Below are positions 1 through 64,000 of a stretch of 64,000 nucleotides of DNA, one piece after another. The translations under genes were made by a program, and so were the position numbers. The notes under the pieces were generated by a model. It saw only the letters and a program-made list of their open reading frames with translations, did not search any database and was not told the origin of the DNA. How positions within the stretch are numbered: the first letter of the stretch is position 1; each line of letters begins with the position of its first letter. This DNA comes from a candidate division WWE3 bacterium (GTDB taxonomy: Bacteria; Patescibacteriota; 4484-211; GCA-002791395), in NCBI GenBank assembly GCA_013335095.1, contig JAAXWF010000001.1, positions 292,268 through 356,267 of the forward strand, given 5' to 3'.

Positions 1-24
1 TAAAGTCGAGCGACTAAATCGAGC

Positions 25-360
25 TCATCTGCTCGTCACACGACGAATTGAGCTCATTAACCGATCAGTAATTTGGTCTATTTTTTGATTAATGAGCTGA
101 GGCTTGGTAACAATCACAAAATCATATCCTGCAGGTATCTCTTCCAAATACTGAATAATTATATGCCGAAGTCGTCGTACAACCCGATTACGAATAACAG
201 CTCCACCGACTTTTTTGCTGGCGACAAATGCAAACCGAGAATGTTCGAGATTATTCGGGATCGCATTAACCACAAACCACGCATTATGTACAGGCGTTCC
301 AGCTCGATAAATGTATTTAATTCTTGAAGACTGCTTCAGACGGTGTAATTTAGATAACAC
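25..360 (-). CDS. rnpA: Ribonuclease P protein component
   Basis: 111 aa basic protein with the RnpA motifs KLHRLK...FVASKKVGGAVIRNRVVRRLRH; lies immediately downstream of rpmH as in most bacteria. Confidence 0.85.
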   Translation of the reverse strand: MLSKLHRLKQSSRIKYIYRAGTPVHNAWFVVNAIPNNLEHSRFAFVASKKVGGAVIRNRVVRRLRHIIIQYLEEIPAGYDFVIVTKPQLINQKIDQITDRLMSSIRRVTSR

Positions 361-363
361 AGA

Positions 364-534
364 TTATTTGACTCTTTTAGCAGAAACAGCGAGACGCTTA
401 CGCCCTGCCTTACGGCGATTAGCTATTACCGATCCAACTCGTTGTCCTGGTTTGCGCTTTCCTTTTGACATGCGAGATAAGAAACCGAGTTTGCGTCTGC
501 GGGTTCGTCCTGGTTGATTTGTCCTTTTACTCAT
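364..534 (-). CDS. rpmH: 50S ribosomal protein L34
   Basis: Not in the ORF track (56 aa). Manual reverse-complement translation gives MSKRTNQPGRTRRRKLGFLSRMSKGKRKPGQRVGSVIANRRKAGRKRLAVSAKRVK, the L34 signature, just upstream of rnpA. Confidence 0.8.
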   Translation of the reverse strand: MSKRTNQPGRTRRRKLGFLSRMSKGKRKPGQRVGSVIANRRKAGRKRLAVSAKRVK

Positions 535-661
535 GGCGATAGTTTACCATATCATTGCACCTTGTCCAATAACAACGCGTCTGTGTTAAAATGCACGGTT
601 GCCTGAAATATCAAGGTATCCCTTGCAGGGAGTATTCATATTCAGTTAATATAGTATTGTC

Positions 662-1147
662 ATGGCAAGAATGCATAAAATCCCACAAAATGTAACGACC
701 TACGAAGGAAAAGTAATTGGTCGATTTACGGCTAAACAGTTCATATTTCTTGCGATCGGCGCCATTGCTATATTTTTGGTCATTAGTATACCGCTCCCCA
801 AAGTAGTAAAGATTGTATTAGGCATTATTTTTGGTCTTATATCATTAATATTCGCACTGGCAAATTTTCAAGGAAGAACAACTGATGTTTGGATTAGCAG
901 TTTTCTCAAAGGAGTTAACAGCGCAACTCAGCTAATCTGGCGAAAATCTTACTATCCTCCAATGTACCTACTCCCCGATTATCACCCACCTAAAATGGAG
1001 CGAGGTCCACGCAAACGTTCGACTAATGAACTAGAACGATTTATCCAGTTGTATCAGCCGCCACCGGAAAGTTCCGATTACAGCCCCGAAGAAAATGAAG
1101 TACTACAAAGATTGCGCGAGATGAAAAAACAAGGAGGTACAGCATAA
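662..1147 (+). CDS. Small polytopic membrane protein, first gene of the VirB4 operon (PrgI/VirB3-like topology)
   Basis: 161 aa with two hydrophobic helices near the N-terminus; stop/start is tightly coupled to the next gene (1147/1150). T4SS-associated role is inferred from context only. Confidence 0.35.
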   Translation: MARMHKIPQNVTTYEGKVIGRFTAKQFIFLAIGAIAIFLVISIPLPKVVKIVLGIIFGLISLIFALANFQGRTTDVWISSFLKGVNSATQLIWRKSYYPPMYLLPDYHPPKMERGPRKRSTNELERFIQLYQPPPESSDYSPEENEVLQRLREMKKQGGTA

Positions 1148-1149
1148 CC

Positions 1150-2487
1150 ATGGATGACCAAATAAAGCCGACCCCACAACCAAACAGCACCGCTCATCAA
1201 CCGCCTCCGTCAAATAATATTGCATTTAGACCACTCGCTGGAGCGATAAACACGAATAATCAATCCAATTTAAACAAAAGTACCACCCCAGAGTCTTCAG
1301 CAACTCCGGATTCCCCTAATTTTGTTAAAGGCCATACGGTTATTCCGAGCAGTTCACCTCAAATAGTAACACCAGATCAATCTATCCCCCAAAAACAAAT
1401 ACCAACTACGCCCGAAGCCTCGCAGGTTCGGACTGCAAATCCACTTTTTATGTCCAATGAGCCAACAATACCCTACCAACAATCACAACCCACGATATCA
1501 CAGGCTGGGCCTGGACAACCGCAACCAGTACCAACCCAACCGATAGCTCAACAGGCACCCATTGCACAACCGCCGCAGCCGGCACCGATAATTGATCCCA
1601 CGATATTGCAAAAGAAGGCTGTGGAGAGCCAACAGTTAATGAATGCAGCGGCACAGATTGAACAAAAATTAGTCGAAAAACAAGAATTACTGACAAATTT
1701 GCAAAAGGAAAATCAACCACATAAAGACCAGCTACAAACGCTTAATACTGAATCAAAAACTATTGGCGCGGTCATACAGAATCTACGACAACAATTTAAC
1801 AATTTGGACGGAAATTCCCTGCATGTAGAAACAATGGATGAAATTCAAGAAAAAATCAAAGAAAAAGAACAGCAAAGTATCCAGCTCGAAAGCAAGATAA
1901 ATGCCCTTCATCAAAGCATATCGCAAGAACAGCAATTAACTAATGAAGTCGAAAACTATCGCCAACAAATACGTGAATTAGTTCAGCAGCAACAAAAGCT
2001 TCAAGATGTCATTAATGAAGAAGAACAAAAGCTAAATCAAATTACCCAGCAGCTAAACCAGCAAGTCCAAGAAACACAGAGTCGCGCTAATCAAATTAAG
2101 CAGTTGGAAGAATTCTTGAATGAAGCGATATTAAACACCGCACACACTCCTCCAACACCCGAAACAGTAAAGACAGCCCAATTTATGAATCCAAATGAAA
2201 TCCCAGTCTTAACTCAAAAGCCGAATGCAGTGAATGGTGTAGTTAAAGATCAAAATGGAAGACTATTACCTGACATGGTTGTTATGATTAAAGACGCTGC
2301 CAACCATAACTTGCGGGCAATGAAATCAAATAAATTGGGACAATTTGTTGTAACCACGCCTCTTGTCAATGGACAGTATTACATCGAAGTGTCGAAACCG
2401 GGATTTACCTTTGCAGTTGTAGAGGTTAAACTAGATGGTGGCATACTTCCACCTATTGAAGTAATCGGACATGAAACTACTACCTAA
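1150..2487 (+). CDS. Pro/Gln-rich coiled-coil protein with C-terminal carboxypeptidase-regulatory-like beta-sandwich, T4SS-operon member
   Basis: 445 aa. The N-terminal half is low-complexity (P/Q/T-rich), the middle is a heptad-like coiled coil (QQ..L..E..), and the C-terminus (VKDQNGRLLPDMVVMIKDAAN...GQYYIEVSKPGF) matches the CarboxypepD_reg fold pattern. Overlaps the next gene by 17 nt. Confidence 0.45.
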   Translation: MDDQIKPTPQPNSTAHQPPPSNNIAFRPLAGAINTNNQSNLNKSTTPESSATPDSPNFVKGHTVIPSSSPQIVTPDQSIPQKQIPTTPEASQVRTANPLFMSNEPTIPYQQSQPTISQAGPGQPQPVPTQPIAQQAPIAQPPQPAPIIDPTILQKKAVESQQLMNAAAQIEQKLVEKQELLTNLQKENQPHKDQLQTLNTESKTIGAVIQNLRQQFNNLDGNSLHVETMDEIQEKIKEKEQQSIQLESKINALHQSISQEQQLTNEVENYRQQIRELVQQQQKLQDVINEEEQKLNQITQQLNQQVQETQSRANQIKQLEEFLNEAILNTAHTPPTPETVKTAQFMNPNEIPVLTQKPNAVNGVVKDQNGRLLPDMVVMIKDAANHNLRAMKSNKLGQFVVTTPLVNGQYYIEVSKPGFTFAVVEVKLDGGILPPIEVIGHETTT

Positions 2488-3208
2488 AAGCCAAGACTTT
2501 TTAGAAATAATTGATATTAAAGACGGAGTCCTTGTATTAAGCGGAGGTAAGTTCCGTGTGGTTATTGAAGCAACCGCAATCAACTTTGACCTCTTATCCG
2601 AAGATGAACAAAACGCAACTATATTTGCTTATTCTAACTTAGTAAACTCGCTCAACTACCCTATCCAGATTTTAGTCAGAACGCGTCAAGTCGATATCAC
2701 AAATTATTTGAGTTACCTCAAAAAGTATCTTCGGGATCAACCAACCGCAGCATTAAGAGAACAATTACAAGACTACATCGATTTTTGCCAACAGTTGGTT
2801 TTGGAAAATATCGTCTTACAGAAGCGATTCTTTGTTGTTATCCCCTATTGGCAATCATCAACAACAGGACCAAGCACGCCCCAAAAGAAAGCCAAATCCC
2901 CCGGGTTACTTGATGGACTTCCATTAATTGGCAAAAAATCCACCACGCAACCGTTGGTTGATGACACCATTTATTCAGAAGAAGCATTCAAAAAAGCGAA
3001 ACAAAGTTTGAATCAACGGTATGAAGAGGTTCGATGGCAGTTCAAACGTCTCGGGATACAAGTGCGTCTTTTAGGAACCGAAGAGCTAATTCGGTTATAT
3101 TATGAAATACTTAACCCCGAGACTGGTCAAAATAGAGGACTCAAAGACGATTTATATGGATATACCGTACCGATTGTTAACTCGGCACTCGATATCGGAG
3201 AATACTAA
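2471..3208 (+). CDS. Hypothetical protein, T4SS-operon member
   Basis: 245-aa ORF translationally coupled on both sides (its stop TAA is directly followed by the ATG of the VirB4-like gene). Confidence 0.5.
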   Translation: MKLLPKSQDFLEIIDIKDGVLVLSGGKFRVVIEATAINFDLLSEDEQNATIFAYSNLVNSLNYPIQILVRTRQVDITNYLSYLKKYLRDQPTAALREQLQDYIDFCQQLVLENIVLQKRFFVVIPYWQSSTTGPSTPQKKAKSPGLLDGLPLIGKKSTTQPLVDDTIYSEEAFKKAKQSLNQRYEEVRWQFKRLGIQVRLLGTEELIRLYYEILNPETGQNRGLKDDLYGYTVPIVNSALDIGEY

Positions 3209-5454
3209 TGGATAAAATATTAAAACCGCTAAAAGATTTACTATCACCGAAAAAAAACGCCTCAAAAGCGGCTGCTCCAGCTGGCTCTGGGAATGGACCA
3301 AAACCAGCAGTACCAACTTCTGCATCTCTTAAACCAGGTGTGACACCTGCAGCTCCAAATACGCCAGAACTACCAACTCAAACCGATCAGGTTGATCGTC
3401 AACAAATAGTTAAACAAGCCCAATTATTTGCGCGTGGATTAATTGATATTAGAGACATTATCGCGCCAAGTGGTATTGAAGTTGATTTTAATGAGATTAG
3501 AATCGGATCGACCTATTACCGAACATATTTTATCGCAGGATATCCGCGAGAAGTCGGCCCCAACTGGCTTGCTCCGTTAATTAACTTTCCTCAAGCCCTC
3601 GACATTTCGATGTTTTATTACCCAATCGATGCTCGAGACGTGCTCAAAAATTTGCGTCGAAAAATTACCGAGATGCAGACCGAGCTAAACATAGAGTATA
3701 AAGAAGGACGTATTTTAGACCCCGAAGTTCAATTAGCTCTTCAGGACGCAAAATCGTTACAGGATGAGCTTGTTGCAGAGCGGGAACGATTCTTCCAGTT
3801 TGCCTTATACATAACAATACCTCACGAAGACGTAAAACAACTCCATCTTATTTGTAAGCAGGTCGAAAGCATATTAGCCGGTATCCTTCTACTGACTCGT
3901 AAAGCGACTTTACAGATGGACGACGGTTTTAGATCAACCTTACCAATTCATAACGATAAACTCCAGGTCTACCGCAACATGGATACGACATCGATAGCAA
4001 GTACGTTTCCCTTTACTTCAAGTAGTTTAACCAGTGATGAAGGTATCCTGTACGGTATCAATGAGCATAACGGAAGTTTAGTTGTATTTGACCGATTTAG
4101 GATGGAAAATGCAAATTCGGTAGTATTTGGAAAATCTGGTTCAGGTAAAAGTTACACGGTTAAACTTGAAGCAATCAGATACCTACTTCTAGGCACAGAA
4201 ATCATTGTTATTGACCCTGAACAGGAATTCAGAACCCTCAGCGATGTTATTGGTGGAGAGTATATTACCTATGACTTCACCTCAAAAACACGTATTAATC
4301 CATTTGATCTATCTCAAGTGTTTGAAGAAGGAGAAGATCAGCTTGAGACGAAGATCTTAGTTCTTCACTCACTCATGAAACTAATGCTTGGAGATATGAC
4401 CGCTAGCCAAGAAGCGGTGTTGGACCGAGCACTTTTGGAGACGTATCGATTAAAAGGAATATCATCAGATCCAAGCACCCAGCGAAAAGAACCACCACTT
4501 ATGGAAGATTTGTATAAGGTATTTCTTGGAATGGAAGATGAAGACGCCAAAGAACTCTCAAAACGATTGGAAAAATTCGTCATGGGATCGGCTAAAGGAC
4601 TCTTTGACCAGCCGACTAACATCGATATAAAAAATACATTTACCGTATTCGGTATTCGCGATCTAGAAGAAACAATCCGACCGATTGGTATGTTCTTAAT
4701 TCTTGATTATATCTGGACCAGAGTCCGTCGTGACCGACGCAAACGTCTACTCTTCGTCGATGAAGCGTGGATCATGATGAAGAATGCCGATTCTGCTAAC
4801 TTCATGCATTCCCTTGCAAAGCGAGCCCGAAAATATTACCTGGGAATAACCACGATCAGTCAGGATATTGAAGATTTCTTCAACCATGAAAAGGGTTTAG
4901 CAATCATTAAAAACAGTTCCATTCAGGTGCTCATGAAACAATCATCAAGTGCTATAGATAAACTGGCGGATGTCTTTATCCTATCTGAAGGTGAGCAAAA
5001 TCTACTCTTGTCGGCAAACGTTGGTGAAGGATTATTCTTCGCCGGACAAAATCACGTCGCGATACAGATGGTAGCCGGTCTCAAAGAACACGAATTAATA
5101 ACAACCAACCCAGCCGAATTACAACAAATCGAACGGATGAAACAACAACAAAACTCCGATGACCGTATCCGTAAGCTACAAGAACAGGGTCGGTTAACAT
5201 TCCAGACACCAACACAGCCGGATGCCCAACCAGCCGAACAACAAATGACGGATATGACATCGGCTCCAACTCCCGATGCATTAGATCAAAACGCCGGAAT
5301 GCCAGCATCTGATTCTTATGAGGCAGCTCCGACCCAGCAAACTGAAACAGAGATGTCACAAGGTGTTGAGATTACTGATTTCTCCCAAGGAGAGTCGACC
5401 CAACCGTCTCAACCCGAAGCAACGACGTTGCCCGATGATCCATCACAGGTCTAA
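3208..5454 (+). CDS. VirB4/TrbE/CagE-family type IV secretion ATPase
   Basis: 748 aa. Walker A VVFGKSGSGKSYTVK, Walker B RLLFVDEAWIMM, then TISQDIEDF, with a size and domain order typical of VirB4-like conjugation/T4SS ATPases. Confidence 0.75.
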   Translation: MDKILKPLKDLLSPKKNASKAAAPAGSGNGPKPAVPTSASLKPGVTPAAPNTPELPTQTDQVDRQQIVKQAQLFARGLIDIRDIIAPSGIEVDFNEIRIGSTYYRTYFIAGYPREVGPNWLAPLINFPQALDISMFYYPIDARDVLKNLRRKITEMQTELNIEYKEGRILDPEVQLALQDAKSLQDELVAERERFFQFALYITIPHEDVKQLHLICKQVESILAGILLLTRKATLQMDDGFRSTLPIHNDKLQVYRNMDTTSIASTFPFTSSSLTSDEGILYGINEHNGSLVVFDRFRMENANSVVFGKSGSGKSYTVKLEAIRYLLLGTEIIVIDPEQEFRTLSDVIGGEYITYDFTSKTRINPFDLSQVFEEGEDQLETKILVLHSLMKLMLGDMTASQEAVLDRALLETYRLKGISSDPSTQRKEPPLMEDLYKVFLGMEDEDAKELSKRLEKFVMGSAKGLFDQPTNIDIKNTFTVFGIRDLEETIRPIGMFLILDYIWTRVRRDRRKRLLFVDEAWIMMKNADSANFMHSLAKRARKYYLGITTISQDIEDFFNHEKGLAIIKNSSIQVLMKQSSSAIDKLADVFILSEGEQNLLLSANVGEGLFFAGQNHVAIQMVAGLKEHELITTNPAELQQIERMKQQQNSDDRIRKLQEQGRLTFQTPTQPDAQPAEQQMTDMTSAPTPDALDQNAGMPASDSYEAAPTQQTETEMSQGVEITDFSQGESTQPSQPEATTLPDDPSQV

Positions 5455-5495
5455 AAATATTTCACACACAAAGAATCTATGTTATATTAATAAAT

Positions 5496-6197
5496 ATGAA
5501 CCAACGTGCTTTTATGGTCGTTGAAACAGGAATAGTAGCAGTTATTCTCCTGATTTTGGCGACAATATGGTTCGTTAGGTATAGTGCTCCGGTTCCGGTT
5601 TCACCATCGCAAGAGACGCCGCATCAATCGCCTACTCCTACCCTAACATCAATAATAACTAGCGCCCCAATACAAGAAGCCCAAACGCTAGATTTTCCTG
5701 AAAATTACCAATCGGCTTCTTGGACAGTGAATAACGTAGACGAGTTATCATTTCAGCTAAATTGCTTTGATACAAAAAGTCAAAAAATAGTTGATTGCAA
5801 TAGCCCTAAAAAAGGTGAAAAGATGTCAACAACGATTCCTAATATACCCAGCATTGAAGAGGCCCGAGACAAAATTGACAAGATTGGTGAATACTATGTT
5901 TCCGAGTTAACAAAACAAGGCTGGAATCATTACCTGTCTTTTAACGACGTCGATGTTTCATTACCTAATGGCGATGGACCAGCCGCGACAGCGTGGGGAA
6001 TGTTGGGCTACAAAGAACATACAGTGCGTTCTGCGTTCTTCTCGCAAAGCATTGAAGGAATAAGTTGGAATGAAGAAACCCTGGAGCCGATTTGTCCATG
6101 TACCGTTAAAGTTGACATTGAACTTAGTGAAAAAGCCCCCTTTTCACTCCCCCCTATTAGTATGAACAAATTCCCGCAAACATTTTCCGCACGATGA
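5496..6197 (+). CDS. Hypothetical membrane-anchored secreted protein
   Basis: 233 aa with an N-terminal transmembrane helix (VVETGIVAVILLILATIWFV), a P/T/S-rich linker and a Cys-containing C-terminal domain. Confidence 0.45.
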   Translation: MNQRAFMVVETGIVAVILLILATIWFVRYSAPVPVSPSQETPHQSPTPTLTSIITSAPIQEAQTLDFPENYQSASWTVNNVDELSFQLNCFDTKSQKIVDCNSPKKGEKMSTTIPNIPSIEEARDKIDKIGEYYVSELTKQGWNHYLSFNDVDVSLPNGDGPAATAWGMLGYKEHTVRSAFFSQSIEGISWNEETLEPICPCTVKVDIELSEKAPFSLPPISMNKFPQTFSAR

Positions 6198-6281
6198 ACA
6201 GGCTTCATGACAGCCTATATATCATTAATCGATACGTTAACCGCACAAATACCCGCATTATTTTCCCGCAATAACCGCATG

Positions 6282-7379
6282 TTACAGTACATTTAATTCC
6301 CGCAAATCAATTCGGGAATCATTCGGGAAATATTCGGGAATCATGTGGTCATTTACCGCTGCGGTAATAAATGTCTGATATGGTGCAATTTCTTGCGAAA
6401 GAACCGCCCGATTTGATTCATCTAACTCTGAAAAAACATCATCAAGAAGCAATATCGGACTATTACCAGTACTCTCAGACAAGATATCCCTCTCCCCCAT
6501 TTTTAACCGCATCATCGCCACCCTTTGTTGCCCACGAGATCCATAAATTCCCGCATCTTTCCATCCTTCAGGAGACGATTGATCAGCTATAAATACCGAA
6601 AAATCATCCCGTTGATTCCCTGTTAAGGTGAATTTTAATAACCTCTCTTTTTCCCGCAATCCCCGCATTTTTTCCCGCAATAATTCCCGCACATTTACCG
6701 AATTATTCTCCGCATTTATTTCCGCAAGATTCCCGCGCAATTCCCGCGGACTTGGTAAATAATTAATTTTGACGTCATATGGGGACAAAAGCCCATTTAA
6801 CCGATCAATTACCGCATTCCTGCGGGAATAAATTACCGCACCTTTTTCACTCATTCGGTCCTCAATAACCTCAAGAACATCCAGATTACCGCTTAATTCC
6901 CGCAGCAAGGCATTCCGCTGATGCAATAACTTTTGATACGTAATTAAATCTGCCAGATATTCAATATCATACTGCCCAATCAATCGATCTAAAAAATTAC
7001 GTCGTATGGCTGGAGAACCCGTCAGTAAATACAAATCGGTCGGTTGAAAATAGACAACACTAAAGTGACCGAAATAACGGCGAAAATCTACTTTTTTACG
7101 ATTAACAAAGAATGTTTTTCTAGTTAACTGAACAGCGACTGACAAAACAAAGTCACTAACGCTCCCCTCTATACGTGCATATGGTTGTTGCCACTGAATT
7201 AATTCCCGCATATGAGAAGTACGCGGAGAACTCCCCGTAGCAAGAAGGTAAATAGCCTCTAAAAGGTTACTTTTCCCGAAACCGTTCCGTTCAATAATGA
7301 CATTCGTAGTGGGATGAAAATTATTAAGGGTAATGCGGGAAATATTGCGGTAATTCTCTAAAATCAAATCTGTAAGCAT
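6282..7379 (-). CDS. recF: DNA replication and repair protein RecF
   Basis: N-terminus MLTDLILENYRNI...NVIIERNGFGKSNLLEAIYLLATG is the RecF Walker A region; length 365 aa; lies downstream of dnaA-dnaN. Its coding sequence carries an unusual TTCCCGCA array (see findings). Confidence 0.8.
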   Translation of the reverse strand: MLTDLILENYRNISRITLNNFHPTTNVIIERNGFGKSNLLEAIYLLATGSSPRTSHMRELIQWQQPYARIEGSVSDFVLSVAVQLTRKTFFVNRKKVDFRRYFGHFSVVYFQPTDLYLLTGSPAIRRNFLDRLIGQYDIEYLADLITYQKLLHQRNALLRELSGNLDVLEVIEDRMSEKGAVIYSRRNAVIDRLNGLLSPYDVKINYLPSPRELRGNLAEINAENNSVNVRELLREKMRGLREKERLLKFTLTGNQRDDFSVFIADQSSPEGWKDAGIYGSRGQQRVAMMRLKMGERDILSESTGNSPILLLDDVFSELDESNRAVLSQEIAPYQTFITAAVNDHMIPEYFPNDSRIDLRELNVL

Positions 7380-7384
7380 ATCAA

Positions 7385-8989
7385 TTACCGCTTTCTCGCA
7401 TACGCACCATTAATCCAACCTTGTTTTCCATCTTGCATTAAGATCAAAATATACCCGTTTTCCTCTCTAATCCAACCAAACTTGTCACCAGGAAATACTG
7501 TTGTAACAAGAGGTGCATTAAGGCCAGCACCTTCTCGGACATTTAAAAATCCTGTTGGTGTGTCTAGTATTGTTAACATATTAGTCTGCTCTCCAACGAC
7601 GTTCACCGATAAAGATATTCCGGAATCGGGAATAACATTCCCCTTTTCATCGCGTAATACAAACCTTTCATTAATCGTATCGGTATAAATAGGAGCTTTA
7701 AAATAAAATTGGAAGGTCGCGATAGAGCCCGGAAGCACCTGATCTTCAACAAAAGTTCCGACTTCATGGGGAGACCTCCAGCTCTCAGGATCATATAAAT
7801 ATGACTGTTCTCCCGTATCCGACGTGGTAAGTATCAACCGATGACTTCCCGACTTTTGCCATACAAATCCACTCATATTCTGCCATTTTAGTTCAGCTTT
7901 TCGCCGCTCCCCTGTCGAATAAGTCAGATTACTAAGTTGAGTTATTGATCTTGCATTTATCTGAGGATCCTTCCCAAGCTGAGAACGAAGCAGAGCAATA
8001 CTATGGCGAACCGCATCATTTAATGGCTTATCTTCGGAATTAACGACCAAAACAGGTGCAACATTGGCCTTATAACCAAGCTCCAAAAATTGAGAAAAAT
8101 CAAAATCAAAGATTCCCAACCCTTCATAAACCCGCCCCTTCTCATCAATTAAATAGGCAAACGGTAATCCAGTTGTCTTATATGTCGTTTCCATTAACGA
8201 TTCATATTCCCGCAAAAAATCCGGAAATAAATCGACATCGTTGTTTAACACCGAACCTTCGAGAGGAATACTCCAAACATCTAAAGAGTTCCAAGGTTTT
8301 ACGATCAATTTAAGATTATTCATAACCACCGATCCGCCCCCCCATTGTGCCCGAGACATTACGGTAAGGTCTCCATTGTCAGAGCCGGTATCTTCAACGT
8401 CCAATTTTTCGAGCTGATTTGTAAGTGAAGGAAGTAAGTCAACATTAATAGTGGTAAGTCGATCATTGGCAAAATCGAATTCGATAGTCTTATCCTGATA
8501 TCCTGGACGTTTAATCAGTATGGCGTGATGACCTGGGGCAACATCTTCTAAGGACAAGGGAGTAGATCCGACATCGGTGCCATCTAACGATATATTCGCA
8601 TTTGCCGGACGAGTTGCGATAACCACTTTACTTGAACCAGAAAATAATACGTGTGCAGGTTCGACACTTAATGAATATCCATAGGCAAACTTTTTATCAC
8701 CGGATATTTGACGTGAAATAATGCTTTCATTTCCAGAACCGATCGAAATTTTCTCTTTCCAAATATCTCCAATTTCGACAAGTTGCTTTCCTGCACTAAC
8801 TTCGACCGATTTCAACGGCGTATTCCCAACAATAACACCATTCACTTTTACTTCTTGAGAATCCATAGTTACATCAACCGAGAGAGTACCTTTTTCAGAA
8901 GTGGATGGACCATTAAAATAACCGAGCGCAAACCAAACGCCTACGATAACAGATACAATCAGAATAAATATTACGATGATACGGCTCAT
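7385..8989 (-). CDS. Cell-envelope protein with N-terminal transmembrane helix, PEGA domain and C-terminal SH3b-like domain
   Basis: 534 aa. PEGA-like segments VKVNGVIVGNTPLKSVEVSAG and ANISLDGTDVGSTPL...HHAILIKRPGYQDK; the C-terminus GFLNVREGAGLNAPLVTTVFPGDKFGWI...GKQGWINGAY resembles a bacterial SH3 domain. The stop overlaps the dnaN stop region, so it is operonic between dnaN and recF. Confidence 0.5.
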   Translation of the reverse strand: MSRIIVIFILIVSVIVGVWFALGYFNGPSTSEKGTLSVDVTMDSQEVKVNGVIVGNTPLKSVEVSAGKQLVEIGDIWKEKISIGSGNESIISRQISGDKKFAYGYSLSVEPAHVLFSGSSKVVIATRPANANISLDGTDVGSTPLSLEDVAPGHHAILIKRPGYQDKTIEFDFANDRLTTINVDLLPSLTNQLEKLDVEDTGSDNGDLTVMSRAQWGGGSVVMNNLKLIVKPWNSLDVWSIPLEGSVLNNDVDLFPDFLREYESLMETTYKTTGLPFAYLIDEKGRVYEGLGIFDFDFSQFLELGYKANVAPVLVVNSEDKPLNDAVRHSIALLRSQLGKDPQINARSITQLSNLTYSTGERRKAELKWQNMSGFVWQKSGSHRLILTTSDTGEQSYLYDPESWRSPHEVGTFVEDQVLPGSIATFQFYFKAPIYTDTINERFVLRDEKGNVIPDSGISLSVNVVGEQTNMLTILDTPTGFLNVREGAGLNAPLVTTVFPGDKFGWIREENGYILILMQDGKQGWINGAYARKR

Positions 8990-10125
8990 GCATTTGTCTC
9001 ATTGAGAGTCATCGGCATAACAATATGTTGATAATCGTGGCGATCATCAATCGCTTCAAGTAGTACGGGCGTACTCATACCGCTAATTTTAAGACGAATC
9101 TGTTCAGCATCAATCGATGAAACACCTTCTAATAAATAACGTGAATTAAATCCGAGTTGGATTGATTCGCCTTCAAGTACTCCGGTAATTTTACCGGTAT
9201 GACTTCCGACCTCTGAACTACGAGCGCTCAATTGCATAGTCTGAGTCTCTTTATCAAATTTTACCGTGATCGCTTGTCCTTCGCGAGAGGCAAACAGTGA
9301 TGTAGCTCGTATAGCTTCAATAAACTGTGATCGATTAAATGTTCCAGTCGTTACAAATTGCGTAGGGAATATTCGCTGATACGGAGGATATTCGGCTTCA
9401 AGAAGACGTGAGATAATCTCGACCTCACCATATTGGAAAAAGATTTGACTATCTTCTCGACTAAAAAATACCCCAACATTATCGGCACTCGTACTTGAAT
9501 CAGCTATCAGGTGATCAACCTCAGCCAGTGCTTGAGCAGGAACGATAATAGATCCATTCATCGCCGCATTGGTCGGTAATTTATATATAGACAAACGAAA
9601 ACTATCTGTCGCGACAACCGAAAGCATGCCCTCTTCAGCCTGAGTTAGTAGCGCACCAGTTAAAACAGGATGAGTCTCTCCTCCGGCAGCTGCAAAGCAC
9701 ACCTTTTTAACCATCCGACGAAATAGTTGAGGATCAAAACTCATATGGTTAGTTTGATTTTGACGACTTGGAAGCTCTGGAAAGTCCGTTGGTGGCATAG
9801 TTACGAACGTTGCTTGATTACTATTTGATTCAACAACTAATTGACGAAGATCACTATGCAACGTGAGTGTTTCGTCAGATAAGAGAGAGAGGAATTCACT
9901 GAATTTTTTTGCAGGTATAGTTATTTGTCCTGGTTCTTCGACTTTTGCCGCTATGGTTAATCGAATTGATAATTCAAGATTTGAAGATTCTATCTTTAAC
10001 AGGTTATCGGGAGTAGCGGTGAGCAGTAAGTTTGAAAGAATCGGTAAATTAGACTTAGTCGTGACTATCTTGGCGGCAAACAATGATCCTTTGTACAAAC
10101 GCTCACGAATTACGCTTAATCTCAT
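8986..10125 (-). CDS. dnaN: DNA polymerase III beta subunit (sliding clamp)
   Basis: MRLSVIRERLYKGSLFAAKIVTTKSNLPILSNLLL aligns with the DnaN N-terminus. The ORF track extends 12 codons further upstream (to 10161) but MRLSV is the likely start. Three-domain length of about 380 aa. Confidence 0.85.
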   Translation of the reverse strand: MRLSVIRERLYKGSLFAAKIVTTKSNLPILSNLLLTATPDNLLKIESSNLELSIRLTIAAKVEEPGQITIPAKKFSEFLSLLSDETLTLHSDLRQLVVESNSNQATFVTMPPTDFPELPSRQNQTNHMSFDPQLFRRMVKKVCFAAAGGETHPVLTGALLTQAEEGMLSVVATDSFRLSIYKLPTNAAMNGSIIVPAQALAEVDHLIADSSTSADNVGVFFSREDSQIFFQYGEVEIISRLLEAEYPPYQRIFPTQFVTTGTFNRSQFIEAIRATSLFASREGQAITVKFDKETQTMQLSARSSEVGSHTGKITGVLEGESIQLGFNSRYLLEGVSSIDAEQIRLKISGMSTPVLLEAIDDRHDYQHIVMPMTLNETNA

Positions 10126-10161
10126 AGTCAATACTTTAACATACACATTCTTTAGTAGCAA

Positions 10162-10404
10162 TTATAGGGGACGTGGATTAGTGGAAAACTACGTTACGCT
10201 ATGTTGATATACGCAAAGTGTTGTGGAAACTGTCGGGAAGAGTTTGGGATAGATTGTGGATTATTCACAATCTATAAATATTTATCCACAAAATAAAAAT
10301 ATAATCTACAAACTATCCACAAAATATAAAAAGTTATCCACAATTACAAACTTTGAGATACATTTATTAAAATTACGCCTATGAAATTATTATCCTAAAG
10401 ATGG
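10162..10404. promoter_or_regulatory. Putative oriC: DnaA-box cluster plus AT-rich unwinding region between dnaA and dnaN
   Basis: Perfect TTATCCACA boxes at 10282-10290 and 10334-10342; near-perfect boxes TTATTCACA (10261), CTATCCACA (10313), TAATCTACA (10302), TTGTGGAAA (10221) and TTGTGGATT (10254), followed by an AT-rich tract (aaaatataaaaag, catttattaaaatt). Further boxes lie upstream of dnaA (TGTGGATAA at 11922-11930, TTGTGGAAA at 11847). Confidence 0.7.
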
Positions 10405-11820
10405 TTATCCGTAGAGTTCCTGACGAATGTGATGAAGGTGGGAGCGTAATAGGGGATTATTATTTTGTTCGATAGCCTGTTTAATTCGATCGCATCCATG
10501 CATAACGGTCGTATGATCTCGTCCACCCAGAACCTCGCCTATTTCTTCGAGGTTCATCCCTAGTTCATTTCGTAAAAGAAACATCGTCATTTGGCGGGGG
10601 AGTACGATCTCCTTTTTTCGTTTTTTTCCGCAGAGGTCTTTTATGCTTGTGTCGAATTGGCGTGTTACTAATTCGAGTATTAGTTCCGGAGTGATACGTT
10701 TTTGAACGGTTTGTACATCGGCTTTGGGTTCTATAACTGATCGGACAAATGCGAGATTGATTGGCTGTGATTGAGTATTGGCCAGTGATTTAACCTGCAG
10801 GAGTGTTCCTTGAATCTCTCGAACGTTTTGACTTGATTGTTCGGCAATGTACTCGTAAATAGCATCGCTTAGATTTATTTGCAATTCTTCAGCTTTTGTT
10901 CGAACGATAGCGAGACGCGTTTCGTAATCCGGCGGGCTTATCTGAACCATTAATCCGCCCTTAAATCGCGAGATTAGTCGATCGGTTAATCCTTGAATTT
11001 GGGATGGTTCGCGGTCTGATACAACGACGATTTGGCTGCCTATTTGTTGCAGTTCATTAAAGCTGTGGTAAAACTCTTCCTGGCTCGACTCCTTTCCTGC
11101 GAGAAACTGGATGTCATCGATTAAAAGGGCATTACAGGTTCTGTAGCGGCTTCTGAACTGTTGCATATCCTTTTTCTGTCTCAGGTGTTCAACCATGTCG
11201 TTAACAAACTTTTCGCTGGTTGTATACATAATTCGATACGAGGAGAAGTTCTCTAATATCCCATTCCCAATCGCATGGAGGAGGTGCGTTTTTCCAACGC
11301 CAGTTGATCCATAAATGAATAGTGGATTATAAATGTGTCCAGGATTTTCCATGACCGATACCGCAGCTGCGTGTACCACCCGATTGCTTGGCCCAACTAC
11401 ATAATTGTCTAGCGTCATCTGGGGATTTAGAAGTCCTACCTCTGGTCTTTGAATAGACATTGTCGAACTTTCTCGTGGGGTGTAGGTGGTTGGGGATGAG
11501 TTTGTGGCCAGTGGAGAGGCTTTTAAGTCTGGGGCTTCGTCAAATAAGGGCCCGTGCACCGGTGTTTGTACGCGAAGAGGCTTCACAATAAAGTCGATGC
11601 TGTATTTACGTTGCTCGATCTGTCGGATGATATCGGCGATTTTATCGGCATAGCGTTTTTGGATAATACTTTTGCTATATGAATCGGTACAAGCGATGAT
11701 TATTTTATCTTCACTTGTTTCATAAAGCTGAGTGTTGCGAAACCACGTAGATACTGCAGCTGGATCTAATTCTATTTCTAATGTTGCTAAGACTTGTTGC
11801 CATAAATTGGGAGAAGCCAT
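10405..11820 (-). CDS. dnaA: Chromosomal replication initiator DnaA
   Basis: 471 aa. AAA+ Walker A NPLFIYGSTGVGKTHLLHAIGN, a C-terminal DNA-binding domain (HTTVMHGCDRI), and DnaA boxes on both flanks. Confidence 0.9.
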   Translation of the reverse strand: MASPNLWQQVLATLEIELDPAAVSTWFRNTQLYETSEDKIIIACTDSYSKSIIQKRYADKIADIIRQIEQRKYSIDFIVKPLRVQTPVHGPLFDEAPDLKASPLATNSSPTTYTPRESSTMSIQRPEVGLLNPQMTLDNYVVGPSNRVVHAAAVSVMENPGHIYNPLFIYGSTGVGKTHLLHAIGNGILENFSSYRIMYTTSEKFVNDMVEHLRQKKDMQQFRSRYRTCNALLIDDIQFLAGKESSQEEFYHSFNELQQIGSQIVVVSDREPSQIQGLTDRLISRFKGGLMVQISPPDYETRLAIVRTKAEELQINLSDAIYEYIAEQSSQNVREIQGTLLQVKSLANTQSQPINLAFVRSVIEPKADVQTVQKRITPELILELVTRQFDTSIKDLCGKKRKKEIVLPRQMTMFLLRNELGMNLEEIGEVLGGRDHTTVMHGCDRIKQAIEQNNNPLLRSHLHHIRQELYG

Positions 11821-11944
11821 GATGTTCTCCTACGATACTTGTTTTTGTGGAAAACTGTCAATTCGATTTTAGGTTGATACGTTAGTGTTTTTAGGTCAAT
11901 GGGAAGTATAGGCTACTGCTATGTGGATAACTCTGGTTTTGTAA

Positions 11945-12856
11945 TTATGCTTTTCTAAAACTGATTACAAAGCCGTAAGCGGTGAGCATAAACAGCAGGG
12001 TAAAGAAGATTAACGTATTTTCGGTCGTACCGCTTTCAGGTAATACCGTGGCAAGTGGAGTTGGAGTGACAGTTGGTCGTGATGTCGGTGTCGGGGTTTT
12101 TGTAGGTGTTGGTGTGCTTGTCGCAATTGGTGCCCCTAGTGCTACTGTGGGGGTATTTGTCGGACGACTGGTAACGCTTGGTGCTTGGGTTGGGGTATTT
12201 GATGGTTTTGCGGTTACAGTTGGGGCTATTGTTGTTCCCGCTGTAGGGGATGCCGCTGGGGTCGTATTTGCGTTTGTTCCTTCGCAGTCAAACGAAGAGC
12301 TGCAATAATTTTGTCCCGGACCAGGAACTTCGACGCATAATCCAAAACGGCATTCCAAATGGGTCTGGGATTGAGCGGTTTCAGAAGGAGTTACCGTTGG
12401 TGTTACTGCTTTAGTTGGCGTGGCAGTTGGTTCGGGTGTTTGGTTATTTGTAGAAGATGGTTTAAAGAAAAAGAACCACGCCGCCGCTCCAAGGCCTACT
12501 ATTAAGATACCAACAATGAGTAAGATGATGCGCATTTTTCCTCCTGAAGATCCTGATTCACCCTCTGTGGTTAGGGCTGGCGCCGGTTGATCTGGTTGTC
12601 CTGCGTTTTCTAGGTAATTTACGCCAAGTTGATCATGGGCATGATCTGGTTCAGGTGCGGCAATCATATCGTTGGGGTGGGGTTGATCAACCGGTGGGGT
12701 TGTGTTGAAGCTATTTGTAGTATCTATTGGCATGGGTGCTTGTGCGATTGGTTGTTCTGGCGCATATCCGGATTGAATAGGTTCAGCTGTTGGTGGGTAA
12801 TTGGTCTCGTTTATTGGAAGATCGTTCTGGGGTAGTGATTGGTCTTGGCTATCCAT
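11945..12856 (-). CDS. Pro/Thr-rich membrane protein, hypothetical
   Basis: 303 aa; central transmembrane helix (IILLIVGILIVGLGAAAWFFFF), a long PT-rich low-complexity segment, a Cys-rich module (CRFGLCVEVPGPGQNYCSSSFDC) and a C-terminal hydrophobic helix. Confidence 0.45.
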   Translation of the reverse strand: MDSQDQSLPQNDLPINETNYPPTAEPIQSGYAPEQPIAQAPMPIDTTNSFNTTPPVDQPHPNDMIAAPEPDHAHDQLGVNYLENAGQPDQPAPALTTEGESGSSGGKMRIILLIVGILIVGLGAAAWFFFFKPSSTNNQTPEPTATPTKAVTPTVTPSETAQSQTHLECRFGLCVEVPGPGQNYCSSSFDCEGTNANTTPAASPTAGTTIAPTVTAKPSNTPTQAPSVTSRPTNTPTVALGAPIATSTPTPTKTPTPTSRPTVTPTPLATVLPESGTTENTLIFFTLLFMLTAYGFVISFRKA

Positions 12857-12923
12857 ACTATAGAATCAGTATCGCTAAGCGCATAAGTCGTGTCAAGTGT
12901 AGTAGGTGTTACAATACGAATAT

Positions 12924-14231
12924 ATGAATAAAAAACCAATTGTAACAACCGAAGGCTATCGTGGGACTCGTGATTTTTACCCATCAGAGATGGCTAAATT
13001 ACGATACATTTTTGACGTTTGGAGTCGAGTATCAAAACGATATGGATTTGAGGAATATTTAGCTCCACTTTTAGAAAATTGGGATTTGTATGCTGCTAAA
13101 AATGTCAGCGGTGAAGAGATTGTTAATGAACAATTGTACTGGTTTGAAGATCGTGGCGGACGAAAAGTAGCCATTCGTCCCGAAATGACGCCGAGTGTAT
13201 CGCGTATGGTTGCAGGTCGGCTGCAGGAGCTCATAAAACCGGTTCGATGGTATTCGATTGCCAACTTTATGAGGTATGAGAAACCACAGCGGGGGAGGGT
13301 GCGGGAATTTTTTCAATTGAACGTTGATTTGTTTGGTGATGACAGTATTTTGGCCGATGCGGAAATTATCGAAATTGCTGCGGCAATTATGCGGGAATTT
13401 AACGCAACCTCGGAGATGTATGCGATCTACGTAAATAATCGAAAATGGATGGATTTTTGGGTAAGTAAAGTGTTGTCATATAAGGGTGAAGTGTCTAAGT
13501 TGAATAGATTGATTGATCGGTTACCTAAGCAGTCTGAGTCTGAGAATGCGGCCCAGTTGAGCCAGTTAGGGCTTTCTACCAAACAGGTGGATATGGTGTT
13601 GCAGCTTCCTTTCATGTCTATTTCAGATGTGGCGAAATATCAACGAGAATCTGAAGGTGCCCGTGAATTAGTGGGTTTGTTTGAGGTCGTTGATAAAAGA
13701 AGCATAGGTGATATTGTTTCTTTTAATTGTTCGATTATGCGCGGGTTGGATTACTATACCGGAATGGTGTTTGAGCAGTTTGATTTAAATCCGGAGAATA
13801 AACGGAGTATGTGTGGCGGTGGTCGATATGAGGGCTTAGTTAGTATGTTTGGAAAAGATAATTTGACTGCGGTCGGATTTGCTCCAGGAGATGTCACGAC
13901 GTTAAACTTTTTAGAAGGATGGAATTTATTACCACAAATAAGTACCAATGCACCTATTTTGGTGTCTGTATTTAATTCGTCTTTGCAGGGTGAATCGTGG
14001 ATGTTGGCGCAAATTTTGAGACAATCGGGTTTGGACGTCGAGCTTTATACAAAGGATGGTATATCTATTTCTGATCAGTTAAAGTACGCCAATAAAAAAG
14101 GGTTTCGGTATGTGTTGATTTTAGGTGAAGATGAATTAGCTAAGGGTGAAGTCTTAGTTAAAGACATGGTATTAGGTAAACAGAATTCTGTTGTGGCTTC
14201 TGAGTTACCATCTCTACTTAAAAACTCCTGA
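12924..14231 (+). CDS. hisS: Histidine--tRNA ligase
   Basis: Class II aaRS motifs RGTRDFYP and ...KRYGFEEY..., HisRS-like length. Start taken at MNKK; the ORF track starts 6 codons earlier at 12906. Confidence 0.8.
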   Translation: MNKKPIVTTEGYRGTRDFYPSEMAKLRYIFDVWSRVSKRYGFEEYLAPLLENWDLYAAKNVSGEEIVNEQLYWFEDRGGRKVAIRPEMTPSVSRMVAGRLQELIKPVRWYSIANFMRYEKPQRGRVREFFQLNVDLFGDDSILADAEIIEIAAAIMREFNATSEMYAIYVNNRKWMDFWVSKVLSYKGEVSKLNRLIDRLPKQSESENAAQLSQLGLSTKQVDMVLQLPFMSISDVAKYQRESEGARELVGLFEVVDKRSIGDIVSFNCSIMRGLDYYTGMVFEQFDLNPENKRSMCGGGRYEGLVSMFGKDNLTAVGFAPGDVTTLNFLEGWNLLPQISTNAPILVSVFNSSLQGESWMLAQILRQSGLDVELYTKDGISISDQLKYANKKGFRYVLILGEDELAKGEVLVKDMVLGKQNSVVASELPSLLKNS

Positions 14232-14309
14232 TTTTAAAGAAAGATAGGGGCTGGATCTCCGAAATTAATCGAAGAACCAGCCCGTGGCCGTTACAAACCT
14301 AGTGGTAGG

Positions 14310-14534
14310 TCAGATCTTGTTCTTCCCGCCGAAGACGGCGAGCATGAGCCCGATCAGAATCATGACGACGCAGACACCGATGCTGCAGATGGCAGCCGAG
14401 ACCTGGTGGTTGCTCACGAAGAGCATCACCAAAGCCGGGAAGCCCGTGTACGGATCATTCTTGAGACCCGCATACGTGCTGACCCCGAGCCCGAACCCAA
14501 CGACCGTCATAACGATACCGATGATCTGTGCCAT
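14310..14534 (-). CDS. Small two-helix membrane protein (GC-rich ORF)
   Basis: AGGAGG RBS 8 nt upstream of ATG (complement of 14534); 74 aa MAQIIGIVMTVVGFGLGV...MILIGLMLAVFGG. About 60 % GC versus the AT-rich flanks. ORF track extends to 14597. Confidence 0.45.
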   Translation of the reverse strand: MAQIIGIVMTVVGFGLGVSTYAGLKNDPYTGFPALVMLFVSNHQVSAAICSIGVCVVMILIGLMLAVFGGKNKI

Positions 14535-14769
14535 GACCTTGAACCTCCTAAATAAGATTGAAACGTGCCAGTGCCTCCGGCAGGGGATAAACCGCACCGT
14601 AGGCTTAATTTAAGTATACCGCTACCATACCCTATAGCAAGTTGCCGATAGTGCGAAATTTGTATTCCTATAGTTATTGCGGTAATTGTGCGGGAAATAT
14701 CATTACCTTGTTCATGCATAACCTTGATCAAATACACAATCAATATGGTTATTATGTTGCGGTTAGGAG

Positions 14770-14979
14770 GTGATAAACATGGATGAAAAAACTGTAAACC
14801 CGATCCAAATTCAGAAGTTTCTTGCCGGTGTCGATTATCCGGCAACAAAGGATGAATTAGTTGACTCTGCGGTAGAGCAAGGAGCTGATGACTCTGTTAT
14901 CGAGTCGCTCCAAAGCCTTCCGGATCAAGAATACCAAAAACCCACGGACGTTAGTGAAGCGCTAGGTAAAAAATCTTAA
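14770..14979 (+). CDS. DUF2795-like small protein
   Basis: KFLAGVDYPATKDELVDSAVEQGADDSVIESLQSLPDQEYQKPTDVSEA matches the DUF2795 pattern; a GGAGGTG RBS precedes it. Confidence 0.5.
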   Translation: MINMDEKTVNPIQIQKFLAGVDYPATKDELVDSAVEQGADDSVIESLQSLPDQEYQKPTDVSEALGKKS

Positions 14980-15249
14980 ATCTTACCTAATTATTACGAA
15001 AATGTTAACAAATATTCATGATATAGTTTTACGATTTCTGTGGTTAAGGTGTTACTGTTATAAAATACAACCGATCAGATGCGTTAGAATGCCGCAGATC
15101 TAGCGTATCTGTATCTGGTTGCTCCCCTACTTATTGAAAAAATTTTTACGAGCAGAGAGAGTCTTGAACGCTGAGTGATCTGAAAAGGAGTGGTCCGTTT
15201 GATATATACTCTAGTAAATCTATTTTATTGTTTCGTAATTATCTTGGAG

Positions 15250-16824
15250 CTATTTTTTAACCGTATCAATGCCAATTACTTGAGAGATATGATTAAAGCC
15301 ATCTCGTTGAAGAAGTTCTTCCAAACCTAGATTTATCGATCCTATTAACTGTGGGCCAACAAAAATCATACCGGTAATAAGTTGTACCAAGCTTGCGCCA
15401 AGTCGTATCTTTGTATATGCATCTTCAGCCGAGAAGATTCCGCCACACCCAATAATGGTGAATCGCTCGTGATACGTGCCGTATGCCCGAGAAATTAATT
15501 CATTTGAGCGATTCCAGGTTGGTTTACCGCTAAAGTTTCCTACCGTAAACTGGTTTACTTCATCAGCTTGCAGTGGTTCGGCGGTCCTGTCTTTTTGCAG
15601 GTTTCCGACAATTATTCCGACAATCAAAGGTTCTTGAGCGAGCGTTTCTAATATGGCATCAAATTGATCATTTGTTACAGATATCGGCATTTTAACCCAA
15701 ATTGGACGGGTGATATTAAGTTTATGTACGCCTTGCAATAGTACCGAGAGATTATCCACGTTATAGAAATCTATTGAGGTTTGTAAATTCGGACAGCTAA
15801 TATTTAGTTCGTAATATGAATGAGAGAGCGTTGAGTGCTCGAACTTCTTAAATGTTTCGGTAATATCGATTACTGCATCCTCTACAGTTTGTATGTCTGA
15901 AGTATTTGTTGTTCCGATACTCACCCCTATTTGCCCAAACATTTCGTGTTTTGCCAGTTTTGTAATTACCGTGTCGGCTCCGGGGTTACGAAAGCCTTTG
16001 TTAACCATGAGCGATTGTGACTGTATCAATCGTCCAAGTTGTGGATCCGGATTACCCTGGCATGGTTTGTTGGTGATTGTTCCGATCGTTTGAAAACCGA
16101 ATCCCATGCTTTCTAGAATTTGAGTTAATTGAGCGTTGTAATCAAATCCGGCAGCTAACCCCACAGGAGAACTAAAGTGAACACCATGATACGCTTGGCA
16201 TAATTTTGAAGAATCATAGTCGTATAACCACGACATAAATGTTCTGGTTATGAGGCATTTTCCAAGTAATTCGCCCACGTTGGTCATACCTATGTGCACT
16301 GTTTGAGGCTTATGAGTAAACAGGAGTGGTTTTAGAACTCTTTGATATCCGATCTTAGTTGCAAAGCTTATTGTATCGACCCGTTCTCGTGTCATTATCA
16401 GCCATATAACCCCAGCGATTACAGTTGATATAAATGCTGATGTGGTGCAGAAAAGGCAGATCGCGCCAATGACAAAAATTTGTAAATACATAAAGTACAG
16501 TGAAGCGAAAAATCCTCCCGCACTGATAGGGTAGAGTAATCGATCGACAAACTTTGTCTTTGGATTTAAGGTTAGTAGCGTTACGGTAAGTATCGTCAGG
16601 TAATAAATAACGCCGATATATGCAAGTGGTATCGAAAATATTTGTGAATAGCTGCTCTGCAGGACACTTCCGCAGTCACTCGCCAAAAATCCGACGCTAC
16701 ATTGTGGTATTGTTCCTGTTGCATGCTCATATGATAGATACCCAGCGTCAAGTAGGCCGAAAGTTGCTAAGCTAAGTATCGAAAGCTTGGCGAAAGATAG
16801 TGAGTTTGATGTAGTGTGAGTCAC
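15250..16824 (-). CDS. Fusion protein: N-terminal VKOR (vitamin K epoxide reductase) membrane domain + C-terminal dihydroorotate dehydrogenase-like flavoenzyme domain
   Basis: VKOR loop Cys pair CSVGFLASDCGSVLQSSYSQ and the TM4 CXXC (ICLFCTT) across five predicted helices. The C-terminal half aligns to family-2 DHODH over its full length (GLAAGFDYN, GFGFQTIGTITNKPCQGNPDPQLGRL, NKGFRN, IIGCGGIFSAEDAYTKIRLGASLVQL), but the catalytic-base position reads NISCPN (Cys, as in family 1) rather than Ser. Confidence 0.7.
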   Translation of the reverse strand: MTHTTSNSLSFAKLSILSLATFGLLDAGYLSYEHATGTIPQCSVGFLASDCGSVLQSSYSQIFSIPLAYIGVIYYLTILTVTLLTLNPKTKFVDRLLYPISAGGFFASLYFMYLQIFVIGAICLFCTTSAFISTVIAGVIWLIMTRERVDTISFATKIGYQRVLKPLLFTHKPQTVHIGMTNVGELLGKCLITRTFMSWLYDYDSSKLCQAYHGVHFSSPVGLAAGFDYNAQLTQILESMGFGFQTIGTITNKPCQGNPDPQLGRLIQSQSLMVNKGFRNPGADTVITKLAKHEMFGQIGVSIGTTNTSDIQTVEDAVIDITETFKKFEHSTLSHSYYELNISCPNLQTSIDFYNVDNLSVLLQGVHKLNITRPIWVKMPISVTNDQFDAILETLAQEPLIVGIIVGNLQKDRTAEPLQADEVNQFTVGNFSGKPTWNRSNELISRAYGTYHERFTIIGCGGIFSAEDAYTKIRLGASLVQLITGMIFVGPQLIGSINLGLEELLQRDGFNHISQVIGIDTVKK

Positions 16825-16928
16825 GAGATTTCCTAATATTTTGTAATACTGAGATTTACTGATATTATAACCCAGTAATGTAGTATCAGTCTTTGCGAAT
16901 GTAGTGATAATATAGTACGTCTTGGCTT

Positions 16929-17576
16929 ATGCAAAAAGATACGTATACTTTTTTGAATAGCTACTTTGAACATAATCCTATGCACCATTTGGATGCAGGG
17001 GATATCTTAGTCCATCCTTCAAACCATTCACCAAATCTTCATTTCTTAGTAAGCGGCACCATTAAACAATATTCTATTGGAAGTAACGGTGAGGAATTAG
17101 TTATAACGGTGTATAAGCCGGGTAGTTTTTTTCCTTTAATGACGGCGCTTGGCGATATTCCTAATCGATATTATTTTAGCGCGCCGGAAGAATCAGAGGT
17201 TCGGATAATCTCGGTGGATGAAGTTAAAGAATTACTTCAAAAAGAACCAACGATTATGTTTGATCTGATAGGACGATTACTCCGAGGTATGCACGGGATA
17301 ATTAGTCGTTTAGAGTCGATCGCATTGGGGGACGCCCATGCACGGGTTGGGACGATGATCGCAATAACAGCTAAGCGTTTTGGCAAAAAAAACGATACCG
17401 GGAGCTTGGAGATTTCTTTAACACATCAAGAGATTGCGGCTGCTACTGGACTTAACCGAGAAACAGTTACCCGAGTACTGCGACATTTTAAAGAGATGGG
17501 GTATATCGATGCCGAGCATGGACATTTATACGTTCGAGATATTTCTATACTCGAATCTTTAGTTGCCGGGGAATAA
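16929..17576 (+). CDS. Crp/Fnr-family transcriptional regulator
   Basis: N-terminal cNMP-binding beta-barrel pattern and C-terminal HTH (SLTHQEIAAATGLNRETVTRVLRHFKEMGYI). Confidence 0.65.
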   Translation: MQKDTYTFLNSYFEHNPMHHLDAGDILVHPSNHSPNLHFLVSGTIKQYSIGSNGEELVITVYKPGSFFPLMTALGDIPNRYYFSAPEESEVRIISVDEVKELLQKEPTIMFDLIGRLLRGMHGIISRLESIALGDAHARVGTMIAITAKRFGKKNDTGSLEISLTHQEIAAATGLNRETVTRVLRHFKEMGYIDAEHGHLYVRDISILESLVAGE

Positions 17577-17597
17577 CTATTTTCACTATATAAAGTA

Positions 17598-17645
17598 AGG
17601 GCCGGCACCTTCTGATCTTGGTGATCAGTTGGTACCGGCCGTGTT
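17598..17645 (-). terminator. Intrinsic terminator downstream of island gene A
   Basis: On the minus strand: GGCCGGTACC...GGTGCCGGCCC stem enclosing an inner TGATC/GATCA palindrome, followed by a T-rich tract. Confidence 0.4.
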
Positions 17646-18221
17646 TTAGCGCGAAGGTCGAAGGACCTCGACCATGATCTGCTCTTTTAGGGCGGTTATC
17701 CCACCCTGCGAGAGCTTCTCGGTGATGAGGTCATGTCCGAGACCTGACCGTGCCGCCGCTGACCTCGCCCTCATCATATCGCCATATTGGCGGATGAGGT
17801 CTTCTACCGGCTCGTAGCCGGTGAAGCACTGGCCGAGCGTCATTGCGAGCAGGTTGGCTGGGATGCCGACCCGACGAGCCTGTATACGAAGGCTTTCCCG
17901 ATACTCACGTTCGGTAAGGTAACCTTCGTCCTCGTCTGGTTTCGGACGATGCCCGTTGAGCCGGTTGGTGCCGGCGAACCAGGCCGCTAGTTGTGCAATC
18001 TCTGGCTCGGTGGCTGCCCGTTTCGGGTCAGTTTTTCGAGTCAAAGCACACAGCTGAGCGGCGAGCTCGATGAACTCCCGGTCAACGATTATCGTGACCG
18101 GCTTGGGCTGGGCGATCGGCCGAGCCGGTCCCGACAACCCTTGACGCTTGAGCAGTTCGAGCGTTTTGGTTTTTCCGCCTCTAGCACCGTTATGTTGGTG
18201 CTTCCGTTGGGTGGTGGTCAA
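17646..18221 (-). CDS. Hypothetical protein (GC-rich island gene A)
   Basis: About 65 % GC. AAGGAGG RBS 5 nt upstream of a TTG start at 18221 (the ORF track extends to 18287). A consensus sigma70 promoter TTGACA-N18-TATAAT lies on the minus strand at 18258-18287. The product is Ala/Arg-rich with no recognised domain. Confidence 0.5.
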   Translation of the reverse strand: MTTTQRKHQHNGARGGKTKTLELLKRQGLSGPARPIAQPKPVTIIVDREFIELAAQLCALTRKTDPKRAATEPEIAQLAAWFAGTNRLNGHRPKPDEDEGYLTEREYRESLRIQARRVGIPANLLAMTLGQCFTGYEPVEDLIRQYGDMMRARSAAARSGLGHDLITEKLSQGGITALKEQIMVEVLRPSR

Positions 18222-18257
18222 GCCGACCTCCTTTGTTTTCAAAGAACTCGTTTTTAT

Positions 18258-18287
18258 ATTATAGGATAAAGATGTGTGTGTTGTCAA
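18258..18287 (-). promoter_or_regulatory. Consensus sigma70 promoter for island gene A (TTGACA N18 TATAAT on minus strand)
   Basis: Reverse complement of 18282-18287 is TTGACA and of 18258-18263 is TATAAT; the RBS and TTG start follow about 35 nt downstream. Confidence 0.5.
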
Positions 18288-18393
18288 AACGAAAAAACCC
18301 GGCCCTTTTTTCGCTCCCGAAGGAGAAAAATAGGTACCGGGTTGTGAAGAAGGGGACTGTGGTTAAGCCCCCTCCCTCTTCCGACTTAGCGAA
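18288..18393 (-). repeat. Structured repeat element copy 1 (UUCG-tetraloop hairpin nested in ACCCGG/CCGGGT stem) directly after stop of island gene B
   Basis: Shares about 90 nt with 19408-19504: ACGAAAAA(A)CCCGGCCCTTTTTTCGCTCC...GGAG...AGGTACCGGGT..GTG...CCGACT.GCGAACTA.GCC. The inner stem loop is CUCC-UUCG-GGAG on the minus-strand RNA. Confidence 0.55.
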
Positions 18394-19059
18394 CTAGGCC
18401 GCGGCCAGCTCGTGCTCGTGGATCACGGGCATCGGGCAGGTGCGCACCGGCTCCGGGGCCTTCTTGGCGGCGATGGCCGCCTCGAGGGCCGAGAAGTCGA
18501 CCTCACACTCCTCCTTGAGGATGCGGGTGACCTCGTTGGTGTCGATGCCAGCATCGGCGGCCTGCTTGCGCAGCTTGGCCAGGAGAGTGTGGCGGTGGTT
18601 GTCCGCCTTCTTCTTGGCCTCGGCCTTTTCGACCTCGAGCTCGGCGCGGCGCTCGATGAGCGCGCGCTTGGCCAGGCGGAACTCGTCGTCCCAGCCTCGG
18701 GCAATGATCTGCCCGAAGTTGGCCTTGCCCATCCCGAGTTCCTCGGCCTGCTTAAGCAGCGACCGCTTGATCTCGATGAGCTTGGTGTGGCGCAGCTTGG
18801 CCTGGTAGCGCTGCTCATAGAGCTTTGCCACCTCGGCGAGGGCTTCGGCGTTCTGCGCCTGGGCGACCTCGTCGACGCGGTACTCGATGCCGCGGTCGTG
18901 GCTCCAGTTGAGTAGCGCCAGCTTAGCCTTGAGCAGCATCAACTCCTCGAACTCCATCTCGCTGCCGTTCTTGCTCGTGAGCCCAGCGCGGCGGGCGCGG
19001 GGGCCGATGTCGGCGCGGAGACGGATGAGCTGGCTCTGCTGGCTGTTGTCGGTAGTCAT
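18394..19059 (-). CDS. Hypothetical coiled-coil protein (GC-rich island gene B)
   Basis: 221 aa at about 68 % GC; GAGGAG RBS 8 nt upstream of ATG. Charged/Ala-rich heptad segments (KRALIERRAELEVEKAEAKKKAD). Confidence 0.5.
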   Translation of the reverse strand: MTTDNSQQSQLIRLRADIGPRARRAGLTSKNGSEMEFEELMLLKAKLALLNWSHDRGIEYRVDEVAQAQNAEALAEVAKLYEQRYQAKLRHTKLIEIKRSLLKQAEELGMGKANFGQIIARGWDDEFRLAKRALIERRAELEVEKAEAKKKADNHRHTLLAKLRKQAADAGIDTNEVTRILKEECEVDFSALEAAIAAKKAPEPVRTCPMPVIHEHELAAA

Positions 19060-19228
19060 GGGAGATTCTCCTCATGCATGTGGGGCATCTGCCCCATATC
19101 TTGACCACTAGGTCTCCATAAGACTGGGCGAGCCCTTTTTAGGGGGCGGCCCATCATTCCGACGGGTTGAGGGCGTGAGCCCTCTCCGAACCCCCGAAGG
19201 GGTCCCAAGTTACCCCGCCAGGCGGGTT

Positions 19229-19282
19229 ACTATGGGTGAACCAACTTGTCGATCTGTATCAACCGGTTAATTCACCCATAGT
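19229..19282. repeat. 12-bp perfect inverted repeat ACTATGGGTGAA...TTCACCCATAGT with 30-nt spacer, upstream of island gene B
   Basis: Read directly from the sequence. A second copy of the same arm sequence with a different spacer lies at 20366-20431 upstream of gene C. Confidence 0.6.
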
Positions 19283-19407
19283 TGTTCGCATTTACTTTGA
19301 AAAGTACGGTGTAATAACGTGTGTGTTATTACGGCAAACGGTTCTTATATTATAGCGAAATAGGGGATAAAAGTCAATTGCTATGGGGTAGTTGTGCGTA
19401 GCGTATA

Positions 19408-19504
19408 ACGAAAAACCCGGCCCTTTTTTCGCTCCTTGCGGAGGAATTAGGTACCGGGTGGTGGTGGGAGTCCCGGAGGACTCCCGCCGATCCGACTGTG
19501 CGAA
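19408..19504 (-). repeat. Structured repeat element copy 2 (GCAA-tetraloop version) directly after stop of island gene C
   Basis: Same element as 18288-18393; the inner hairpin here is CUCC-GCAA-GGAG on the minus strand, a compensatory GNRA loop in place of UUCG. Confidence 0.55.
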
Positions 19505-20179
19505 CTACGCCACCTTCTTGCCCTTCTTGCCACCGCCCTGCTTGTGCAGGGGCTGCTCGTTCGAGGGCCCCTTGGGGTTGGGGTTGCCGACGTTGGTGCG
19601 GCCACCCGGGGCGCGGTGCTGGGCGCTGGTGGCCTGCTTGGCCTCGATCTGGTCGAGCCAGTCGGTGAACAGCGCGTAGTTGCGCTGCGCGACGGCCTCG
19701 GCGAGGCGGGTCTCGCGGGTGCGGGTGTCGATGCCCATCTTCTTGGCGCGGAGGAGCAGGAAGCCGCGGTAGGTGCGGTCCTGCTGCATCTCGCGGATGC
19801 GCTCGTCGCGCTCCGTGGCCTCGGCCTCGAAGGTGCTCTTGGCGACCGCCTGCTGGGCGGCCTTAGCCTCGAGCTGGACAGCCTGCTCGCGCTTGGCGAT
19901 CCGGGCCTTGTAGCCCTTCATGCCGTTGGCGCGCTGGCGGAGCTTCTTGGCGTCCTCGGGGCAGATGCCCACGAGGTCGAAGAAGCTCACGTCGTTCAGG
20001 CCGACCGACGTGGTGAGCTCGAACAGCTCGAACGCCGCGTCGAGCGCGGCCTGGTCGATGCTGTGGAGCCTCATGACGATCTTCGCCCGGTCGGGGTTGC
20101 CGACGTTGGGGACGATCCCGAGCTTGCTGGCGCGGCTGACGTTGCGGGCGCGGAGCTCGAGGGTGCTGTTCGTCGTCAT
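19505..20179 (-). CDS. Hypothetical protein (GC-rich island gene C), distant paralog of gene B
   Basis: Start taken at MTTNSTLELRARN (the ORF track begins 16 codons earlier). Its N-terminus shows limited similarity to gene B (TT.S..L.LRA....RA..G). About 66 % GC. Confidence 0.45.
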   Translation of the reverse strand: MTTNSTLELRARNVSRASKLGIVPNVGNPDRAKIVMRLHSIDQAALDAAFELFELTTSVGLNDVSFFDLVGICPEDAKKLRQRANGMKGYKARIAKREQAVQLEAKAAQQAVAKSTFEAEATERDERIREMQQDRTYRGFLLLRAKKMGIDTRTRETRLAEAVAQRNYALFTDWLDQIEAKQATSAQHRAPGGRTNVGNPNPKGPSNEQPLHKQGGGKKGKKVA

Positions 20180-20365
20180 GGTAGGGCCGTTCCTTTCTGC
20201 GGGGGCGAGAAGCCCCCCTAGAGCCACCTGATGTGGTGGCCTCCTGGGCTAGGGACACAGCGACGCGCTGGTCCCTCCTGGGGTAAATGGTGGGTTTAAC
20301 CCCACCGGTGCGGCAAAGGTTGCCGCTCCACCCAACCGGGCGTGGGTTTCCCACGTGCCGGCCAT

Positions 20366-20431
20366 TTATGGGTGAATAGAGGCGCCTAGGAGGGCCCCAA
20401 TAAAGGGGTAAGCACCTCTGTTCACCCATAA
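20366..20431. repeat. Inverted repeat TTATGGGTGAA...TTCACCCATAA (about 44-nt spacer) upstream of island gene C
   Basis: Same arm sequence as the inverted repeat at 19229-19282; its inner part carries an additional imperfect palindrome (AGAGG.GC / GCACCTCT). Confidence 0.55.
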
Positions 20432-20597
20432 AAGCAGGAAAAAGGAACGAAAGGACTACCAATAAACGTAGTTCTTAAGTCGTGATGAAAATGTGCAAAG
20501 GGTATCTTATAAAAGTACCCCGTAAGCCCTGATAAGAGCTTACGTAATTATTATAGGGCATATTAGTGCCGAAAGTCAAGAGTTATGGGGTATAGAA

Positions 20598-20674
20598 TGG
20601 TACGCCCGGAGGGATTCGAACCCCCGATCTTCAGGACCGGAACCTGACGCTTTATCCAGCTAAGCTACGGGCGC
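20598..20674 (-). tRNA. tRNA-Arg (anticodon CCG), CCA encoded
   Basis: Manual fold of the reverse complement: acceptor GCGCCCG/CGGGCGT (with a G1-U72 pair), D-arm GCTT-AGCTGGATA-AAGC, anticodon stem TCAGG/CCTGA with loop TTCCGGT (anticodon CCG), T-arm GGGGG-TTCGAAT-CCCTC, discriminator A, CCA. Lies at the edge of the GC-rich island. Confidence 0.8.
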
Positions 20675-20739
20675 ATCTATCGTTATTATAACAACACACC
20701 GATTCAATAATAGAAGAAATTGTATGTAAGAGATGGTAA

Positions 20740-21699
20740 TTACTTCTTAACTTGCCCAGAGTTGGCGATTAACTGCGCCTTCTTTGCTCGTCGGCGCCAC
20801 CAAATAAAAGCGGCTAATACAGGAGCCCAGATGATGCTATATACTACAACCCAAATAATAAACTCACCACAATCTCTAAGTGTTCCAAGCATTGATCGCA
20901 CTGCTTGTTTGAAAATAACTGCTGGACGAAAACTCTCGGTAGGAGCATACGGTAATGCCAACTCATCGGTCGAAAGATTTACCGTAACCTTTGAAAGAAG
21001 TGCCGTCTGATCTAAATATTTTTGTTGACCTTTAAGACTATCAATCTGTGTTTGCAGACTGGTAATCTCACGTTGTACTTCGACTAATTGATTTACTTCG
21101 GTTGCTTTTTGTCGAATCTCTTCATAGCGGGTGAGGGTTTGATTCATCGAATCAATTCGTGATTGGAGATCGATATACTGATCGGTAACATCCTGACCAT
21201 ATAAACTCTCATTAGTAACTTTTATCGCCAAAGAACGATAATGTTCAACAACATCTTTAAGAAATTTACTTGGTACTCGAAGCACTATTTGTGCATAGGG
21301 AGATTCTTCAGGATAGGAGAGGGTACTTGAAACCATATACCCACCAACGAGCTCTGCTTTCGCTACCATCTGTTCCTGCGTTTTAGTAACATCTTTAACT
21401 AACAACGAAAGATACGAATCTTGAACAACTTTTCTATCTGTTGTATTGGTTTGGGGTGTAGCTGTTTGACTAACCGGAAGGTACGTTGATTTGGAATTTC
21501 CTAGTGCACTTACTCCATCAAATATACTCTCTGACGCTCCATAATAATTTCCTGATGAGCTCGTGTTAATAGAATAAAGAGTAGCAGAGCCTAATAATTT
21601 ACCACCAATAAACCAAACTCCAATCGCAATTAATGCCGTCTCGGCTTTGTGGTTTTTGACCCATTCAATTGCATTCATATTTCTAAAGATAAACTCCAA
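20740..21699 (-). CDS. Coiled-coil membrane protein (DUF4349-like topology), hypothetical
   Basis: 319 aa with an N-terminal hydrophobic helix, a long coiled-coil middle (QIDSLKGQQKYLDQ...) and two C-terminal transmembrane helices (FIIWVVVYSIIWAPVLAAFIWW). Confidence 0.4.
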   Translation of the reverse strand: MEFIFRNMNAIEWVKNHKAETALIAIGVWFIGGKLLGSATLYSINTSSSGNYYGASESIFDGVSALGNSKSTYLPVSQTATPQTNTTDRKVVQDSYLSLLVKDVTKTQEQMVAKAELVGGYMVSSTLSYPEESPYAQIVLRVPSKFLKDVVEHYRSLAIKVTNESLYGQDVTDQYIDLQSRIDSMNQTLTRYEEIRQKATEVNQLVEVQREITSLQTQIDSLKGQQKYLDQTALLSKVTVNLSTDELALPYAPTESFRPAVIFKQAVRSMLGTLRDCGEFIIWVVVYSIIWAPVLAAFIWWRRRAKKAQLIANSGQVKK

Positions 21700-21753
21700 T
21701 TATTAAAAACACAATAGAGTTGGGAAGACCATTTTGGTGGCCTTCCCTATTTT

Positions 21754-23148
21754 TTAGACTCTTAGCCCTAGCTCTGCGATCCAGTGCTCGGTGATTGCCC
21801 GGGTTCGTTCTACCGCCTGACCCAAGTAGTGTGTGGGGTCGTCAAAAAGCTGAAGCTCGGCCGGTTGGAACTGCCGCAAATACGGCTCGAGCGATGTGGT
21901 CTTTTGCGCAACCATGAGCAGTGTCTCGTTTGGAACAAGCGAACGACGCATCTCGTTGGTTACGAGTCTAACCGCCTCATGTGCATCTGGATGGCCGTAT
22001 TTGGCCAGCAGAATGTATAGCGGTTCGGCCATGGTTAAATCGGCCATGAACGAAACGTTGGCGCTCATTTGGCGTCGGTTTACCGCCAACTTTCGCATCG
22101 CCCGGTTCAGTCGAGTAATCATATTCGCCAGATATGCGACGATCTCGACCATTGTTCGGCCCGACGCCGATCCGGTTAAATCCCGCTGATGCTCGCTGAT
22201 CTGGTCAAGCATCACCGTGACCATTCTTCCTACAAGTACCTTCCATTGGCTCTCGATCTGCTCGAACGTGATCGGGTTCTTTTTGTGCGGCATGGTCGAT
22301 GATCCGACGTCCGCTCGACCCTGAACTTCTCCGACCTCATTGATTTCGGTGCGTTGCAGATGCCTCATATCGCGGGCAATATTGGCCAGGATTCCTCCGG
22401 TAAATGCCAACTCATTCATCAACCGCATCATCGGCTCGGGGGGAGCGATCTGGGTTGAATGAATGTCGCTCGAAAGACCAAGAGCCGACATTACCACCTG
22501 CTCATGGGCGAATCCATCGTCCACAACGAGCTGCATCGCGTTGTACGAACCAACCGCTCCGGAAAACTTACCGACCAATTGTCCGGTAAGCGTCGTGAGC
22601 ATGTTGATCGAATTGCCGAGTCGGTTGATGTATCCACATACGGTGAACCCGAATGTGACCGGTACGGCATGCTGACCATGGGTTCGGCCGATCTGGATGG
22701 TGAGCGCCTCGTTTTTAGCGATAGCGACGAGCGTCTCCAGCAGATCAATAAGCCGAGGGATAATCACATCATCCATCACTTCGGTCATGCGCAGCGCATT
22801 GGCCGTATCGATAATGTCGTATGACGTTGCCCCGAGATGGACGTACTGCCGCATATCTGGGGGGAGTAGCGACGTGAATACATTCACCAGTGCCCGGATG
22901 TCGTGATGGATTCGATCCTCTTCGGCATACACCGCTTCGGTCGTAACCTTTTGGCTTGCCTCAAGTGCCGCCTGGCATACCTCATCGGTGCAGACCCCGG
23001 CATCGCATAATGCGCTTAAGTGAGCAAGTTCGACACGTAGCAGATATCCCGTGAATGCTTCTGCACTAAGTCTCTTTGCGACCTCGCTATCATAGTAGCG
23101 ATAATCGAGCGGCGATATGGCATCAAATCTTCCCGATCTCTGAGTCAT
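21754..23148 (-). CDS. purB: Adenylosuccinate lyase
   Basis: N-terminal ISPLDYRYYD motif and fumarate-lyase signature GSSTMPHKKNPITFE; 464 aa. Confidence 0.75.
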   Translation of the reverse strand: MTQRSGRFDAISPLDYRYYDSEVAKRLSAEAFTGYLLRVELAHLSALCDAGVCTDEVCQAALEASQKVTTEAVYAEEDRIHHDIRALVNVFTSLLPPDMRQYVHLGATSYDIIDTANALRMTEVMDDVIIPRLIDLLETLVAIAKNEALTIQIGRTHGQHAVPVTFGFTVCGYINRLGNSINMLTTLTGQLVGKFSGAVGSYNAMQLVVDDGFAHEQVVMSALGLSSDIHSTQIAPPEPMMRLMNELAFTGGILANIARDMRHLQRTEINEVGEVQGRADVGSSTMPHKKNPITFEQIESQWKVLVGRMVTVMLDQISEHQRDLTGSASGRTMVEIVAYLANMITRLNRAMRKLAVNRRQMSANVSFMADLTMAEPLYILLAKYGHPDAHEAVRLVTNEMRRSLVPNETLLMVAQKTTSLEPYLRQFQPAELQLFDDPTHYLGQAVERTRAITEHWIAELGLRV

Positions 23149-23217
23149 CGGACTCTCCTTTACTAAGGGTGCGAACTGACGAAAACAAAGCTATTGTACA
23201 CCGGGTATAATACACAT

Positions 23218-23760
23218 ATGTCCGGACATTCAAAATGGCACAAAGTAAAAAATGAGAAGGCGCTTAAAGACCCCAAAAAGAGTAAGAATTTTACCCGACT
23301 AAGTAAGCAGATACAAATTGCAGCCCGTCAGGGCGGCCCAGATCCGTCATCAAACCCAACACTTCGTAAAGCGATGGAAGATGCAAAAGCAAGTAATTTA
23401 CCAAAAGAAAATATTCAACGAGCCATTAATAAAGGAGCCGGAATCGGTGATGAAGGTCGACTCGAAAGCGTATCGCTTGAAGGGTACGGACCAGGTGGTG
23501 TTGCAATTATGGTAAGTGGTGAAACTGATAACCGAAATCGAACAATAGCCGAAGTCCGGGCACTATTTAAAGAGTATGGCGGAAGTTTAGGAGAACCAGG
23601 TTCAGCAGCATACGTGTTTGGTGCGGATCCGCATAATCCAACGTTCAAAACGCCCGTCGAGGATGAACATTCTCTAGGCCAGCTCGCATCACTAATCGAA
23701 GAATTAGAGAATCATGACGACGTCATGACCGTATTTCATAATCTCCAGGAAGAAGAATAA
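23218..23760 (+). CDS. YebC/PmpR-family protein (short form)
   Basis: MSGHSKWHKVKNEKALKDPKKSKNFTRLSKQIQIAARQGGPDPSSNPTLRKAMEDAKASNLPKENIQRAINKG matches the YebC N-terminal domain. The start is taken at MSGHSKW (the ORF track starts at 23194). It is shorter than canonical YebC, so the C-terminus may be truncated. Confidence 0.6.
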   Translation: MSGHSKWHKVKNEKALKDPKKSKNFTRLSKQIQIAARQGGPDPSSNPTLRKAMEDAKASNLPKENIQRAINKGAGIGDEGRLESVSLEGYGPGGVAIMVSGETDNRNRTIAEVRALFKEYGGSLGEPGSAAYVFGADPHNPTFKTPVEDEHSLGQLASLIEELENHDDVMTVFHNLQEEE

Positions 23761-23795
23761 AAAAGGTGAGCATCGATTAGACACTCACCGTTATA

Positions 23796-24341
23796 TTATT
23801 TTGTAAAAATCTCACTGTTTGTTGTGGTTGATCGGCCGCGATATATGGTTCGTTCGGTATCATTTCCGAATATGACGAACTGGTTTTCGGCCGCATCGTA
23901 GGGATCGAGCCCTACCAAGCCAATATTCCCAAGAGGCATTCCGGCGGGAACGACAAATGCGACGTTCAGATACTCCGCAGACCGTTCACCTCCCACATAA
24001 TAAATGTCGACGATGACGAGTTCTGTTCCTTTTTCGCTATTAAACACTGAACGCCGTTCGTTTCGCCCTTCGAATTTAGGACGACTCGGGCGCTGGGGTT
24101 TAGTAACCTCCGGCGTTATCTCGGCCGGTTGATCTATCCGATGTACTATGTCCGTCGCTTCATCCGCCTCTGATCCTTTTTGTCGTGTCGCTCGATGAAA
24201 TAGTATTCTGAACAGAATCATTCCGACAGCGAGCAGCAGATCAAAGAGATAACCGAATATGGTTATCAAGCCAGCTAGTAGTCCCAATGCGACTGCCATA
24301 GCAAACAGTACCTCCCATACACCAAACTGGTGTCCAGACAT
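23796..24341 (-). CDS. Membrane protein with two N-terminal TM helices and a C-terminal beta-rich domain, hypothetical
   Basis: 181 aa; its topology is reminiscent of short NfeD-like proteins but with no diagnostic motif. Confidence 0.35.
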   Translation of the reverse strand: MSGHQFGVWEVLFAMAVALGLLAGLITIFGYLFDLLLAVGMILFRILFHRATRQKGSEADEATDIVHRIDQPAEITPEVTKPQRPSRPKFEGRNERRSVFNSEKGTELVIVDIYYVGGERSAEYLNVAFVVPAGMPLGNIGLVGLDPYDAAENQFVIFGNDTERTIYRGRSTTTNSEIFTK

Positions 24342-24418
24342 CTTGCATCCATCCTTTCCAGTAAAGCTAGGGTGTAAAAAGTAGTATAGCTGATCGCGTC
24401 GAGGTGTAAAATGAGTGT

Positions 24419-24655
24419 ATGACGGTAAACGATGTGTACGAAAAATATCCAGATAATAAATGGGTTCTTTTACGGGTAATAAAAGAAAATCAAGAAACTC
24501 ATGAAATAGAAGAGGTCGAACCGTTATTTGTTAGTGATAGCCGTGACGAAATGTATGAGAAGATAAACAATTTGCCCGAAGGCGATCATGTGATGACCTT
24601 GTTTACCGGTCCTATTCTAAAGGAAGGGGAAGCGTTCGCGTTTTCTTTTGTATGA
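24419..24655 (+). CDS. Small acidic hypothetical protein, translationally coupled to aspartic protease gene
   Basis: 78 aa; its stop overlaps the next start (ATGA at 24652-24655). Confidence 0.4.
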   Translation: MTVNDVYEKYPDNKWVLLRVIKENQETHEIEEVEPLFVSDSRDEMYEKINNLPEGDHVMTLFTGPILKEGEAFAFSFV

Positions 24656-25074
24656 GCGAAAAGGAATCACTTCGATTTGATCCGAGCGCTGGGATTATCT
24701 TAATCGATGCAGATTTACACGGACGTGTGATTGAGCGGTCTCGCCTCGTTTTTGATACTGGGGCAACGTACTGCATGCTTCCGTGGAAGTTGGTTACGGC
24801 CCTTGGTATTGAAATCAACCAGAACAATACTATTCAAACAACTACTGCTTCGACTATCGAAACTTCGCCGATTATAACTATTCCGATAATGACCGTACTC
24901 GGATTTTCAGTAAAGAATGTTAGTTGTATTGTGCGAGATTTGCCATCAGTCAGTGGTGTCGATGGTTTACTGGGGCTTAGTTTTTTGAAGCACTTTAAGA
25001 TGAAGGTCGACTTTGCCAAAGGAGAGCTTGAACTGTCCCGGTCTCGCCGTGTTTTTCCTAAAATAATACTCTAG
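24652..25074 (+). CDS. Retropepsin-like (clan AA) aspartic protease
   Basis: 140 aa with the catalytic motif FDTGATYCML (D-T-G-A) and a C-terminal dimerisation-like segment GLLGLSFLKHFKMKVDFAKGELEL. Confidence 0.55.
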   Translation: MSEKESLRFDPSAGIILIDADLHGRVIERSRLVFDTGATYCMLPWKLVTALGIEINQNNTIQTTTASTIETSPIITIPIMTVLGFSVKNVSCIVRDLPSVSGVDGLLGLSFLKHFKMKVDFAKGELELSRSRRVFPKIIL

Positions 25075-25161
25075 ATTCTGGACTCTTGCTGTTTATCCTT
25101 ACCTTTGTTACCATCTTTTAGTCTGTTTTTCGCTTCGGGATACCTTTGTGGAGGTGAGTCT

Positions 25162-25551
25162 ATGTCTCCGTTAGTTCGGACCGGCAGTTTCGCTCTGGTC
25201 GTGGAGCCTGGTGATTCAGGCGTTGTATTCCGTGTGTACGAGTTTGTAACAGCATCTGGAGATTCTCTGGATTCAACGGTGCCGCCGGTTACTCATGTTA
25301 TAGCCATGTGTGATCATGCCGAGGCGCGGGCTTTTGCCCGGGGTTGTACCGTCGACGAGTCTAGGCCTATCGTGGTGGGGGATATCGTAATCTCCCTAGA
25401 AGAGCCCGTCGATATGATGGGTTCGGGTAAATGGGGATTTGCCCATGTCGTCGTCAAAAAAGGGGACCGGGTGTTTCCATTTAATTATCAGGAAGCATAC
25501 AGGTTACAGGCAATGCGCTCGCAGGTTTTGGCGATCTGTGGTCGTGGGTAA
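25162..25551 (+). CDS. Hypothetical protein (GC-rich ORF)
   Basis: GGAGGTG RBS 6 nt upstream of ATG at 25162 (the ORF track starts at 25105). About 56 % GC, in contrast to the neighbouring genes. Confidence 0.45.
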   Translation: MSPLVRTGSFALVVEPGDSGVVFRVYEFVTASGDSLDSTVPPVTHVIAMCDHAEARAFARGCTVDESRPIVVGDIVISLEEPVDMMGSGKWGFAHVVVKKGDRVFPFNYQEAYRLQAMRSQVLAICGRG

Positions 25552-25617
25552 TATTTGATAGTCCACAAATTGTGGCTATACACAACTTTGCGGCGTGTAG
25601 AAATATACGCCGCTTTT

Positions 25618-26868
25618 TTAGCGAAGCATTTGACTTGCTTTTTTCAATGAATCAATTAATTGATCTATTTCGGTCGTTGTGTTGTATACCGCGAGGCTGA
25701 CACGAACGGTCGTTGAGGTTTTAAACACCTCTTTATGCAAGGGAATGGTGCAATGATGGCCACTGCGAACCATAACATTGTCGTCATCGAGATAGTTGCC
25801 GATATCTTCTGCCGCAATATTATCGATGTAAAAGCTCACAATGCCAAGCCGGTTTAATCTTTCTCGTTCGTGTTGTACCTCTGTTTGTCCAATTATGTGT
25901 AATCCTTCAATAGCGCTTTTTTGCAATTCTTCGAGTACATATTTGGTTAACTCAATCTCATGGGACATTATGTGCTCGATTTTTTGGTGATTAATGAAAT
26001 CAATCGCAGCGTATAAGCCAACCGCCCCGGCGACGTTTGGTGTTCCTGCTTCAAGCATTGACGGTATGCGGCGAGTTTTAATTTCTTCTTCCTCGATATC
26101 GTTAATCATTCCACCACCCCATAGAAGCGGGGTGAACTGGTTGAGTAGTTCGCTTTTTCCATAGAGCACGCCTATCCCCATCGGGCCGTACATTTTATGG
26201 CCAGAAAAGAATAGGAAGTCACAATTAAGATGATCAATGTTTACTGGGATATGGCCTACGGCTTGTGATGCATCGACTGCAATCAGCGCATCAGGGCGAT
26301 ATTTTTTTGTTACTTCAGCGATCTTTCGAATCGGGTTAATTGTTCCTAAAACGTTTGAGACATAGGTAATGGATACAAATTTAACCGGAAAAACTGTAAC
26401 GATTTCGATCAGCGAATTGATGTCGAGGGTTCCATCTGGTCTTAATTGAATGTATTCCACTCGAGCACCAGTTTGTTTTGCGACATCTAACCAAGGCAGT
26501 AAATTACTGTGATGCTCTCCTTGAGTTAGCACAATCACATCGTCCGGTTGTAAAAAATGCTGTGCATATCCGTACACGATTAAATTGGCTGATTCAGTCG
26601 CATTATGAGTAAACACGACTTCCGATGAATTTTCGGCGTGGATAAACTTTGCTACGGCTTCTCGCGCCTGTTCGTACATGGCTGTTGATTCTCGGGTTAA
26701 TCGATGATTTCCGCGTCCGACGTTGCCGTTGTGATTTCGATAGTAATCCGTCATTGCAGATAGTACTGATTCGGGTTTTGGGCTGGTACTGGCATTATCA
26801 AGATAAACCGGAGTAGGGGAATTATCTAAGAAACGGAATTGTTCTCGAACCGATTGTGTATCAAGCAT
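25618..26868 (-). CDS. Cysteine desulfurase, SufS/NifS family (class V aminotransferase)
   Basis: PLP-lysine motif FFSGHKMYGPMGIGVLYG and the active-site Cys motif RSGHHCTIPLH; 416 aa. Confidence 0.8.
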   Translation of the reverse strand: MLDTQSVREQFRFLDNSPTPVYLDNASTSPKPESVLSAMTDYYRNHNGNVGRGNHRLTRESTAMYEQAREAVAKFIHAENSSEVVFTHNATESANLIVYGYAQHFLQPDDVIVLTQGEHHSNLLPWLDVAKQTGARVEYIQLRPDGTLDINSLIEIVTVFPVKFVSITYVSNVLGTINPIRKIAEVTKKYRPDALIAVDASQAVGHIPVNIDHLNCDFLFFSGHKMYGPMGIGVLYGKSELLNQFTPLLWGGGMINDIEEEEIKTRRIPSMLEAGTPNVAGAVGLYAAIDFINHQKIEHIMSHEIELTKYVLEELQKSAIEGLHIIGQTEVQHERERLNRLGIVSFYIDNIAAEDIGNYLDDDNVMVRSGHHCTIPLHKEVFKTSTTVRVSLAVYNTTTEIDQLIDSLKKASQMLR

Positions 26869-26874
26869 AGGTAT

Positions 26875-27453
26875 TTATTCGGCAACCGCATGCTCAGACT
26901 TGGCTTGTTTTTCCATTAACTCATCAAGCTCTTCTGTTGATAAGAGTTTTGATTCTAATTTATCGATAAAGAGTACGCCGTCTAAATGATCAATCTCGTG
27001 TTGTAGTAGTCGTGCATAAAAGTCTGCAGCTTTTATCTCGATAGCCTTTCCGTCACGATCGAGTGCTTTTAGTTTAACCGATGTCGATCGGCGAACTAAT
27101 CCCCATTGGTCAGGCGAACCTTCTTCGTTAACAAAACTTAGACACCCTTCCCAATCTAAGTCCGTTTGCTTTGATGCTTCAATGATTTCGGGATTTATTA
27201 AGATTTGTTTTAAGAAAACATCGTCGCTAACCTCTACGTTTATCGCTATAAATCTTTTAATTATGCCGATCTGATTAGCCGCAAGTCCTGCCCCCATCGG
27301 GTATTCATTCTCGAGTGTTTCCATCATATCGTCGAACATTTTTTGTAATGTAGGGTCGGCGAGTTCTGATTTTGTTAGTTTTACCGCCTTTTGACGTAAC
27401 GTCTCGAACGGAAATTGTTTGATGGGTAATAATGCCATGTCGTAATTATACAT
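26875..27453 (-). CDS. def: Peptide deformylase
   Basis: The three PDF motifs GAGLAANQIGI, EGCLS and HEIDHLDG are present. Confidence 0.9.
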   Translation of the reverse strand: MYNYDMALLPIKQFPFETLRQKAVKLTKSELADPTLQKMFDDMMETLENEYPMGAGLAANQIGIIKRFIAINVEVSDDVFLKQILINPEIIEASKQTDLDWEGCLSFVNEEGSPDQWGLVRRSTSVKLKALDRDGKAIEIKAADFYARLLQHEIDHLDGVLFIDKLESKLLSTEELDELMEKQAKSEHAVAE

Positions 27454-27603
27454 AACATTTGTTATTTATGGCGATAGGATAGGGGATGTAGGGCGATTTG
27501 ATCTCGTTTATAAAAACTGTGCGGGAAATATGCGGGAATTAAGTAAGAAATGACCGGAAACTTTATAAAGCTTCCGGTCTTAACTATTGTCAACCTCAAC
27601 ATC

Positions 27604-28254
27604 TTATTGGACCGCGGCAAATGTTCCTCGGGGAACATCGTCCTGTAGCTGAATTGAGAGAATCAGCTGCGGCGGCTGGTTAATAGACGAAACCATCACC
27701 CCATTAATCAACCAGCTTCGTGTGATCATTCGACTATTAGCATCAAGAATGCGAAGCTCCAGCGCTTGTCCCTGCTCCAGCTTATACAGTTCGCTTTTGG
27801 CATCAAATGCTGGCGTTAAGACATCCGCTCGCTGGATCCCGACCTGGTACTTTGAGACACCCCCCCGAAGTCCACTGACCGATTTTACTAGCATCAACCA
27901 TTCAGGATTTTGTCCCTGATGGTTTTCGTACAGACGCCGAAGCGTGCCTTCCATTTGGAAGTACCTGATGGTTGCACCGCTTTGGTCGTCCCTATATACG
28001 ACTATTGGAATTTCGGTCGGAAAAGCCTGTGTTGCCGATGTCGGTTCCAAGGCCTGGGCATTGCCGAAATTAATTTCGACCTCCCGCGAAGTCGTTTGCT
28101 GATATTCATACCGAAATCCTATGTTTGCGCATAGTTGCTGGGCACCTACAATCAAGATCGCGAGTAGCGCAATTAGATATGGACCGAGCGTGACCCAATC
28201 AGTCCTGCGATACCAAGGCGTGTCATTGGGCAGTTCCCCGTCGTGTGTGTGCAT
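27604..28254 (-). CDS. Hypothetical membrane-anchored protein
   Basis: 216 aa with one N-terminal transmembrane helix (LGPYLIALLAILIVGAQQL) and no recognised domain. Confidence 0.4.
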   Translation of the reverse strand: MHTHDGELPNDTPWYRRTDWVTLGPYLIALLAILIVGAQQLCANIGFRYEYQQTTSREVEINFGNAQALEPTSATQAFPTEIPIVVYRDDQSGATIRYFQMEGTLRRLYENHQGQNPEWLMLVKSVSGLRGGVSKYQVGIQRADVLTPAFDAKSELYKLEQGQALELRILDANSRMITRSWLINGVMVSSINQPPQLILSIQLQDDVPRGTFAAVQ

Positions 28255-28793
28255 CGCACCCTCCTGTGCTCATTGTTCCCATTTACACTATCGGACCTCG
28301 TTTACCACTGTCTTGATTATATCTGTCCAATTCTACTAACTTATATTTAAATTTAAGCTTAGTTTTTTAGTTATTGTGTTTTACTGCTGAGTCGGTGTTT
28401 CTGTTTCTATCCCATCCATAGGCTAGGGTTAATAAAGTTTAGTGAATGAGAATAATTATCACTTAATTATCAAATAGTGCCAGTGAGTAAAAAGATTACC
28501 CTTAATATTGGTGCGGGTTGCGATTGAGTTAATAACGAAGATGTTGATTTAACTTTGTCATGTAGGACGTTTTAGCTTTTTTCGAGTACTATTATTTATC
28601 TATGTGTCTATTTTTGTTCTTCAAAAAGCAACCTAGTGAATGTTGTGCTACGTTTTTCAAAATGAGAATTGTACTATGAGTAATATTATGGGCGGCAGAT
28701 CTGTATGCAGAAAAAGTCGTTGAACTATTGGATATGAGAAAGGCCGGGCCCCCTTTCTCGGGAACCCGGCCGTGCTTGTGCAGAAAATTACCT

Positions 28794-29351
28794 TTACGGA
28801 TAGTAGGCCATGTAAACTACGAGTTTGCCGGAGTCACCCGCGCTAAAATCAGCGTAGGTGAGAATCCGGTCGAACGAATCAGGCGGGGTAGTCGTGATGG
28901 CGCCTGCCATCAGATACCCCGTGAACTTGAAGCCACTCCCATTGGGGCCGCTGCCGACGCCGATGAACATGGCGTCGCCGTTGGCGATGAAGAGAGGCGT
29001 GTGGCCGTCGATCGTCTGGTCGACGATGGTTCCGTCACGGTGGATGGTGACCTTGACGTAGGTCACCTCATCGCCGATGGTCCCATTGTCTGAGAAGGTC
29101 GACTTGACCCGCAGGGCGGGGTGTCGATCAAACGCCCCGGTGTCGGTCACGTTGACCGGCAGCTCCAGCTCGCGCTGGATCTCATCGAGGAGGATGTAGC
29201 TGAGCCCGGGAGCCGCGTAGACGGTTTTGAAGTTGTACGCCGGGATCGTTCCCAGCTCGGGCTTCTTGACCTGGCCGGTGTTACCGCCACAGGCCGACAG
29301 GATCCCGAGGGCGACCAAGCTGGCCAGCGCGATCAGGATTTTGCGAAGCAT
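28794..29351 (-). CDS. Lipoprotein, hypothetical (GC-rich islet)
   Basis: Signal peptide with the lipobox LSAC (MLRKILIALASLVALGILSACGG); about 62 % GC versus a 450-bp AT-rich non-coding flank. A GAGGGAG RBS is present, and a hairpin terminator lies at about 28745-28790 on the minus strand. Confidence 0.5.
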   Translation of the reverse strand: MLRKILIALASLVALGILSACGGNTGQVKKPELGTIPAYNFKTVYAAPGLSYILLDEIQRELELPVNVTDTGAFDRHPALRVKSTFSDNGTIGDEVTYVKVTIHRDGTIVDQTIDGHTPLFIANGDAMFIGVGSGPNGSGFKFTGYLMAGAITTTPPDSFDRILTYADFSAGDSGKLVVYMAYYP

Positions 29352-29571
29352 TGGCTTCTCCCTCTAGTAACGGGGCCACCATTAGGCCCCTATCCGTAAG
29401 ACACCCACCATCCCGCGTTGGGAGGGTGCAGACAAGCGGTTACTTATTATAATCACCTGGCTGCACCTTTCCATCGAGAGTAAGTAGGTGTGCTATACAT
29501 ATGTAAAAGTACGATATATCCGCACCATAATGCGTACTTTAATAATACTATAGGTGGATTTGTGGGCAAAT

Positions 29572-31017
29572 TTATAAAATTTTGAGCTTTTGGTCAGATA
29601 GATTCATGATCTTCTCTACGGCAACATTTTTCACAAAATAGCGATCGTGTGACACCAATAATAGAGCTCCCTTATACTCTTGTAGCGCCTCTTCGATTGC
29701 CTGCTTAGTCCAGATATCAAGGTGGTTTGTTGGTTCATCAAGAATCAGAAAATCAAACTCTTTTGTCGTGAAGATCGCGATGGTCAGACGAGCCCGCTCT
29801 CCTGGACTTAATTGTCCTAATGTTCTCTTCATATGATCGTCGGTAAAGTTTAACTTCTGGAGAAAATTTAATGCCTGATAAGGTTGCAGGCTTAATTCTT
29901 TATGAATATACGCATCAACCCGAACATCGGTTGGTAAATGTTTTTGATTCTGTTGGAAATATCCCCAGCGCACATTCAATCCGATCTCGGCTTTTCCGTT
30001 GGTCGGGTGGAGATGTTTCGTGATTATATTTAACAGTGTACTTTTTCCGGCTCCGTTACGTCCAAATAGCCAGACCCGTTCCGTTCCTCTAATCTCAAAG
30101 CTAACCTCTTTAAGCACATCGTGATTTCCATATTGATGAGAAAGATGATCAACACGCAAGATTAATTTGTCTTTATGTGTTTGTCCGGTGAAATCAATTC
30201 CATCGATACCGTATCGTTCGTATTGGTTTATCTCATTGGTTGTAACCTCTCGTTCCATTCTTTTCTCGGCAGCGCGAAGTGCCTTGCCTCTCTTTTTACC
30301 GTCTTTAATCTTTTGTGCATTCTCCATTAATTGTTCGAGTTGCGAGCGTTTTCGTTCTTGGGCTTTATACATTCGGTCTCGATGTTCAATCCACGTTTCC
30401 TTTTGATTGACGTAATCAGAGTAGTTACCGACAAACATATGCAGCTTATATTCATCAATCTCATAAATATGAGTGGCGGTATGATTCATAAACGCCCGGT
30501 CATGTGAAATCATTAATACCGAACCATCAAATTCGTTAATAAACTTTTCGAACCATAATAACCCGTCAATATCGAGATGATTGGTCGGTTCGTCTAAAAG
30601 CAAGATTGTTGGTTGATTAAGAAGTATTTGGGCAAGTTTTAGTTTCATTTTTTGACCTTCACTAGAGCTGTTGATCGGATGATTTCGAGACAGCTGTTGT
30701 AATCCAAGTCGAGATAATATCTTTTCGAGTAGGTGCTGTTTGGTCTTATCGGCAATAAGTGAGTCAAAATAATCACCAACGGTCTTGTATTCGTCAAAAG
30801 AAAATTCTTGCGGAAGATAACCGATGACTTCTTTTTCGAGCATTATTTGCCCGTCATCAATCTCTTCTATCCCGATAATCATTTTCATTAACGTGCTTTT
30901 TCCGCAGCCATTTGGCCCAATCAAGGCTACGCGTTGTTTGTTGCCAATGGTAAACGAGACTTCCTTGAACAGTACGTCGCCCCGAATATATTTTGTTAGA
31001 TTTTTAATTTTTAGCAT
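29572..31017 (-). CDS. ABC-F family ATPase (tandem ABC domains, no transmembrane domain)
   Basis: Two Walker A motifs (GPNGCGKST, GRNGAGKST), two signature and Walker B motifs (LLLDEPTNHLD, LILDEPTNHLD) and a charged inter-domain linker. Confidence 0.75.
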   Translation of the reverse strand: MLKIKNLTKYIRGDVLFKEVSFTIGNKQRVALIGPNGCGKSTLMKMIIGIEEIDDGQIMLEKEVIGYLPQEFSFDEYKTVGDYFDSLIADKTKQHLLEKILSRLGLQQLSRNHPINSSSEGQKMKLKLAQILLNQPTILLLDEPTNHLDIDGLLWFEKFINEFDGSVLMISHDRAFMNHTATHIYEIDEYKLHMFVGNYSDYVNQKETWIEHRDRMYKAQERKRSQLEQLMENAQKIKDGKKRGKALRAAEKRMEREVTTNEINQYERYGIDGIDFTGQTHKDKLILRVDHLSHQYGNHDVLKEVSFEIRGTERVWLFGRNGAGKSTLLNIITKHLHPTNGKAEIGLNVRWGYFQQNQKHLPTDVRVDAYIHKELSLQPYQALNFLQKLNFTDDHMKRTLGQLSPGERARLTIAIFTTKEFDFLILDEPTNHLDIWTKQAIEEALQEYKGALLLVSHDRYFVKNVAVEKIMNLSDQKLKIL

Positions 31018-31123
31018 GCACTACTAAGAATACACGGTGATTGCCACTTTTCACTATTAGGTATGGACGTAACGACATAATTATTAGTTGCGAAGGTAAA
31101 TAGTGTTAGAATGACTTTTTACT

Positions 31124-32932
31124 ATGCCTCGTATTCATCAATTACCAGAGCAACTTGTGAATCAAATCGCCGCCGGCGAGGTGGTTGATCGTCCTTCTTC
31201 TGTGGTTAAAGAACTGGTTGAGAATTCGCTTGATGCTGGTGCTTCTCGAATCGAAATCTATATAGAAAAAGGTGGAAAAAAGTTGATTCGCATTGTTGAT
31301 AACGGAAACGGAATGGAGCGGGAAGATCTAGAAGGTTCTGTAAAACGACATTGGACCTCTAAAATAAATAATCTTGAAGATTTGCATAATATCCAATCGT
31401 TTGGATTTAGGGGTGAAGCATTGGCGAGTATTGCTTCGGTTAGTAAATTTGAAATTCGATCTCGCCAATCAAATTCCGATGAAGGATGGAGTTTAACAAT
31501 GGGTGAGAATGGTGCTCCTATCATTAAGCCAATCGGTATGCCAAGTGGAACCGAGATCATTGTTGCAGAGCTCTTTTATAACGTACCTGCTCGGCTGAAT
31601 TTCTTAAAACAAGATGCAACCGAGGGGTCTCATATCCAAGAATTAGTGTATCAATTGGCATTGATTAACCCGAATGTCATGTTTGTACTGCATAAAGATG
31701 GACGCGCGGTGTTTCGATCACCGGGCGGAAATGAGATTAGACCCTTACTCAATGCGGTTCTCGGCGAATCGTTAGCGGGTCAGATGGTTGCTATTCATAA
31801 CGAGAATCCTCATGTTGAAGTGAGTGGGTGGGTCGGCAAACCTGGAACAGGAAGTGCAAGTCGTGCCCGGCAGTATGCATTCGTTAACGGGCGCATTGTT
31901 GATAATCGGATTATTTGGAGTGCGGTTGCCGAAGGATATGGTTCGGTCTTAGGACGTCATGAAAAACCTCAGTTTGTTATTCGGATTGATATGGCACCTC
32001 ACCTCGTTGATGTGAATGTTCATCCTCAAAAGAAAGAGATAAAGTTTAGTAGCCCTCAGTTGGTTTTTCAACTTATTCGCCAGGCGATTATTAATGCGTT
32101 TTCTCAGTTACGAGAGCAATTACCTGAACCAACGATCACTCCTCAATCAACGTCAGAAGATGCTCAGGCACCCACACCCGTTCCGAAAACCTTTTTCCCA
32201 CCAGTGCCATATCCATCGTATTCAGCAAACTCAAAAGTACGAGAGGTTGCTGATCCAACCCAACCAACCTCTAAACCGATATTTTCTCCGTCAATGATTA
32301 GTGCGTCACAGTCTGTTCCCGAACAATCGTTTGAATTAACGAAGCCACTGCGTGTGTTCCAGTTATTGGATCTTTTTATTTTTGAAGAAAAAGAAGACGG
32401 TATTGTTGTATATGATCAGCATGCAGTTCATGAACGCGTGTTGTATGAAAAGTTTACTAATCAATATTTATCCGAAAAACAAAATCGACTAATTCAACCG
32501 CTGCTCGTACCCACGCTGATTGAAGTGTCGCCACTGGAACTCTCATTGTGGGAGCAAAGTCGTGACCTGTTGTTTGAGTTAGGTTTTGAAACAGAGCTGA
32601 TGGGTGAGGGGACTATTCGGATCAATTCGGTTCCATCGGTTCTTGCCGGAAATATGATCGGTGTTCTTTTAAAAGAATTCCTTCAGGATCTTTCGGATTC
32701 GGATGATGTTGGTGAATCAACCGTAAAGGGAATTGATATGCAGACACATCGACGCTTGGCATATCTGTCGTGTCGAAGCGCGATAAAAGCTGGTGATCGA
32801 TTAAAGCCCGAAGAGATTCAACGTCTTATTCGTGATTTTCATGGAACGACAATTAATTTTACGTGCCCACATGGACGTCCTGTTCGTATAGAGTTTTCCC
32901 GACGCGAGATGGAGAAGTGGTTTAAGCGATGA
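31124..32932 (+). CDS. mutL: DNA mismatch repair protein MutL
   Basis: GHKL ATPase N-terminus (QIAAGEVVDRPSSVVKELVENSLDAGASRIEIYIEKGG...IVDNGNGM); 602 aa; the C-terminal dimerisation domain contains CPHGRP. Confidence 0.85.
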   Translation: MPRIHQLPEQLVNQIAAGEVVDRPSSVVKELVENSLDAGASRIEIYIEKGGKKLIRIVDNGNGMEREDLEGSVKRHWTSKINNLEDLHNIQSFGFRGEALASIASVSKFEIRSRQSNSDEGWSLTMGENGAPIIKPIGMPSGTEIIVAELFYNVPARLNFLKQDATEGSHIQELVYQLALINPNVMFVLHKDGRAVFRSPGGNEIRPLLNAVLGESLAGQMVAIHNENPHVEVSGWVGKPGTGSASRARQYAFVNGRIVDNRIIWSAVAEGYGSVLGRHEKPQFVIRIDMAPHLVDVNVHPQKKEIKFSSPQLVFQLIRQAIINAFSQLREQLPEPTITPQSTSEDAQAPTPVPKTFFPPVPYPSYSANSKVREVADPTQPTSKPIFSPSMISASQSVPEQSFELTKPLRVFQLLDLFIFEEKEDGIVVYDQHAVHERVLYEKFTNQYLSEKQNRLIQPLLVPTLIEVSPLELSLWEQSRDLLFELGFETELMGEGTIRINSVPSVLAGNMIGVLLKEFLQDLSDSDDVGESTVKGIDMQTHRRLAYLSCRSAIKAGDRLKPEEIQRLIRDFHGTTINFTCPHGRPVRIEFSRREMEKWFKR

Positions 32933-33176
32933 CTTATAGTGATTGATGTCTTTGGTGTTTTTTGTTAACATAGTGTATCTATATTGAGTAATTTCCGTCA
33001 CGTGATTCCGAATTAGTTTGACGTTGAGTTGTTAACGATGAGGCTTAACAATTGAGCGTCCCGCTAATCTGGTATTGGGCCAGACAGGGAATCCTGTGAA
33101 TTTTACAGGATCGGAGCCAGGTATCGTGCTTGGTTTTTAATGAACCCTTTTGGGTTACAACGTTAGGAGGAGTCTA

Positions 33177-33653
33177 ATGGACGCCATGCATGAGGTTGGG
33201 GCGTGGAAGTTAGAGGTATTCCACGTAGCGACGGTAGATGGTCAATGTGTAAAGGTTCCTGGTCCGGATTGGGCGGGGCGCATCTGCTTCCCAGATCCGG
33301 TTGGGCAGATTCGCAATGCTGCATTCGGGATGGATGTTCCTGAATGGGCTGGAAGTAGTGTGCCGCTGATCTTCGTTACGGAGGTTATTTGGCGGGCAGC
33401 TCATGTTTTCACCATCGAAGAGATGTTTGCGATTCTTCGGGAGGGGGAATACAAAGAGTTGATTGAGTATCTTTGCCGGGCTTATCGGCCCGAGGGAAGC
33501 GCCTTTACGTTGGAGGACATTCAAAGGCATGGGTTATGGGCCTATGTCGCGGGTGGGCAATACGGGTATAGTCCCGAATTTGCTCGCGTCGGGTGTATAT
33601 TAGGCAAGTTCGTAACATGTTGGGACCTCTTTCGGTTCCGCTATACACAGTAG
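33177..33653 (+). CDS. Hypothetical protein (GC-rich ORF)
   Basis: AGGAGG RBS 7 nt upstream of ATG at 33177. About 57 % GC with no recognised domain. Confidence 0.45.
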   Translation: MDAMHEVGAWKLEVFHVATVDGQCVKVPGPDWAGRICFPDPVGQIRNAAFGMDVPEWAGSSVPLIFVTEVIWRAAHVFTIEEMFAILREGEYKELIEYLCRAYRPEGSAFTLEDIQRHGLWAYVAGGQYGYSPEFARVGCILGKFVTCWDLFRFRYTQ

Positions 33654-33654
33654 G

Positions 33655-33876
33655 CTTCACTCAGCCGTAAATGAGTGAGTACTCTGCACATGCCAGCCTT
33701 TTAGAGCGCCGCTGGGCGTAAATGGCTTTCCGGCTAGTAACCGGAACCGTGAAATAGGCCTAAGAAGCCTTCACGGGCGTAAATCCGCAGCTGCGAATGC
33801 AGGTGCGGAGTACTTTTTGTACGAATCGATTATTTACAGAAGGAGGGTGCGGTGAACGCATCTAACCAAACATGAA
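33655..33876 (+). ncRNA. Candidate structured RNA / 3-prime UTR element with three GCGTAAAT-containing stem-loops
   Basis: Hairpins TCACTCA-gccgtaaa-TGAGTGA, TTCCGG-ctagtaa-CCGGAA and CCGCAGCTGC-gaat-GCAGGTGCGG; the motif (G)CGTAAAT occurs three times (about 33668, 33715 and 33780). It ends at an intrinsic terminator. Confidence 0.35.
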
Positions 33877-33910
33877 GCGGGATGACTTTGTATGTCGCCC
33901 GCTTTTTTTT
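33877..33910 (+). terminator. Rho-independent terminator
   Basis: GCGGG-atgactttgtatgtc-GCCCGC followed by TTTTTTTT. Confidence 0.7.
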
Positions 33911-33940
33911 ATTATTTACCGATCTGTATAATATAAAAAG

Positions 33941-34999
33941 ATGGACAGTGCTTCTTCGATTTATAAAATAATTCAGCAGTATGATAACTTTGTATTACCT
34001 TTGCATGTAAGCCCAGATGGAGACTCTGTTGCTTCAACTTTGGCAATGCGTGAAGCTTTACTATCTTTGGGAAAACGGGTCCGAGTTACGTGCGACGACA
34101 AATTGGGTATCGAGGCTGATATCGATTTTATCTTGTCGCCAGATTCAATAATTCAAAAAGAAACTCCATTACCTCTAGATATCCCGTCTGTGTATATATT
34201 TATGGACGGGAGCGAATTATACCGGTTTACTCAAACATCTATTGATTTAAATCACCCCCATATCCAGCGAGTCATAAATATAGATCACCATCCAAAAGGA
34301 GATATTGCTGATTTTATCGATAAAAGCGGAAAGGGCGCATGGGTAAATCAGGATGGGTTAACCGCAAATACGCAGGTATTGCTAAATCTGTTTAAATCCT
34401 GGGACATTACGATTACTGATCGTATCGCTAAATTATTAATGTATGGAATTTATTCTGATACCGAAGGATTACAAAATTCTGACCTTCAAACTCAAACTTT
34501 TACCGATTTAGCAACATTAACTGAGCTTGGAGCGGATTGGCATGAGTTTGTGGTTAACGTTACGTGGAACGTTAGCCTAGATACGATGATGTTATTAAAG
34601 GAATATCTATCAAGACTTAATCTGGACGAAGAGTACGGGTTTGCGTGGGTCGTATTACCGTATTGGATTCTCGCGCAATATGATGAATCCAATATTGATT
34701 TTGACTACATTAAACATCGATGTTTACGAGTCATAAAAGGAATCCGTTTTGCCGCTGATATCAAAGAAAAAGAAGATGGGCGAATCACTGTTTCTTTGCG
34801 TGCCCGAACACCCGATATCGATCTCGGAGAATTGGCTAAAAAAATAAGCGCAAAAGGTGGGGGGCATCCAGGAGCTGCTGGTGCAATTATTGAAGGTATG
34901 ACATTGGTCGAAGCCGAAGATCATATTGTGGATGCTTCACGCGAATATTTATCTCGAAAAGGCTTTGTAAAAAATCCACAACCCAAATATTTGGTATAA
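33941..34999 (+). CDS. DHH/DHHA1 phosphoesterase (NrnA-like oligoribonuclease/pAp phosphatase)
   Basis: DHH motifs HVSPDGDSVAS and INIDHHP, and the DHHA1 motif GGGHPGAAGA; 352 aa. Confidence 0.7.
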   Translation: MDSASSIYKIIQQYDNFVLPLHVSPDGDSVASTLAMREALLSLGKRVRVTCDDKLGIEADIDFILSPDSIIQKETPLPLDIPSVYIFMDGSELYRFTQTSIDLNHPHIQRVINIDHHPKGDIADFIDKSGKGAWVNQDGLTANTQVLLNLFKSWDITITDRIAKLLMYGIYSDTEGLQNSDLQTQTFTDLATLTELGADWHEFVVNVTWNVSLDTMMLLKEYLSRLNLDEEYGFAWVVLPYWILAQYDESNIDFDYIKHRCLRVIKGIRFAADIKEKEDGRITVSLRARTPDIDLGELAKKISAKGGGHPGAAGAIIEGMTLVEAEDHIVDASREYLSRKGFVKNPQPKYLV

Positions 35000-35054
35000 T
35001 AACGCCGTATCCCCGATTTATAGGATAGTTGTGGGCCTGATAAGGAGGCATCCC

Positions 35055-35465
35055 ATGTCGGATCCAATGCAGAAGCTGGAGCCTTTGGCTCGAGTTAACT
35101 GGTCGGAAGTCCCTGTCGAAGTGGTCGCTGCCTGTGTCAACATGGCGATAACCCGTATCCGGGGGCTCCACCCGGGTTTTAACGAGGGATTCAACGCGAT
35201 CTCTATTCCAGAAGATCCAAAAGATCTTGCGGGGTGGGAAACTGCTGTAGAGCAGCTGACCACCTGGGCAGAATCGCTTAGTCCAGGTCTGGACTTTGCT
35301 GACGCAGTGGGGCTTGTTCTACTAGCCTGCATGGACGTCGCTGCTCAGCGTGGCGGTGTAGCGATGTTTATAAATCTGACCATCGCAGTCGGATCCTGCA
35401 ATGAGGAACAGGCTGGGGTGTTCGCTTCGGCGTGCGTCTCCAAGCTTTTTCTGTACTTGCGGTAG
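35055..35465 (+). CDS. Hypothetical protein (GC-rich ORF)
   Basis: AAGGAGG RBS upstream of ATG at 35055. About 58 % GC. Followed by the terminator GGGAGGGTTT-attaaa-AACCCTCC-TTTTT at 35500-35529. Confidence 0.45.
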   Translation: MSDPMQKLEPLARVNWSEVPVEVVAACVNMAITRIRGLHPGFNEGFNAISIPEDPKDLAGWETAVEQLTTWAESLSPGLDFADAVGLVLLACMDVAAQRGGVAMFINLTIAVGSCNEEQAGVFASACVSKLFLYLR

Positions 35466-35563
35466 CCATTTCGAGTAAGTCGTTCATAATTTAAATTAGC
35501 GGGAGGGTTTATTAAAACCCTCCTTTTTATAAATCATTCTAATGTGACGATGGCACTTTTTCG

Positions 35564-36085
35564 TCACGTGTGTTTGTCGGCGACGCTCGCCGCGCCAAAT
35601 GCTTCTGGTTTAGTCTTAACAATAAACCCACTTCCACGAACCATTCCTACGACTTCATTTATTACTTCACGAGTTTTGCCGGTATGACTTACATCAACGT
35701 GAATCTCTAAATTAAATTTGATAATACCTTCAATTTTGAATTGTTCCATAAAATCATTTGCCAAATCCATTGAGAGTACCGCTTCATGATACATGCGGTC
35801 TCTTAAAACATATTTGCGATGTTCTTCCCGATTTCTTTTCCAGAAGTAAATGCCGCCTTCGCCCCGGCGATGTACGATTATGGCAGAAACAAAATCAACT
35901 CGATCCGAATACACCTGGGAATCACTTCCCAACACCACATCATAAATTGCTGAAGGACGATTGTGCATGAATGTACCTATATGGAAAATAACCTCTTTAA
36001 AGGTGAGATCGCCGTATGTCGGAGAATGAAATAACCGTTGGTCGGCGATATTTTGTTCGACTAATAAGTCAATATCACGACGCAT
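35564..36085 (-). CDS. YkuK/DUF458-like RNase H-fold protein (tentative)
   Basis: 173 aa; its size and conserved acidic/His positions resemble the YkuK family. Low confidence without a search. Confidence 0.3.
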   Translation of the reverse strand: MRRDIDLLVEQNIADQRLFHSPTYGDLTFKEVIFHIGTFMHNRPSAIYDVVLGSDSQVYSDRVDFVSAIIVHRRGEGGIYFWKRNREEHRKYVLRDRMYHEAVLSMDLANDFMEQFKIEGIIKFNLEIHVDVSHTGKTREVINEVVGMVRGSGFIVKTKPEAFGAASVADKHT

Positions 36086-36170
36086 GCTTTAATTATCTCA
36101 AATCTGTAAACTAATGAAAAAGGCCGGAGAGAAAAATCCCTCCGGCTGGCTAACTAGACTGACTTTGGGG

Positions 36171-36443
36171 TTACTGTTGAGCCACTTCAGAAGCGTGGAA
36201 CACCTTCGCCCTCTGGAGATGGTAAAAGATCCCCTGTGTCCGTTCTTCGACCATGACGGGCGTGGTTGCGACGATCGTCCATCCTTGGGATAGAAGGTCG
36301 TTGACTCCTCCGGGCTGGGATAGTTTACAATTATCGACGAACCAGGTCCAATCGCTTGCTGGGTTTTGGCTGTCGACGCGCCTTCTGATTACCGGACAAA
36401 AGATCGACGTATGCTCGAATCCATTTACGAGATGGGCTGCCAT
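36171..36443 (-). CDS. Small hypothetical protein (GC-rich ORF)
   Basis: 90 aa; AAGGAGG RBS upstream. A bidirectional hairpin terminator GCCGGAG-agaaaaatcc-CTCCGGC lies at 36121-36150. Confidence 0.4.
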   Translation of the reverse strand: MAAHLVNGFEHTSIFCPVIRRRVDSQNPASDWTWFVDNCKLSQPGGVNDLLSQGWTIVATTPVMVEERTQGIFYHLQRAKVFHASEVAQQ

Positions 36444-36520
36444 TGGCGCCTCCTTATTGAGCGTGTCCGCTCATTGACCTTATGGTATGTATAGTATTAT
36501 AGGGTATTTAAGCAATCGTT

Positions 36521-37174
36521 TTATTGGCTTAAGATATTTTTTATAAAACTCTGTCGGTGGAAGGGGGACGGACCATACAGTTTAATCATTGTACGATGAT
36601 ATTCAGACGCGTACCCAACGTTTTCATACCATCGATATATATTTAAAGGAAACTTGCTTCCGATCCGTTTCATATATTCATCGCGCCACACTTTGGCAAC
36701 AATACTTGCTGCGGCAATCGAAAAACATGCATCATCACCTTGCATAATTTCTTGGTGATGGAGGTGGGCAAGTCCCTTTTGCAATAACCCTCGGTCAGTC
36801 AGCAGGATTATGTCGTCTTGAATACTTTTGTGAATCGCATTGAGGGTTGCGATCTTTAATGAAGCGGTAATTCCGACTAAATCTACCACCTGAGCGGGGA
36901 CGGCTCCGATACCCCAAAATCGCGCATGTTTTTTGATCAATGGCATTACTTTTACCCTTCTATCATGGGAAAGCTTTTTTGAATCACGGACATCAGCCAG
37001 TTCATCAAATATTTCGCTGTTATCAATATTCGGATTAAACATAACCGCTCCTACTACAAGAGGTCCTGCTAACGCGCCTCGACCGACTTCATCTAAACCT
37101 ATTGGTAATATATTTTTACTCCAATATGGTTTCTCAAAATCACAGGTAAGAGGGGAGCTTTTTAACATGGTCAA
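36521..37174 (-). CDS. rnhB: Ribonuclease HII
   Basis: The GLDEVGRGALAGPLVVGAV motif (DEVGRG) and the remaining RNase HII core; 217 aa. Confidence 0.8.
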   Translation of the reverse strand: MTMLKSSPLTCDFEKPYWSKNILPIGLDEVGRGALAGPLVVGAVMFNPNIDNSEIFDELADVRDSKKLSHDRRVKVMPLIKKHARFWGIGAVPAQVVDLVGITASLKIATLNAIHKSIQDDIILLTDRGLLQKGLAHLHHQEIMQGDDACFSIAAASIVAKVWRDEYMKRIGSKFPLNIYRWYENVGYASEYHRTMIKLYGPSPFHRQSFIKNILSQ

Positions 37175-37297
37175 TAGATAGTAGTCATTCTAATCTATTT
37201 TAATGATTTGTTGAGGTGGAAACGATTTGATACTATACGGGAGCTGTTAATAGGTTCTTCACCATCGGGTGAAGACTATTTGAGTGGAGGTGGCCGT

Positions 37298-38026
37298 ATG
37301 GATACGACAATGTCGTTGCTACCTGTCGGTTTCCCGTTCATTCCCGTATCGGATGGTTCTACCCTGGCCTTGAGTCAATCCGCTCGGCTACAAGCCCTAT
37401 TGGGGGCTGGCGTCGTGGTGCGGTTAGCTGATGATGTATATCAGCACGGCTCTGTTTATCGGATCGATCACCCAGAACTGATCGGATGTGAGGATGATTG
37501 GATCCTCATGGCATGTGTTGAGCAGATGTATATGCCGGGGCGCTTGGCTGCGGCAAACAATCTGTTCATCGTCTCAGCTGGTAGGTCAGGGTATTGTCCT
37601 ACCGATGAGGAGTCGCCTGCCCTTGCGGATGACGAACTGTTTTGTGAGCAGGCTTCGGATGGTACCTGCCGGCGGTTTAAGATCTTGGCCCAGCCCGAAC
37701 ACATGCCCGACTGGCTGGCGACGGCATATCGTCGTCAGCTGAGTGCGTTTACCGTAAGGGGATTTCGTATCTTTGCTCTCTCGTCCAATAATGAGTCTCG
37801 TTTCACGGTCGTGATGCGTTGCGGTACGAAATTCGAACGGGATATGTTCCTGCATGCAATCCGGTATTTTACCGGCATGCTGGATGTTCGGATTGTTAAT
37901 CAGGACTACCTAGAATCGGGTGCGGTGAATATGATCATCGTCTCCCTTTCGGGGTTTGATAATAATCTTCGAATCCTAATTAATAAGATTCGGGATGCGT
38001 TCTTTTACGATATCGTGATAATGTAA
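37298..38026 (+). CDS. GC-rich paralog family A, member 1 (hypothetical)
   Basis: Start at MDTTMSL with a GGAGGTGG RBS (the ORF track starts at 37208). Shares HPEL...W.L.AC.EQ...PGR.AA.N.F.V, MPDWLATAYRRQ, GFRIFA and RDAFFYD motifs with members 2 and 3. About 58 % GC. Terminator at 38051-38085. Confidence 0.55.
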   Translation: MDTTMSLLPVGFPFIPVSDGSTLALSQSARLQALLGAGVVVRLADDVYQHGSVYRIDHPELIGCEDDWILMACVEQMYMPGRLAAANNLFIVSAGRSGYCPTDEESPALADDELFCEQASDGTCRRFKILAQPEHMPDWLATAYRRQLSAFTVRGFRIFALSSNNESRFTVVMRCGTKFERDMFLHAIRYFTGMLDVRIVNQDYLESGAVNMIIVSLSGFDNNLRILINKIRDAFFYDIVIM

Positions 38027-38389
38027 GGATCACGATTCGTTGGTATAAACCCGGCCGTCTACCCTAAAGTAGGCGGCCTTTTTTGTTATACTAGCTTCCT
38101 TCGGGTGCGACGGCGGAGAAACTGTGTGGGAATGGATACTCCTGATGGATCTTACAACGGTATTGCCAGCGGATATTCCATTTGTATTTGTTTGCTCGTG
38201 TATGCCGATCGATCGGGTATTGTGTTTGTGTCGGTATATTTCCGATGCGTACTTTTACAATGTTCGATGGGTGTAACGTACAAATTTTACCGTCTAATTA
38301 ATTTAGACGATACTATGTCCTATAGTTCTGGTATAATTGATTGTGCTAATTGGGCAAGTGGAGATTCGTTGATACGAAAGGGGTTTCGT

Positions 38390-39118
38390 ATGTCGGAGGC
38401 GACTCTGTTGCCAGAAGGGTGTCCGTTTCGGATGACGCTTGGGAATCACGGTTTTACCCGTGAGCAGCTTGAGCAGCTCGATGCCCTTGTTGCGACAAGT
38501 GTTGTTGCCGGCCCATTTGGGGCTATGTCTAGCACCTACCAGTACTACTACGTCGATCATCCTGAGCAGCTCGGGGTGGAACACGAGTGGCTTGTTAAGG
38601 CTTGTATCGATCAGTTCTTTGATCCTGGTCGGCAGGCCGCGACTGATAACTGGTTTGCAGTCGGCCGTGAAAGAGGCCAGTGCCTGCCCACTGCGGAGCA
38701 GTGGCCCGATCTCGAGCGTCCGGAGATTGTGGCCGAACAACGGGACGTCGGCCACAGCACCCTCTATCGGATAGCTGTTGCGCCGGATCTGATGCCGGAG
38801 TGGTTGGCCACGGCATTTCGTGTCCAGGTGAGTGATGGGGAACTCCGAGGGTTTCGGATCTTGGCTACCCAGTCAGATCCTCAGGGGCGTCCCCAGATCA
38901 TCATCTACACGACTTCACCCTATATGAGGAATCTTTTCCTCGCCGCTTGCCGATATTATTCGGCGCAAATGGGGATACCGGGGCCGTTTCTTGTAGGTCA
39001 GGATCAGAACTCTCGTGAATATTATGCGGCGATCCAGTCGCATGAGTCACTGGAGGTCGTCCGGCCGATGTGGGAGAGGGTGCGCGACGCCTTCTTCTTC
39101 GAACTTAAGATGGTGTAG
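38390..39118 (+). CDS. GC-rich paralog family A, member 2 (hypothetical)
   Basis: Start at MSEATLLPEG, preceded by the conserved leader GGGGTTTCGT-ATG-TCGGAGGCGACT (the ORF track starts at 38105). Motifs HPEQLGVEHEWLVKACIDQ, MPEWLATAFRVQ, GFRILA, RDAFFFE. Followed by the terminator GGCCGCC-tgaaatat-GGCGGCC at 39141-39178. Confidence 0.55.
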   Translation: MSEATLLPEGCPFRMTLGNHGFTREQLEQLDALVATSVVAGPFGAMSSTYQYYYVDHPEQLGVEHEWLVKACIDQFFDPGRQAATDNWFAVGRERGQCLPTAEQWPDLERPEIVAEQRDVGHSTLYRIAVAPDLMPEWLATAFRVQVSDGELRGFRILATQSDPQGRPQIIIYTTSPYMRNLFLAACRYYSAQMGIPGPFLVGQDQNSREYYAAIQSHESLEVVRPMWERVRDAFFFELKMV

Positions 39119-39252
39119 TTCGTCGCTGTCGACTAAACACGGCCGCCTGAAATATGGCGGCCCTTTTCTTTTTTTTTTGAAATAACCCATAGTTTTTGAT
39201 ATACTTACCGTACCGTAATTCGGCTTATGGATTATACGGAAGGGGATTTCGT

Positions 39253-40038
39253 ATGACGGAGGCAACTATGTTGCCGGCGCTGCCGGAAGGAATGGTTATT
39301 CGGTTTGCATTGCAGCCGAATGATCCCGAATACCCGGAGCTCTCTGCGGATATGGAAGCGGCGCTTGAAAATCTCTTCAACTGGGATGTCGTCAAGCTCT
39401 CATCCGTTGTGCGGTCAGGGAGTCGGCCGATGCTGTCATGCTATGTGGGCAGATCGGATCTTGGATTCCCGCAATGGTTGTACGAGGAGGCGGTTCGCCA
39501 GCTTGGCCTGATTGGCCGGCGAGTCCAGTTGACAAACTGGTTGTGGGTTGGGCACACCGAAGGGTGTGTCTGGCCCAGCAATGAGCAGTTCGCCGAGCTT
39601 CATCAGTTGCTGGATGGCGGCATCGTCCGAGAGGACCTGCCACTTGAGCATCGTTGGCGCTATCACGTCCGCGATGCAAGCCGACTGCCGGAGTGGTTTA
39701 TCAAAGCCCACCGGCAGCAGTGCTCTCAGGGGCGGGATTTCAGCATTCAGCTTCATCTACCCAGCATCGAGGTTGGGCAGGGTGCCATGCTGACATTTCG
39801 CGGTGGTTTGACCGAAGAGCTCCATGCGATTCTGCGGGTGGTCGAGTACCATTCGCGAAAGGTGGGGCTCAACGCAACTCGAACGCGGTTCGAGATTATG
39901 GAGCGTCCAGGGATGAGTAAGATCATCGTCTGGGAACTCGTGTGTTACGGGTCTGAAGACCTGGTCGCGTCCCTGCGGCAGCTGGCCGAGGCCATCTCGG
40001 TAGCGTTCTACTACGACGTGGTCGTGGTAGAGCCGTAA
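39253..40038 (+). CDS. GC-rich paralog family A, member 3 (hypothetical)
   Basis: Start at MTEATMLPALPEG, preceded by the leader GGGGATTTCGT-ATG-ACGGAGGCAACT (the ORF track starts at 39196). Motifs LPEWFIKAHRQQ and VAFYYDVVVV. An identical terminator copy lies at 40067-40094. Confidence 0.55.
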   Translation: MTEATMLPALPEGMVIRFALQPNDPEYPELSADMEAALENLFNWDVVKLSSVVRSGSRPMLSCYVGRSDLGFPQWLYEEAVRQLGLIGRRVQLTNWLWVGHTEGCVWPSNEQFAELHQLLDGGIVREDLPLEHRWRYHVRDASRLPEWFIKAHRQQCSQGRDFSIQLHLPSIEVGQGAMLTFRGGLTEELHAILRVVEYHSRKVGLNATRTRFEIMERPGMSKIIVWELVCYGSEDLVASLRQLAEAISVAFYYDVVVVEP

Positions 40039-40100
40039 GGATTCTTGTGCGTCTGTGAGTAAACCGGGGCCGCCTGAAATATGGCGGCCCTTTTCATATC

Positions 40101-41147
40101 TTGTTTCCTTGCTACAACTCCGCTAGGATAGTTATTAGAATAAAAATAATGACCAATTTGTCTCCTTTTGCCTGGCTGACAGTACGTTATGTCCGCTTCT
40201 CGTGGAAAGTGTTAGTCATGATTTTTGCCATCCTCTCGGTTAGTGTGTCATTTACCTTCTTTTTTGCCGTTGATGCTAAAGCGTCTGAGCTGACTATTTC
40301 GTATGAACAATCTCAGCGTATTGCCCAAAAACGAATTGTAGCAGTGCGGGATTTGCAGGATAAAAAAATCGCATTAGATATTCAGCTCGCCAAAATTGAA
40401 ACCGATCTACCAGGCATTGTCCCAAATGCGGCGAGTTTATTAGTCGAGCGGTTTGTACTGGACTTGCAGGTTGGGGATTACCTTGATGCTAAAGATACAT
40501 TAGATCAAGCATCAAAGGTCGTATCCGAAATCCTGGCTAGACAAGACGAAATTGCTCAGGCTGAGATCGATCGACTGAATGCGTTGATCGATCAACAAAA
40601 TAAAGAAATGAACGAAATCTTTGCAGATAGATCAAACATATCTACCGAAAAATTAGCATCCGTCAAAGACAAAACTAAGAAGCCAATTGAACGATTAGCT
40701 ACTGCCCGCGAACTTGTTGCAGCGATGGGGGAATCTATTCAACAACGGAAAGTTGAGATGCAGGATGCGGTTAAACAAATCGTCGTCAAAAAACACGAAA
40801 TGAAATTGTATATGTTTGAAAATGGCCGTGAGATATATTCAATGCCGGTATCATTGGGTAGACCAGGGGCAGCAACAAAATCGGGTCAATTCTCAATCCT
40901 CGATAAATTAGGCACTGTATGGAGTTTTTGGCAAATCTGGCTGCCTCAGTGGATGGGGATTTACTTTGCTGGCTCAAGCGAAAACGGCATTCACGGACTA
41001 CCGTTCGATAAAGCTGGTCATACGTATTGGAAAAATGATATTGGGGTTAGAAACATAACATACGGTTGCGTGATGCCAAATGACGAAAATATGACTAAAT
41101 TGTACAATTGGGCCGAGGTCGGTATTCCTGTTACGGTAGTTGAATAG
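40101..41147 (+). CDS. L,D-transpeptidase (YkuD domain) with N-terminal TM helix and coiled coil
   Basis: C-terminal catalytic motif GIHGLPFDKAGHTYWKNDIGVRNITYGCVMP (His...Gly-Cys); hydrophobic helix WKVLVMIFAILSVSVSF. The true start may be an internal Met (MTNLS at about 40150). Confidence 0.55.
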   Translation: MFPCYNSARIVIRIKIMTNLSPFAWLTVRYVRFSWKVLVMIFAILSVSVSFTFFFAVDAKASELTISYEQSQRIAQKRIVAVRDLQDKKIALDIQLAKIETDLPGIVPNAASLLVERFVLDLQVGDYLDAKDTLDQASKVVSEILARQDEIAQAEIDRLNALIDQQNKEMNEIFADRSNISTEKLASVKDKTKKPIERLATARELVAAMGESIQQRKVEMQDAVKQIVVKKHEMKLYMFENGREIYSMPVSLGRPGAATKSGQFSILDKLGTVWSFWQIWLPQWMGIYFAGSSENGIHGLPFDKAGHTYWKNDIGVRNITYGCVMPNDENMTKLYNWAEVGIPVTVVE

Positions 41148-41197
41148 CTAATCTATTTGTTCGCGTTACAAGTTACTATAGTACAATATCTTTACGT

Positions 41198-41794
41198 ATG
41201 CTTCATTCTGGATTGCGAATCTTTGCGTTTGTTATATCACGAATCTTTAGTCCCTTCGTCGCCATACCGTTGCTTCTTTTCTATCTTCTTTTTAATAACA
41301 CCAATCTGAATTCATACCAGCAACTGCATTACTTTCCGGTTATCGTTGGATTTAATTATGTTGCACCGATTGGTTTATTTCTATTTTTCCGATGGAAGCG
41401 ATGGATATCAGACTTAGAAGTCCGAACATGGTCGCAACGATTAATACTGTTGACGTTAGTTTCTTTTGTGAGTTGGATTGGCGTACTCTTCGCCTTTGTT
41501 GTTGGGCTTCCAAGTTTGTTCGTGTCACTTTTAGGGTACGAAGTCCTTGTATTAACGGCGCTAACTTTCTTGTCTCGGTATACCAAGGTTAGCCTTCATA
41601 TTGGTATTAACAGTGCACTGTACTTTATTATCGTACAGATTTTTGGTGCGACTTGGTGGTGGCTCTGTGTTGTCCTTATACTTATCGGATGGGCGAGGTG
41701 GTATCTAAAACATCATACTGTATCTCAGCTCCTTTTGGGCTTTTTCTCAGCTGGAGCGGTTTTCTTGACAGGTGGGTTCGCCATGTTAGAATAA
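41198..41794 (+). CDS. Polytopic integral membrane protein, hypothetical
   Basis: 198 aa with about six hydrophobic helices and no secure family assignment. Confidence 0.4.
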   Translation: MLHSGLRIFAFVISRIFSPFVAIPLLLFYLLFNNTNLNSYQQLHYFPVIVGFNYVAPIGLFLFFRWKRWISDLEVRTWSQRLILLTLVSFVSWIGVLFAFVVGLPSLFVSLLGYEVLVLTALTFLSRYTKVSLHIGINSALYFIIVQIFGATWWWLCVVLILIGWARWYLKHHTVSQLLLGFFSAGAVFLTGGFAMLE

Positions 41795-41798
41795 CGGC

Positions 41799-42041
41799 AT
41801 GAAGCACTATTCGGGCCTTCCCATAGTCGGTCCTGCTTCGGTTAACGGCGTTTATCGGATCGGCGAGGACTTTGAACAAAGTGTTAGTTCAGTATTAACT
41901 CACGATGCCGCGACTAAAATCACTCTCCAAGCACTCAGTCGTAAGTTAATGCAGTCCGAAGGATTGATTAAAGATGAAGTCGATGCCGAAGACACGGTTT
42001 CTCTCCTCTTATTAGATGAAAATTTTGAAGGGGAGGAATAA
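41799..42041 (+). CDS. Small hypothetical protein
   Basis: 80-aa ORF directly after the membrane-protein gene, with an acidic C-terminus. Confidence 0.3.
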   Translation: MKHYSGLPIVGPASVNGVYRIGEDFEQSVSSVLTHDAATKITLQALSRKLMQSEGLIKDEVDAEDTVSLLLLDENFEGEE

Positions 42042-42110
42042 GCTGTATTTTCACCAAGAATACGGTTCTGTTCTTATAGCATTTTCAAACTATTTAGATA
42101 CAATTGGCAT

Positions 42111-42692
42111 ATGAGATTTTCTGAAATTGAGATTTCTGAACTAGCTAAAGCGTGGGTTGCGATATCTTTTGCGTTTGCAATCGCTGGTCGTGGCGGATTC
42201 GATTCCGATTTCGGGTATATCTTTTTAACCACCGCACTGACGGTTGGCGTGGCATTTATATTACATGAACTCGCTCATAAATTTGTTGCACAGCGGTTTG
42301 GCTGCTGGGCAGAATTTCGTTCATATGACACCGGATTAATTCTTGCGATAGTGATGAGCATTTTTACTGGATTTGTATTTGCCGCTCCTGGTGCTGTGAT
42401 GATTTCTGGTCTTGTCACAGCCGATGAAAATGGAAAGATTGCGGCTGCTGGTCCAATTACAAACTTAATTCTCGCTGGGATCTTTTGGATACTTATTTTA
42501 TTTGCTCCATCGACGTTGAATTGGATGGTATTTAGCTTTCTTTATAGTGGGTTTACCGTCAATGCTTGGTTAGCATTATTTAACCTAATTCCGATACCGC
42601 CATTAGATGGTTCCAAAATTTTGCCGTGGTCTCGGCCAGTCTGGATTACCCTTTTGGCGATTGCCGGATATTTGACATTTTTTGTCTTTTAG
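42111..42692 (+). CDS. Site-2-protease-family (M50) zinc metalloprotease
   Basis: Intramembrane HExxH (ILHELAHKFVAQRFG) and the downstream NLIPIPPLDGSKI motif; polytopic. Confidence 0.65.
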   Translation: MRFSEIEISELAKAWVAISFAFAIAGRGGFDSDFGYIFLTTALTVGVAFILHELAHKFVAQRFGCWAEFRSYDTGLILAIVMSIFTGFVFAAPGAVMISGLVTADENGKIAAAGPITNLILAGIFWILILFAPSTLNWMVFSFLYSGFTVNAWLALFNLIPIPPLDGSKILPWSRPVWITLLAIAGYLTFFVF

Positions 42693-42736
42693 CAGATTAT
42701 TGACACGATTGCCAGTTATGTTATTATGTTCACGTC

Positions 42737-45208
42737 ATGGGATTATTTGACCGTAAAAACAAACCAGAATCAGCTGATGAACCAATAAATTCACCCAAAG
42801 AAAATAAAGATCACCAAATACCGAAAGAGCTTCCGGTAATTGCCTTAAAGAATACTGTAATATATCCACACACTGTTGTGCCGGTATTCTTTGAAGATGC
42901 CGCATCGCTATCTGCTCTTGAGGCCGCTCAAAAGCAAGGTGGAATGATCGGCTCATTTGCCCTCAAGGACGATGCTCGTAAGCGAATAGAAACTGAGGAT
43001 AATGACACTGAAGTCGAGGACGATGATACGCCTGTTACCGAAGGTGATAAAACCGAATCTTCTCGAGTAAAACCAGCTGATTTATATCGTATCGGTACCG
43101 CGTGTTTAATCCATCGGGTAATGCCAATATCCGGCCGACAGGGGGCAATGGTGGTTCTCCAGGGATTATCTAAAGTAAACGCCCTCCAAATGTGGCGCGA
43201 GCAACCATATATCACGGCAATGGTTGAAGTTATCGAAGAAGAGTCCAGTGAAAGTAAAGAAATTCGAGCGCTGATGAAAAATGCGCTTTCAACCGCACAG
43301 CGAATTATCCAGAATACCCCGTACCTTCCGCAAGAACTACAGATAGCGCTTGAAGATCTGAGCGATCCTTTAAAGTTTGTGTATCTACTAGCTACATTGG
43401 TTCGATTTGATGCATCTGAAAAACAGATGATCTTAGAAGAGGTTCTGGTCGAAGATAAATTAAAGAAAACCGCTGCGATTCTTTCTCGCGAATTAGAGCA
43501 GATTGAGCTAGGGGGCAAGATCGTCTCAAACGTTAAAAAAGAATTTAACCGGATGAGCCGTGAGGCATTTTTACGCCAGCAATTGAAAGAAATTCAACGT
43601 GAATTAGGCGAAGAAAACGAATCTGCACAAGAAGCTGGCGAGTACCGCCAAAAGCTTGAAAAAGGTAAATTCCCTAAAGAATTCGTCAAAGAGATATCTC
43701 GAGAAATCGACCGGCTCGAAACTATGCATCCGCAATCGTCTGAATATCAGGTCATTCGAACCTATCTTGATTGGGTATTTGATATCCCGTGGACGTTACA
43801 AAGTCGTAAAAAGCCAGGTCTTGCGACTGTCGAAAAAGTTCTTAATGCCGATCATTATGGACTAAAAGAAACGAAAGAACGTATTTTAGAGTACCTGGCA
43901 GTGCGTCAACTGAATAAAAATCACCATGGTCCGATCTTGTGTTTGGTTGGACCTCCGGGTGTCGGTAAAACGTCTCTAGGTAAATCGATCGCTAAAGCAT
44001 TAGGGAAATCGTTTATCCGAATGAGCTTGGGTGGAGTACATGATGAGGCCGAAATCCGAGGCCATCGACGAACATATGTTGGTGCGATGCCCGGTAAGGT
44101 TATTCAAGGTATGCGCCGAGCTGAATCTATTGATCCAGTGTTTATGCTTGATGAGATCGATAAAGTAGGCAATGATTACCGCGGCGATCCTTCTTCGGCA
44201 CTGCTTGAGGTGCTTGATCCAGAACAGAACAATACTTTTAGAGATCATTATTTAGACCTGGATTATGACTTGTCGAACGTCTTTTTTATAGCTACAGCTA
44301 ACGTTCTCGAAACCATTCAGCCAGCACTCCGTGATCGTATGGAGATAATTCAACTCTCAGGATACGTTGATGGGGAGAAGATTGAAATTGCTAAACGCCA
44401 TATTTGGCCAAAAGTGCTTGAACGACATGGGATTGAACCAAAACAGGTTAAAATCACGGATGATATTTTCCCGACGATTATTAATCAATATACCCAAGAA
44501 GCCGGGGTTCGTGGTTTGGAGAAACAGTTATCCAGGCTTGCCCGTAAAATTGCATTCCATATAGTCAAAACGAAAGAGCGGAGAATAACGATAGATGAAG
44601 CTAAGTTAAGAGAATTTCTAGGACCTCAGAGGGTATTTCCGGAAGTTGCTGCACGAACCGCAAATCCAGGTGTTGCAACCGGTTTAGCGTGGACCGCCGC
44701 AGGTGGAGAGATCTTATTTATCGAAGCAAATAAAATGCCAGGGGGAAAGAAATTTGAACTAACCGGTCAGCTTGGAGCTGTGATGAAGGAGTCCGCTAAA
44801 ATTGCATATAGTTTGGTTAGGGCTCGTTCTGAACAGTTGGGCATCGCATCAGACTTTTTTACTAAACACGATATTCATTTACACGTGCCGGCCGGTGCCG
44901 TGCCTAAAGATGGTCCAAGTGCTGGTATCACAATGACTACCGCAATTGCATCACTGGCATTAGGGCGACCTGTTCGGAATGATTTTGCAATGACTGGTGA
45001 AATTACATTAAGTGGTCTGGTTTTACCGATTGGGGGGGTGAAGGAGAAAGTTATTGCGGCCCGTCGGGCAGGTATAAAGACGGTGCTGTTGCCAGAAAAA
45101 AATCGCGCTGATATTAAAGAGGTCGATCCTTCATTAATTGAAGGTCTATCATTTGAATTTGCCGAGACTATCGATCAGGTATTAGATATTGCCTTGTTAA
45201 ACAATTAA
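42737..45208 (+). CDS. lon: ATP-dependent Lon protease
   Basis: AAA+ Walker A GPPGVGKTSLGKS, Walker B VFMLDEIDK and the proteolytic Ser motif KDGPSAGITM; 823 aa. Confidence 0.9.
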   Translation: MGLFDRKNKPESADEPINSPKENKDHQIPKELPVIALKNTVIYPHTVVPVFFEDAASLSALEAAQKQGGMIGSFALKDDARKRIETEDNDTEVEDDDTPVTEGDKTESSRVKPADLYRIGTACLIHRVMPISGRQGAMVVLQGLSKVNALQMWREQPYITAMVEVIEEESSESKEIRALMKNALSTAQRIIQNTPYLPQELQIALEDLSDPLKFVYLLATLVRFDASEKQMILEEVLVEDKLKKTAAILSRELEQIELGGKIVSNVKKEFNRMSREAFLRQQLKEIQRELGEENESAQEAGEYRQKLEKGKFPKEFVKEISREIDRLETMHPQSSEYQVIRTYLDWVFDIPWTLQSRKKPGLATVEKVLNADHYGLKETKERILEYLAVRQLNKNHHGPILCLVGPPGVGKTSLGKSIAKALGKSFIRMSLGGVHDEAEIRGHRRTYVGAMPGKVIQGMRRAESIDPVFMLDEIDKVGNDYRGDPSSALLEVLDPEQNNTFRDHYLDLDYDLSNVFFIATANVLETIQPALRDRMEIIQLSGYVDGEKIEIAKRHIWPKVLERHGIEPKQVKITDDIFPTIINQYTQEAGVRGLEKQLSRLARKIAFHIVKTKERRITIDEAKLREFLGPQRVFPEVAARTANPGVATGLAWTAAGGEILFIEANKMPGGKKFELTGQLGAVMKESAKIAYSLVRARSEQLGIASDFFTKHDIHLHVPAGAVPKDGPSAGITMTTAIASLALGRPVRNDFAMTGEITLSGLVLPIGGVKEKVIAARRAGIKTVLLPEKNRADIKEVDPSLIEGLSFEFAETIDQVLDIALLNN

Positions 45209-45618
45209 TTTGGTAAATCGTTCGAGTGTTCGTTATATTTTCCCTATCTTTCTATTTGAATAAAACAATTTAAATATCATTGTTTTCCATTGTCGTTGAG
45301 TCGGGGATTGTCTCTGTTTTATCCAGTAAACGCCGCGAGTCTTATAGTATGCGGGAATTATTTAGTGCTATGTAAATGTTGTTATAGATTGACCTAACGG
45401 TTAAAAACCGACTATTCCACGTATTTACTAACATCGTGTTGACACATTACAGGATGGTATGTATAATTCTTACATAACGCTGAAATGTACCCAGTTCCCA
45501 GTGTTTGGCTTAGACGGTATTAACCTTGAGTTGATGCATGTTCGAAGCTGGGCACTTGGATCTGGGTATATTTTTATTGGTTAAACTTTTCCCCCAAAAT
45601 TAAAAAGGAAGTACGTGT

Positions 45619-46113
45619 TTACTCTTCAATATCGTTAGTCATGCGGATTATCTCTTCTTCTATTATTTGATCTGTCACTCCTAGGAGTAGGGCATTTTGA
45701 CGAATTTTCATATTAATCTCGTTATTAACAGCCTGAAATTCATCGCGGCATTGGGTTAGCTCATGAACTATCTTGGTTCGGCCTCGATTCGTATTTAATA
45801 GTCCGGCATGTTGCCAGAAATAATGATGGGTTAAATGATTTCGTTGGTTTAGTACATTAAATAACCTTTTGACAAAGCGAGTGTCAGATGTTTGGTATCT
45901 AAATTTGAAAATAAGATTACCGAGTGTTTGTTGCGACAGATCATCAACTACTTCGTCATACGTATCGGGTTGATTGGTCGTTGGTGTTGTATCGTCGAGT
46001 AATGATAGAAGCATGGCCAAATTGCGTTCAATTGATTGTGAGAGGAATAAAACTAACCCGAAAAGTGAATATATTTCTTGCAACTGCGCTTGCTTTACCG
46101 CTTCTTGATTCAT
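45619..46113 (-). CDS. Hypothetical protein
   Basis: 164-aa ORF with an N-terminal hydrophobic segment and no recognised domain. Confidence 0.35.
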   Translation of the reverse strand: MNQEAVKQAQLQEIYSLFGLVLFLSQSIERNLAMLLSLLDDTTPTTNQPDTYDEVVDDLSQQTLGNLIFKFRYQTSDTRFVKRLFNVLNQRNHLTHHYFWQHAGLLNTNRGRTKIVHELTQCRDEFQAVNNEINMKIRQNALLLGVTDQIIEEEIIRMTNDIEE

Positions 46114-46152
46114 TGCTCGATTGTACCCTTAATGTAAATACGCGACTCTAAT

Positions 46153-47091
46153 CTATTTGTCGTAAACCCCAATTAATTTTGCAGTAGTTAGAAACCGGTT
46201 TATTGGATTTCCGGGAGGATCGCATGTCTGAAGTGTTAATGCTGGATAGTCATGTTTGCGTGTTAAAACGGTGGTGTCAAAGCTTGGGACAACTTCTTGT
46301 TGAGTTATTTCGTAATCAAATCTTTTGTTATTGTGAAAAACTGTAATCTTATCGCCTAATGTAAGTTGTTTTGTTTTAGTAAATACCGCAGCATAGCGAG
46401 CGATATTGGCTTCATTTGCAGTTGAATGGGCGAATAAGTAGGTGTTTGTATTTGGTTCATCGGTAGGTAAGCTGGTGCCTTTAGCGTGGGCTACACCTAT
46501 TTCAAGAGCTTTCATGTATGCTTGGCGATCATTGACTGGCGTATCTAGTGCGATCGGGCTGTTTACTCCAATTTTAGGAATGATGATACTGGCTGTTCGA
46601 TTAATTGGCTCAACTCCAATGTTTGGGCCGATTATCTTTATTGTTCCGATATAATCCGTCTCTTCGCTTGTTATGTCTTGATTTTCCTCTTGTTGTGTTT
46701 GTTCTCCTAAGACTTGTTCTTCGGTTATTGTAGTTGATGAATCAGTAAATAAATCAGCCGTTATCCCTCTACTATCTGTTTGAGGAGTATTGGAGTCTTG
46801 GGTCGGTTCAATTATGGGCGTTTCGGTTATTTGAGGTGTTTCAGTAATTGTCGGTATCGTTTCGGCTACGATTGTTCCGGTTTTTCCCGTGAATACCGAT
46901 CCATAAATTTCACGAACATCGATTGGAGAGGGTTCTACGTCAGCCTGAGTCTTGGGTGGAGTTCTAAATGCCTTTAAATCCGGCAGGTAGCTGGTAATGG
47001 TGAATAGTCCTACCGAGATAAAGAATGTTGCGGAAAGGGGCTTGAGTTTTGACACTCTTAATATATAGCACGATTGCGGTGATATAATCAA
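46153..47091 (-). CDS. Sortase-family transpeptidase (membrane anchored)
   Basis: Catalytic Cys motif LTLQTCDPPG with a downstream Arg (NRF), a conserved His (YLFAHS), an N-terminal transmembrane helix and a Thr/Glu-rich linker. Confidence 0.55.
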   Translation of the reverse strand: MIISPQSCYILRVSKLKPLSATFFISVGLFTITSYLPDLKAFRTPPKTQADVEPSPIDVREIYGSVFTGKTGTIVAETIPTITETPQITETPIIEPTQDSNTPQTDSRGITADLFTDSSTTITEEQVLGEQTQQEENQDITSEETDYIGTIKIIGPNIGVEPINRTASIIIPKIGVNSPIALDTPVNDRQAYMKALEIGVAHAKGTSLPTDEPNTNTYLFAHSTANEANIARYAAVFTKTKQLTLGDKITVFHNNKRFDYEITQQEVVPSFDTTVLTRKHDYPALTLQTCDPPGNPINRFLTTAKLIGVYDK

Positions 47092-47176
47092 TCAAAAGCC
47101 GTATTTTAATCTGTCTGAAAGGGGATTAATTTATGTTTTTGAGATTAGGTGTTATATACTTGTTTTGTTGAATTTT

Positions 47177-47253
47177 GGGCGCGTAACTCAGTTGGTTAGA
47201 GTATCAAGCTTATACCTTGAAAGTCCCTGGTTCGAGTCCAGGCGCGCCCACCA
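47177..47253 (+). tRNA. tRNA-Ile with anticodon UAU (ATA-decoding), CCA encoded
   Basis: Manual fold: acceptor GGGCGCG/CGCGCCC, D-arm ACTC-AGTTGGTTA-GAGT, anticodon stem TCAAG/CTTGA with loop CTTATAC (anticodon TAT), T-arm CCTGG-TTCGAGT-CCAGG, discriminator A, CCA. Confidence 0.7.
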
Positions 47254-47622
47254 GTTTTTTAGATTATCGGTTTTATCGTTATTCATTTTGACCATTTTCG
47301 TTTGACTCCTTATTTCTCTCAATGTAAAAGCATAATTTCTAGTTATTAGCTAAAAGTACTATTTTAAATTCATAGTTAACTGCGATCACTGTAAAATCAT
47401 TTCTATAGCGGGTTTCTATTACTATGCGTGTGATTTGGCTATCTTTGACTATTATGTCTTAAGTTGTCTTATTTGGTGAAACATTATGCTGGCTTTTGAC
47501 TAATACATAGGACTAGGGCGTTTTCTAGGCCCTTTTGTTTGTTTTGAAATAGACTAGGGGGTGGTTGAAGTCTGTTAATGTTGGATTTGATAACAAGGTA
47601 TAATAGGATGTGTTTCTGCTTT

Positions 47623-47699
47623 GGGCCTGTAGCTCAGTTGGCTAGAGCGCATGCATCGCACGCATGAGGTCAGGGGTTCGAGTCCCCTCAGGTCCACCA
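47623..47699 (+). tRNA. tRNA-Ala (anticodon CGC), CCA encoded
   Basis: Acceptor GGGCCTG/CAGGTCC with a G3-U70 pair (the Ala identity element), anticodon stem CATGC/GCATG with loop ATCGCAC, T-arm AGGGG-TTCGAGT-CCCCT, discriminator A, CCA. Confidence 0.75.
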
Positions 47700-48447
47700 T
47701 TTATCATTTATTGAGTACGAAGATTATTAGATTATAAAATTCACGGACTCTATCTATATATAACATTGCACCTCCTCCTACAAGAAAGTACGGTGTCGCT
47801 TTGCCTAAATTAATAGCCGCATTCTCTACGTATGGCTCAATTGCATGAACTAAAAACCACTTGAATAATCGGTCTCGTTTGTTTGGGGTTGTGTATTTTT
47901 TCTTCATCATTCTATTCGTATCTTACAAACTAAGTGCCCGTTTCTTATATATTTCAGTTTTTAGCAATTTCTCCGTTGGTGCTCTTACTTCTTATGATTA
48001 AAATTGCTGGGAAGTACTCCATGTTCTATAAGATCACTCTACTTGCCTGAGTTATAAAGATAACGACTTTGCTTTTTGATTCGCGTATAAAAAAAGCCGC
48101 TCCTGTATATCTCAAACTCTTTCGAGTTCCCGGACTAAGTTCTTTTCTTTAGTTCGGTAGATAGACACGAGCGGCGCCTTTTGTTTAGGTAGCCTCCTCT
48201 TGATTTGAATTTATTATACCACCAGTCCGGTTGATTGGTTGAGTCATGTTAGATGTGTTTGTCGATTGCTTGGAGTGTTTGCTAATTGTTGGGTCGGTTA
48301 AATCGCTGCAACTTTATCGTAATTTTCTTTGAAGAATGAACCGTCACCGTAAAACCAGTGGTGCACTCCTATCTTGATGCAAGCTGTTCGCTTATAGATA
48401 TTTATGGTTATTGCAGAGCTTGTATACTCCGACTTGAGGCCTATAGT

Positions 48448-48476
48448 TTGACGATTTTGTGCTTTTCCCGTATACT
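48448..48476 (+). promoter_or_regulatory. Sigma70-type promoter TTGACG-N17-TATACT for family B member 1
   Basis: Preceded by the CCTATAGTT motif; the GCCAC putative +1 follows the -10 hexamer. Confidence 0.55.
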
Positions 48477-48519
48477 AAAGCCACTTCATGTCCGTGGAAT
48501 TAACTAAAGGAGGTAGCCA

Positions 48520-49302
48520 ATGGCTACTATTCGAGGACGGAGTCTTGGACGGCTAAAGTTTGCCGAAGTCGAAGAGCTTTGCCCGATCCGGTGCGTGATT
48601 CACGACCAGCGGGTGACCCGTGATCAGATCGTTCATCCCGCTCCGGCTGAAGGGCGACTGATCAACAACCGAGGCTTCGCGTATGGCGAACTGACGAGCT
48701 CAGTTCAGGGGCCATTTCTGGTTCTGAATCATCCGGGTCTCTACAAGGGTACCAGGATGGTTCATTATGGCATGCACCAACAGCCCCTGAATTTCGAGGC
48801 TATTGAGGGGTATGAGATCCTCGAGGGTGATGTTCCCTCATTCGATCTCGGCATGCTTGAGCCTCGGCCGAATCGTCCCGCCGATGTGCGGGGGTGGAGC
48901 CTGTATGCCTACCTCACCGAGCGGTTCGGCAAGCATGACGCCGTGCTTGTCACCTGGCACAAGCCGGATGGCCGCCTCTACGACAGAGGTTTTTGGCCTA
49001 CCTATTTTCCGGTGACGCCGTCCGGGTTCGATCAGATTGCGGCACGTGAGTTGTTGGGGGAAAGCTATGTGCATAACCCCTACGGCCAAATGCCTGTGTC
49101 TTTGATCGAGCTGCTGATTGGCGGCCAGCTCGAGTACGTTGTACCTGGGAATCCGATCCCAGGAGATGTCCCGGCGACAGTCCAGATCTGGCCCAAAGCC
49201 AGACGGCTGGAGCGCTCGGATGCGTCCGTGATATGGGTGCAAGTCTCGGCCCACGCGCGGATGTTTGATGACATGGCTCCGGGAGCCATTAGTCTCGCCT
49301 AA
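48520..49302 (+). CDS. GC-rich paralog family B, member 1 (hypothetical; no zinc ribbon)
   Basis: AGGAGGTAGCC-A-ATGGCT start context shared with members 2-4. N-terminus MATIRGRSLGRL...ELCP and core LNHPGLYKGTRMVHYG are shared with the other members. About 60 % GC. Terminator at 49321-49350. Confidence 0.55.
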   Translation: MATIRGRSLGRLKFAEVEELCPIRCVIHDQRVTRDQIVHPAPAEGRLINNRGFAYGELTSSVQGPFLVLNHPGLYKGTRMVHYGMHQQPLNFEAIEGYEILEGDVPSFDLGMLEPRPNRPADVRGWSLYAYLTERFGKHDAVLVTWHKPDGRLYDRGFWPTYFPVTPSGFDQIAARELLGESYVHNPYGQMPVSLIELLIGGQLEYVVPGNPIPGDVPATVQIWPKARRLERSDASVIWVQVSAHARMFDDMAPGAISLA

Positions 49303-49364
49303 GTTATTTCGAAAACGGAAAGGCAGGGGAAATTCCTCTGCCTTATTTTTTATTAACCCATAGT

Positions 49365-49393
49365 TTGACTTGTTCATTACTTTTTCTTATACT
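49365..49393 (+). promoter_or_regulatory. Sigma70-type promoter TTGACT-N17-TATACT for family B member 2
   Basis: CCCATAGTTTGACT...TATACTAATGCCAC; the spacing was counted by hand. Confidence 0.55.
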
Positions 49394-49435
49394 AATGCCA
49401 CATTTCGTATCGGAGACTATATAAGGAGGTAGCCA

Positions 49436-50497
49436 ATGGCTGCTGAGTTGGATACGGGAAATTTGTCCGATAAAACCTGGCGCGAGATCGCAGGGTTGTG
49501 TCCGTTGTCTGTTCGACTGATGCAAGGTCCCCTCGATGATTCCGTTTCGATCATACATCCAAACGGGACCGAAGGGGAGTTGACCGTCGTAATCCATGAT
49601 AACGGCTGGATTTTTCGCCATTCTGCCCTGCATAATGGCGAGGTGCAGATACCAGCGGCAGAGGGTGATGCGACACCGGCGGCATCGAGGATATCTCTTC
49701 GGATTTATGAAAATCCGGTGGTGGTGTGCCCAGTGTGTAGGCATCGTAACGACCCGACTTATCGATATTGTGATAACTGTGGGGCTGACCTAAGGTTTGG
49801 TGATGAGCGACGAGGGGCACCACGCGCTAAACCGTGGGTTGATAAACAGCCCTATCTTGCCGAACCGTTCCAGCCTACATTTGTCTCTCAATGTCCGGCA
49901 TGTGGGGCCTCGACTTTCGGGTATGAACAGTTCTGTGATAGTTGTGGGGCTCATCTTCGTCTTGGGAAGGCCACTATTAACCCACAGGGCGATCAGGCAC
50001 TCCCGCTTATTGCTTCCGCACCAGCTTCTTTTCAGTTGGAGCTAAACCCAAGTGTGGTGTTGCATACCACAACTTACAGGGAGCTGAAGCGGCGTTTTGG
50101 TGAGCACCGTGGAGTGTATATCACCTGGCAGGTGAGTTCTGGGGGCGCCCGGTATGGAGGTAATTACCCGTCGATAGTTTTCGCGGTTGACCCTGATGAG
50201 ATGCAGCGCATCGTAGCTCTGTCGGGTTACGGTAGCCGATGTCGGGTTTTGCCATACTCTTCAATGAACGACGCCTTAATTGCGCGTTTGCTCTCGGAAG
50301 AGGTGGTACAAAACCTCCCGATTCCACCCGAAGTTTCAAACATTCGGGCGGGGTTTGACGTCATGAGCGGACTTGCTTTGCTGGTGCAAGATAATGAAGC
50401 TCAGGTGATTGCTGTCGTTGTGGGAACCCATGCACTGCCATCTGAACTTCGTCGGCTGGGGTTGATCTCTGACGAAGAGGGTCCAGCCTCTGCCTAA
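49436..50497 (+). CDS. GC-rich paralog family B, member 2 (two zinc-ribbon modules; hypothetical)
   Basis: Double zinc ribbon CPVCRHRNDPTYRYCDNCGADL and CPACGASTFGYEQFCDSCGAHL. The C-terminal block RCRVLPYSSMNDALIARLL...ELRRLGLISDEEG is shared with member 3. Terminator at 50515-50540. Confidence 0.55.
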   Translation: MAAELDTGNLSDKTWREIAGLCPLSVRLMQGPLDDSVSIIHPNGTEGELTVVIHDNGWIFRHSALHNGEVQIPAAEGDATPAASRISLRIYENPVVVCPVCRHRNDPTYRYCDNCGADLRFGDERRGAPRAKPWVDKQPYLAEPFQPTFVSQCPACGASTFGYEQFCDSCGAHLRLGKATINPQGDQALPLIASAPASFQLELNPSVVLHTTTYRELKRRFGEHRGVYITWQVSSGGARYGGNYPSIVFAVDPDEMQRIVALSGYGSRCRVLPYSSMNDALIARLLSEEVVQNLPIPPEVSNIRAGFDVMSGLALLVQDNEAQVIAVVVGTHALPSELRRLGLISDEEGPASA

Positions 50498-50558
50498 TTC
50501 ATGTGTGCGATGTTGCCGGGGAGAAATCCTCGGCTTTTTTATATCTATACCCCATAGT

Positions 50559-50587
50559 TTGACTTGTCCTTTGTTTTTTCTTATACT
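50559..50587 (+). promoter_or_regulatory. Sigma70-type promoter TTGACT-N17-TATACT for family B member 3
   Basis: CCCCATAGTTTGACT...TATACTAATGCCAC. Confidence 0.55.
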
Positions 50588-50629
50588 AATGCCACTTCGT
50601 ATATCCTGGATTATCTAAGGAGGTAGCCC

Positions 50630-51616
50630 GTGGCTATCAGAGGTCGCTATCTTGGTCATTCCCGCTTGTTCGATCTTGCGGCGTTAACTCCGCTCGAATG
50701 CGAGTTACGCTATGCACTGCCGTCAGACCCGGAAGCCTTGCTTCCATCAGACGCCGACAGTCCTGATCCGTACATTCCGGGAACGTTGACCCTCGATTTT
50801 GAGGGTGAGGGACTGGACATGTTGGTGTTACGCCATCCTGGACTTAAAGGTGGCGAACTGCGTGTTCCATTTGGTGATCGCGAGAATCCGCTGACCCATT
50901 ACGGGGTTCAAGTGTTTGCTTTGATCGAAGGCACTTTCCGCAGCACCTGCCCGATGTGCCATGCTCCCAGTGTGGTCCCTGAACAGCGCTTTTGTGAGGC
51001 GTGCGGTGCGAGCCTCGTGGTCTCATTTGGACGACGACGGCAAACCGCAGTGAGTAGCATCATGCCGTGGGGGACGTCCGACATCGACTATGAAGTGGGT
51101 GCAGGGCGAGTTCTGGGACCGAACATTACTGTTGCCGCTGTTCCCCTCAAGGTTAAAGCATCCCATGGGGATGCGTTACCGCCTGAACTCATCAAATTTG
51201 AGGCTCACCTGGTGTATCGGGCGCTGAAAAAGCGAGTCGGTCACCACCTGGCGATGGGTGTGGTATGGCGAACCGAAAATGGTAGCGATGATGAGGAACT
51301 GTGTTTTCGTCCGTTGCTTTTCGCCATGGATGTGGGCCTGGCAGCGGACCTTGTATCACAAGGTTCTCATGTCGTTCGTCGATATCGGGTGCTACCGTAT
51401 TCCGATATCAATGAGGCGCTCGTTGCTTTGCTGGTTGATGATTCTCGCCAACAGCACCAGCTTGCCAGTGTCGATGGGAGACCAGCCGTGCTGGAAGTGT
51501 TTGAGTCAGTGATTTCGTTGAATTCACAACTGGAATATCCGGTTGTTTCGTTGATTATTTCAGCAAACGCTCACCCAGACGAGCTCGCTCGACTTGGGCT
51601 TTTGTTTGCTGACTAA
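50630..51616 (+). CDS. GC-rich paralog family B, member 3 (one zinc ribbon; hypothetical)
   Basis: GTG start in the same AGGAGGTAGCC context. Motifs MAIRGRYLG, RHPGLKGGELRV, CPMCHAPSVVPEQRFCEACGASL, RYRVLPYSDINEALVALLV...ELARLGLLFAD. Terminator at 51638-51664. Confidence 0.5.
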   Translation: MAIRGRYLGHSRLFDLAALTPLECELRYALPSDPEALLPSDADSPDPYIPGTLTLDFEGEGLDMLVLRHPGLKGGELRVPFGDRENPLTHYGVQVFALIEGTFRSTCPMCHAPSVVPEQRFCEACGASLVVSFGRRRQTAVSSIMPWGTSDIDYEVGAGRVLGPNITVAAVPLKVKASHGDALPPELIKFEAHLVYRALKKRVGHHLAMGVVWRTENGSDDEELCFRPLLFAMDVGLAADLVSQGSHVVRRYRVLPYSDINEALVALLVDDSRQQHQLASVDGRPAVLEVFESVISLNSQLEYPVVSLIISANAHPDELARLGLLFAD

Positions 51617-51676
51617 TCAGTTGTATCGGTAAACCAGGCCGGGGAGAAATCCTCGGCTTTTTATTAATCCTATAGT

Positions 51677-51705
51677 TTGACTTTATCCCGGATTTTCTTT
51701 ATACT
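51677..51705 (+). promoter_or_regulatory. Sigma70-type promoter TTGACT-N17-TATACT for family B member 4
   Basis: CCTATAGTTTGACT...TATACTAAAGCCAC. Confidence 0.55.
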
Positions 51706-51755
51706 AAAGCCACGTCATAAGTCTGGAGCGCTTCGGCGCGTTACGGAGGTAACCG

Positions 51756-52277
51756 ATGGTTATCACTAGTAGGTCGGATTTAAACCGACTGCCAATCGGG
51801 GAGATCGGACGGATGTGTCCTATGTATGTGGAACTCGCACAAATAGGACCAGAGGACTATGCCCCTGGCGTAGATAGTTCGGGGCATCCCTGTCAGAAGG
51901 CCACCTACAACTATGTTAAGGGGTGGCTAACGGCAGAGGAGATCCCGCACTTCTGGGTGTTTCGGCATCCCGGGTTGAAGAACGGAAAGCTTCGGGTCTC
52001 TGCATTCAATTCGGATGTTAAGCCGGGATTCTACAACGTTGCCCTGTATCGCTGTGACGCCCCGGCTGTGGTGGCGTCAACTCCGCCGGCTGAGTGCCCC
52101 AACTGCGGGGCGCCTATTCCGCCGGATCCTGCCGTTCGCTTCTGCGACGTCTGCGGGACATCGCTTGAGCCAATGCCTGAGTCGGCGACGCCGAATGGAC
52201 GATTTCAGATCGGGGTGAATGCCAAGATCACCTGCACCCCATCAGGCATATCAATCGTCTTCAACGTCGACGAGTAA
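51756..52277 (+). CDS. GC-rich paralog family B, member 4 (short form, one zinc ribbon; hypothetical)
   Basis: Motifs RHPGLKNGKLRV and CPNCGAPIPPDPAVRFCDVCGTSL; 173 aa, lacking the C-terminal block of members 2 and 3. Confidence 0.5.
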   Translation: MVITSRSDLNRLPIGEIGRMCPMYVELAQIGPEDYAPGVDSSGHPCQKATYNYVKGWLTAEEIPHFWVFRHPGLKNGKLRVSAFNSDVKPGFYNVALYRCDAPAVVASTPPAECPNCGAPIPPDPAVRFCDVCGTSLEPMPESATPNGRFQIGVNAKITCTPSGISIVFNVDE

Positions 52278-52414
52278 CGTTCACTATTCGCGTCGGTCAA
52301 AACGGGGCAGGGGATGGTTTATCCATCCTCGGCCCTGGGATTATATTTTTCCCGGTTTGTTACAATACATCTGTTGATACACTAGCCCATTAACCATGGC
52401 TTGGAGGTAATTCT

Positions 52415-53185
52415 ATGGAGGCCCAAGGATTTAGCCTGGTCCCATCCTTAGATGGTTCTCAGTCGATGCCGGAGGTATGGTATCGATTTATGGATGGGCA
52501 ACTCGAGCTCCGTTTTACCGGACTTGAGCCGTTTGCTCTGCCGATGCGACTTGTGCTTGGCGGTGGATTTGGTGGCTACCTTTTTACCACTGGACTGCAT
52601 AATCTCATCGACCTGTACTACCTTTGCCACTGGCTTGCAGCCATACAAGGTACTCCGGGCGAGATGATCGCGGCATTCAGTTATGAGTACGACCCTGATA
52701 ACGTCATGGTCCAACGAGTTGCGGCATTGTTTAAACAGTACCGGAGCCAGCTCAAACTGTTGCGTAACCAGATCGATCAGCGCTATGAGCGAATACTCGG
52801 AGCGACTAATCCCGCGACCGATCCGGGCTCGGGGGCGATTGGGATCATCGAAATTGATGGTGAATCATATTTCGAGGTTAATGCCACGCGACTTGAAGGA
52901 TCTGATGCCTTCTCGGCAAGCATCCTGCTACCCGTTGCGGCAATGCCACTGCTCTTGAGTTTAAAAGAGCAGGAAGATCAGGGGCCCTTTGGCTTCTATC
53001 TTCAAACGGTAACGGAACTGATCGGTGATTCGGTGGATATGCTCATCTGGCTATTCCACACGAATATGTTCAATCGTCCTGTATTGGAACTCTTGGAGGT
53101 TCCCACTCCCACCCGCATCTTCCTCGACCTACAGTACCAACTTGTCCAGCAAGTTATGGAGGTGATTAGGTCTTCAAGTCAGTAA
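52415..53185 (+). CDS. Hypothetical protein (GC-rich)
   Basis: 256 aa with a GGAGG RBS, same strand and composition as family B but no shared motifs. Confidence 0.45.
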   Translation: MEAQGFSLVPSLDGSQSMPEVWYRFMDGQLELRFTGLEPFALPMRLVLGGGFGGYLFTTGLHNLIDLYYLCHWLAAIQGTPGEMIAAFSYEYDPDNVMVQRVAALFKQYRSQLKLLRNQIDQRYERILGATNPATDPGSGAIGIIEIDGESYFEVNATRLEGSDAFSASILLPVAAMPLLLSLKEQEDQGPFGFYLQTVTELIGDSVDMLIWLFHTNMFNRPVLELLEVPTPTRIFLDLQYQLVQQVMEVIRSSSQ

Positions 53186-53242
53186 ATTATTGATACTGTG
53201 GCAGGAGCATTATGCTTCTGCCATAATCTTTAAAGAGATAAA

Positions 53243-53545
53243 TTAACTAAATAACACCCCAAAAACGACAAGGGCGTTAGCAATAGTATTCAGGCTGTTG
53301 GCGATGATTAATGGTCTGTTTTGCGTCTGTAATCCGTAAATTGTCCAGCATAGAGCTAGTATGGTGTAGCCCATCCACGATAATACCGAAACTCCTTGGG
53401 TGTTCTGATTTATCCAGATTCCAATAATTTGAGGTACGGCTATTAAAGGTTGGATTATCGCAACGATGTAAATAAAAAAATGATGTGGATGATTACTAGT
53501 CGAAGTATTTTTTTTCGCCACCAATGTAAGAGTAACAGAATTCAT
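53243..53545 (-). CDS. SemiSWEET-type (PQ-loop) sugar transporter half-unit
   Basis: 100 aa with three transmembrane helices. The TM1 PQ motif LIAVPQIIGIW and the ...WTIYGLQTQNRPLIIANSLNTIANALVV block match the canonical SemiSWEET pattern (W..YG....D/N.P.I.AN). Confidence 0.6.
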   Translation of the reverse strand: MNSVTLTLVAKKNTSTSNHPHHFFIYIVAIIQPLIAVPQIIGIWINQNTQGVSVLSWMGYTILALCWTIYGLQTQNRPLIIANSLNTIANALVVFGVLFS

Positions 53546-53654
53546 GTTTGTATTTCAATCCGTATAAACAATATGGTTTTAGAAGAGGGAATAGATCCTA
53601 TGGGGTATAATGATTTCGCGCGTTTTTCGATATCGGACATCATAAGGAGGCTAC

Positions 53655-54671
53655 ATGGCCGCAGGTTCAGAAGTTCGCCAGCTTGCAGTTAAGGCAGCTG
53701 CGATCATTCAGGCCGAACCGGATACCCACATTCAGCACGATCGAATTGCCGAGATCGTCGGTCAGGTTATTGCTGATGCTGGGGTCGTGAATGCAAAGCG
53801 AAGGGGGATCGCTGCTCGGATTTTAACCGAGCTCACGGAGTATTGCGGTTTCTGGCGTTATGCGTCAGTGTGGGTCACCTTACCCAGACGTTCATCTGAT
53901 TGGATGAACCATGGGAAGGGGGACTTTGTCGTTTTTTGGACCTTACATTTCTTTGGTCCACAGAAGCTAGACGCACTCAATGCTCTGTATTTAGTGTGTT
54001 CTGCGTCACCTAAATCCCTACCGGATGGTTTTAAAGACGCTCTTAATTCACTTATGACCAGTAAGTGGATTGGGGTGGATGAAGGCGATGATCTGATCGC
54101 ACTGACTGAATGCGGTGAAATGCTGGTTAAGCTTTCGCTTGCAACTGAGGTCGATCCACAGCTCATCACTCAAGTTGTCCGACTGCGCCACTCACTCGGT
54201 TTTCGATATGGACGCGATACCCAAGATTGGTTTCGCAACTTGGGTGTCGGCGATTGGAAGAGCAAAGGTCCGGGTAAGCCCTCGCAGCTCACGTGGGCAG
54301 ATCATGCCGTGCAGGATATCGTCGTTGAAGAAGCTGGGGGACAGGCCAGGTACTCCGGTACCTCTTTGCTGCATCGATTGCCGCTAGACTCTGCTGCACA
54401 GTTGGTGCTGGGTAAGATCGTCGCGCTGCTCGTTCAATACGGCAGCTGGGCGATCCGCAAGGAGGAGCTCCTCCGTGAGATGTATGGGGGCGGTTGGGGT
54501 ATGTCAGTGTGGACGCCCTCTGAATTCGTCGAAGCAGTAATTGGCTACCTCATCAAGACGGGCCTGATCGTCTGTTACTCTCATAAAGTAACGGGTCAGG
54601 AGTGGTTTTGTTTAGCCCATTGTCAGCTACACGAGACGCTCATCGATCAACTCGATTTGGTTCGTAGCTAA
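53655..54671 (+). CDS. Hypothetical protein (GC-rich), flanked by the two SemiSWEET-like genes
   Basis: 338 aa with an AAGGAGG RBS; Trp/Gly-rich with no recognised domain. Confidence 0.45.
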   Translation: MAAGSEVRQLAVKAAAIIQAEPDTHIQHDRIAEIVGQVIADAGVVNAKRRGIAARILTELTEYCGFWRYASVWVTLPRRSSDWMNHGKGDFVVFWTLHFFGPQKLDALNALYLVCSASPKSLPDGFKDALNSLMTSKWIGVDEGDDLIALTECGEMLVKLSLATEVDPQLITQVVRLRHSLGFRYGRDTQDWFRNLGVGDWKSKGPGKPSQLTWADHAVQDIVVEEAGGQARYSGTSLLHRLPLDSAAQLVLGKIVALLVQYGSWAIRKEELLREMYGGGWGMSVWTPSEFVEAVIGYLIKTGLIVCYSHKVTGQEWFCLAHCQLHETLIDQLDLVRS

Positions 54672-54726
54672 GCCTACCTTGAATAGTTAATTAAACTTGG
54701 CCTGCAATCATATACGATTGCAGGCA

Positions 54727-55056
54727 TTACATAACAAACCCTTTTTGTAAAACCAAACTAATAAATACAATAATTGTTGATAATAAATTCAGAGCATTGA
54801 GGATAATTAATATTTCGTTTCGTGAATAAATTGTGTATATAAACCAACTTAAAGATATTAGTCCATAACCTCCAAACATCACGATCGAGAGTGATTCTAT
54901 CTTATGAAAACCCAACACCTCAACCAGCTGCCAGGTATTCATTATTAATATTCCACTTGTTACTAAATATGGCGAAAGTTGGGAGAATGGTAGTTTTTGA
55001 AGCTTGTGATTAATTTTACTAATAATGCGTTTCATAGGCCATTTATAGAGTATCAA
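54727..55056 (-). CDS. Divergent SemiSWEET-like three-helix membrane protein (PQ replaced by WQ)
   Basis: WFIYTIYSRNEILIILNALNLLSTIIV aligns with the SemiSWEET TM2-TM3 block of the 53243..53545 gene; the TM1 motif reads NTWQLVEV. Confidence 0.45.
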   Translation of the reverse strand: MILYKWPMKRIISKINHKLQKLPFSQLSPYLVTSGILIMNTWQLVEVLGFHKIESLSIVMFGGYGLISLSWFIYTIYSRNEILIILNALNLLSTIIVFISLVLQKGFVM

Positions 55057-55101
55057 AAAAAGATGCCTGGGAGAATTAAATCCCAGGCGTTTACGTAGCT
55101 A

Positions 55102-55755
55102 CTATTCTTCGGGCAAGGGTGGTTCTTTACCTTCCCATTTTTGCCATATCGGATTCGTCTGTTGATCTCGCGGCATGTTGTGGGTTTCAAATTCTGCCCA
55201 CCATGCAGCTGGATCTGGTAGGTGTGTGAGGACGGTTGCTGACCGATCACCATACTCCACAACACGCGAAAAGACCTTTGGCGTCTCGAAATGATTTCGA
55301 CGAGCAAGAGCTCGGTCTCGATCTTTGTTTGTTGGCCAGGTAACTAAGTACCAGGTTAACTGGCGTAGAGTCAAACCATTGACTATTGTTTGAGACAGGC
55401 CTTGTTTTAGCCATCTCATCGTGATGTTGTAAATATCGATTTGACCCATGATCCTACTCGGTATTCGTGGACCAAATAGGCTAATGGCAGCTGTTGCCCC
55501 ATGTGCTGGCTTGGTGATGCGTAAAGATCCTAGTAGTCCACCGACTTCATAGTCGATGATACTATGTTTGCGATATCCGGCAACGGTTTCGGCTAATATC
55601 CGTGCGGTTGCATCATCCAGATCGACCCGTAAATAAGGATCAATCGCCATTCCCGATACGACAACGTATCCCCCCAAAAGGGTGATGGGTCCAACATCTG
55701 GTATGCACACCAGTAATCCTCGGTTGCCGACCTCGATTAGTTGCGATAGACTCAT
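55102..55755 (-). CDS. Hypothetical protein (GC-rich)
   Basis: 217 aa with an AGGAGG RBS upstream; terminator hairpin GCCGGAGAA-agaat-ATTCTCCGGC at about 55828-55855. Confidence 0.45.
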   Translation of the reverse strand: MSLSQLIEVGNRGLLVCIPDVGPITLLGGYVVVSGMAIDPYLRVDLDDATARILAETVAGYRKHSIIDYEVGGLLGSLRITKPAHGATAAISLFGPRIPSRIMGQIDIYNITMRWLKQGLSQTIVNGLTLRQLTWYLVTWPTNKDRDRALARRNHFETPKVFSRVVEYGDRSATVLTHLPDPAAWWAEFETHNMPRDQQTNPIWQKWEGKEPPLPEE

Positions 55756-55883
55756 CGCGCCTCCTTAGGCTTTGTAGTGCCTATTCCTAGTATTCTAATA
55801 CTTGATAATTATAAAGCACATAATCAAAAAGCCGGAGAAAGAATATTCTCCGGCTCGGTGTAAAAATGTTGTAGTGTATTGTT

Positions 55884-56240
55884 TTACGTTAGTTTCGATT
55901 CCTCGTCTAGCCAGATCGAGCTAATCGGTGCATTAACTTGCATCAGTCGAGGGTAGAGCCATCCCCACACTAACGCAATTTGCTGACCTTGGATAAAGAC
56001 ATACCCACTCACTGGCTCCTTTGTATCAGATGAGATTACCTGATAACGAACGCCATCGCTCTCATCTTTGATCACCTGCGAGACTCGTTGAGTCCCTCGG
56101 CAATAATTGATTGTGATTTGATGGATCGTTGGTTCTAGCGCGCTACGTAGGGTTACTTCTACGTTTAAGTCCGGCACACTTCCTTCTTGGAACACTCGTT
56201 CCAGTACCAAACGTGATGGATCCGCAAGGGCGGTTCGCAT
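55884..56240 (-). CDS. Hypothetical protein
   Basis: 118 aa with a GGAGG RBS upstream. Confidence 0.4.
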   Translation of the reverse strand: MRTALADPSRLVLERVFQEGSVPDLNVEVTLRSALEPTIHQITINYCRGTQRVSQVIKDESDGVRYQVISSDTKEPVSGYVFIQGQQIALVWGWLYPRLMQVNAPISSIWLDEESKLT

Positions 56241-56458
56241 GGCAAACCTCCATGGAGTTTGACCGGCGGGAATTGCCCTCTGATTATACCAAAAATGGGT
56301 TTTTATTGTTTTTTCTTTAGATTAGTGTTTGCACTATATGCAATAGGTGTGTTACAGTAGTACATTGACTCTTGCGTTGTGGATCGCCAGAGTGTGTGGA
56401 TAAGCGGGGGCGTTGTAGCGCCCCCGCAGGCTTTTCCCCATAAGAGCAACGAGGCTCT

Positions 56459-56647
56459 CTAGTCTGCAGCCCCATGGCTGCTAGTGAACGCGGTGGGGGA
56501 GGCCGCGCTTCCATTGCCGTTAGGCGGGGCGACATCATCGATATCGCCGGTGAACGAACCCAATGGGGTGAACCCTCTCTGATGGGCAAAAAGCCCTAGG
56601 CCTGCTAGGACTACCCCACCTCCAAAAGCTGCTATTAGAAACAGCAT
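56459..56647 (-). CDS. Small GC-rich membrane peptide
   Basis: 62 aa (MLFLIAAFGGGVVLAGLGLFAH...) with a GGAGGG RBS 5 nt upstream; a perfect 9-bp hairpin GCGGGGGCG-ttgtag-CGCCCCCGC lies downstream at 56402-56425. Confidence 0.35.
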   Translation of the reverse strand: MLFLIAAFGGGVVLAGLGLFAHQRGFTPLGSFTGDIDDVAPPNGNGSAASPTAFTSSHGAAD

Positions 56648-56764
56648 ATCGACCCTCCTTCCGACGTGGATGGTTATAGGCTCTATTATACGCTAGCTGT
56701 GCTAGTTAACTCTAAATATATCAAATTGAAAATAAAATGTACTCTATTTGGATTAAGGATTTCT

Positions 56765-58576
56765 TTAAAAACTTTGCATCCTTCTCATTGCCTGAGACAT
56801 TGGCAGAACTTCAATTCCGCTTGAAGAAGCATAATTTACGATTGTTTGAAAATTACTTTGTAGATATTCAATTGATGAACTTGGTGCAGTCGGTGTAATC
56901 CGGTGGAACGTGAGTATTAACCATTCTTTGTTCGCTATCGCTGAATCAATCCAGCCTTGAACCGTTGCGGTACTATCATAATCATGGACGATTCTAGAAT
57001 GAATGGTCATCGGATTCATATAGGAAATTGGTTGATTCGTGTTAACAATAGTACGGGCAAGTGAATAATACTTTTGAGTAAGTGTCATAATACTAGGATT
57101 AACCCCACCGTTAGGATACGCAAAGATTTCTGCACCTCTATATCCGTGTGATTGTAGATATTGTTTGGTTGAGCTCAAGTTACTTTCTTGATCGGCTGCG
57201 GATAGGGTTGTTAAATTGGTTTCGCCATGGCCGCTAATCTCCCACCCAGAATTATGCATTGTGTCAACTTGGGTTTGTGTCATATAGCCATTGGTACCGA
57301 GATATGATGGGATGATAAACAAGTTGCCTTTATAACCTTTGGATTCCATCACTTGCCGGGCTAGCGTATAGTCCGAGCTGTGGCCATCATCAAATGTTAT
57401 GCTTAGCATGCTTCTTGATGAGTTGCTAATAACCCCATATTCATCAAACCATATCGATGGTGTCGTTCCACTATTACCTATTCCACGTACAATTAATTGA
57501 TTCACGGTGGACCAATTTGGACTACCAACAGAAGTAAAATGGGAAGTTGGAATGATAAATTCTATCCATTGATTATTCCAATCGGTAGGGGTTGTTAGTA
57601 ATGGGCGAATACTGGCTTGAAAATGATCGACAAATTGACCATTTGTCGATACCAGCAGACGAACCTCGTTTATATTCGACCAGTTATCTACTTTGACCCA
57701 GATCTTTATGAATTTACCGCTCCAGTCCTGAGTGCCTGAGAGCGTCTTTCTGGCACCAGAGTTTGTTGCATTATTACTTGTTACTACTTTGACTGATGAT
57801 GTCCCACTCTTATAGTCGCTCGTATCATAAGAGATCGTGCCGTTCCCATAAAAGCTCGACCAACCGGATTCCATTTGATCTATGTATACATAGTTGCGTT
57901 GTATTGGTAATACCGAACTATACCCACCCAAAGCCGTGTTTGATTGAATTTGAGTAGTTGTTTCTGCTTTGGTGTAGTATCGATCATCGTGCGCGTGTGT
58001 TGTATCTGATTTATTAGCAAGCAAGGCAGTTGTTTCGGTCTCGGTAAAATATTTGTCATCGTGGTCGTGGGTTGATGCTGATTTACCAGAGAGCGCAGAA
58101 TCAACTTCCGTTTTAGTGTAATAGTTACTCAGTCCGGTGGTGTTTGCTTTGGTATCTAAAAGCGTATTCGATTCGGTCTTTGAATAATAGAGCGAGTTGT
58201 GATCGTGATTTGTATTTGCTTTTGCACCAAGTAAATTACCCGTTTCTGTTTTGGTATAGTAACTATTTTTTGATGTTGCCCAGAGGGGGTCTGATTCAGC
58301 TCCTGGTTTAATATATCGGCTATCCAAAAGCTTTCCGAGATCCGTTTGTTCAAAATTATTTACCAAATAGGTGATTACATCCATAACTACTGATGAAGGC
58401 GCTGTTTTGGACGATGTATCGGGAAGCTTTGAGGCCCCAAGAGTTGGTGTAATAGATTCATTCGCAGATGGATTCGATGGTTCTATTAAGGTATAACGAA
58501 AAACATAAAAATAATACGCATTAATTGAAATGATTCCCGTAAATAATGCTAAAAAAAATTTCCAACGGATTTTCAT
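56765..58576 (-). CDS. Surface protein: N-terminal TM anchor, phage-tail-fibre-type repeats, C-terminal polysaccharide deacetylase (NodB) domain
   Basis: Repeats of about 20 aa YYTKTE(T/V)..LL..KA.T..H.HD (five or more copies, similar to the Phage_fiber_2 repeat). C-terminal TFDDG motif (LSITFDDGHSSDY) and the His pair expected of the NodB homology domain. Confidence 0.55.
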   Translation of the reverse strand: MKIRWKFFLALFTGIISINAYYFYVFRYTLIEPSNPSANESITPTLGASKLPDTSSKTAPSSVVMDVITYLVNNFEQTDLGKLLDSRYIKPGAESDPLWATSKNSYYTKTETGNLLGAKANTNHDHNSLYYSKTESNTLLDTKANTTGLSNYYTKTEVDSALSGKSASTHDHDDKYFTETETTALLANKSDTTHAHDDRYYTKAETTTQIQSNTALGGYSSVLPIQRNYVYIDQMESGWSSFYGNGTISYDTSDYKSGTSSVKVVTSNNATNSGARKTLSGTQDWSGKFIKIWVKVDNWSNINEVRLLVSTNGQFVDHFQASIRPLLTTPTDWNNQWIEFIIPTSHFTSVGSPNWSTVNQLIVRGIGNSGTTPSIWFDEYGVISNSSRSMLSITFDDGHSSDYTLARQVMESKGYKGNLFIIPSYLGTNGYMTQTQVDTMHNSGWEISGHGETNLTTLSAADQESNLSSTKQYLQSHGYRGAEIFAYPNGGVNPSIMTLTQKYYSLARTIVNTNQPISYMNPMTIHSRIVHDYDSTATVQGWIDSAIANKEWLILTFHRITPTAPSSSIEYLQSNFQTIVNYASSSGIEVLPMSQAMRRMQSF

Positions 58577-58762
58577 AGGCAGGTTTTATTCAATACATAC
58601 TCACAATCATAACCGAAAAGGTTGATTATGATGTTCATACATACTATTTGTATTACGGATTTCAATTTTATGCAATTTTTTCTTTAAAAAAATGATTAAC
58701 TAGAGTTGATGTATAAATAAAAAATGCCAGGTACTCACTTTGGGTGAGCACCTGGCATGGTC

Positions 58763-60439
58763 TTAAGGCGGCGGCATGTTTACTCCCTCTGGGGGAGGTT
58801 GTTCAAGCCGCCTTTCCTCCACGAACTGTTGGAGCGCGTCCCGATTGATTTTACAGACCTCAACGGTGTCTTTAAACCCGTCGAAGACCTGTACCGTCGC
58901 ACAGTAGCGCGCTACATTCCGTCGACCGCCAATCGCCTGTGGAATATCGGCGGTCGTTGAGCGATACAGCCCAAGGTATTCTACTTTCAGAGCAAGTAGC
59001 TCCTCGGGTGAGCTCTGATCGATCCGGGCATATGGCTGGGGAATGAGTACCCCAATATATGGTTCCGTACCGATTATCGCGTCTTGCGGTAGCATTGCCC
59101 CCATGAAGTCGGCAGACCGCTCTACCGCATTTCCTCGTGCAGTCAGAACACGGGTATAGTAGGTCCCCGCATTCATAACTACCACCACTGCTAGTATGAC
59201 CATAGTCGTCTTCGGACGCTTTTTGTAGAGCGTTGTCAGACCAATGGCAAGCAGTGTCAAAAGCGGCAGTTGCCAGAGCATGAAGTAGTGCGGACTTTTA
59301 AGGGCCGCACCGGCTCCAAATACTAAGGCGCCTACCGACCACGCGACGATCACCCAGGTAACCCGCTGCATCTGCAGACTCTCGACGATGCGCTGGACTG
59401 CTTTTGCAGATCTAAAGGTTACTCCAAGGCCTACTCCTACAAGCATCAGATACTGATTGCTAAAAAGAATTCCGATGCTCAGGAGTCCTGCGCCTACTCC
59501 CCAAGTCAGGGCCGTATGCAGGTTTGGTCGTGCCACGATCCGGCGTAGGATTCGTGACGAGTAACCTGCCGCGGCAATTGCTGCTCCTCCAAGGAGTCCC
59601 ACAATCGTCGTCGGGAAGATCCAGTATCGTTCGGTCACCACCTCTATGATGTGACCGATACCGTAATTAAGTCCTCGCGACGGGCGAAGACCAAATGTTC
59701 GGTACACTTGGACCATAGTCGGCTCGAGCCATTCGCCATGCCACCGGACATACATCGCGGTGCCGTAGGCGATCGTAACGAGCGCTACCATAATTCCAAG
59801 GACGATATGTCCTTTCCAGTGACGTCTGTCAATCAACCAGTACGCCACTACTCCGAAGATCAGGTAGACCCCGATATGCTTATAGATAAACGGAAGTGCT
59901 ATTGCCACTCCCGCGATCATGTAGCGTATCAAGGACTCCTTCCCATCCACCGAAATTGCACGGTAATAGAGGATAACCGCGACCACAATTAAGACCATCT
60001 GGATATTCTCCAGATAGACCATACTGTTGGTCACGACCATCCAGCCATCCAGACCGAGCAGCATCAAACAAATGGTCCCTGCCGGTTTATCAACAACTCG
60101 TCGTAGAAAGATGCTCAGCATCGTGATGGCGAGAGTTGACGTTACTGCCGACAGAAGTCGTGCCTGGATTACCCCAAGTCCGAATACCTGCATCCACCCC
60201 CAGATTACGTAGAATCCGAAGAAGGGGTGGAAGTGGTATGCCCGTACTGCTTCATGCAGCTCTCCCCGAAGGGCTGGGTATCCAACTCGACTGATGAACC
60301 GAGCCGCCGTGTAATTGATAGGCTCGTCCACCTCCATACCAACCTGTTGAGCTGCGATGACTCTTAGGGCTAGTACGATCAGCACTAGGCCGATAAATGC
60401 AAATCGGCTTTCCAAAATCCGTTTACTCATCTTCCTCAC
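58763..60439 (-). CDS. GT-C-fold membrane glycosyltransferase (ArnT/PMT-like), GC-rich
   Basis: 558 aa with 12 or more transmembrane helices and a DE motif in the first extracytoplasmic loop (VGMEVDEP); about 58 % GC. Confidence 0.5.
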   Translation of the reverse strand: MRKMSKRILESRFAFIGLVLIVLALRVIAAQQVGMEVDEPINYTAARFISRVGYPALRGELHEAVRAYHFHPFFGFYVIWGWMQVFGLGVIQARLLSAVTSTLAITMLSIFLRRVVDKPAGTICLMLLGLDGWMVVTNSMVYLENIQMVLIVVAVILYYRAISVDGKESLIRYMIAGVAIALPFIYKHIGVYLIFGVVAYWLIDRRHWKGHIVLGIMVALVTIAYGTAMYVRWHGEWLEPTMVQVYRTFGLRPSRGLNYGIGHIIEVVTERYWIFPTTIVGLLGGAAIAAAGYSSRILRRIVARPNLHTALTWGVGAGLLSIGILFSNQYLMLVGVGLGVTFRSAKAVQRIVESLQMQRVTWVIVAWSVGALVFGAGAALKSPHYFMLWQLPLLTLLAIGLTTLYKKRPKTTMVILAVVVVMNAGTYYTRVLTARGNAVERSADFMGAMLPQDAIIGTEPYIGVLIPQPYARIDQSSPEELLALKVEYLGLYRSTTADIPQAIGGRRNVARYCATVQVFDGFKDTVEVCKINRDALQQFVEERRLEQPPPEGVNMPPP

Positions 60440-60440
60440 C

Positions 60441-62120
60441 TCACAGTTGAAACAACCGTAAGCCCCGCAGGAACTCGGCCAGCCACGGAGGTATCTTACC
60501 CCCTCGCGCAGCTGAGTACCAGTACCCGACGAGCCAGACGGTAATCTGGATGAAGGTGAGGATTGGAAACACCATTGCTTTGATGGTCCCGGCCTTTAGG
60601 GCGTTATACACCCCGAGTGTGCCGAATCCACCGAGCGCAAGTGCTCCAACCATCGCAAGACCAAACAGCCATCCAAAATATGCGATGGCGCTCACCGCGA
60701 AAACGACAGCCCCGAGGATTACTCCTGTGGAGACCACCGCCATCCGGTGCCGATTTTTCGCAAACCGGTTGTTCGGGCGAGCGATTAGGAACTGCCGAGC
60801 GGCCATACCTGTTACCAGATGCTTTGCCAGCCGAAGCTTAACCTCATGCATCCGGTGGTTGTACCACTCGTTGGTTGTCCTAATCGTGACCCCTGCGTTC
60901 ACGATCGTTGAGCTTAGCGCAAAGTCCTCCCACCCCGAAAATCCCTGAGTGGGGAAGTCACCTTCGATGGTGACAAATACCTCGCGCGTAAACGCCAAGC
61001 ATGCCGTTACCGGCAGACCAGTTCCTTTACCAAAGTTGGCTTTGGTTAGGATGGTCGCGTTAAACCTGACGTTCTCCGACAGTAGGGCTTCGTCCGACAT
61101 TAGGGCGAGCAGGCGTTTGTCGCCAGGCATACGAGTTGTTACGCCCGCAATAGCGACCTCGCCTTGCCCCCCAAGCTCGCTAGGAGCCATCAGTCGAACG
61201 ATCTTTTCGCACCAATCCTCCGGTACAAGGATCTTCGCATCAGTTAGGGCGAGGATGTCGCCTGTTGCTGCTGCGAGTCCCGCTTTACGCCGGGCATTGG
61301 TGTCTCGACCCACCAGATTTGATGGTCTGGTGAACGGCACAATCCGAACCTTCCCTGAAACAATGTAGTTGTTCAGAAGTGGGATGGTCGGGTCGGCCAG
61401 TTCGGTGACAATGATAATCTCGTGCACCGGGTAGGTCTGGTTTAGCAGCGCATCTACGCAAGCGTGTATGCGCGTCCTTTCAGTACCATCCGGGAACGTG
61501 ATCATCGCCGGCTCGTTTCGGGCCGGGATTATCACCGAGACTTTAATCCCAGGTGGCGCCTCTCCAGTGATATCGGGCTGGCGCGGGGCCGCCTCCTTGC
61601 GGAAGACAAACCGATCCATTCCCAGATATCGCAGAGAAGTGATTATCACCTGGACTGCGGCTACTGCAACCCACCACGGTTGTCCGAGGTTTAGGATCAG
61701 GTTGTATATCACCTGACCAAGCGGTACGGTGAAGGCCGGTATTAGGTGATACCGCCTCCAGTGTGCCCAAAATTGCTGACTGAATGTGCGGCTTAGCCAA
61801 TCCTTTAGGCGACTCCATCGCGGAGCCGTTTTGGGGAAGCGAGCCGGGACCCATTCGGTTCGGTCTTTCCAGGTCACCCACCGATTTATGGCGAAGTTGA
61901 TCTCGACACTTAGGATCGAGACTACTAAATTCGCCAACCGTGGATTAACCCGGATCCATTCGATCAATACGTAGAGAAGTGCTAATCCAAAGACGAGCAC
62001 CCCTACGCCCACTAGTCCAAATCCGGCGATACGCCGTCCGGCATTTTGGTCCGACAACGGAACCTCCTTTACTATTCGGATTCCTTGTCGAATGCGTCTA
62101 TGCACGCTCCTTTTTATCAA
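60441..62120 (-). CDS. Membrane GT2-family glycosyltransferase with N-terminal GtrA-like domain and C-terminal TM bundle, GC-rich
   Basis: GT2 motif VSVIIPARNEP and the DxD region (LALTDAK); a GtrA-like N-terminal membrane segment (...FAINRWVTWKDR); about 60 % GC; tightly linked to the upstream GT-C gene. Confidence 0.5.
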   Translation of the reverse strand: MIKRSVHRRIRQGIRIVKEVPLSDQNAGRRIAGFGLVGVGVLVFGLALLYVLIEWIRVNPRLANLVVSILSVEINFAINRWVTWKDRTEWVPARFPKTAPRWSRLKDWLSRTFSQQFWAHWRRYHLIPAFTVPLGQVIYNLILNLGQPWWVAVAAVQVIITSLRYLGMDRFVFRKEAAPRQPDITGEAPPGIKVSVIIPARNEPAMITFPDGTERTRIHACVDALLNQTYPVHEIIIVTELADPTIPLLNNYIVSGKVRIVPFTRPSNLVGRDTNARRKAGLAAATGDILALTDAKILVPEDWCEKIVRLMAPSELGGQGEVAIAGVTTRMPGDKRLLALMSDEALLSENVRFNATILTKANFGKGTGLPVTACLAFTREVFVTIEGDFPTQGFSGWEDFALSSTIVNAGVTIRTTNEWYNHRMHEVKLRLAKHLVTGMAARQFLIARPNNRFAKNRHRMAVVSTGVILGAVVFAVSAIAYFGWLFGLAMVGALALGGFGTLGVYNALKAGTIKAMVFPILTFIQITVWLVGYWYSAARGGKIPPWLAEFLRGLRLFQL

Positions 62121-62195
62121 TGTGCCTACATATACAGTATGTAGGGCAGCGTGCTGTTATTATACCCTATAATATTGTGATTATCTATGGATTTT

Positions 62196-62840
62196 CTAAT
62201 TTATTAGGCAAGGAGATACCTCAAGTAATTCTGCTGTTACGATTCTTCTATTTATCGGTAATCCAGGAGGATCACATGTTTGGAGTGTTAATGTTGGCAA
62301 CGATTGATCTTGTTGTAGGGGAGTTAGATCAAATGATTTAACGACGCTATTTTCGCTCACCTGATAATGGTATGTGTTTTCTTTATAGCGGATATAAATG
62401 TCATCACCGAGTTCTAGTTTATGTAGTAGGGTGAAGTATGCCGAGTAGTGTTGTATTTCAAAAATATTTTGAGTGGAGTGAGCAAATAAATAGGTATTTC
62501 CGGGTTCCTCCGATGGGAGATTACTGCCTTTTGCTTGGGCTATGCCTTCTTTTAACGCGTCGAAATATTCCTTTTCATTAGAAACAGATACGTCAGTCTT
62601 TATTGGGGCTACGATTCCAATTTTAGGAATTAATAAGTCGTAGTTACCGTTAGATTGAAGGCATTGATCAATTTCTTCATTGATCGCATGAGATTGTGTT
62701 TTTTGATAAACCGTATAGGTTATTTCTGCTTTCAGTAAAGGGTATGCAGCAGCTATAGTATACAAAAAGCCGACAACCATTAGCAGTCTGGGTAATTGTC
62801 TGATTGTGTATGCTAGAAATCCTTTAGTATCGACTTTCAA
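62196..62840 (-). CDS. Sortase-family transpeptidase, paralog of 46153..47091
   Basis: TLTLQTCDPPGLPINRR and NTYLFAHST motifs as in the other sortase-like gene, with an N-terminal transmembrane helix. Confidence 0.5.
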   Translation of the reverse strand: MKVDTKGFLAYTIRQLPRLLMVVGFLYTIAAAYPLLKAEITYTVYQKTQSHAINEEIDQCLQSNGNYDLLIPKIGIVAPIKTDVSVSNEKEYFDALKEGIAQAKGSNLPSEEPGNTYLFAHSTQNIFEIQHYSAYFTLLHKLELGDDIYIRYKENTYHYQVSENSVVKSFDLTPLQQDQSLPTLTLQTCDPPGLPINRRIVTAELLEVSPCLIN

Positions 62841-62847
62841 CGGGAAT

Positions 62848-63726
62848 TTATAGTTCTTCTAGGCTCAGGCTTCGATCGCCATTCATATCGAGGTGTTCAA
62901 GGTATTTTTCTGTAGTGGCTAATCTCTTATGGCCTGCCATTTTTGAAATTGTTACCAAGCTAGTACCTTGTTTTATATGATGAGCGATCCATGTGTGACG
63001 TAAGTCGTTGACTTTAGCATGCTCAATACCAGCTTTTTCATAATAACGGTCAATGCTTGCGCGTATATTACGAACTAAGAGTGATTTACCAGTTCGAGTA
63101 ACAAAGAGGTGCTCATCTTCGGTCTGTGGTCGTTCTTTTAGATAATCTTGAATAGCCTGTGTTGCGGCTTTATTCAACGGTATTTTTCGACCTAGAGTTG
63201 TTCGAGATTCAGGAATATTTAATGTACCGGTACCAGTTTGATCATCTACTTCAAGATCTTGTGTCTTAATTCGTGCTAATTCGCCGATTCGAATACCGGA
63301 TTGGAGTAATAACTCGATGATCGCATATGTTCTTCGATCATCGCGGGCAGCATCTCTGAGGGCTCGATACTCGGTTTTTGTGAGTATACGAGGTGGAGGT
63401 GTTTCAAATTTAGGATGAGGAATAACAACTGATGGATCTTCGACAACCAGTTCATTTAGTTTCAAAAATCTAAAAAACGTTTTGATTGAGTTAATTTTAC
63501 GAGAGATGCTTTTTTTCGTATAGTTTTCGTCATCTAAGCTAGATAAAAACGATTTTATATCGTCTGTCTGGATGTGGTGGACATGTGATTTCTCACTTGT
63601 TTTATTTATATGATGTAGTAACTGCTCAATGTCTTTTCCGTAAGCAAGAATGGTTGATTCTGCACGATCTTTATTCGAGAGAAATGAGACGAACTGGGCA
63701 TGAGCTTCCTCAAATTTTATCATCAA
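62848..63726 (-). CDS. Tyrosine site-specific recombinase (XerC/XerD-like)
   Basis: C-terminal catalytic motifs ...LRHTWIAHHIKQGTSL...GHKRLATTEKYLEH (R-H-R-Y arrangement) and an N-terminal SAM-like core-binding domain. Confidence 0.75.
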   Translation of the reverse strand: MMIKFEEAHAQFVSFLSNKDRAESTILAYGKDIEQLLHHINKTSEKSHVHHIQTDDIKSFLSSLDDENYTKKSISRKINSIKTFFRFLKLNELVVEDPSVVIPHPKFETPPPRILTKTEYRALRDAARDDRRTYAIIELLLQSGIRIGELARIKTQDLEVDDQTGTGTLNIPESRTTLGRKIPLNKAATQAIQDYLKERPQTEDEHLFVTRTGKSLLVRNIRASIDRYYEKAGIEHAKVNDLRHTWIAHHIKQGTSLVTISKMAGHKRLATTEKYLEHLDMNGDRSLSLEEL

Positions 63727-63841
63727 AAAAGTTTATCACTATAAAATAACGCTGTCAATAGCAAACAATATAGGATAAACAGGCGTAGGTAAAGGCTTCT
63801 TTACTGTATTCGGTTAATGATACCATAGTATATATGTATAT

Positions 63842-64000
63842 GAAATCTTTTTTTATACAGTGGTTGCCTTATGTTCTATTTGTATTGTTGGCTATCAGTT
63901 TTGTAAAAACGATGGTTGATACATATAAAGCTACTGAGCAAGTCCTCTCATTACGTCAAGATGTTCAAGTATTAGAAGATGAAAACCACGAGCTCACTCT
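63842..64000 (+). CDS. Partial ORF (5-prime end): TM helix plus coiled coil, FtsB/DivIC-like septation protein (tentative)
   Basis: MKSFFIQWLPYVLFVLLAISFV...LRQDVQVLEDENHEL; runs off the window end. Confidence 0.25.

What the first reader, a model, noticed from the sequence alone, without database searches (positions are those of the whole stretch)
662..6197. Minimal T4SS-like locus next to the origin with VirB4 ATPase but no visible coupling protein, relaxase or pilin
The 748-aa ATPase has unambiguous VirB4/TrbE Walker A/B and TISQD motifs. It sits in a four-gene translationally coupled operon with a small two-helix membrane protein (VirB3/PrgI-like topology), a Pro/Gln-rich coiled-coil protein ending in a carboxypeptidase-regulatory-like beta-sandwich, and a 245-aa unknown. 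No VirD4, relaxase, VirB6 or VirB11 homolog is evident within 10 kb. This suggests a reduced secretion or uptake machine rather than a conjugative element, plausibly used for host or partner interaction in a small-genome organism.
Basis: partly seen in the sequence, partly recalled or inferred. Interest (0 to 1): 0.5.

Follow-up and report, generated by a model that had tools for sequence, protein, structure and literature searches.

The report
Patescibacterial type IV secretion core operon
This is the ATPase core of the chromosomal, non-conjugative type IV secretion system that ultra-small Patescibacteria (here a WWE3 bacterium) keep next to their replication origin, a system already described in 2023-2025 papers, so the locus is real but not new.

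Summary
Window 662-5454 is a four-gene, translationally coupled operon about 5 kb from oriC in a candidate division WWE3 (Patescibacteria/CPR) chromosome. It encodes:
- a PrgI/VirB3-like two-helix membrane protein;
- a Pro/Gln-rich coiled-coil protein ending in a CarboxypepD_reg beta-sandwich;
- a 245-aa protein that is not unknown: it is TrsD/TraC-like, the N-terminal VirB4 piece that the ATPase gene lacks;
- a VirB4 ATPase that scores above NCBI's cut-off for the CD1110 family.

I found no VirD4, relaxase, VirB6, VirB11 or pilin in the 64 kb window or in 7 kb upstream of it.

The kind is already published. Quinonero-Coronel et al. 2025 describe this clade: VirB4, TrsD and PrgI, no relaxase, next to dnaA, dnaN, rnpA and rpmH. 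Wang et al. 2023 showed that the homologous trio is essential for epibiotic growth.

Two details go beyond those papers:
- In 64 of 84 related loci, PrgI and the beta-sandwich are one fused protein with no further membrane helix. Genes 1 and 2 here are therefore a lineage-specific split of one subunit, and the sandwich is probably cytoplasmic.
- The fifth ORF (5496-6197) is a fast-evolving envelope protein with a Mog1/PsbP-like fold. It is not VirB8 and not part of the conserved core.

Function remains inferred.

The parts
535..661 (.). Divergent spacer between rpmH (364-534, - strand) and the operon; presumed operon promoter region
   Evidence: A promoter-like site lies at 526-555 (9 of 12 matches). 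This is weak, because the number of such sites in the region equals chance. The sequence is shown.
662..1147 (+). PrgI/VirB3-like membrane hairpin (161 aa). Two helices at about residues 26-43 and 51-67, a 7-residue loop and a basic C-terminal tail
   Evidence: Pfam PF12666, 35 bits against a cut-off of 27. NCBI names it 'PrgI family protein' NTV30659.1. Homologues occur in 71 of 85 loci. Flanking charge favours N-in/C-in topology.
1150..2487 (+). Detached C-terminal module of the CPR VirB3 subunit (445 aa). Pro/Gln-rich segment, coiled coil at about residues 155-325, and a C-terminal transthyretin-like beta-sandwich (CarboxypepD_reg, residues 361-429). No signal peptide and no membrane helix
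   Evidence: PF13620, 35 bits against a cut-off of 32.3. Coiled-coil hits. Fused to PrgI in one ORF in 64 of 84 related loci and separate only in this lineage. None of the 64 fused proteins has a membrane helix after the PrgI domain. Pfam finds PrgI in 61 of 62 fused proteins and CarboxypepD_reg in 50 of 62. A profile of the domain matches only generic beta-sandwiches in the PDB.
2471..3208 (+). TrsD/TraC-like protein (245 aa): the N-terminal subdomain of VirB4 encoded as a separate polypeptide
   Evidence: NCBIfam TrsD E 4.4e-10. Residues 16-105 map to CD1110 VirB4 positions 11-102, residues 26-124 to Mbov_0397 VirB4 positions 127-233, and residues 172-224 to TraC-F positions 125-177. Precomputed Pfam PF26593 TraC-like. 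70 of 72 relatives hit a VirB4 profile and 67 of 72 hit TrsD. It lies directly upstream of virB4 in about 77 loci.
3208..5454 (+). VirB4 ATPase (748 aa) with low-complexity tails of about 70 aa (N-terminal) and about 100 aa (C-terminal). It lacks the first ~180 positions of full-length VirB4 profiles
   Evidence: NF045971, 391 bits against a cut-off of 325; query residues 76-619 align to profile positions 183-734. PDB 4AG5 E 7.7e-46. Walker A, Walker B and TISQD present. 55-78% identity to CPR homologues.
5496..6197 (+). Lineage-specific envelope protein (233 aa): N-terminal membrane helix, Pro/Thr linker and an extracytoplasmic Mog1/PsbP/DcrB-like domain with a conserved CPC motif. Not part of the conserved core
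10255..10342 (.). DnaA-box cluster (oriC) in the dnaN-dnaA spacer, 4.8 kb from the end of virB4
   Evidence: Five boxes, two of them perfect. The cumulative GC-skew minimum lies at about 9.5-10 kb.

Best explanation
The locus is the cytoplasmic-membrane ATPase module of the Patescibacteria-clade type IV secretion system. That system descends from monoderm (MPF-FATA) conjugation machinery, is inherited vertically and is fixed next to oriC.

Shown:
- There are four coupled genes.
- A VirB3-like hairpin (PrgI) is present.
- VirB4 is built from two polypeptides: TrsD supplies the N-terminal subdomain, and the 748-aa protein supplies the rest of the N-terminal domain plus the Walker ATPase domain.
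- In most relatives a coiled-coil/beta-sandwich module is the C-terminal extension of VirB3. Here it is a separate cistron.

Inferred:
- PrgI anchors the TrsD+VirB4 ATPase, presumably a hexamer, to the membrane.
- The VirB3 tail is cytoplasmic. The beta-sandwich therefore hangs on a long flexible or coiled-coil tether beside the ATPase, where it could dock a substrate or partner.
- The motor drives assembly of, and transport through, a channel and VirB2-like pilus encoded elsewhere in the genome or too diverged to recognise.
- The machine serves contact with the host bacterium, not conjugation.

On direction of transport, I lean to host-access or uptake of host macromolecules (about 45%), over effector export (about 30%) or a purely adhesive pilus (about 15%). 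The reasons are that no coupling protein is linked to the locus, that the distant coupling-protein homologue is dispensable in S. epibionticum, and that T4SS-derived importers (ComB, Ced) also work without one. This last step is inference only. The confidence given is for the identity and architecture of the module, not for the direction of transport.
For: Identity of the parts.

Organism and clade: the best 120 VirB4 hits are all CPR at 53-78% identity. 597 relatives were found in GTDB genomes.

Conserved order: PrgI(+sandwich) > TrsD > VirB4 in about 70 loci. Within 8 kb, dnaN is present in 61 loci, dnaA in 56 and rnpA in 54.

Fusion and topology.

No conjugation genes in 64 kb plus 7 kb upstream.

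Literature:
- PMC12102498 reports a monophyletic Patescibacteria VirB4 clade nested in MPF-FATA, TrsD and PrgI next to virB4, a relaxase near virB4 in only 15 cases, and proximity to dnaA, dnaN, rnpA and rpmH.
- PMC10633639: SEML1_0008 (VirB4), SEML1_0009 (293 aa) and SEML1_0010 (PrgI family) are all scored essential by Tn-seq.
- PMC12857230 and PMC11665869: the role is unknown, import has been proposed, and comEC is dispensable.
Against: - No channel protein (VirB6), pilin or wall hydrolase was found in the 71 kb read, so the module cannot be shown to belong to a complete machine in this genome.
- The cytoplasmic location of the beta-sandwich rests on the positive-inside rule and on homology to VirB3. 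CarboxypepD_reg domains are usually extracytoplasmic.
- The bona fide Saccharibacterium S. epibionticum has a helical extension on PrgI, not the sandwich, so the sandwich is not universal.
- The 80 loci I analysed are the best matches to this VirB4 and are biased towards its relatives.
- I built no phylogenetic tree. Clade membership rests on best hits and synteny.
- There are no functional data for any WWE3 organism.
Confidence: 0.82

Rival explanations
1. Self-sufficient minimal machine: the four proteins, perhaps with ORF5, are the whole apparatus in this WWE3 lineage. There would be no VirB6 channel and no pilus. It would be a truly reduced translocon.
For: Nothing else T4SS-like appears in 64 kb plus 7 kb upstream. 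The PrgI, TrsD and VirB4 trio is the only block conserved across the 80 loci. The accessory gene clusters upstream occur in at most 16 loci and have no homologue in the window.
Against: None of the four proteins forms a polytopic channel; PrgI has only a two-helix hairpin. VirB6-like and pilin genes are essential in S. epibionticum. The three closest relatives have three further co-directional genes upstream, one with a GH5 or M23 hydrolase domain, which points to relocation rather than loss. About 465 kb of the genome was not examined.
Confidence: 0.1
2. Decaying remnant of an integrated conjugative element that has lost its relaxase, coupling protein and channel genes.
For: The nearest characterised homologues are conjugation proteins: the CD1110, Mbov_0397 and TrsD/TraD families. 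Only part of a canonical gene set is present.
Against: The ORFs are intact and coupled, and the catalytic motifs are complete. VirB4 is 55-78% identical across CPR classes, in the same gene order and at the same origin-proximal position, which indicates long-term purifying selection. No integrase, repeats or compositional break flank the locus; GC is about 41%, the same as its surroundings. The homologous trio is essential in S. epibionticum.
Confidence: 0.03
3. Not a secretion system at all: a HerA/FtsK-type DNA pump that acts in chromosome replication or segregation, as its position among dnaA, dnaN and recF might suggest.
For: Pfam DUF87 (HerA central domain) hit of 33 bits. NCBI names the protein 'DUF87 domain-containing protein'. 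It neighbours replication genes.
Against: VirB4-specific profiles score far higher: CD1110 391 bits (above its cut-off), Mbov_0397 262, TraC 180 and VirB4_CagE 119. The solved VirB4 C-terminal domain matches with E 7.7e-46. The obligate partners PrgI/VirB3 and TrsD are adjacent. Origin proximity is a known trait of this T4SS clade.
Confidence: 0.02

Closest known systems
Patescibacteria-clade T4SS (Quinonero-Coronel et al. 2025, PMC12102498; S. epibionticum SEML1_0006-0019, Wang et al. 2023, PMC10633639)
   Same: VirB4 of the CPR clade. TrsD directly upstream and PrgI/VirB3 upstream of that. Chromosomal, next to dnaA, dnaN, rnpA and rpmH. No relaxase or coupling protein nearby. Monoderm-type composition.
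   Different: No VirB2-like pilin array, VirB6-like protein or hydrolase at the locus or within 64 kb. VirB3 is split into PrgI plus a separate coiled-coil/beta-sandwich protein. S. epibionticum PrgI carries a helical extension, not the sandwich. The searched papers do not mention the CarboxypepD_reg module.
pGO1/pSK41/pIP501-type MPF-FATA conjugation systems (TrsC-TrsD-TrsE; TraD-TraE)
   Same: The same trio logic: a VirB3-like protein, a separate TrsD/TraD protein homologous to the VirB4 N-terminus, and a VirB4 ATPase. The NCBIfam TrsD/TraD profile is matched.
   Different: Those systems sit on plasmids and have a relaxase, a coupling protein (TrsK), a hydrolase (TrsG) and further Trs proteins. 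This locus has none of these. The TrsD score (39.7 bits) is far below the family cut-off (200). No beta-sandwich on VirB3 was seen in these systems; that rests on my recollection of their small VirB3-like proteins and was not tested.
T4SS-like cluster on the 898-kb 'non-mobilizable' replicon of Pontibacillus sp. ALD_SL1 (NZ_CP062975.1), the best non-CPR match
   Same: PrgI (119 aa), TrsD (281 aa) and VirB4 (37% identity) in the same order and coupled. No relaxase is annotated nearby.
   Different: It also carries an Mbov_0395-type pilin-like gene, a 779-aa protein and a 1050-aa M23-type peptidoglycan endopeptidase. Its PrgI has no beta-sandwich extension. It is not at the origin.
T4SS-derived DNA importers: H. 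pylori ComB and crenarchaeal Ced (CedB)
   Same: They work like the favoured model: a VirB4-family motor acting without a relaxase or coupling protein, to take up macromolecules.
   Different: This locus is not a member. CedB scores 37 bits against a cut-off of 700 and CedD 34 against 600. ComB needs VirB6-10 homologues of diderm type, and none is present here.

Membership tests
VirB4/TrbE-family T4SS ATPase (MPF-FATA, CD1110 type) | Score above the curated family cut-off | tested here: met
   NF045971: 391.4 bits against a cut-off of 325, E 8.2e-117.
VirB4/TrbE-family T4SS ATPase (MPF-FATA, CD1110 type) | Walker A, Walker B and a conserved C-terminal ATPase domain like solved VirB4 | tested here: met
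   GKSGSGKS at 308, LLFVDE at 514, TISQD at 549. PDB 4AG5 E 7.7e-46 over residues 270-631.
VirB4/TrbE-family T4SS ATPase (MPF-FATA, CD1110 type) | Complete N-terminal domain in the same polypeptide | tested here: not met
   The alignment starts at profile position 183 of 752 (CD1110), 280 of 894 (Mbov_0397) and 279 of 800 (TraC). The missing segment is matched by the separate TrsD-like gene 3, as in pGO1-type systems.
Patescibacteria-clade T4SS | VirB4 belongs to the CPR clade | tested here: inconclusive
   The best 120 hits are all CPR or mislabelled MAGs at 53-78% identity. The best non-CPR plasmid hit is 37% identical. No tree was built.
Patescibacteria-clade T4SS | TrsD and PrgI/VirB3 adjacent to virB4 | tested here: met
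   The same order is seen in about 70 related loci.
Patescibacteria-clade T4SS | Chromosomal, near dnaA, dnaN, rnpA and rpmH, with no relaxase nearby | tested here: met
   rpmH and rnpA at 25-534, recF, dnaN and dnaA at 6282-11820. oriC boxes at 10255-10342. No relaxase or T4CP in 71 kb.
Patescibacteria-clade T4SS | VirB2-like pilins and a VirB6-like protein (frequent but not universal near virB4) | tested here: not met
   No Pfam hit. No match to an HMM built from the T4SS_pilin genes of L004. No small or polytopic candidate apart from unrelated membrane proteins. The rest of the genome was not readable.
Conjugative MPF-FATA T4SS (plasmid or ICE) | Relaxase, type IV coupling protein, and location on a mobile element | tested here: not met
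   None is present in the window or upstream. The only integrase-family gene (62848-63726) is 57 kb away. The locus is flanked by core genes and is syntenic across the phylum.
Ced DNA-import system | CedB/CedD-type ATPase above the family cut-off | tested here: not met
   CedB 37.4 bits against 700; CedD 34.1 against 600.
VirB8/PrgL/TcpC-like (NTF2-fold) T4SS subunit, considered for ORF5 | N-terminal membrane helix plus an NTF2-like extracytoplasmic domain | tested here: not met

The most novel reading that the evidence does not exclude
The transthyretin-like beta-sandwich is fused to the cytoplasmic tail of VirB3 in most relatives and is a separate, SD-preceded cistron here. It could be a Patescibacteria-specific T4SS subunit that takes over the substrate-docking role of the missing coupling protein, or gates import. 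Its fission in this lineage would offer a natural handle to study it on its own. The searched literature does not mention this module.
Probability: 0.15. Interest if true: 0.6.

Novelty: new member of a known kind. Interest (0 to 1): 0.3.

Why it matters
The Patescibacteria T4SS is the only T4SS known to be essential for its owner's growth, and its substrate and direction of transport are unknown.

This window adds no new kind of system. It does show the system stripped to its invariant core, and it clarifies what that core is:
- a VirB3 subunit with a long cytoplasmic tether and a terminal beta-sandwich, split into two genes in this lineage;
- a VirB4 ATPase made of two polypeptides.

This gives three concrete targets for complex prediction, pull-downs or cryo-ET in cultivable relatives. 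It also warns that annotations such as 'DUF87 protein' and 'hypothetical protein' in WWE3 genomes hide this system.

Tried and rejected
- AlphaFold2 of TrsD from a single sequence failed (pLDDT 35.6).
- hhalign of the TrsD family against the VirB4 family gave only a weak colinear match (E 0.025, probability 2%). I therefore relied on the mapping onto three full-length VirB4 profiles instead.
- TrsD has no sequence match in the PDB.
- A pilin HMM grown from the L004 pilins found only 6 ORFs in 4 loci and none in the window, so it is insensitive.
- I looked for this genome's protein accessions in the supplement of PMC12102498 and did not find them; the stored file is truncated.
- Promoter and terminator scans were at chance level.
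- VirB8 identity for ORF5 was rejected by fold search.
- HerA/FtsK and CedB identities for the ATPase were rejected on scores.
- The remnant-ICE reading was rejected on conservation and synteny.
- The 240-aa ORF of the GC-rich island has no phage match.
Full report
**What is there.** Window 662-5454 holds four + strand genes. Their junctions show translational coupling.
- PrgI ends in TAA at 1145-1147. An AAGGAGG box lies at 1131-1137 and the next ATG at 1150.
- Genes 2 and 3 overlap by 17 nt.
- Genes 3 and 4 share TAATG.

A fifth ORF (5496-6197) follows after a 41-nt AT-rich gap. That gap contains the best promoter-like site of the region, but such sites are no more frequent here than in shuffled sequence.

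To the left are rpmH and rnpA on the - strand. In the same genome these are followed by yidC, jag and envelope genes (L001). To the right are recF, a PEGA/SH3 envelope protein, dnaN and dnaA, all on the - strand.

Five DnaA boxes lie at 10255-10342 and two more at 11846-11930. The cumulative GC-skew minimum is at about 9.5-10 kb. Together these place oriC about 4.8 kb from the end of virB4.

The organism is a candidate division WWE3 bacterium of the Patescibacteria (CPR). All four proteins are in NCBI as NTV30659-30662 on a 536-kb contig. They are named 'PrgI family protein', 'hypothetical protein' twice, and 'DUF87 domain-containing protein'.

**Identity of the parts.**
- Gene 1 is a PrgI/VirB3-type hairpin (PF12666, 35 bits against a cut-off of 27).
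- Gene 4 is a VirB4. It scores 391 bits on NCBIfam NF045971 (CD1110 family, cut-off 325), 262 bits on Mbov_0397, 180 on TraC and 119 on VirB4_CagE. HerA/DUF87 scores only 33 bits and CedB 37.
- Residues 270-631 of gene 4 match the solved VirB4 C-terminal domain 4AG5 with E 7.7e-46. Walker A, Walker B and TISQD are present.
- Gene 3, the '245-aa unknown', is TrsD/TraC-like: NCBIfam TrsD E 4.4e-10, and precomputed Pfam PF26593.

On three independent full-length VirB4 profiles, gene 3 maps to the N-terminal stretch just before the region where gene 4 starts to align:

| Profile | Gene 3 maps to | Gene 4 maps to |
|---|---|---|
| CD1110 | 11-102 | 183-734 |
| Mbov_0397 | 127-233 | 280-877 |
| TraC | 125-177 | 279-787 |

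Together the two genes amount to one VirB4 split into two polypeptides. This is the arrangement known from pGO1-type systems. Of 72 relatives of gene 3, 70 hit a VirB4 profile and 67 hit TrsD.

Gene 2 has a Pro/Gln-rich start, a coiled coil that gives SMC/Rad50-type hits at residues about 155-325, and a C-terminal CarboxypepD_reg beta-sandwich (35 bits against a cut-off of 32.3).

**What is not there.** I ran Pfam on every large ORF of the window and read the gene calls for 7 kb upstream. They show metabolism, replication and repair, proteases, envelope enzymes, two sortases and one XerC/D-like integrase 57 kb away. There is no VirD4, relaxase, VirB6, VirB11 or pilin. A screen for small or polytopic membrane ORFs and a pilin HMM also found nothing T4SS-like.

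**Relatives.** I scanned one genome per GTDB species with a VirB4 alignment. This gave 597 relatives, and I analysed the best 80 loci together with four fetched by exact protein look-up. I called ORFs and searched them with iterated HMMs built from the window's proteins.
- VirB4 was found in 83 of 85 loci, TrsD in 80, the beta-sandwich in 75 and PrgI in 71.
- Within 8 kb, dnaN was present in 61 loci, dnaA in 56 and rnpA in 54.
- The order PrgI, sandwich, TrsD, VirB4 is constant.
- In 64 loci PrgI and the sandwich are one ORF of 314-890 aa. They are separate genes only in six loci, which include the window's closest relatives (L002, L006, L007) and a second lineage (L005/L018).
- Pfam independently finds PrgI in 61 and CarboxypepD_reg in 50 of 62 fused proteins.
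- None of the 64 fused proteins has a hydrophobic segment after the PrgI domain.
- The flanks of the hairpin carry more Lys and Arg than its ~11-residue loop.

VirB3 has a cytoplasmic C-terminus in other systems, where it can even be fused to VirB4 (established knowledge; the fusions are cited in PMC12102498). Gene 2 here has no signal peptide. The sandwich is therefore most likely a cytoplasmic appendage of VirB3 on a linker of variable length. This is inference, not demonstration.

A profile of the sandwich matches only generic transthyretin-like domains in the PDB: the SdrD B domain, carboxypeptidase M, NOMO and EMC7. It matches no T4SS subunit.

**Accessory genes.** All-against-all clustering of the 80 loci found no other block conserved beyond housekeeping genes. 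The largest upstream families occur in at most 16 loci, and none has a homologue in the window. The three closest relatives carry three co-directional genes just upstream of PrgI. The middle one has a GH5 domain in L002 and a Peptidase_M23 domain in L006. None has a homologue in the window. In this genome a rearrangement has put rpmH-rnpA next to PrgI. The locus is therefore minimal by position. Whether the genome lacks the other parts cannot be told from the sequence available.

**ORF5.** It has no homologue in the 84 related loci. Among 1.84 billion representative proteins it has only 20 weak relatives, at 22-32% identity.
- With those relatives as an alignment, AlphaFold2 gives a confident model (pLDDT 88.6). 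It shows a membrane helix, a Pro/Thr linker and an alpha+beta domain.
- Foldseek finds nothing significant in the PDB.
- In a short contig from a very close relative, whose VirB4 is 85% identical, a 30%-identical homologue occupies the same slot between virB4 and recF.

ORF5 is therefore a fast-evolving, lineage-restricted surface protein. It is not a core subunit.

**Comparison with what is known.** The kind is published.
- Quinonero-Coronel et al. 2025 (PMC12102498) found VirB4 in 2,417 of 3,035 Patescibacteria genomes. Almost all fall in one clade nested in MPF-FATA.
- In that study TrsD was the most frequent partner and PrgI/VirB3 was next to virB4. Relaxases were rare, and the locus lay close to dnaA, dnaN, rnpA and rpmH. 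The authors proposed a non-conjugative role, perhaps import.
- Wang et al. 2023 (PMC10633639) showed by Tn-seq that the T4SS cluster of S. epibionticum is essential. This includes SEML1_0008 (VirB4), SEML1_0009 (293 aa) and SEML1_0010 (PrgI family, 300 aa).
- Reviews state that the role is unknown.
- A 2026 preprint links pilus-like tubes of a cultivated member to feeding on host RNA.

None of these texts, nor the stored supplements, mentions the CarboxypepD_reg module, and no paper in the library pairs it with PrgI or VirB4. S. epibionticum PrgI carries a helical extension instead. The sandwich is thus widespread among this VirB4's relatives but not universal.

The best non-CPR match is a cluster on a 'non-mobilizable' 898-kb replicon of Pontibacillus. 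Its VirB4 is 37% identical. It has the same PrgI, TrsD and VirB4 order, plus a pilin-like gene, a large unknown protein and an M23 endopeptidase. Its PrgI is short, with no sandwich.

**How it most likely works.**

Shown:
- the composition and coupling of the operon;
- the two-piece VirB4;
- the split VirB3;
- conservation of the order and of the origin-proximal position.

Inferred from homology:
- PrgI anchors a TrsD+VirB4 ATPase at the membrane.
- The tethered sandwich sits beside it.
- The motor powers a channel and pilus encoded elsewhere, for contact with a host cell.

The direction of transport is open. I lean to host access or uptake (about 45%) over effector export (about 30%) or an adhesive pilus only (about 15%). 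No coupling protein is linked, the distant homologue is dispensable in S. epibionticum (PMC12102498), and the importers ComB and Ced also lack one.

**Verdict.** The modest additions are the reassignment of the 'unknown' gene to TrsD, the recognition that genes 1 and 2 are a fission of one VirB3-sandwich subunit, and the exclusion of ORF5 from the core.

Noticed in passing
window 17600-20450: GC-rich island (60-70% GC in a genome of about 41% GC). It holds three - strand ORFs without Pfam hits (17646-18287, 18394-19059, 19505-20227) and ends beside tRNA-Arg(ccg) at 20598-20674. It looks like foreign DNA inserted at a tRNA. The 240-aa ORF has no phage match.
   Followed up: partly
window 7385-8989 (- strand): A 534-aa envelope protein with an N-terminal membrane helix, two PEGA domains and a C-terminal SH3_3 domain sits between recF and dnaN, inside the otherwise canonical dnaA-dnaN-recF block. 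It is conserved at that place in L002 and L006.
   Followed up: partly
window 11945-12856 (- strand); sortases at 46153-47091 and 62196-62840: A 303-aa Pro/Thr-rich protein lies next to dnaA. It has an internal membrane helix and a C-terminal LPESG motif followed by a hydrophobic stretch and a basic tail (sortase sorting signal). It gives a weak hit to the CD1107-like mobile-element protein family (E 0.028). Two sortase genes lie elsewhere in the window.
   Followed up: no
window 5496-6197 and L087 1798-2514: ORF5 is only 30% identical to its positional counterpart in a genome whose VirB4 is 85% identical. Such fast divergence in a confidently folded Mog1/PsbP-like surface domain with an invariant CPC motif may reflect diversifying selection.
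   Followed up: partly
L002 627-5299; L006 1-5230; L007 591-4758: The three closest relatives share three co-directional genes immediately upstream of PrgI (about 320-337 aa, 710-1056 aa, 353-371 aa). The middle one carries GH5 in L002 and Peptidase_M23 in L006, while L007 has no recognised domain. They are candidate lineage-specific T4SS accessory or hydrolase genes and are missing from the window.
   Followed up: partly
window 48500-52300: A run of three + strand genes encodes zinc-ribbon (DZR) proteins (49436-50497, 50630-51616, 51756-52277). They lie in a stretch of raised GC (51-52%) with unknown neighbours.
   Followed up: no
window 15250-16824 (- strand): Dihydroorotate dehydrogenase fused to an N-terminal VKOR (vitamin K epoxide reductase) membrane domain, an unusual pairing in a reduced genome.
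   Followed up: no
plasmid collection; L086: 60 of 66 plasmid records with a TrsD-like hit are typed 'non-mobilizable'. Most are large Bacillales or Clostridia replicons. This suggests that relaxase-less PrgI-TrsD-VirB4 clusters also exist outside Patescibacteria, for example in Pontibacillus next to flagellar genes.
   Followed up: partly
loci L014, L015, L017, L020, L023 and others: Many GTDB genome records that carry this CPR-type locus are titled 'uncultured Gammaproteobacteria' or 'Pseudomonadales', and one 'Bathyarchaeia'. Given the CPR-type synteny around dnaA, these look like mislabelled MAGs.
   Followed up: no

Follow-up and report, generated by a model that had tools for sequence, protein, structure and literature searches.

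An eight-base word arrayed in helical register across recF near the replication origin of a WWE3 clade recurs near host and viral promoters

In one clade of candidate division WWE3 bacteria, the recF gene carries a second signal at the level of its DNA: about 30 sites, near-variants included, that are built on the word TTCCCGCA and set 9-13 bp apart over the last two-thirds of the gene and the spacer behind it, 3-4 kb from the replication origin. The sites share the extended 10-bp motif WWTTCCCGCA, which is asymmetric and occurs mainly as direct repeats. The same word stands near promoters in host genomes and in phage-like contigs, where it may serve as a conserved promoter-proximal operator. 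We regard it as an evenly balanced proposition that the word is the operator of a putative regulator, with recF hosting an origin-proximal, cooperative, high-capacity array of it whose role would be to store or titrate the regulator or to organise the region. The array is described here in a window of 64 kb (the whole stretch of DNA analysed, part of a 536-kb contig), whose RecF is 100% identical to the RecF of a candidate division WWE3 bacterium, and is followed through orthologous loci.

Nineteen exact copies of TTCCCGCA/TGCGGGAA are found on the two strands of the window, compared with a mean of 2.55 and a maximum of 8 in 100 dinucleotide shuffles, and 11 of the 19 cluster at 6171-7341. A first-pass annotation of this DNA had counted at least ten exact copies over recF; exactly ten start within 6231-7400 (6263, 6297, 6548, 6651, 6672, 6684, 6821 on the minus strand, 6897, 7203, and 7334 on the minus strand), with the eleventh, at 6171, outside that interval. 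TTCCCGCG is present at 6730 and 6741 in recF, and a relaxed pattern, T[TA][CA]CCGCA, places 19 of its 33 window matches in 6150-7410. Three direct copies had also been reported just past the recF stop; the spacer there has one exact copy (6263) and three variants with one or two mismatches (6238, 6250, 6272). Beyond the spacer, the copies at 6171 and 6184 sit in the 3' end of the convergent neighbouring ORF. The annotation had further named a uniformly common motif as an observation that would count against its reading; hits in the window are instead concentrated at recF, the flanks are sparse, and the 8 exact copies outside the cluster are spread over 62.7 kb, about one per 8 kb. Coordinates of all features are collected in the table.

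Sites of the word and associated features in the window
Feature	Position	Strand	Context
Two copies, TTCCCGCA (6171) and TTTCCGCA (6184), 13 bp apart	6171..6191	+	Last codons of convergent ORF 5496-6197; outer edge of array
Four copies, TAACCGCA, TACCCGCA, TTCCCGCA, TAACCGCA; spacings 12, 13, 9 bp	6238..6279	+	85-bp non-coding spacer between convergent genes
recF coding sequence, 365 aa, carrier of array	6282..7379	-	Walker A, signature and Walker B motifs intact
Exact copy	6297..6304	+	Encodes RecF C-terminal Leu-Arg-Glu-Leu
Three copies of variant TTCCCGAA, exactly 11 bp apart	6311..6340	-	Opposite to main array; three different reading frames
Palindromic overlap of two TTACCGC half-copies (TTACCGCTGCGGTAA)	6353..6367	.	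Encodes Ile-Thr-Ala-Ala-Val; also in L001
Two isolated copies, TAACCGCA (6504) and TTCCCGCA (6548)	6504..6555	+	6548 in Ala-Gly frame
Core run, nine direct copies; start-to-start 9, 12, 12, 11, 12, 12, 11, 11 bp	6651..6748	+	Encodes length-variable helical segment SPRELRGNLAEINAENNSVNVRELLREKMRGLREKE
Three copies, 12 bp apart, alternating: TTACCGCA (+), TTCCCGCA (-), TTACCGCA (+)	6809..6840	.	
Pair TTACCGCT / TTCCCGCA, 11 bp apart	6886..6904	+	Encodes Leu-Leu-Arg-Glu-Leu-Ser-Gly
Exact copy	7203..7210	+	Encodes Met-Arg-Glu-Leu
Pair TTACCGCA / TTCCCGCA, 12 bp apart	7334..7353	-	recF codons 9-16; opposite to main array; kept in L001
oriC-type canonical DnaA-box cluster (TTATCCACA and one-mismatch variants)	10173..10342	.	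dnaA-dnaN spacer; context, outside array
hisS mini-cluster, four copies (13300, 13358, 13379, 13390)	13300..13397	-	About 3 kb beyond oriC on the other side
Pair TTCCCGCA-caa-TTACCGCA in 11-bp register, then TATAGG after 5 bp	14678..14696	-	
Pair TTCCCGCA-tat-TTCCCGCA	27520..27538	-	Between terminator of upstream gene and def (26875-27453, -)
Single copy, TATAAG 3 bp on	45350..45357	-	410-bp spacer after lon

Such counts invite comparison with DNA uptake sequences of Neisseria and Pasteurellaceae, which are likewise exact 8-10-mers under DNA-level selection and also lie inside genes. These occur about once per kb genome-wide, are not phased, and are biased to genome-maintenance genes; the uptake core of Haemophilus contains GCGG. 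A dispersed genome signal that piles up at recF, either an uptake sequence or a strand-polar signal of the Chi/KOPS type, would fit the mild excess outside recF (8 copies, when 2.55 are expected for the whole window) and the flip in orientation of exact copies at oriC (10 of 12 on the plus strand to the left, 6 of 7 on the minus strand to the right). The strand bias is confounded, however, because gene orientation also flips at oriC. A density of about one copy per 8 kb outside the single phased cluster is far under that of known uptake sequences, and exact 11-bp pairs kept at one promoter across genomes and a 30-copy phased cluster are left unexplained, making this a very improbable account.

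Selection acts on the word as DNA. Seven coding copies read xTG-CGG-GAA and encode Arg-Glu, a frame that the first-pass annotation had assigned to all of them; the others lie in other frames (6548, Ala-Gly; 6660, Arg-Gly; 6730, Arg-Gly-Asn) or on the opposite strand (6821, 7334 and 7346, encoding Ser-Arg or Tyr-Arg). Nor is CGG otherwise rare, as had been supposed, since in the window's other genes it accounts for 20% of Arg codons (183 of 932); a tRNA-Arg(CCG) gene is located at 20598-20674. Arg-Glu pairs are coded CGGGAA in 7 of 7 cases in recF, versus 7 of 63 elsewhere. Synonymous-codon resampling of RecF predicts 0.16-0.46 copies; the seven orthologs have 3-10, a number not attained in any of 5000 resamplings. 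This result and the conservation of the 8-mer among orthologs uphold the earlier proposal of DNA-level selection in place of a protein repeat. If RecF itself needed Leu-Arg-Glu repeats and the word were a by-product of recent slippage or codon bias, one would expect the [LMV]-Arg-Glu encoded by the seven in-frame copies and the conservation of the REKER segment in the protein alignment, but not the shortfall of resampling in all seven orthologs, nor copies spread over three frames, both strands and non-coding sequence, nor the retention of the same word upstream of def and in viral contigs; we give this explanation hardly any credence. The 8-mer is exact while the spacers differ, so the array is not a recent tandem duplication. 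Tandem Repeats Finder (TRF) scores 66% matches for the period-11 array, whose whole units are not alike in the manner of a simple tandem repeat, and unrelated tandem repeats caught by the pattern scans have identical spacers, unlike the recF array.

All seven orthologs, with 39-73% amino-acid identity, keep the exact 8-mer, while spacers, positions, frames and strands differ. The first-pass annotation had asked whether orthologs would encode the same residues with other codons and without the motif; the opposite is seen down to 39% identity. Clusters are present in L001, L002/3, L004, L125/6, L127 and L209; there is none in L128, L210 and L211, nor in 80 distant recF loci, where the most frequent 8-mer reaches at most 5 copies. 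Conservation of the cluster tracks one WWE3 clade. The L001 equivalent of the window's 85-bp spacer measures 440 bp and has about 12 copies within it. Over about 100 kb of flanking DNA at the orthologous loci there are 2-13 loose single sites per locus and no paired sites, except for one opposite-strand pair of one-mismatch sites in L127.

The sites are phased. Spacings between them peak at 11-12, 22-23 and 33-35 bp, and a global period of 11.25-11.45 bp gives the best fit in each of the six clusters, with the register kept across more than 1 kb. Against null models that keep local runs, long-range phasing is significant in four of six loci (P 0.003-0.019) and not in the other two, the six being related by descent and hence not independent tests. 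The helical spacing of about 11-12 bp noted in the first-pass annotation describes most of the core run, which also includes one step of 9 bp. A register of about 11.4 bp would place every site on one slowly spiralling face of the helix, and from this we infer that the regulator most likely oligomerises cooperatively on the array, in a form that wraps the DNA or resembles a filament.

Short direct repeats of about one turn, some of them inverted, also make up plasmid centromeres such as parC/ParR of R1 (ten 11-bp repeats), tubC/TubR (12-bp repeats) and the omega heptads. ParR, TubR and omega wrap their repeats into a superhelical complex and also use them as promoter operators, so that plasmid centromere-binding proteins double as transcriptional regulators. 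The recF array matches these systems in its phasing of about one turn, and differs in being chromosomal, in extending over 1.2 kb with gaps, in lying inside a housekeeping gene and in its position, which is not upstream of a partition operon of its own. A centromere-like or chromosome-organising site, wrapped by a small adaptor of the ParR-parC, TubR-tubC or omega type and used for origin segregation or anchoring with the promoter sites secondary, is an unlikely alternative. It would account for the origin-proximal position kept across the clade and for direct repeats of 11-12 bp period in register over more than 1 kb, and it would suit a window in which neither ParA/ParB genes (Pfam) nor a palindromic parS-type site was seen. 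No partition ATPase, adaptor gene or partition operon lies beside the array in any of the seven loci, however, and the occurrence of pairs at one to three places per phage-like locus, before packaging and other genes, is a promoter pattern. The asymmetric word, repeated mainly head to tail, is also unlike parS, the 16-bp palindrome of ParB centromeres.

In the window, 2.9-4.1 kb separate the array from the DnaA-box cluster at which GC skew changes sign. Canonical TTATCCACA boxes cluster at 10255-10342 and upstream of dnaA, both here and in four orthologous loci, and at orthologous loci, too, the DnaA boxes occupy the dnaA-dnaN spacer and the array the corresponding part of recF, within the clade gene order dnaA-dnaN-PEGA/SH3-recF-T4SS. 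Such conserved canonical clusters in five loci indicate that DnaA specificity is ordinary, and DnaA is excluded as the array's binder by the canonical boxes that oriC carries. Of the iteron-like or origin-associated binding sites first suggested, the helical phasing and the location near the origin therefore stand, and an origin binder of DnaA type does not. A replication element, be it a variant DnaA box, a datA-like DnaA sink, or iterons of a plasmid-type or second origin, is highly unlikely: the array is near oriC, its core CCGCA is one base from the DnaA-box core CCACA, and its 9-mer-like sites follow an 11-bp register like that of the low-affinity DnaA sites arrayed in oriC, but canonical boxes are present in the five loci, no rep gene is found in any of the seven (the neighbours being recF, the PEGA/SH3 protein gene, dnaN and T4SS-like genes), no AT-rich unwinding element adjoins the array, and the word is used at def and before phage-contig genes, unlike iterons.

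The likeness in layout to datA and the DnaA-box clusters near oriC of Escherichia coli and Bacillus subtilis, which titrate a protein that also acts as a transcription factor, lies in a dense near-origin cluster, with an 11-bp type of register, of sites that are also used singly or paired at promoters, the cluster itself not being tied to switching on a gene. The recF array differs in its non-DnaA word, in overprinting a coding sequence and in having about 30 sites in place of about 5, with titration suggested here by layout. Among phage intragenic arrays (the lambda ori iterons in gene O, pac sites in terS), phased sites likewise lie in a tolerant linker of a coding gene; there the encoded protein or its partner acts on the DNA of its own gene, whereas nothing hints that RecF recognises the word. 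In the window, Pfam searches show no obvious binder candidate besides a Crp/Fnr protein and a YebC homologue, neither of which is expected on direct repeats. The Crp/Fnr regulator (16929-17576) is without support as the binder, the recF sites being direct repeats and not the palindromes that this family binds.

Away from recF, the word is found close to promoters. Upstream of def, two or three copies set exactly 11 bp apart are present in each of three genomes (a pair in the window, a pair in L286 and a triple in L288), whose flanks are unrelated. Flanking the pair at 14678/14689 are two divergent genes, one (14310-14597, -) an ORF for a small membrane protein and the other (14770-14979, +) a DUF2795 gene. 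Pairs of the WWE3 type also occur in about 18-20 diverse low-GC viral contigs, some before terminase genes; these phage-like contigs share the word with the clade. In one of them (L301) a pair directly precedes terS (pair, 7 bp, TGtTATAAT, 6 nt, ATG) and another precedes terL. The ten viral loci of the first scan have 1-3 such sites each and no super-cluster. A -10-like hexamer follows the proximal copy at a variable distance of 3-9 bp in about 12 of 17 non-coding cases, L301 terS being the clearest, a tally picked by eye in AT-rich DNA and possibly due in part to chance. The presence of the same word near promoters of host and phage-like contigs moves the reading from iterons to regulator sites plus a super-cluster.

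This arrangement recalls the pho-box arrays of OmpR/PhoB-family regulators (PhoB, Streptomyces PhoP, and HLR1 of RpaB), in which a word of 7-8 bp and an A/T-rich spacer of 3-4 bp are repeated head to tail every 10-11 bp and abut the -10 in the place of a -35 element. Runs of at least two head-to-tail copies, exactly 11 bp apart, are likewise found at def in the three genomes, at 14678/14689 and in viral contigs. The family is also known for longer arrays and for sites inside genes, in part from one published account (PMC9934606). The sequence here is unrelated, however, the proximal copy ends 3-9 bp from the -10-like hexamer, a 30-site intragenic array is without counterpart, and the window contains no candidate gene for a winged-helix response regulator.

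We propose that WWTTCCCGCA would be the recognition site of a sequence-specific DNA-binding regulator in this one WWE3 clade. Its ordinary targets would be def, the gene for the small membrane protein and, in phage-like contigs, terminase and other genes, each with two or three head-to-tail copies exactly 11 bp apart beside a -10-like hexamer. In recF, about 30 sites would have been written over the tolerant helical middle, the C-terminal part and the spacer, in any frame or strand that fits. The array is flanked by convergent 3' ends and has no gene to switch on, and can thus be read as a high-capacity docking locus near oriC. Such a locus would buffer free regulator and tie it to origin copy number, and might also be an organising point for the origin region; the layout is what suggests the reservoir or titration role. 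An extension of this proposal, which we hold with low confidence, is that the recF array is a natural decoy, a sponge kept where genome copy number is highest, which takes up regulator needed also at the late (packaging) promoters of the clade's phages. The sponge would then set the threshold of the host regulon, and late genes of the phages could be expressed later or less strongly because of it.

Control of recF itself is a doubtful alternative. A bound regulator could form a roadblock, or copies with -10-like hexamers could form regulated antisense promoters, RecF being made only when the regulator is inactive. In the dnaA-dnaN-PEGA/SH3-recF string recF comes last, so an internal block would hit recF alone; promoter copies point to the -10 and most recF copies are antisense; TAAATA stands 7 bp after the last copy of the core run; and an opposite-orientation pair covers codons 9-16. 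A roadblock needs one or two sites, however, leaving unexplained about 30 phased sites, among them the dozen copies in 440 bp of non-coding DNA past the L001 stop. Moreover, the array region shows no excess of sigma-70-like promoters, and the candidate antisense -10 hexamers, which show no conservation at the DNA level, coincide with codons of a conserved Tyr-Leu-Pro-Ser-Pro stretch. An element acting in RNA, in which UGCGGGAA repeats of the recF mRNA bind an RNA-binding protein or pair with inverted copies, is exceedingly improbable. Most copies do place UGCGGGAA in the sense orientation in recF, and in the window the 3' end of recF has more folding potential than shuffled sequence (z = -2.9), but the non-coding array of L001 lacks excess structure (z = 0.09), matches to Rfam families number zero, orientation relative to transcription is reversed at def and phage-contig genes, and the inverted copies vary in number and place.

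To our knowledge, few bacterial systems other than those of DnaA and partition have natural high-capacity arrays of regulator sites, and we know of none in which about 30 phased sites are overprinted on a conserved housekeeping gene in genomes with proteins diverged to 40% identity. If the regulator-site reading is true, the recF array illustrates the extent to which a coding sequence can yield to a second code in its DNA, and the word would be the first cis-regulatory word, with a partial regulon in host and phage-like contigs, for this uncultivated WWE3 lineage, as well as a concrete bait with which to retrieve the regulator from organisms beyond the reach of culture. As a marker, the motif might also link phage contigs to this clade. 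Were the decoy role true, a housekeeping gene would have been recoded into a titration device for regulation or against phages, one maintained through deep divergence within the Candidate Phyla Radiation.

The sites outside recF listed in the first-pass annotation are all present in the window, with one hisS position corrected from 13291 to 13300. In the hisS mini-cluster the copies at 13379 and 13390 are 11 bp apart, and those at 13358 and 13379 are variants.

The array of the word TTCCCGCA (complement TGCGGGAA) over recF is real, conserved and under selection at the DNA level. The window holds 19 exact copies against 2.55 expected (maximum of 8 in 100 shuffles), 11 of them within 6171-7341, and 19 of its 33 matches to a relaxed pattern lie within 2% of its length. 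With variants of one or two mismatches included (TTACCGCA, TAACCGCA, TTTCCGCA, TTCCCGAA and TTCCCGCG), about 30 sites are found between 6171 and 7353. A core run of nine copies (6651-6748) is spaced by 9, 12, 12, 11, 12, 12, 11 and 11 bp. Six copies lie past the recF stop codon: the 85-bp spacer holds four, and the other two sit within the final codons of the neighboring ORF. In the orthologous locus L001, about a dozen copies carry the array on across 440 bp of non-coding DNA. The main orientation places TGCGGGAA on the recF sense strand; small groups at codons 9-16 and towards the 3' end run the opposite way. A simple tandem repeat was rejected as a description of the array. The first-pass annotation had placed all coding copies in one frame and had considered CGG a rare arginine codon; neither statement holds, as other frames and the other strand are also used (copies 11 bp apart use two frames, for example CCG-CGG-GAA-TTG-CGC-GGG-AAT), and CGG makes up 20% of Arg codons elsewhere, with a tRNA-Arg(CCG) present.

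The same annotation's proposal that selection acts on DNA rather than on a protein repeat is borne out by codon bias, resampling and ortholog comparison alike. Arg-Glu is written as CGGGAA in 7 of 7 cases in recF versus 7 of 63 in the window's other genes. When each RecF protein was held fixed and its codons were redrawn from the window's usage, 0.16-0.46 exact copies were expected per gene, and the 9, 10, 10, 7, 5, 9 and 3 copies observed in seven orthologs were attained in none of 5000 redraws. In orthologs of 73, 48, 46, 45, 40 and 39% amino acid identity, taken from independent assemblies, the identical 8-mer is clustered over the 3' half of recF and beyond its end; synonymous sites are saturated at this divergence, yet the 8-mer is letter-perfect, which points to selection on the DNA. 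Spacers, copy number and positions in the protein alignment all differ among orthologs while the 8-mer stays exact. Copies are concentrated in a length-variable helical segment of RecF, which as a result takes the form of LRE-x repeats (such as RLREILRELLRE...ILRELLREILREMREKE in the ortholog at L127). Neither the word nor any other enriched 8-mer was found in one more distantly related WWE3 recF (L128, 35% identity), in two other Patescibacteria loci (L210 and L211) or in 80 distant recF loci, and a metagenome search based on universally conserved RecF peptides, which returned only relatives of at most 37% identity, served as a negative control. Genomes without the motif include GCA_020429905.1 (WWE3) and GCA_018824115.1 (another member of the Patescibacteria). 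Among the loci compared, the array is restricted to the clade with the gene order dnaA-dnaN-PEGA/SH3-recF-T4SS.

Alignment of 78 exact copies gives the consensus WWTTCCCGCA, in which the two leading positions are A or T and never C. Neighbors of the same orientation are most often 11-12 bp (30 cases), 22-23 bp (15 cases) or 33-35 bp apart, and a Rayleigh scan of main-orientation sites in six loci gives best periods of 11.35, 11.35, 11.40, 11.45, 11.25 and 11.45 bp. Against null models that keep local runs intact and shift them relative to each other, either freely or in multiples of three, long-range coherence is significant in four of the six loci (P 0.003-0.019), which are related by descent so that the tests are not independent; the two loci that have fewest runs fall short of significance. 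Because the period exceeds the 10.5 bp of B-DNA and is held for more than 1 kb, the sites spiral slowly round the helix, as would be expected if the DNA were wound round a protein oligomer or covered by it.

Features of the recF-origin region, sites of the word outside recF, and other features of the window
Feature	Position	Strand	Remark
T4SS-like block	662-5454	+	PrgI, TraC-like, VirB4/TraG-like
Hypothetical ORF	5496-6197	+	convergent with recF
recF	6282-7379	-	
PEGA/SH3 protein gene	7385-8989	-	
dnaN	8986-10161	-	
dnaA	10405-11820	-	
Pro/Thr-rich protein ORF	11945-12856		upstream of dnaA
hisS	12906		diverges here; loose group of word copies inside
Pair TTCCCGCA-tat-TTCCCGCA			between a terminator and def
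Pair TTCCCGCA-caa-TTACCGCA			between small membrane-protein ORF and DUF2795 gene
Fusion ORF	15250-16824		
GC-rich island	17600-20700		
tRNA-Arg(CCG)	20598-20674		
GC-rich stretches	37208-40038, 48520-51616		
Sigma-70 promoter	45440-45468	+	TTGACA, 17 bp, TATAAT
Sortase genes	46153-47091, 62196-62840		
tRNA-Ile(UAU)	47177-47253		ARAGORN call

The window's RecF is 100% identical to a protein that NCBI assigns to a candidate division WWE3 (Patescibacteria) bacterium and that is encoded on a 536-kb contig. The sign of the GC skew changes at about 9-10 kb in the window, and canonical DnaA boxes (TTATCCACA or one mismatch) occur five times in the dnaA-dnaN spacer and twice more upstream of dnaA, which together place oriC about 3-4 kb from the array. 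These separate boxes exclude the array as a DnaA box cluster or part of oriC itself, a plasmid-type iteron origin is discounted because no rep gene lies nearby, and parS because the word is not palindromic; a centromere-like role for this origin-proximal array appears unlikely. To the left of oriC, 10 of 12 exact copies are on the plus strand, and 6 of 7 to the right are on the minus strand, but gene orientation switches there too, so we draw no inference from this flip. No Rfam match and no conserved structure or fold was found that would make the array a known RNA. Uniform abundance of the motif, the outcome that the first-pass annotation had set against its own proposal, is not seen: outside the cluster there is one copy per 8 kb of window, and about 100 kb of orthologous flanks hold 2-13 loose single sites per locus and one opposite-strand pair of one-mismatch sites (L127), which also rules out a frequent word of the uptake-sequence type.

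The T4SS-like block is conserved beside the origin region throughout the clade (the window, L002, L004, L125, L127 and L209); it also includes a CarboxypepD_reg-domain protein, and rnpA-yidC-jag lies beyond it. Upstream of dnaA, a conserved gene codes for a Pro/Thr-rich protein whose C-terminus has an LPESG motif and a hydrophobic tail; the protein looks like a sortase substrate, and two sortase genes are present in the window. This protein and that of the ORF convergent with recF were rejected as binders of the word, being low-complexity membrane or sortase-substrate-like proteins. In L125, a perfect 7-bp microsatellite, TTACTGA x16.7 (9884-10000), ends exactly at the recF start codon; L126 carries the tract at the same place with about half the copy number and an identical RecF protein. 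The length of the tract is thus polymorphic, with a possible modulating effect on recF expression.

Outside recF, the word occurs in multiple copies at three sites in the window: at def, in the small membrane-protein/DUF2795 region and in hisS. The def element recurs in relatives as a pair in L286 (def 65% identical) and a triple in L288 (78%), always in an 11-bp register and directly after the upstream terminator, in flanking DNA that is otherwise unalignable, and it is absent from L287 (54%, different gene context); the comparison amounts to a phylogenetic footprint for a site of operator type. In roughly 12 of the 17 host and viral pairs that lie in non-coding DNA, a -10-like hexamer can be picked out by eye 3-9 bp beyond the proximal copy, so that the pair covers the place of a -35 element and spacer. 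TATAAT precedes the ATG by about 6 nt in the window (27453-27475), in L288 and in the viral contig L301 (7721-7745), and by about 13 nt in L286, a proximity that suggests mRNAs with no leader, or almost none, in the clade and in its phages.

Viral contigs were scanned for word pairs with the observed spacer types, which gave three kinds of match. In one kind, about 18-20 diverse low-GC contigs (0.36-0.51) carry pairs of WWE3 style, with variable tat/cat/caa/taa spacers, A/T flanks and the TTACCGCA variant. Contig L301 has such a pair followed by 7 bp, TGtTATAAT, 6 nt and the ATG of the gene for the small terminase subunit, and a second pair lies upstream of the large subunit gene. The ten WWE3-style loci mapped have one to three sites each and no super-cluster, and the examined segments of the first-scan contigs have no detectable protein in common, which fits a factor supplied by a common host, the host assignment being putative. 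The other two kinds are phage families with true 11-bp tandem iterons, TTCCCGCAaaa adjoining a primase/helicase-like gene and TTACCGCAaaa between an ArpU-family regulator gene and terminase genes; we treat both as look-alikes from other kinds of phage, picked by the search pattern. In a scan of viral contigs for triple copies, all 74 matches are tandem repeats with identical spacers, many probably coding, and were set aside as noise. The GTDB triple pattern TTCCCGCA-N(1-25)-TTCCCGCA-N(1-25)-TTCCCGCA has at least 120 loci, the listed matches coming from taxa outside WWE3/Patescibacteria, and these, by analogy with the viral triple-copy matches, are probably ordinary tandem repeats.

Among the look-alikes, 13 related high-GC viral contigs (L298:1750-2100, L291:5000-5350) have TTCCCGCAaaaTTCCCGCAaaaTTCCCGA together with additional CGGGAA/GGGAT repeats. 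These lie in the spacer preceding a gene for a product of about 720 aa that resembles a zinc-finger primase/helicase at its N-terminus, and may mark an origin or early control region. In low-GC contigs (L333:3354-3400, L319, L328 and relatives), four to six 11-bp iterons TT(A/C)CCGC(A/T)aaa are placed at the 3' end of a packaging/lysis regulator gene of the ArpU family and ahead of terminase genes; some of these contigs have sample identifiers that begin with 7000000, which we take to be human-microbiome samples.

We propose that a putative sequence-specific regulator recognizes WWTTCCCGCA and would bind in head-to-tail fashion, every 11 bp, at a small number of host and phage promoters. The closest layout is that of operators of OmpR/PhoB-family winged-helix response regulators, which the 8-bp word and 3-bp A/T-rich spacer, as direct repeats abutting a -10 element, resemble; small ribbon-helix-helix or AbrB/MraZ-like oligomers would also fit, and a LexA with a direct-repeat site may also be the binder. 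The DUF2795 protein, likewise considered as a binder, has no relative with a solved structure. The recF array would offer this regulator roughly ten times more sites than all others in the 64 kb together, in one register, between two convergent genes with nothing to switch on and 3-4 kb from oriC, features that we read as those of a locus where it would dock cooperatively and in high capacity. This docking locus may act as a reservoir or titration site whose dose tracks origin firing, following the logic of datA, and possibly also help to organize the region around the origin. That a roadblock or antisense transcription serves to control recF itself we regard as quite unlikely. The boldest reading, a decoy competing with phage late promoters, seems quite improbable. 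Clustered arrays of regulator sites are known, and what appears to be new here is their overprinting on a housekeeping gene; a literature search on the 8-mer returned only primers, and the WWE3 discovery paper lists a recF and no repeats.

Several further features of the window were observed. The GC-rich island (55-61% GC, in surroundings of about 41%) codes for basic hypothetical proteins with coiled coils and no Pfam match, ends beside tRNA-Arg(CCG) and looks like foreign or integrated DNA. Two other GC-rich stretches each hold two or three paralogous hypothetical genes, also without Pfam match (C-termini such as ...DAFFYDIVIM, ...DAFFFELKMV and ...VAFYYDVVVVEP), and the first contains one exact TTCCCGCA (39466). 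In the 410-bp spacer after lon, a consensus sigma-70 promoter with no credible ORF behind it (45440-45600) may drive a candidate small RNA, which has no meaningful Rfam match. The tRNA-Ile with anticodon TAT (UAU) is unusual in bacteria, where AUA is normally read by a lysidine-modified CAU tRNA. Lastly, a vitamin-K-epoxide-reductase-like membrane domain and dihydroorotate dehydrogenase are fused in one ORF.

Follow-up and report, generated by a model that had tools for sequence, protein, structure and literature searches.

GC-rich, Shine-Dalgarno-led genes with strongly folded predicted mRNAs in an AT-rich region of a candidate division WWE3 genome

Horizontally acquired genomic islands were reportedly treated with an amelioration model by Lawrence and Ochman in 1997. 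Leaderless and Shine-Dalgarno (SD)-led genes are known to occur together in one genome in Actinobacteria and Deinococcus-Thermus, and tandem multigene families encode fast-evolving accessory or surface proteins. The effects of mRNA structure on synonymous sites are usually a weak, genome-wide tendency; selection at these sites in favor of structured, stable mRNAs was reportedly addressed by Katz and Burge in 2003. The same kind of selection was also considered by Chamary and Hurst (2005; PMC1242210).

We analyzed a 64-kb stretch of DNA (hereafter, the window) from the metagenome-assembled genome of an uncultured candidate division WWE3 (Patescibacteria/CPR) bacterium. The GC content of the whole window is 45.2%, and at least 13 GC-rich blocks with about 24 genes, which reach 50–72% GC in 200-nt windows, were found on a background of approximately 40–42%. 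Essentially all blocks listed in a previous sequence-only reading were recovered. Its list lacked a further block at 27604–28254, the gene of the block at 14.3–14.6 kb lies on the minus strand (14310–14534), and the block at 55.1–56.7 kb is present but weak, with a GC3 of only 0.42–0.48. The lipoprotein, the small membrane peptide, the glycosyltransferases and both paralog arrays (three genes at 37.3–40.0 kb and four at 48.5–52.3 kb) named in that reading are real. Its core gene labels (dnaA, dnaN, recF, hisS, def, sufS, mutL, lon, rnhB and purB) stand as well, but not every core gene is AT-rich, purB being the exception. The following features were revealed:

14310–14534, minus strand: small two-TM membrane peptide, 74 aa; GC3 0.84; AGGAGG site and its own promoter-like site
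17646–18221, minus strand: GC-rich gene, 191 aa; GC3 0.65; AAGGAGGT site
18394–19059, minus strand: extreme GC-rich gene, 221 aa, all-helical; GC3 0.92
19060–19348, minus strand: structured GC-rich 5' leader of 18394–19059, opening with the hairpin CUAUGGGUGAA...UUCACCCAUAG
19505–20179, minus strand: most extreme GC-rich gene, 224 aa; GC3 0.98
20180–20549, minus strand: GC-rich leader (370 nt) of 19505–20179, with a basal hairpin as in the 18394–19059 leader
20598–20674, minus strand: tRNA-Arg(CCG), directly upstream of the 17.6–20.5 kb block
21754–23148, minus strand: purB (adenylosuccinate lyase); 54% GC, GC3 0.61; SD-led; strong terminator
25162–25551, plus strand: small GC-rich gene, no Pfam match; GC3 0.49; GGAGGTGAG site
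27604–28254, minus strand: GC-rich membrane-anchored gene, no Pfam match; GC3 0.52
28794–29351, minus strand: lipoprotein gene, lipobox LSAC; GC3 0.82; GC-rich leader
33177–33653, plus strand: GC-rich gene, no Pfam match; GC3 0.55; AGGAGGAG site
35055–35465, plus strand: GC-rich gene, no Pfam match; GC3 0.58; AAGGAGG site
36171–36443, minus strand: GC-rich gene, 90 aa, no Pfam match; GC3 0.60; AAGGAGG site; strong terminator
37298–40038, plus strand: three-paralog array (37298–38026, 38390–39118, 39253–40038); 21–33% aa identity
47177–47253, plus strand: tRNA-Ile(UAU)
47623–47699, plus strand: tRNA-Ala(CGC); the pair with tRNA-Ile(UAU) ends some 0.8 kb upstream of the array of four paralogs
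48440–52277, plus strand: four zinc-ribbon paralogs (48520–49302, 49436–50497, 50630–51616, 51756–52277); 25–37% aa identity
52415–53185 and 53655–54671, plus strand: two GC-rich genes with an AT-rich gap between them; GC3 0.54–0.55
55102–56650, minus strand: weak block with two called genes, 55102–55755 (GC3 0.42) and 55884–56240 (GC3 0.46), both SD-led
56317–56650, minus strand: small GC-rich ORF region within the weak block, frame uncertain
58763–60430, minus strand: PMT_2-type glycosyltransferase, part of the two-gene glycosylation unit 58763–62057
60441–62057, minus strand: GT2/GtrA protein, part of the same unit

The plus-strand ORF 14284–14613 was rejected as a gene, being rather a GC3-rich shadow of 14310–14534. 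tRNA genes adjoin two of the larger blocks. No match in Pfam, PHROGs or NCBIfam was found for 17646–18221, 52415–53185 and 53655–54671.

The ends of the ORFs are the positions of the GC steps: the mean GC content rises from 0.38–0.44 to 0.54–0.58 within about 25–50 nt around the start codon and drops again at the stop. Elevated GC is not limited to ORF bodies: the leaders of the two most extreme genes, 280–370 nt long, have 58–64% GC. Each of the approximately 24 islet genes, mostly unknown, forms a unit of its own; a sigma70-type promoter can be recognized for the majority, and a strong intrinsic terminator is located 3' of about 16 of 26. Since the sequence derives from a metagenome-assembled genome, fragments of some GC-rich organism might have been stitched into an AT-rich one during assembly or binning. 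The probability of such an artefact is practically negligible, because more than 25 GC switches at start or stop codons are accompanied by working signals (promoter, SD, terminator), the junctions are identical in an independent Logan assembly of the same run, and the mosaic is found again at the orthologous locus of L082, a distant relative from a different sample.

The excess lies at synonymous sites and is far above chance level. The GC3 of islet genes varies from 0.46 to 0.98, against 0.35–0.41 expected from their own amino acids and core codon usage (z = 3–20), and core genes have a GC3 of 0.29–0.42. It had been suggested that the islets are a resident accessory compartment whose composition is kept by an Ala/Gly/Arg/Pro bias of the proteins. 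Islet proteins do contain somewhat more Ala, Gly and Arg, and less Lys and Asn, and their GC1 is 0.55–0.68 compared with about 0.50 in the core; GC2, however, is nearly equal in both sets. Since the GC3 excess survives the control for amino-acid composition, with z up to 20, protein composition can be rejected as the main cause, and a mere by-product of Ala/Gly/Arg/Pro-rich proteins is hardly credible.

Islet and core genes also differ in translation initiation. With some start codons refined by eye, an SD duplex of ≤ −7 kcal/mol was found in 22 of 24 islet genes and in 5 of 37 core genes (p ~8e-10); this split is visible even with unrefined starts and recurs in L082. A −10 box 4–12 nt upstream of the start codon without an SD site was present in 19 of 37 core genes (27% in shuffles) and in none of the 24 islet genes. 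The core genes are mostly devoid of SD sites, about half of them having a leaderless-type layout, while islet genes have a leader of 36–370 nt and a strong AGGAGG site. As in Actinobacteria and Deinococcus-Thermus, two initiation styles are thus combined, with a −10 box a few nucleotides before many start codons, but in the window they track two base compositions almost perfectly; no report of such a coincidence in CPR bacteria was found in the literature searched. The RBSs of the islets had been called host-like, which is wrong: strong SD sites typify the GC-rich genes and are seldom seen in the core. Because the islets do not share the mostly leaderless, SD-less initiation of the core, their proposed regulatory domestication after import is unsupported. 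On the other side, SD sites are used by about 50% of genes in GC-rich CPR loci versus 14% of the window core genes, in favor of import.

To describe folding, we used computed minimum free energy throughout, z being the native ORF energy relative to synonymous permutations. The mean z was −3.90 in islet genes (n = 19, 19/19 negative), −0.39 in core genes (n = 17) and −1.03 in 14 genes taken from CPR loci that are GC-rich throughout; the islets differed from the core with p 1.5e-6 and from the GC-rich CPR genes with p 6.6e-4 (Mann-Whitney). The excess persists when the permutations preserve the along-gene GC profile exactly, and also when they preserve the protein, its codon usage and the counts of single nucleotides and dinucleotides (mean −3.77 in islets, −0.25 in the core, p = 3e-5); in 6 of 8 genes it is stronger on the sense than on the antisense strand. 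As in published cases of selection on mRNA structure, native islet CDS are more stable than synonymous dinucleotide-preserving permutations, with a stronger effect on the sense strand. Unlike in those cases, only one class of genes in the genome shows the effect, which is large (mean z ~−3.9) and is coupled to a 15–60 point rise of GC3 and a separate initiation style. Import alone predicts neither that 19/19 genes out-fold their permutations nor that they out-fold GC-rich CPR genes. Against selection on RNA structure, z is also ≤ −3.5 in 3 of the 14 GC-rich CPR controls, and possible donors thus have strongly folded genes too.

We propose that the window contains two kinds of transcription unit, an AT-rich core and GC-rich islets, the latter probably corresponding to leadered, SD-dependent, heavily structured mRNAs. 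The GC excess of the islets is located at synonymous positions and, in extreme cases, in the leader as well, and synonymous G/C choices appear to be arranged so that base-pairing in the mRNA goes far above need. GC-richness can therefore be read as a selected property of the transcript and not as a fading signature of recent import; selection for an extensively base-paired RNA would keep it high, the likely pay-off being long-lived or tightly controlled, SD-dependent messages, and the origins of the genes would be mixed. We give this maintenance by selection on RNA roughly an even chance. With their own initiation mode and strongly folded messages, the islets are not explained by simple import from a GC-rich donor.

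Repeated acquisition from GC-rich donors, with local promoters, RBSs and terminators gained afterwards and GC3 levels reflecting amelioration ages, is conceivable but rather doubtful. The blocks resemble genomic islands in atypical composition and codon usage, in accessory or hypothetical gene content and in the location of two of them beside tRNA genes. They differ in consisting of one ORF or a small array, with borders precise to the codon; searches at the blocks gave no direct repeats, integrases or mobility genes, nor any phage, plasmid or viral-contig matches. Import is favored by the GC3 excess beyond amino-acid content and by codon usage, which forms at least three classes. It is also favored by codon-position GC: in purB and the glycosyltransferases this is self-consistent with a 55–57% GC source, as in genomic islands, and in the moderate class positions 1 and 2 imply about 58–61% GC and position 3 only about 53%, the expected look of partly ameliorated imports. 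In favor of selection on RNA structure, codon-position GC in the core set is self-consistent with a 40% GC genome, and in the extreme genes GC3 is above the level implied by positions 1 and 2. The fit of the codon-usage classes to several origins and the gap in the moderate class both count against such selection.

In the 17.6–20.5 kb block, 17646–18221 has a promoter with 12/12 consensus at 18287–18258 and an RNA-structure z of −6.7/−5.1. The leaders of the extreme genes follow the promoters TTGACT-17-TATAAT at 19377–19349 (18394–19059) and TTGACT-18-TATAAT at 20579–20550 (19505–20179). A repeat of the tRNA-Arg(CCG) 3' end was sought here and none was found. Unlike genes of genomic islands, neither extreme gene has a donor homolog: 19505–20179 is a total orphan, with zero homologs among 1.84 billion representative proteins, and the single known relative of 18394–19059 is its ortholog in L082. 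There synteny is kept (Crp-like and VKOR neighbors), spacer, leader and terminator sequences are shared, and the ortholog has a GC3 of 0.86 against 0.34 in its neighbors. Same-codon identity is near chance both in the Crp-like gene (0.42 observed, 0.37 expected) and in the islet gene (0.62 and 0.57), and the GC3 contrast is intact despite saturated synonymous sites. Folding of the ortholog is likewise in excess (z −3.1 to −4.9). For the leaders z is ~−7, and 9 compensatory pairs were detected between the two orthologous ones. Thus, in the one testable islet, 18394–19059, the synteny that the sequence-only reading had named as evidence against its own proposal was found. Of its two suggestions, residence comes closer, the extreme genes looked at being old residents or orphans, and acquisition from a high-GC donor fits purB and maybe, by composition, the glycosyltransferases, but fails for the extreme genes. 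Since the synteny comes from a single relative and a single islet gene, repeated re-acquisition at a hotspot beside tRNA-Arg may be involved.

GC3 is 0.53–0.66 in the three-paralog array, where each gene has its own terminator, and 0.50–0.64 in the four-paralog one, where the promoter module CCYATAGTTTGAC-N18-TATACTAAWGCCAC is conserved in every gene, together with a AAGGAGGT site and a terminator. Although the latter paralogs are only 25–37% identical, their GC-rich bodies and conserved AT-rich promoter/terminator modules are kept; such divergence (~30% identity) inside conserved AT-rich spacers argues against import. Tandem families of accessory or surface proteins are similar in having 3–4 paralogs with 21–37% identity and their own conserved promoter and terminator, but the window arrays lack signal peptides, repeats, any known family beyond the zinc ribbon, and phase-variation or cassette-switching features. 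The tandem spacers are near-identical, one 25-nt terminator being identical between copies, which suggests ongoing conversion. A local mutational or repair bias without selection on RNA (GC-biased gene conversion at accessory loci prone to recombination, or transcription-associated mutation in highly transcribed units) would also agree with the GC-rich non-coding leaders of the extreme genes, with the islets holding the best promoter matches of their region, and with the one-sided loss of A3 in the plus-strand arrays, where T3 is kept. It is nevertheless improbable: the converted-looking spacers are AT-rich, opposite to the prediction of biased conversion, and a composition bias would explain neither a folding excess over permutations that keep the GC profile and dinucleotides exactly nor the stronger sense-strand effect.

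For purB, horizontal transfer from GC-richer Patescibacteria is plausible on sequence grounds. All its nearest homologs belong to Patescibacteria, and three of the four with usable context, on long contigs, are in genomes with 54–61% GC; this predominance of GC-rich genomes counts against selection on RNA structure. Import is also supported by a 72%-identical purB pair split between a GC-rich and an AT-rich CPR genome. The two glycosyltransferases may, judging by composition, have the same origin; their unit (GC3 0.57–0.62) has the strongest excess RNA structure (z −7.5 and −8.05). The same GC-rich purB cassette layout, together with excess folding, was revealed in an unrelated AT-rich Pacebacteria genome.

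The overall GC content of the window is 45.2%, with most of the sequence at 38-43% and blocks of up to 50-72% in 200-nt windows. At this resolution we recovered essentially all GC-rich blocks that the sequence-only reading had delimited, although it had overlooked the one at 27604-28254, and the one at 55.1-56.7 kb is only marginal. At least 13 blocks are present. They comprise about 24 GC-rich genes (islet or block genes), as opposed to the AT-rich remainder of the window (core genes), and those mentioned repeatedly below are:

18394-19059, minus strand: extreme gene preceded by a GC-rich leader
19505-20179, minus strand: extreme gene preceded by a GC-rich leader
37298-40038, plus strand: three-paralog array
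48440-52277, plus strand: four-gene zinc-ribbon array
58763-62057, minus strand: glycosyltransferase block

The gene of the 14.3-14.6 kb block, located on the minus strand, encodes a membrane peptide of 74 aa. Among the core genes, the identities proposed for dnaA, dnaN, hisS, lon, the recF-like gene, def, the class-V aminotransferase gene, mutL and rnhB were supported. The purB gene (21754-23148, minus strand; Lyase_1 and ASL_C domains), previously counted as AT-rich, has a GC3 of 0.61.

GC3 was 0.29-0.42 in recognisable core ORFs and 0.46-0.98 in block genes, with GC2 nearly equal. When the expected GC3 was calculated from the amino acids of each protein and the codon usage of the core genes, it amounted to 0.35-0.41, and the observed values were 3-20 SD higher. 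The difference between islets and core genes thus persists after amino acid control, and protein composition is therefore rejected as the factor that keeps islet GC high. At least three classes of codon usage exist in the window. Close to the start codon, over no more than 25-50 nt, the mean GC steps up from 0.38-0.44 to 0.54-0.58, and it declines again at the stop. The elevated GC is nevertheless not confined to ORF bodies, as had been assumed, because both extreme genes possess leaders of 280-370 nt with 58-64% GC.

It should be mentioned that long antisense shadow ORFs accompany the GC3-rich genes, e.g., 19544-20221 (plus) opposite 19505-20179 (minus). At this locus the Logan call (225 aa, plus strand) is wrong-stranded and the NCBI annotation gives the minus-strand gene, which we accept because promoter, Shine-Dalgarno (SD) sequence and terminator support that strand.

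Most islet genes belong to no Pfam, PHROGs, PADLOC or NCBIfam family. Recognised families are represented by the zinc ribbons of the four-gene array, the PMT_2-type and GT2/GtrA glycosyltransferases and purB; among the islet genes searched, purB alone had an NCBIfam match and none had a match in PHROGs or PADLOC. Both tandem arrays consist of true paralogs with 21-37% identity. The promoter-SD modules of the four-gene array still show 66-82% DNA identity, and one 25-nt terminator has the same sequence in different copies. The protein encoded by 18394-19059 is identical to the hypothetical protein HGA91_01670, encoded on a 536-kb contig of a WWE3 MAG, and has one relative in total among 5.8 billion clustered proteins, while an exhaustive HMMER search of 1.84 billion representatives found no homolog of 19505-20179 (GC3 0.98). 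Six proteins of the window are present in the protein collection, each as a singleton 90% cluster. Concatenated islet proteins gave no match to phages or plasmids, nor did the paralog profiles to viral contigs. The AlphaFold model of 18394-19059 is all-helical without a PDB match, and that of the three-paralog family (pLDDT 67) yielded generic alpha/beta matches alone. No report of GC mosaics in WWE3 was found in the literature.

Atypical GC content is routinely taken to indicate horizontal transfer, and the base composition and codon usage of the blocks are indeed atypical for the host, as in HGT islands. Insertion at a tRNA gene with flanking att-type repeats, as in classical islands, was not observed in the blocks: two of the at least 13 lie near tRNA genes, and we found neither tRNA-derived repeats of at least 12 nt elsewhere in the window nor long direct repeats flanking the blocks. 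No integrase or mobility genes were found inside the blocks; an AT-rich gene for a XerC/D-type tyrosine recombinase is located at 62848-63723, 0.7 kb past the glycosyltransferase block. Patchy presence, also expected of islands, was not seen in the single relative available for comparison (n = 1), which has an ortholog at the same position and shares the spacers.

This relative, seen in the runs SRR21121619 and SRR21121627, is represented by locus L082 (Logan SRR21121619), in which the ortholog of 18394-19059 (protein P0002) lies convergent to a Crp-like gene, behind which comes a VKOR gene, as in the window. The two loci have leader, terminator and neighbouring-promoter sequence in common. 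Identity is 55% between the Crp-like proteins and 47-48% between the islet proteins. Where residues are identical, the codons agree at a frequency of 0.42 in the Crp-like gene (0.37 by chance) and 0.62 in the islet gene (0.57 by chance); since these values are close to chance expectation, synonymous sites are saturated. The GC3 of the ortholog is still 0.86 versus 0.34 in its neighbours. The GC contrast at 18394-19059 has outlasted synonymous saturation and is therefore at its own equilibrium, upheld either by active maintenance or by repeated renewal in place. Syntenic conservation in relatives had been named by the sequence-only reading as an observation that would refute it, and it was found for the single islet open to this comparison. 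An assembly chimera was rejected: the same DNA is present in an independent Logan assembly of SRR11449211, and the L082 locus shows the same mosaic. Scanning metagenomes for further relatives with the Crp-like alignment produced no match, and the tRNA-Arg anticodon-arm anchor led to three loci, all without synteny. In species-representative genomes the Lon matches listed were at most 50% identical and came from unrelated phyla.

The situation is different for purB. Its best 120 homologs are at most 54% identical, and all taxon-named ones belong to Patescibacteria. Three of the four homologs with usable context reside in uniformly GC-rich CPR loci (54-61% GC). The fourth (L092:3794-5460, from the unrelated Candidatus Pacebacteria GCA_028716825.1 with 35.6% genome GC) is itself a GC-rich outlier, with a GC3 of 0.55 next to neighbours with 0.23-0.34. 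It has its own TTGACA/TATATT promoter, a leader of about 90 nt, an AGGAGG site and a terminator, and is 72% identical to purB from a genome with 61% GC. GC-rich cassettes may be a wider phenomenon in CPR. Two further purB loci, L093 and L094, displayed no GC contrast, and the purB amino acid composition proxy was uninformative. A compositionally matching candidate donor lineage, Patescibacteria with 54-61% GC, exists for purB, in contrast to 19505-20179 and 18394-19059 with no homolog and one relative, respectively.

From the GC of the three codon positions we estimated the implied genome GC by the Lawrence-Ochman regressions, and for the core set this gave self-consistent values of 41/39/40% (positions 1/2/3). 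The values for purB and the glycosyltransferases (55/57/55) have an un-ameliorated look, those of the moderate genes, with a lesser GC3 excess (58/61/53), are compatible with partial amelioration, and those of the extreme genes (59/56/73) are the opposite of amelioration. The islet genes are probably of mixed origin. A plausible history for purB is horizontal transfer from Patescibacteria of higher GC; for the glycosyltransferases composition alone suggests it.

Islet and core genes differ in the layout of their expression signals. Leaders of 36-370 nt that carry a strong AGGAGG site precede every GC-rich gene or, in two-gene units, the first gene, and most of these genes have a recognisable sigma70-type promoter; the top three promoter matches within 14-34 kb are the promoters of the 17.6-20.5 kb block. 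A strong intrinsic terminator follows about 16 of 26 islet genes versus about 4 of 36 core genes. Start codons were compared with independent gene calls and inspected by eye. An SD duplex of -7 kcal/mol or lower was found for 22 of 24 GC-rich versus 5 of 37 AT-rich genes (p ~8e-10), and one of the two exceptions is due to a mis-set start, with AAGGAGGT located 4 nt upstream of the TTG at 62057. Conversely, a TANNNT box that ends at a distance of 4-12 nt from the start codon, with no SD sequence, precedes 19 of 37 AT-rich genes and none of the 24 GC-rich ones (27% in shuffled upstream regions). The split was evident even with unrefined starts. Examples of core starts of this leaderless type (TANNNT box, no SD) are:

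662, 5496, 12924, 23218, 33941, 40149, 42111 and 42737
10125, 36085 and 46113, minus strand

This layout is shared by roughly half of those AT-rich genes that possess an upstream region of their own, which suggests leaderless mRNAs as the default mode of this WWE3 genome. The islets had been described as using host-like signals after regulatory domestication; their layout is unlike that of the core genes, and domestication is therefore not what we observe. We found no report for CPR bacteria linking leaderless or SD-led initiation to base composition.

In seven islet promoters the -35 TTGAC is preceded, at 0-4 nt, by a CCYATAG motif, which reads CCCCATA[G/A] in the extreme block:

48440, 49357, 50551, 51669 and 39186, plus strand: CCYATAG-type motif
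19381 and 20582, minus strand: CCYATAG-type motif

The promoters of the four-gene array additionally have a conserved TAAWGCCAC directly past the -10 box. A shared regulator could bind at these sites. Taken alone, CCYATAG shows no enrichment across the window (15 observed versus 10.9 expected).

The minimum folding energy computed for each ORF was compared with that of its own synonymous-codon permutations, with protein and codon usage fixed.

Folding z of ORFs relative to synonymous-codon permutations
Islet genes (n = 19): mean z -3.90, all negative
Core genes (n = 17): mean z -0.39
Genes of GC-rich CPR loci, control for GC itself (n = 14): mean z -1.03

The islets differed from both the core genes (Mann-Whitney, p=1.5e-6) and the GC-rich CPR genes (p=6.6e-4). 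The glycosyltransferase genes reached -7.5 and -8.05, and purB -3.45. The excess was retained when the GC profile along the gene was held exactly, and also when mono- and dinucleotide counts were (mean z -3.77 for islets and -0.25 for core genes, p=3e-5). The L082 ortholog (-3.1 to -4.9) and the Pacebacteria purB (-3.26) showed it as well. The sense strand was more negative in six of eight genes (mean -4.95 versus -3.27 for the antisense strand, itself clearly negative), and in the plus-strand arrays the sense MFE was -280 to -369 versus -224 to -315 for antisense. At third codon positions of these arrays A3 is halved, G3 doubled and T3 retained; the sense strand is therefore G+U-rich, which promotes pairing in the RNA to a greater extent than in its complement. 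A few discrete long palindromes were rejected as the cause, since none accounts for the excess, which is diffuse. GC-biased gene conversion, another process that raises GC, in coding and non-coding DNA of a tract alike, is disfavoured: although some array spacers look homogenised, these too have 35-47% GC, GC-richness of non-coding DNA is restricted to the leaders of the extreme genes, and the folding excess withstands composition-preserving controls.

Relative to dinucleotide shuffles, the folding z is about -7 for the leaders of the extreme genes, and the two orthologous leaders have helices in common, with 9 of 47 pairs compensatory. Three copies are known, each opening with a hairpin that precedes several GC-rich helices:

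19060-19348, minus strand: GC-rich 5' leader
20180-20549, minus strand: GC-rich 5' leader
L082:1-217, plus strand: GC-rich 5' leader

The base of the hairpin stem is conserved (CUAUGGGUGAA...UUCACCCAUAG) and its apical part is variable. Neither the leaders nor the small GC blocks correspond to a family in Rfam, and we consider the leaders a candidate new cis-regulatory RNA.

On the best-supported reading, the GC-rich genes would make up a class whose mRNAs have a leader, depend on an SD, are heavily structured and in most cases monocistronic. Selection on RNA structure would, on the same reading, keep GC high in their synonymous sites and leaders, possibly in favour of message lifetime, controlled translation or nuclease resistance. 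Horizontal transfer, by comparison, leaves the orphans, the syntenic persistence and the uniform folding excess unexplained. More tentatively, and with considerable doubt, it can be proposed that two expression regimes operate in this CPR bacterium and in one or more distant relatives, AT-rich leaderless housekeeping genes versus long-maintained, GC-rich, hyper-structured, SD-dependent monocistronic mRNAs. In that case base composition would be a marker not of gene ancestry but of a compartment with its own control and its own translation, e.g., messages stored for dormancy or host contact.

Atypical GC here coincides with excess RNA structure at synonymous sites and with a different translation initiation, and in the one testable case it outlasts saturation. 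If this were true genome-wide, calling HGT in CPR genomes from composition would mislead, and the islets would provide a clear natural case of gene-level GC driven by selection on mRNA structure. It would also imply an unrecognised regulatory layer (leaderless versus leadered and structured) in an uncultured lineage with reduced genomes. The approximately 20 lineage-specific genes would form a coherent, probably strongly expressed set worthy of functional study.

Several other features of the window should be mentioned. In the region of about 9500-12900 the sign of the GC skew switches at around 10 kb, next to dnaN and dnaA (both minus) and recF, where the replication origin is probably located. 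A Pro/Gln-rich ORF of 303 aa (11945-12856) lies between dnaA and hisS. The AT-rich operon 662-5454 (plus) with a TraG/VirB4-type P-loop ATPase gene (3208-5454) probably encodes a type IV secretion or conjugation-like apparatus. Two AT-rich sortase-like paralogs, 46153-47055 and 62196-62840 (both minus), are 47% identical across the C-terminal 146 aa and each borders a GC-rich block region. The AT-rich 1.4 kb segment 47091-48519 has no convincing ORFs and contains genes for tRNA-Ala(CGC) and tRNA-Ile(UAU), the latter anticodon being uncommon among bacteria. Finally, an 11-nt unit, TGCGGGAAWTA / TTCGGGAATCA, occurs in short tandem copies at several places, some of them intergenic:

6311-6342, 13379-13399, 14678-14698 and 27520-27540: tandem copies of the unit
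6261-6283 and 6649-6671: related copies
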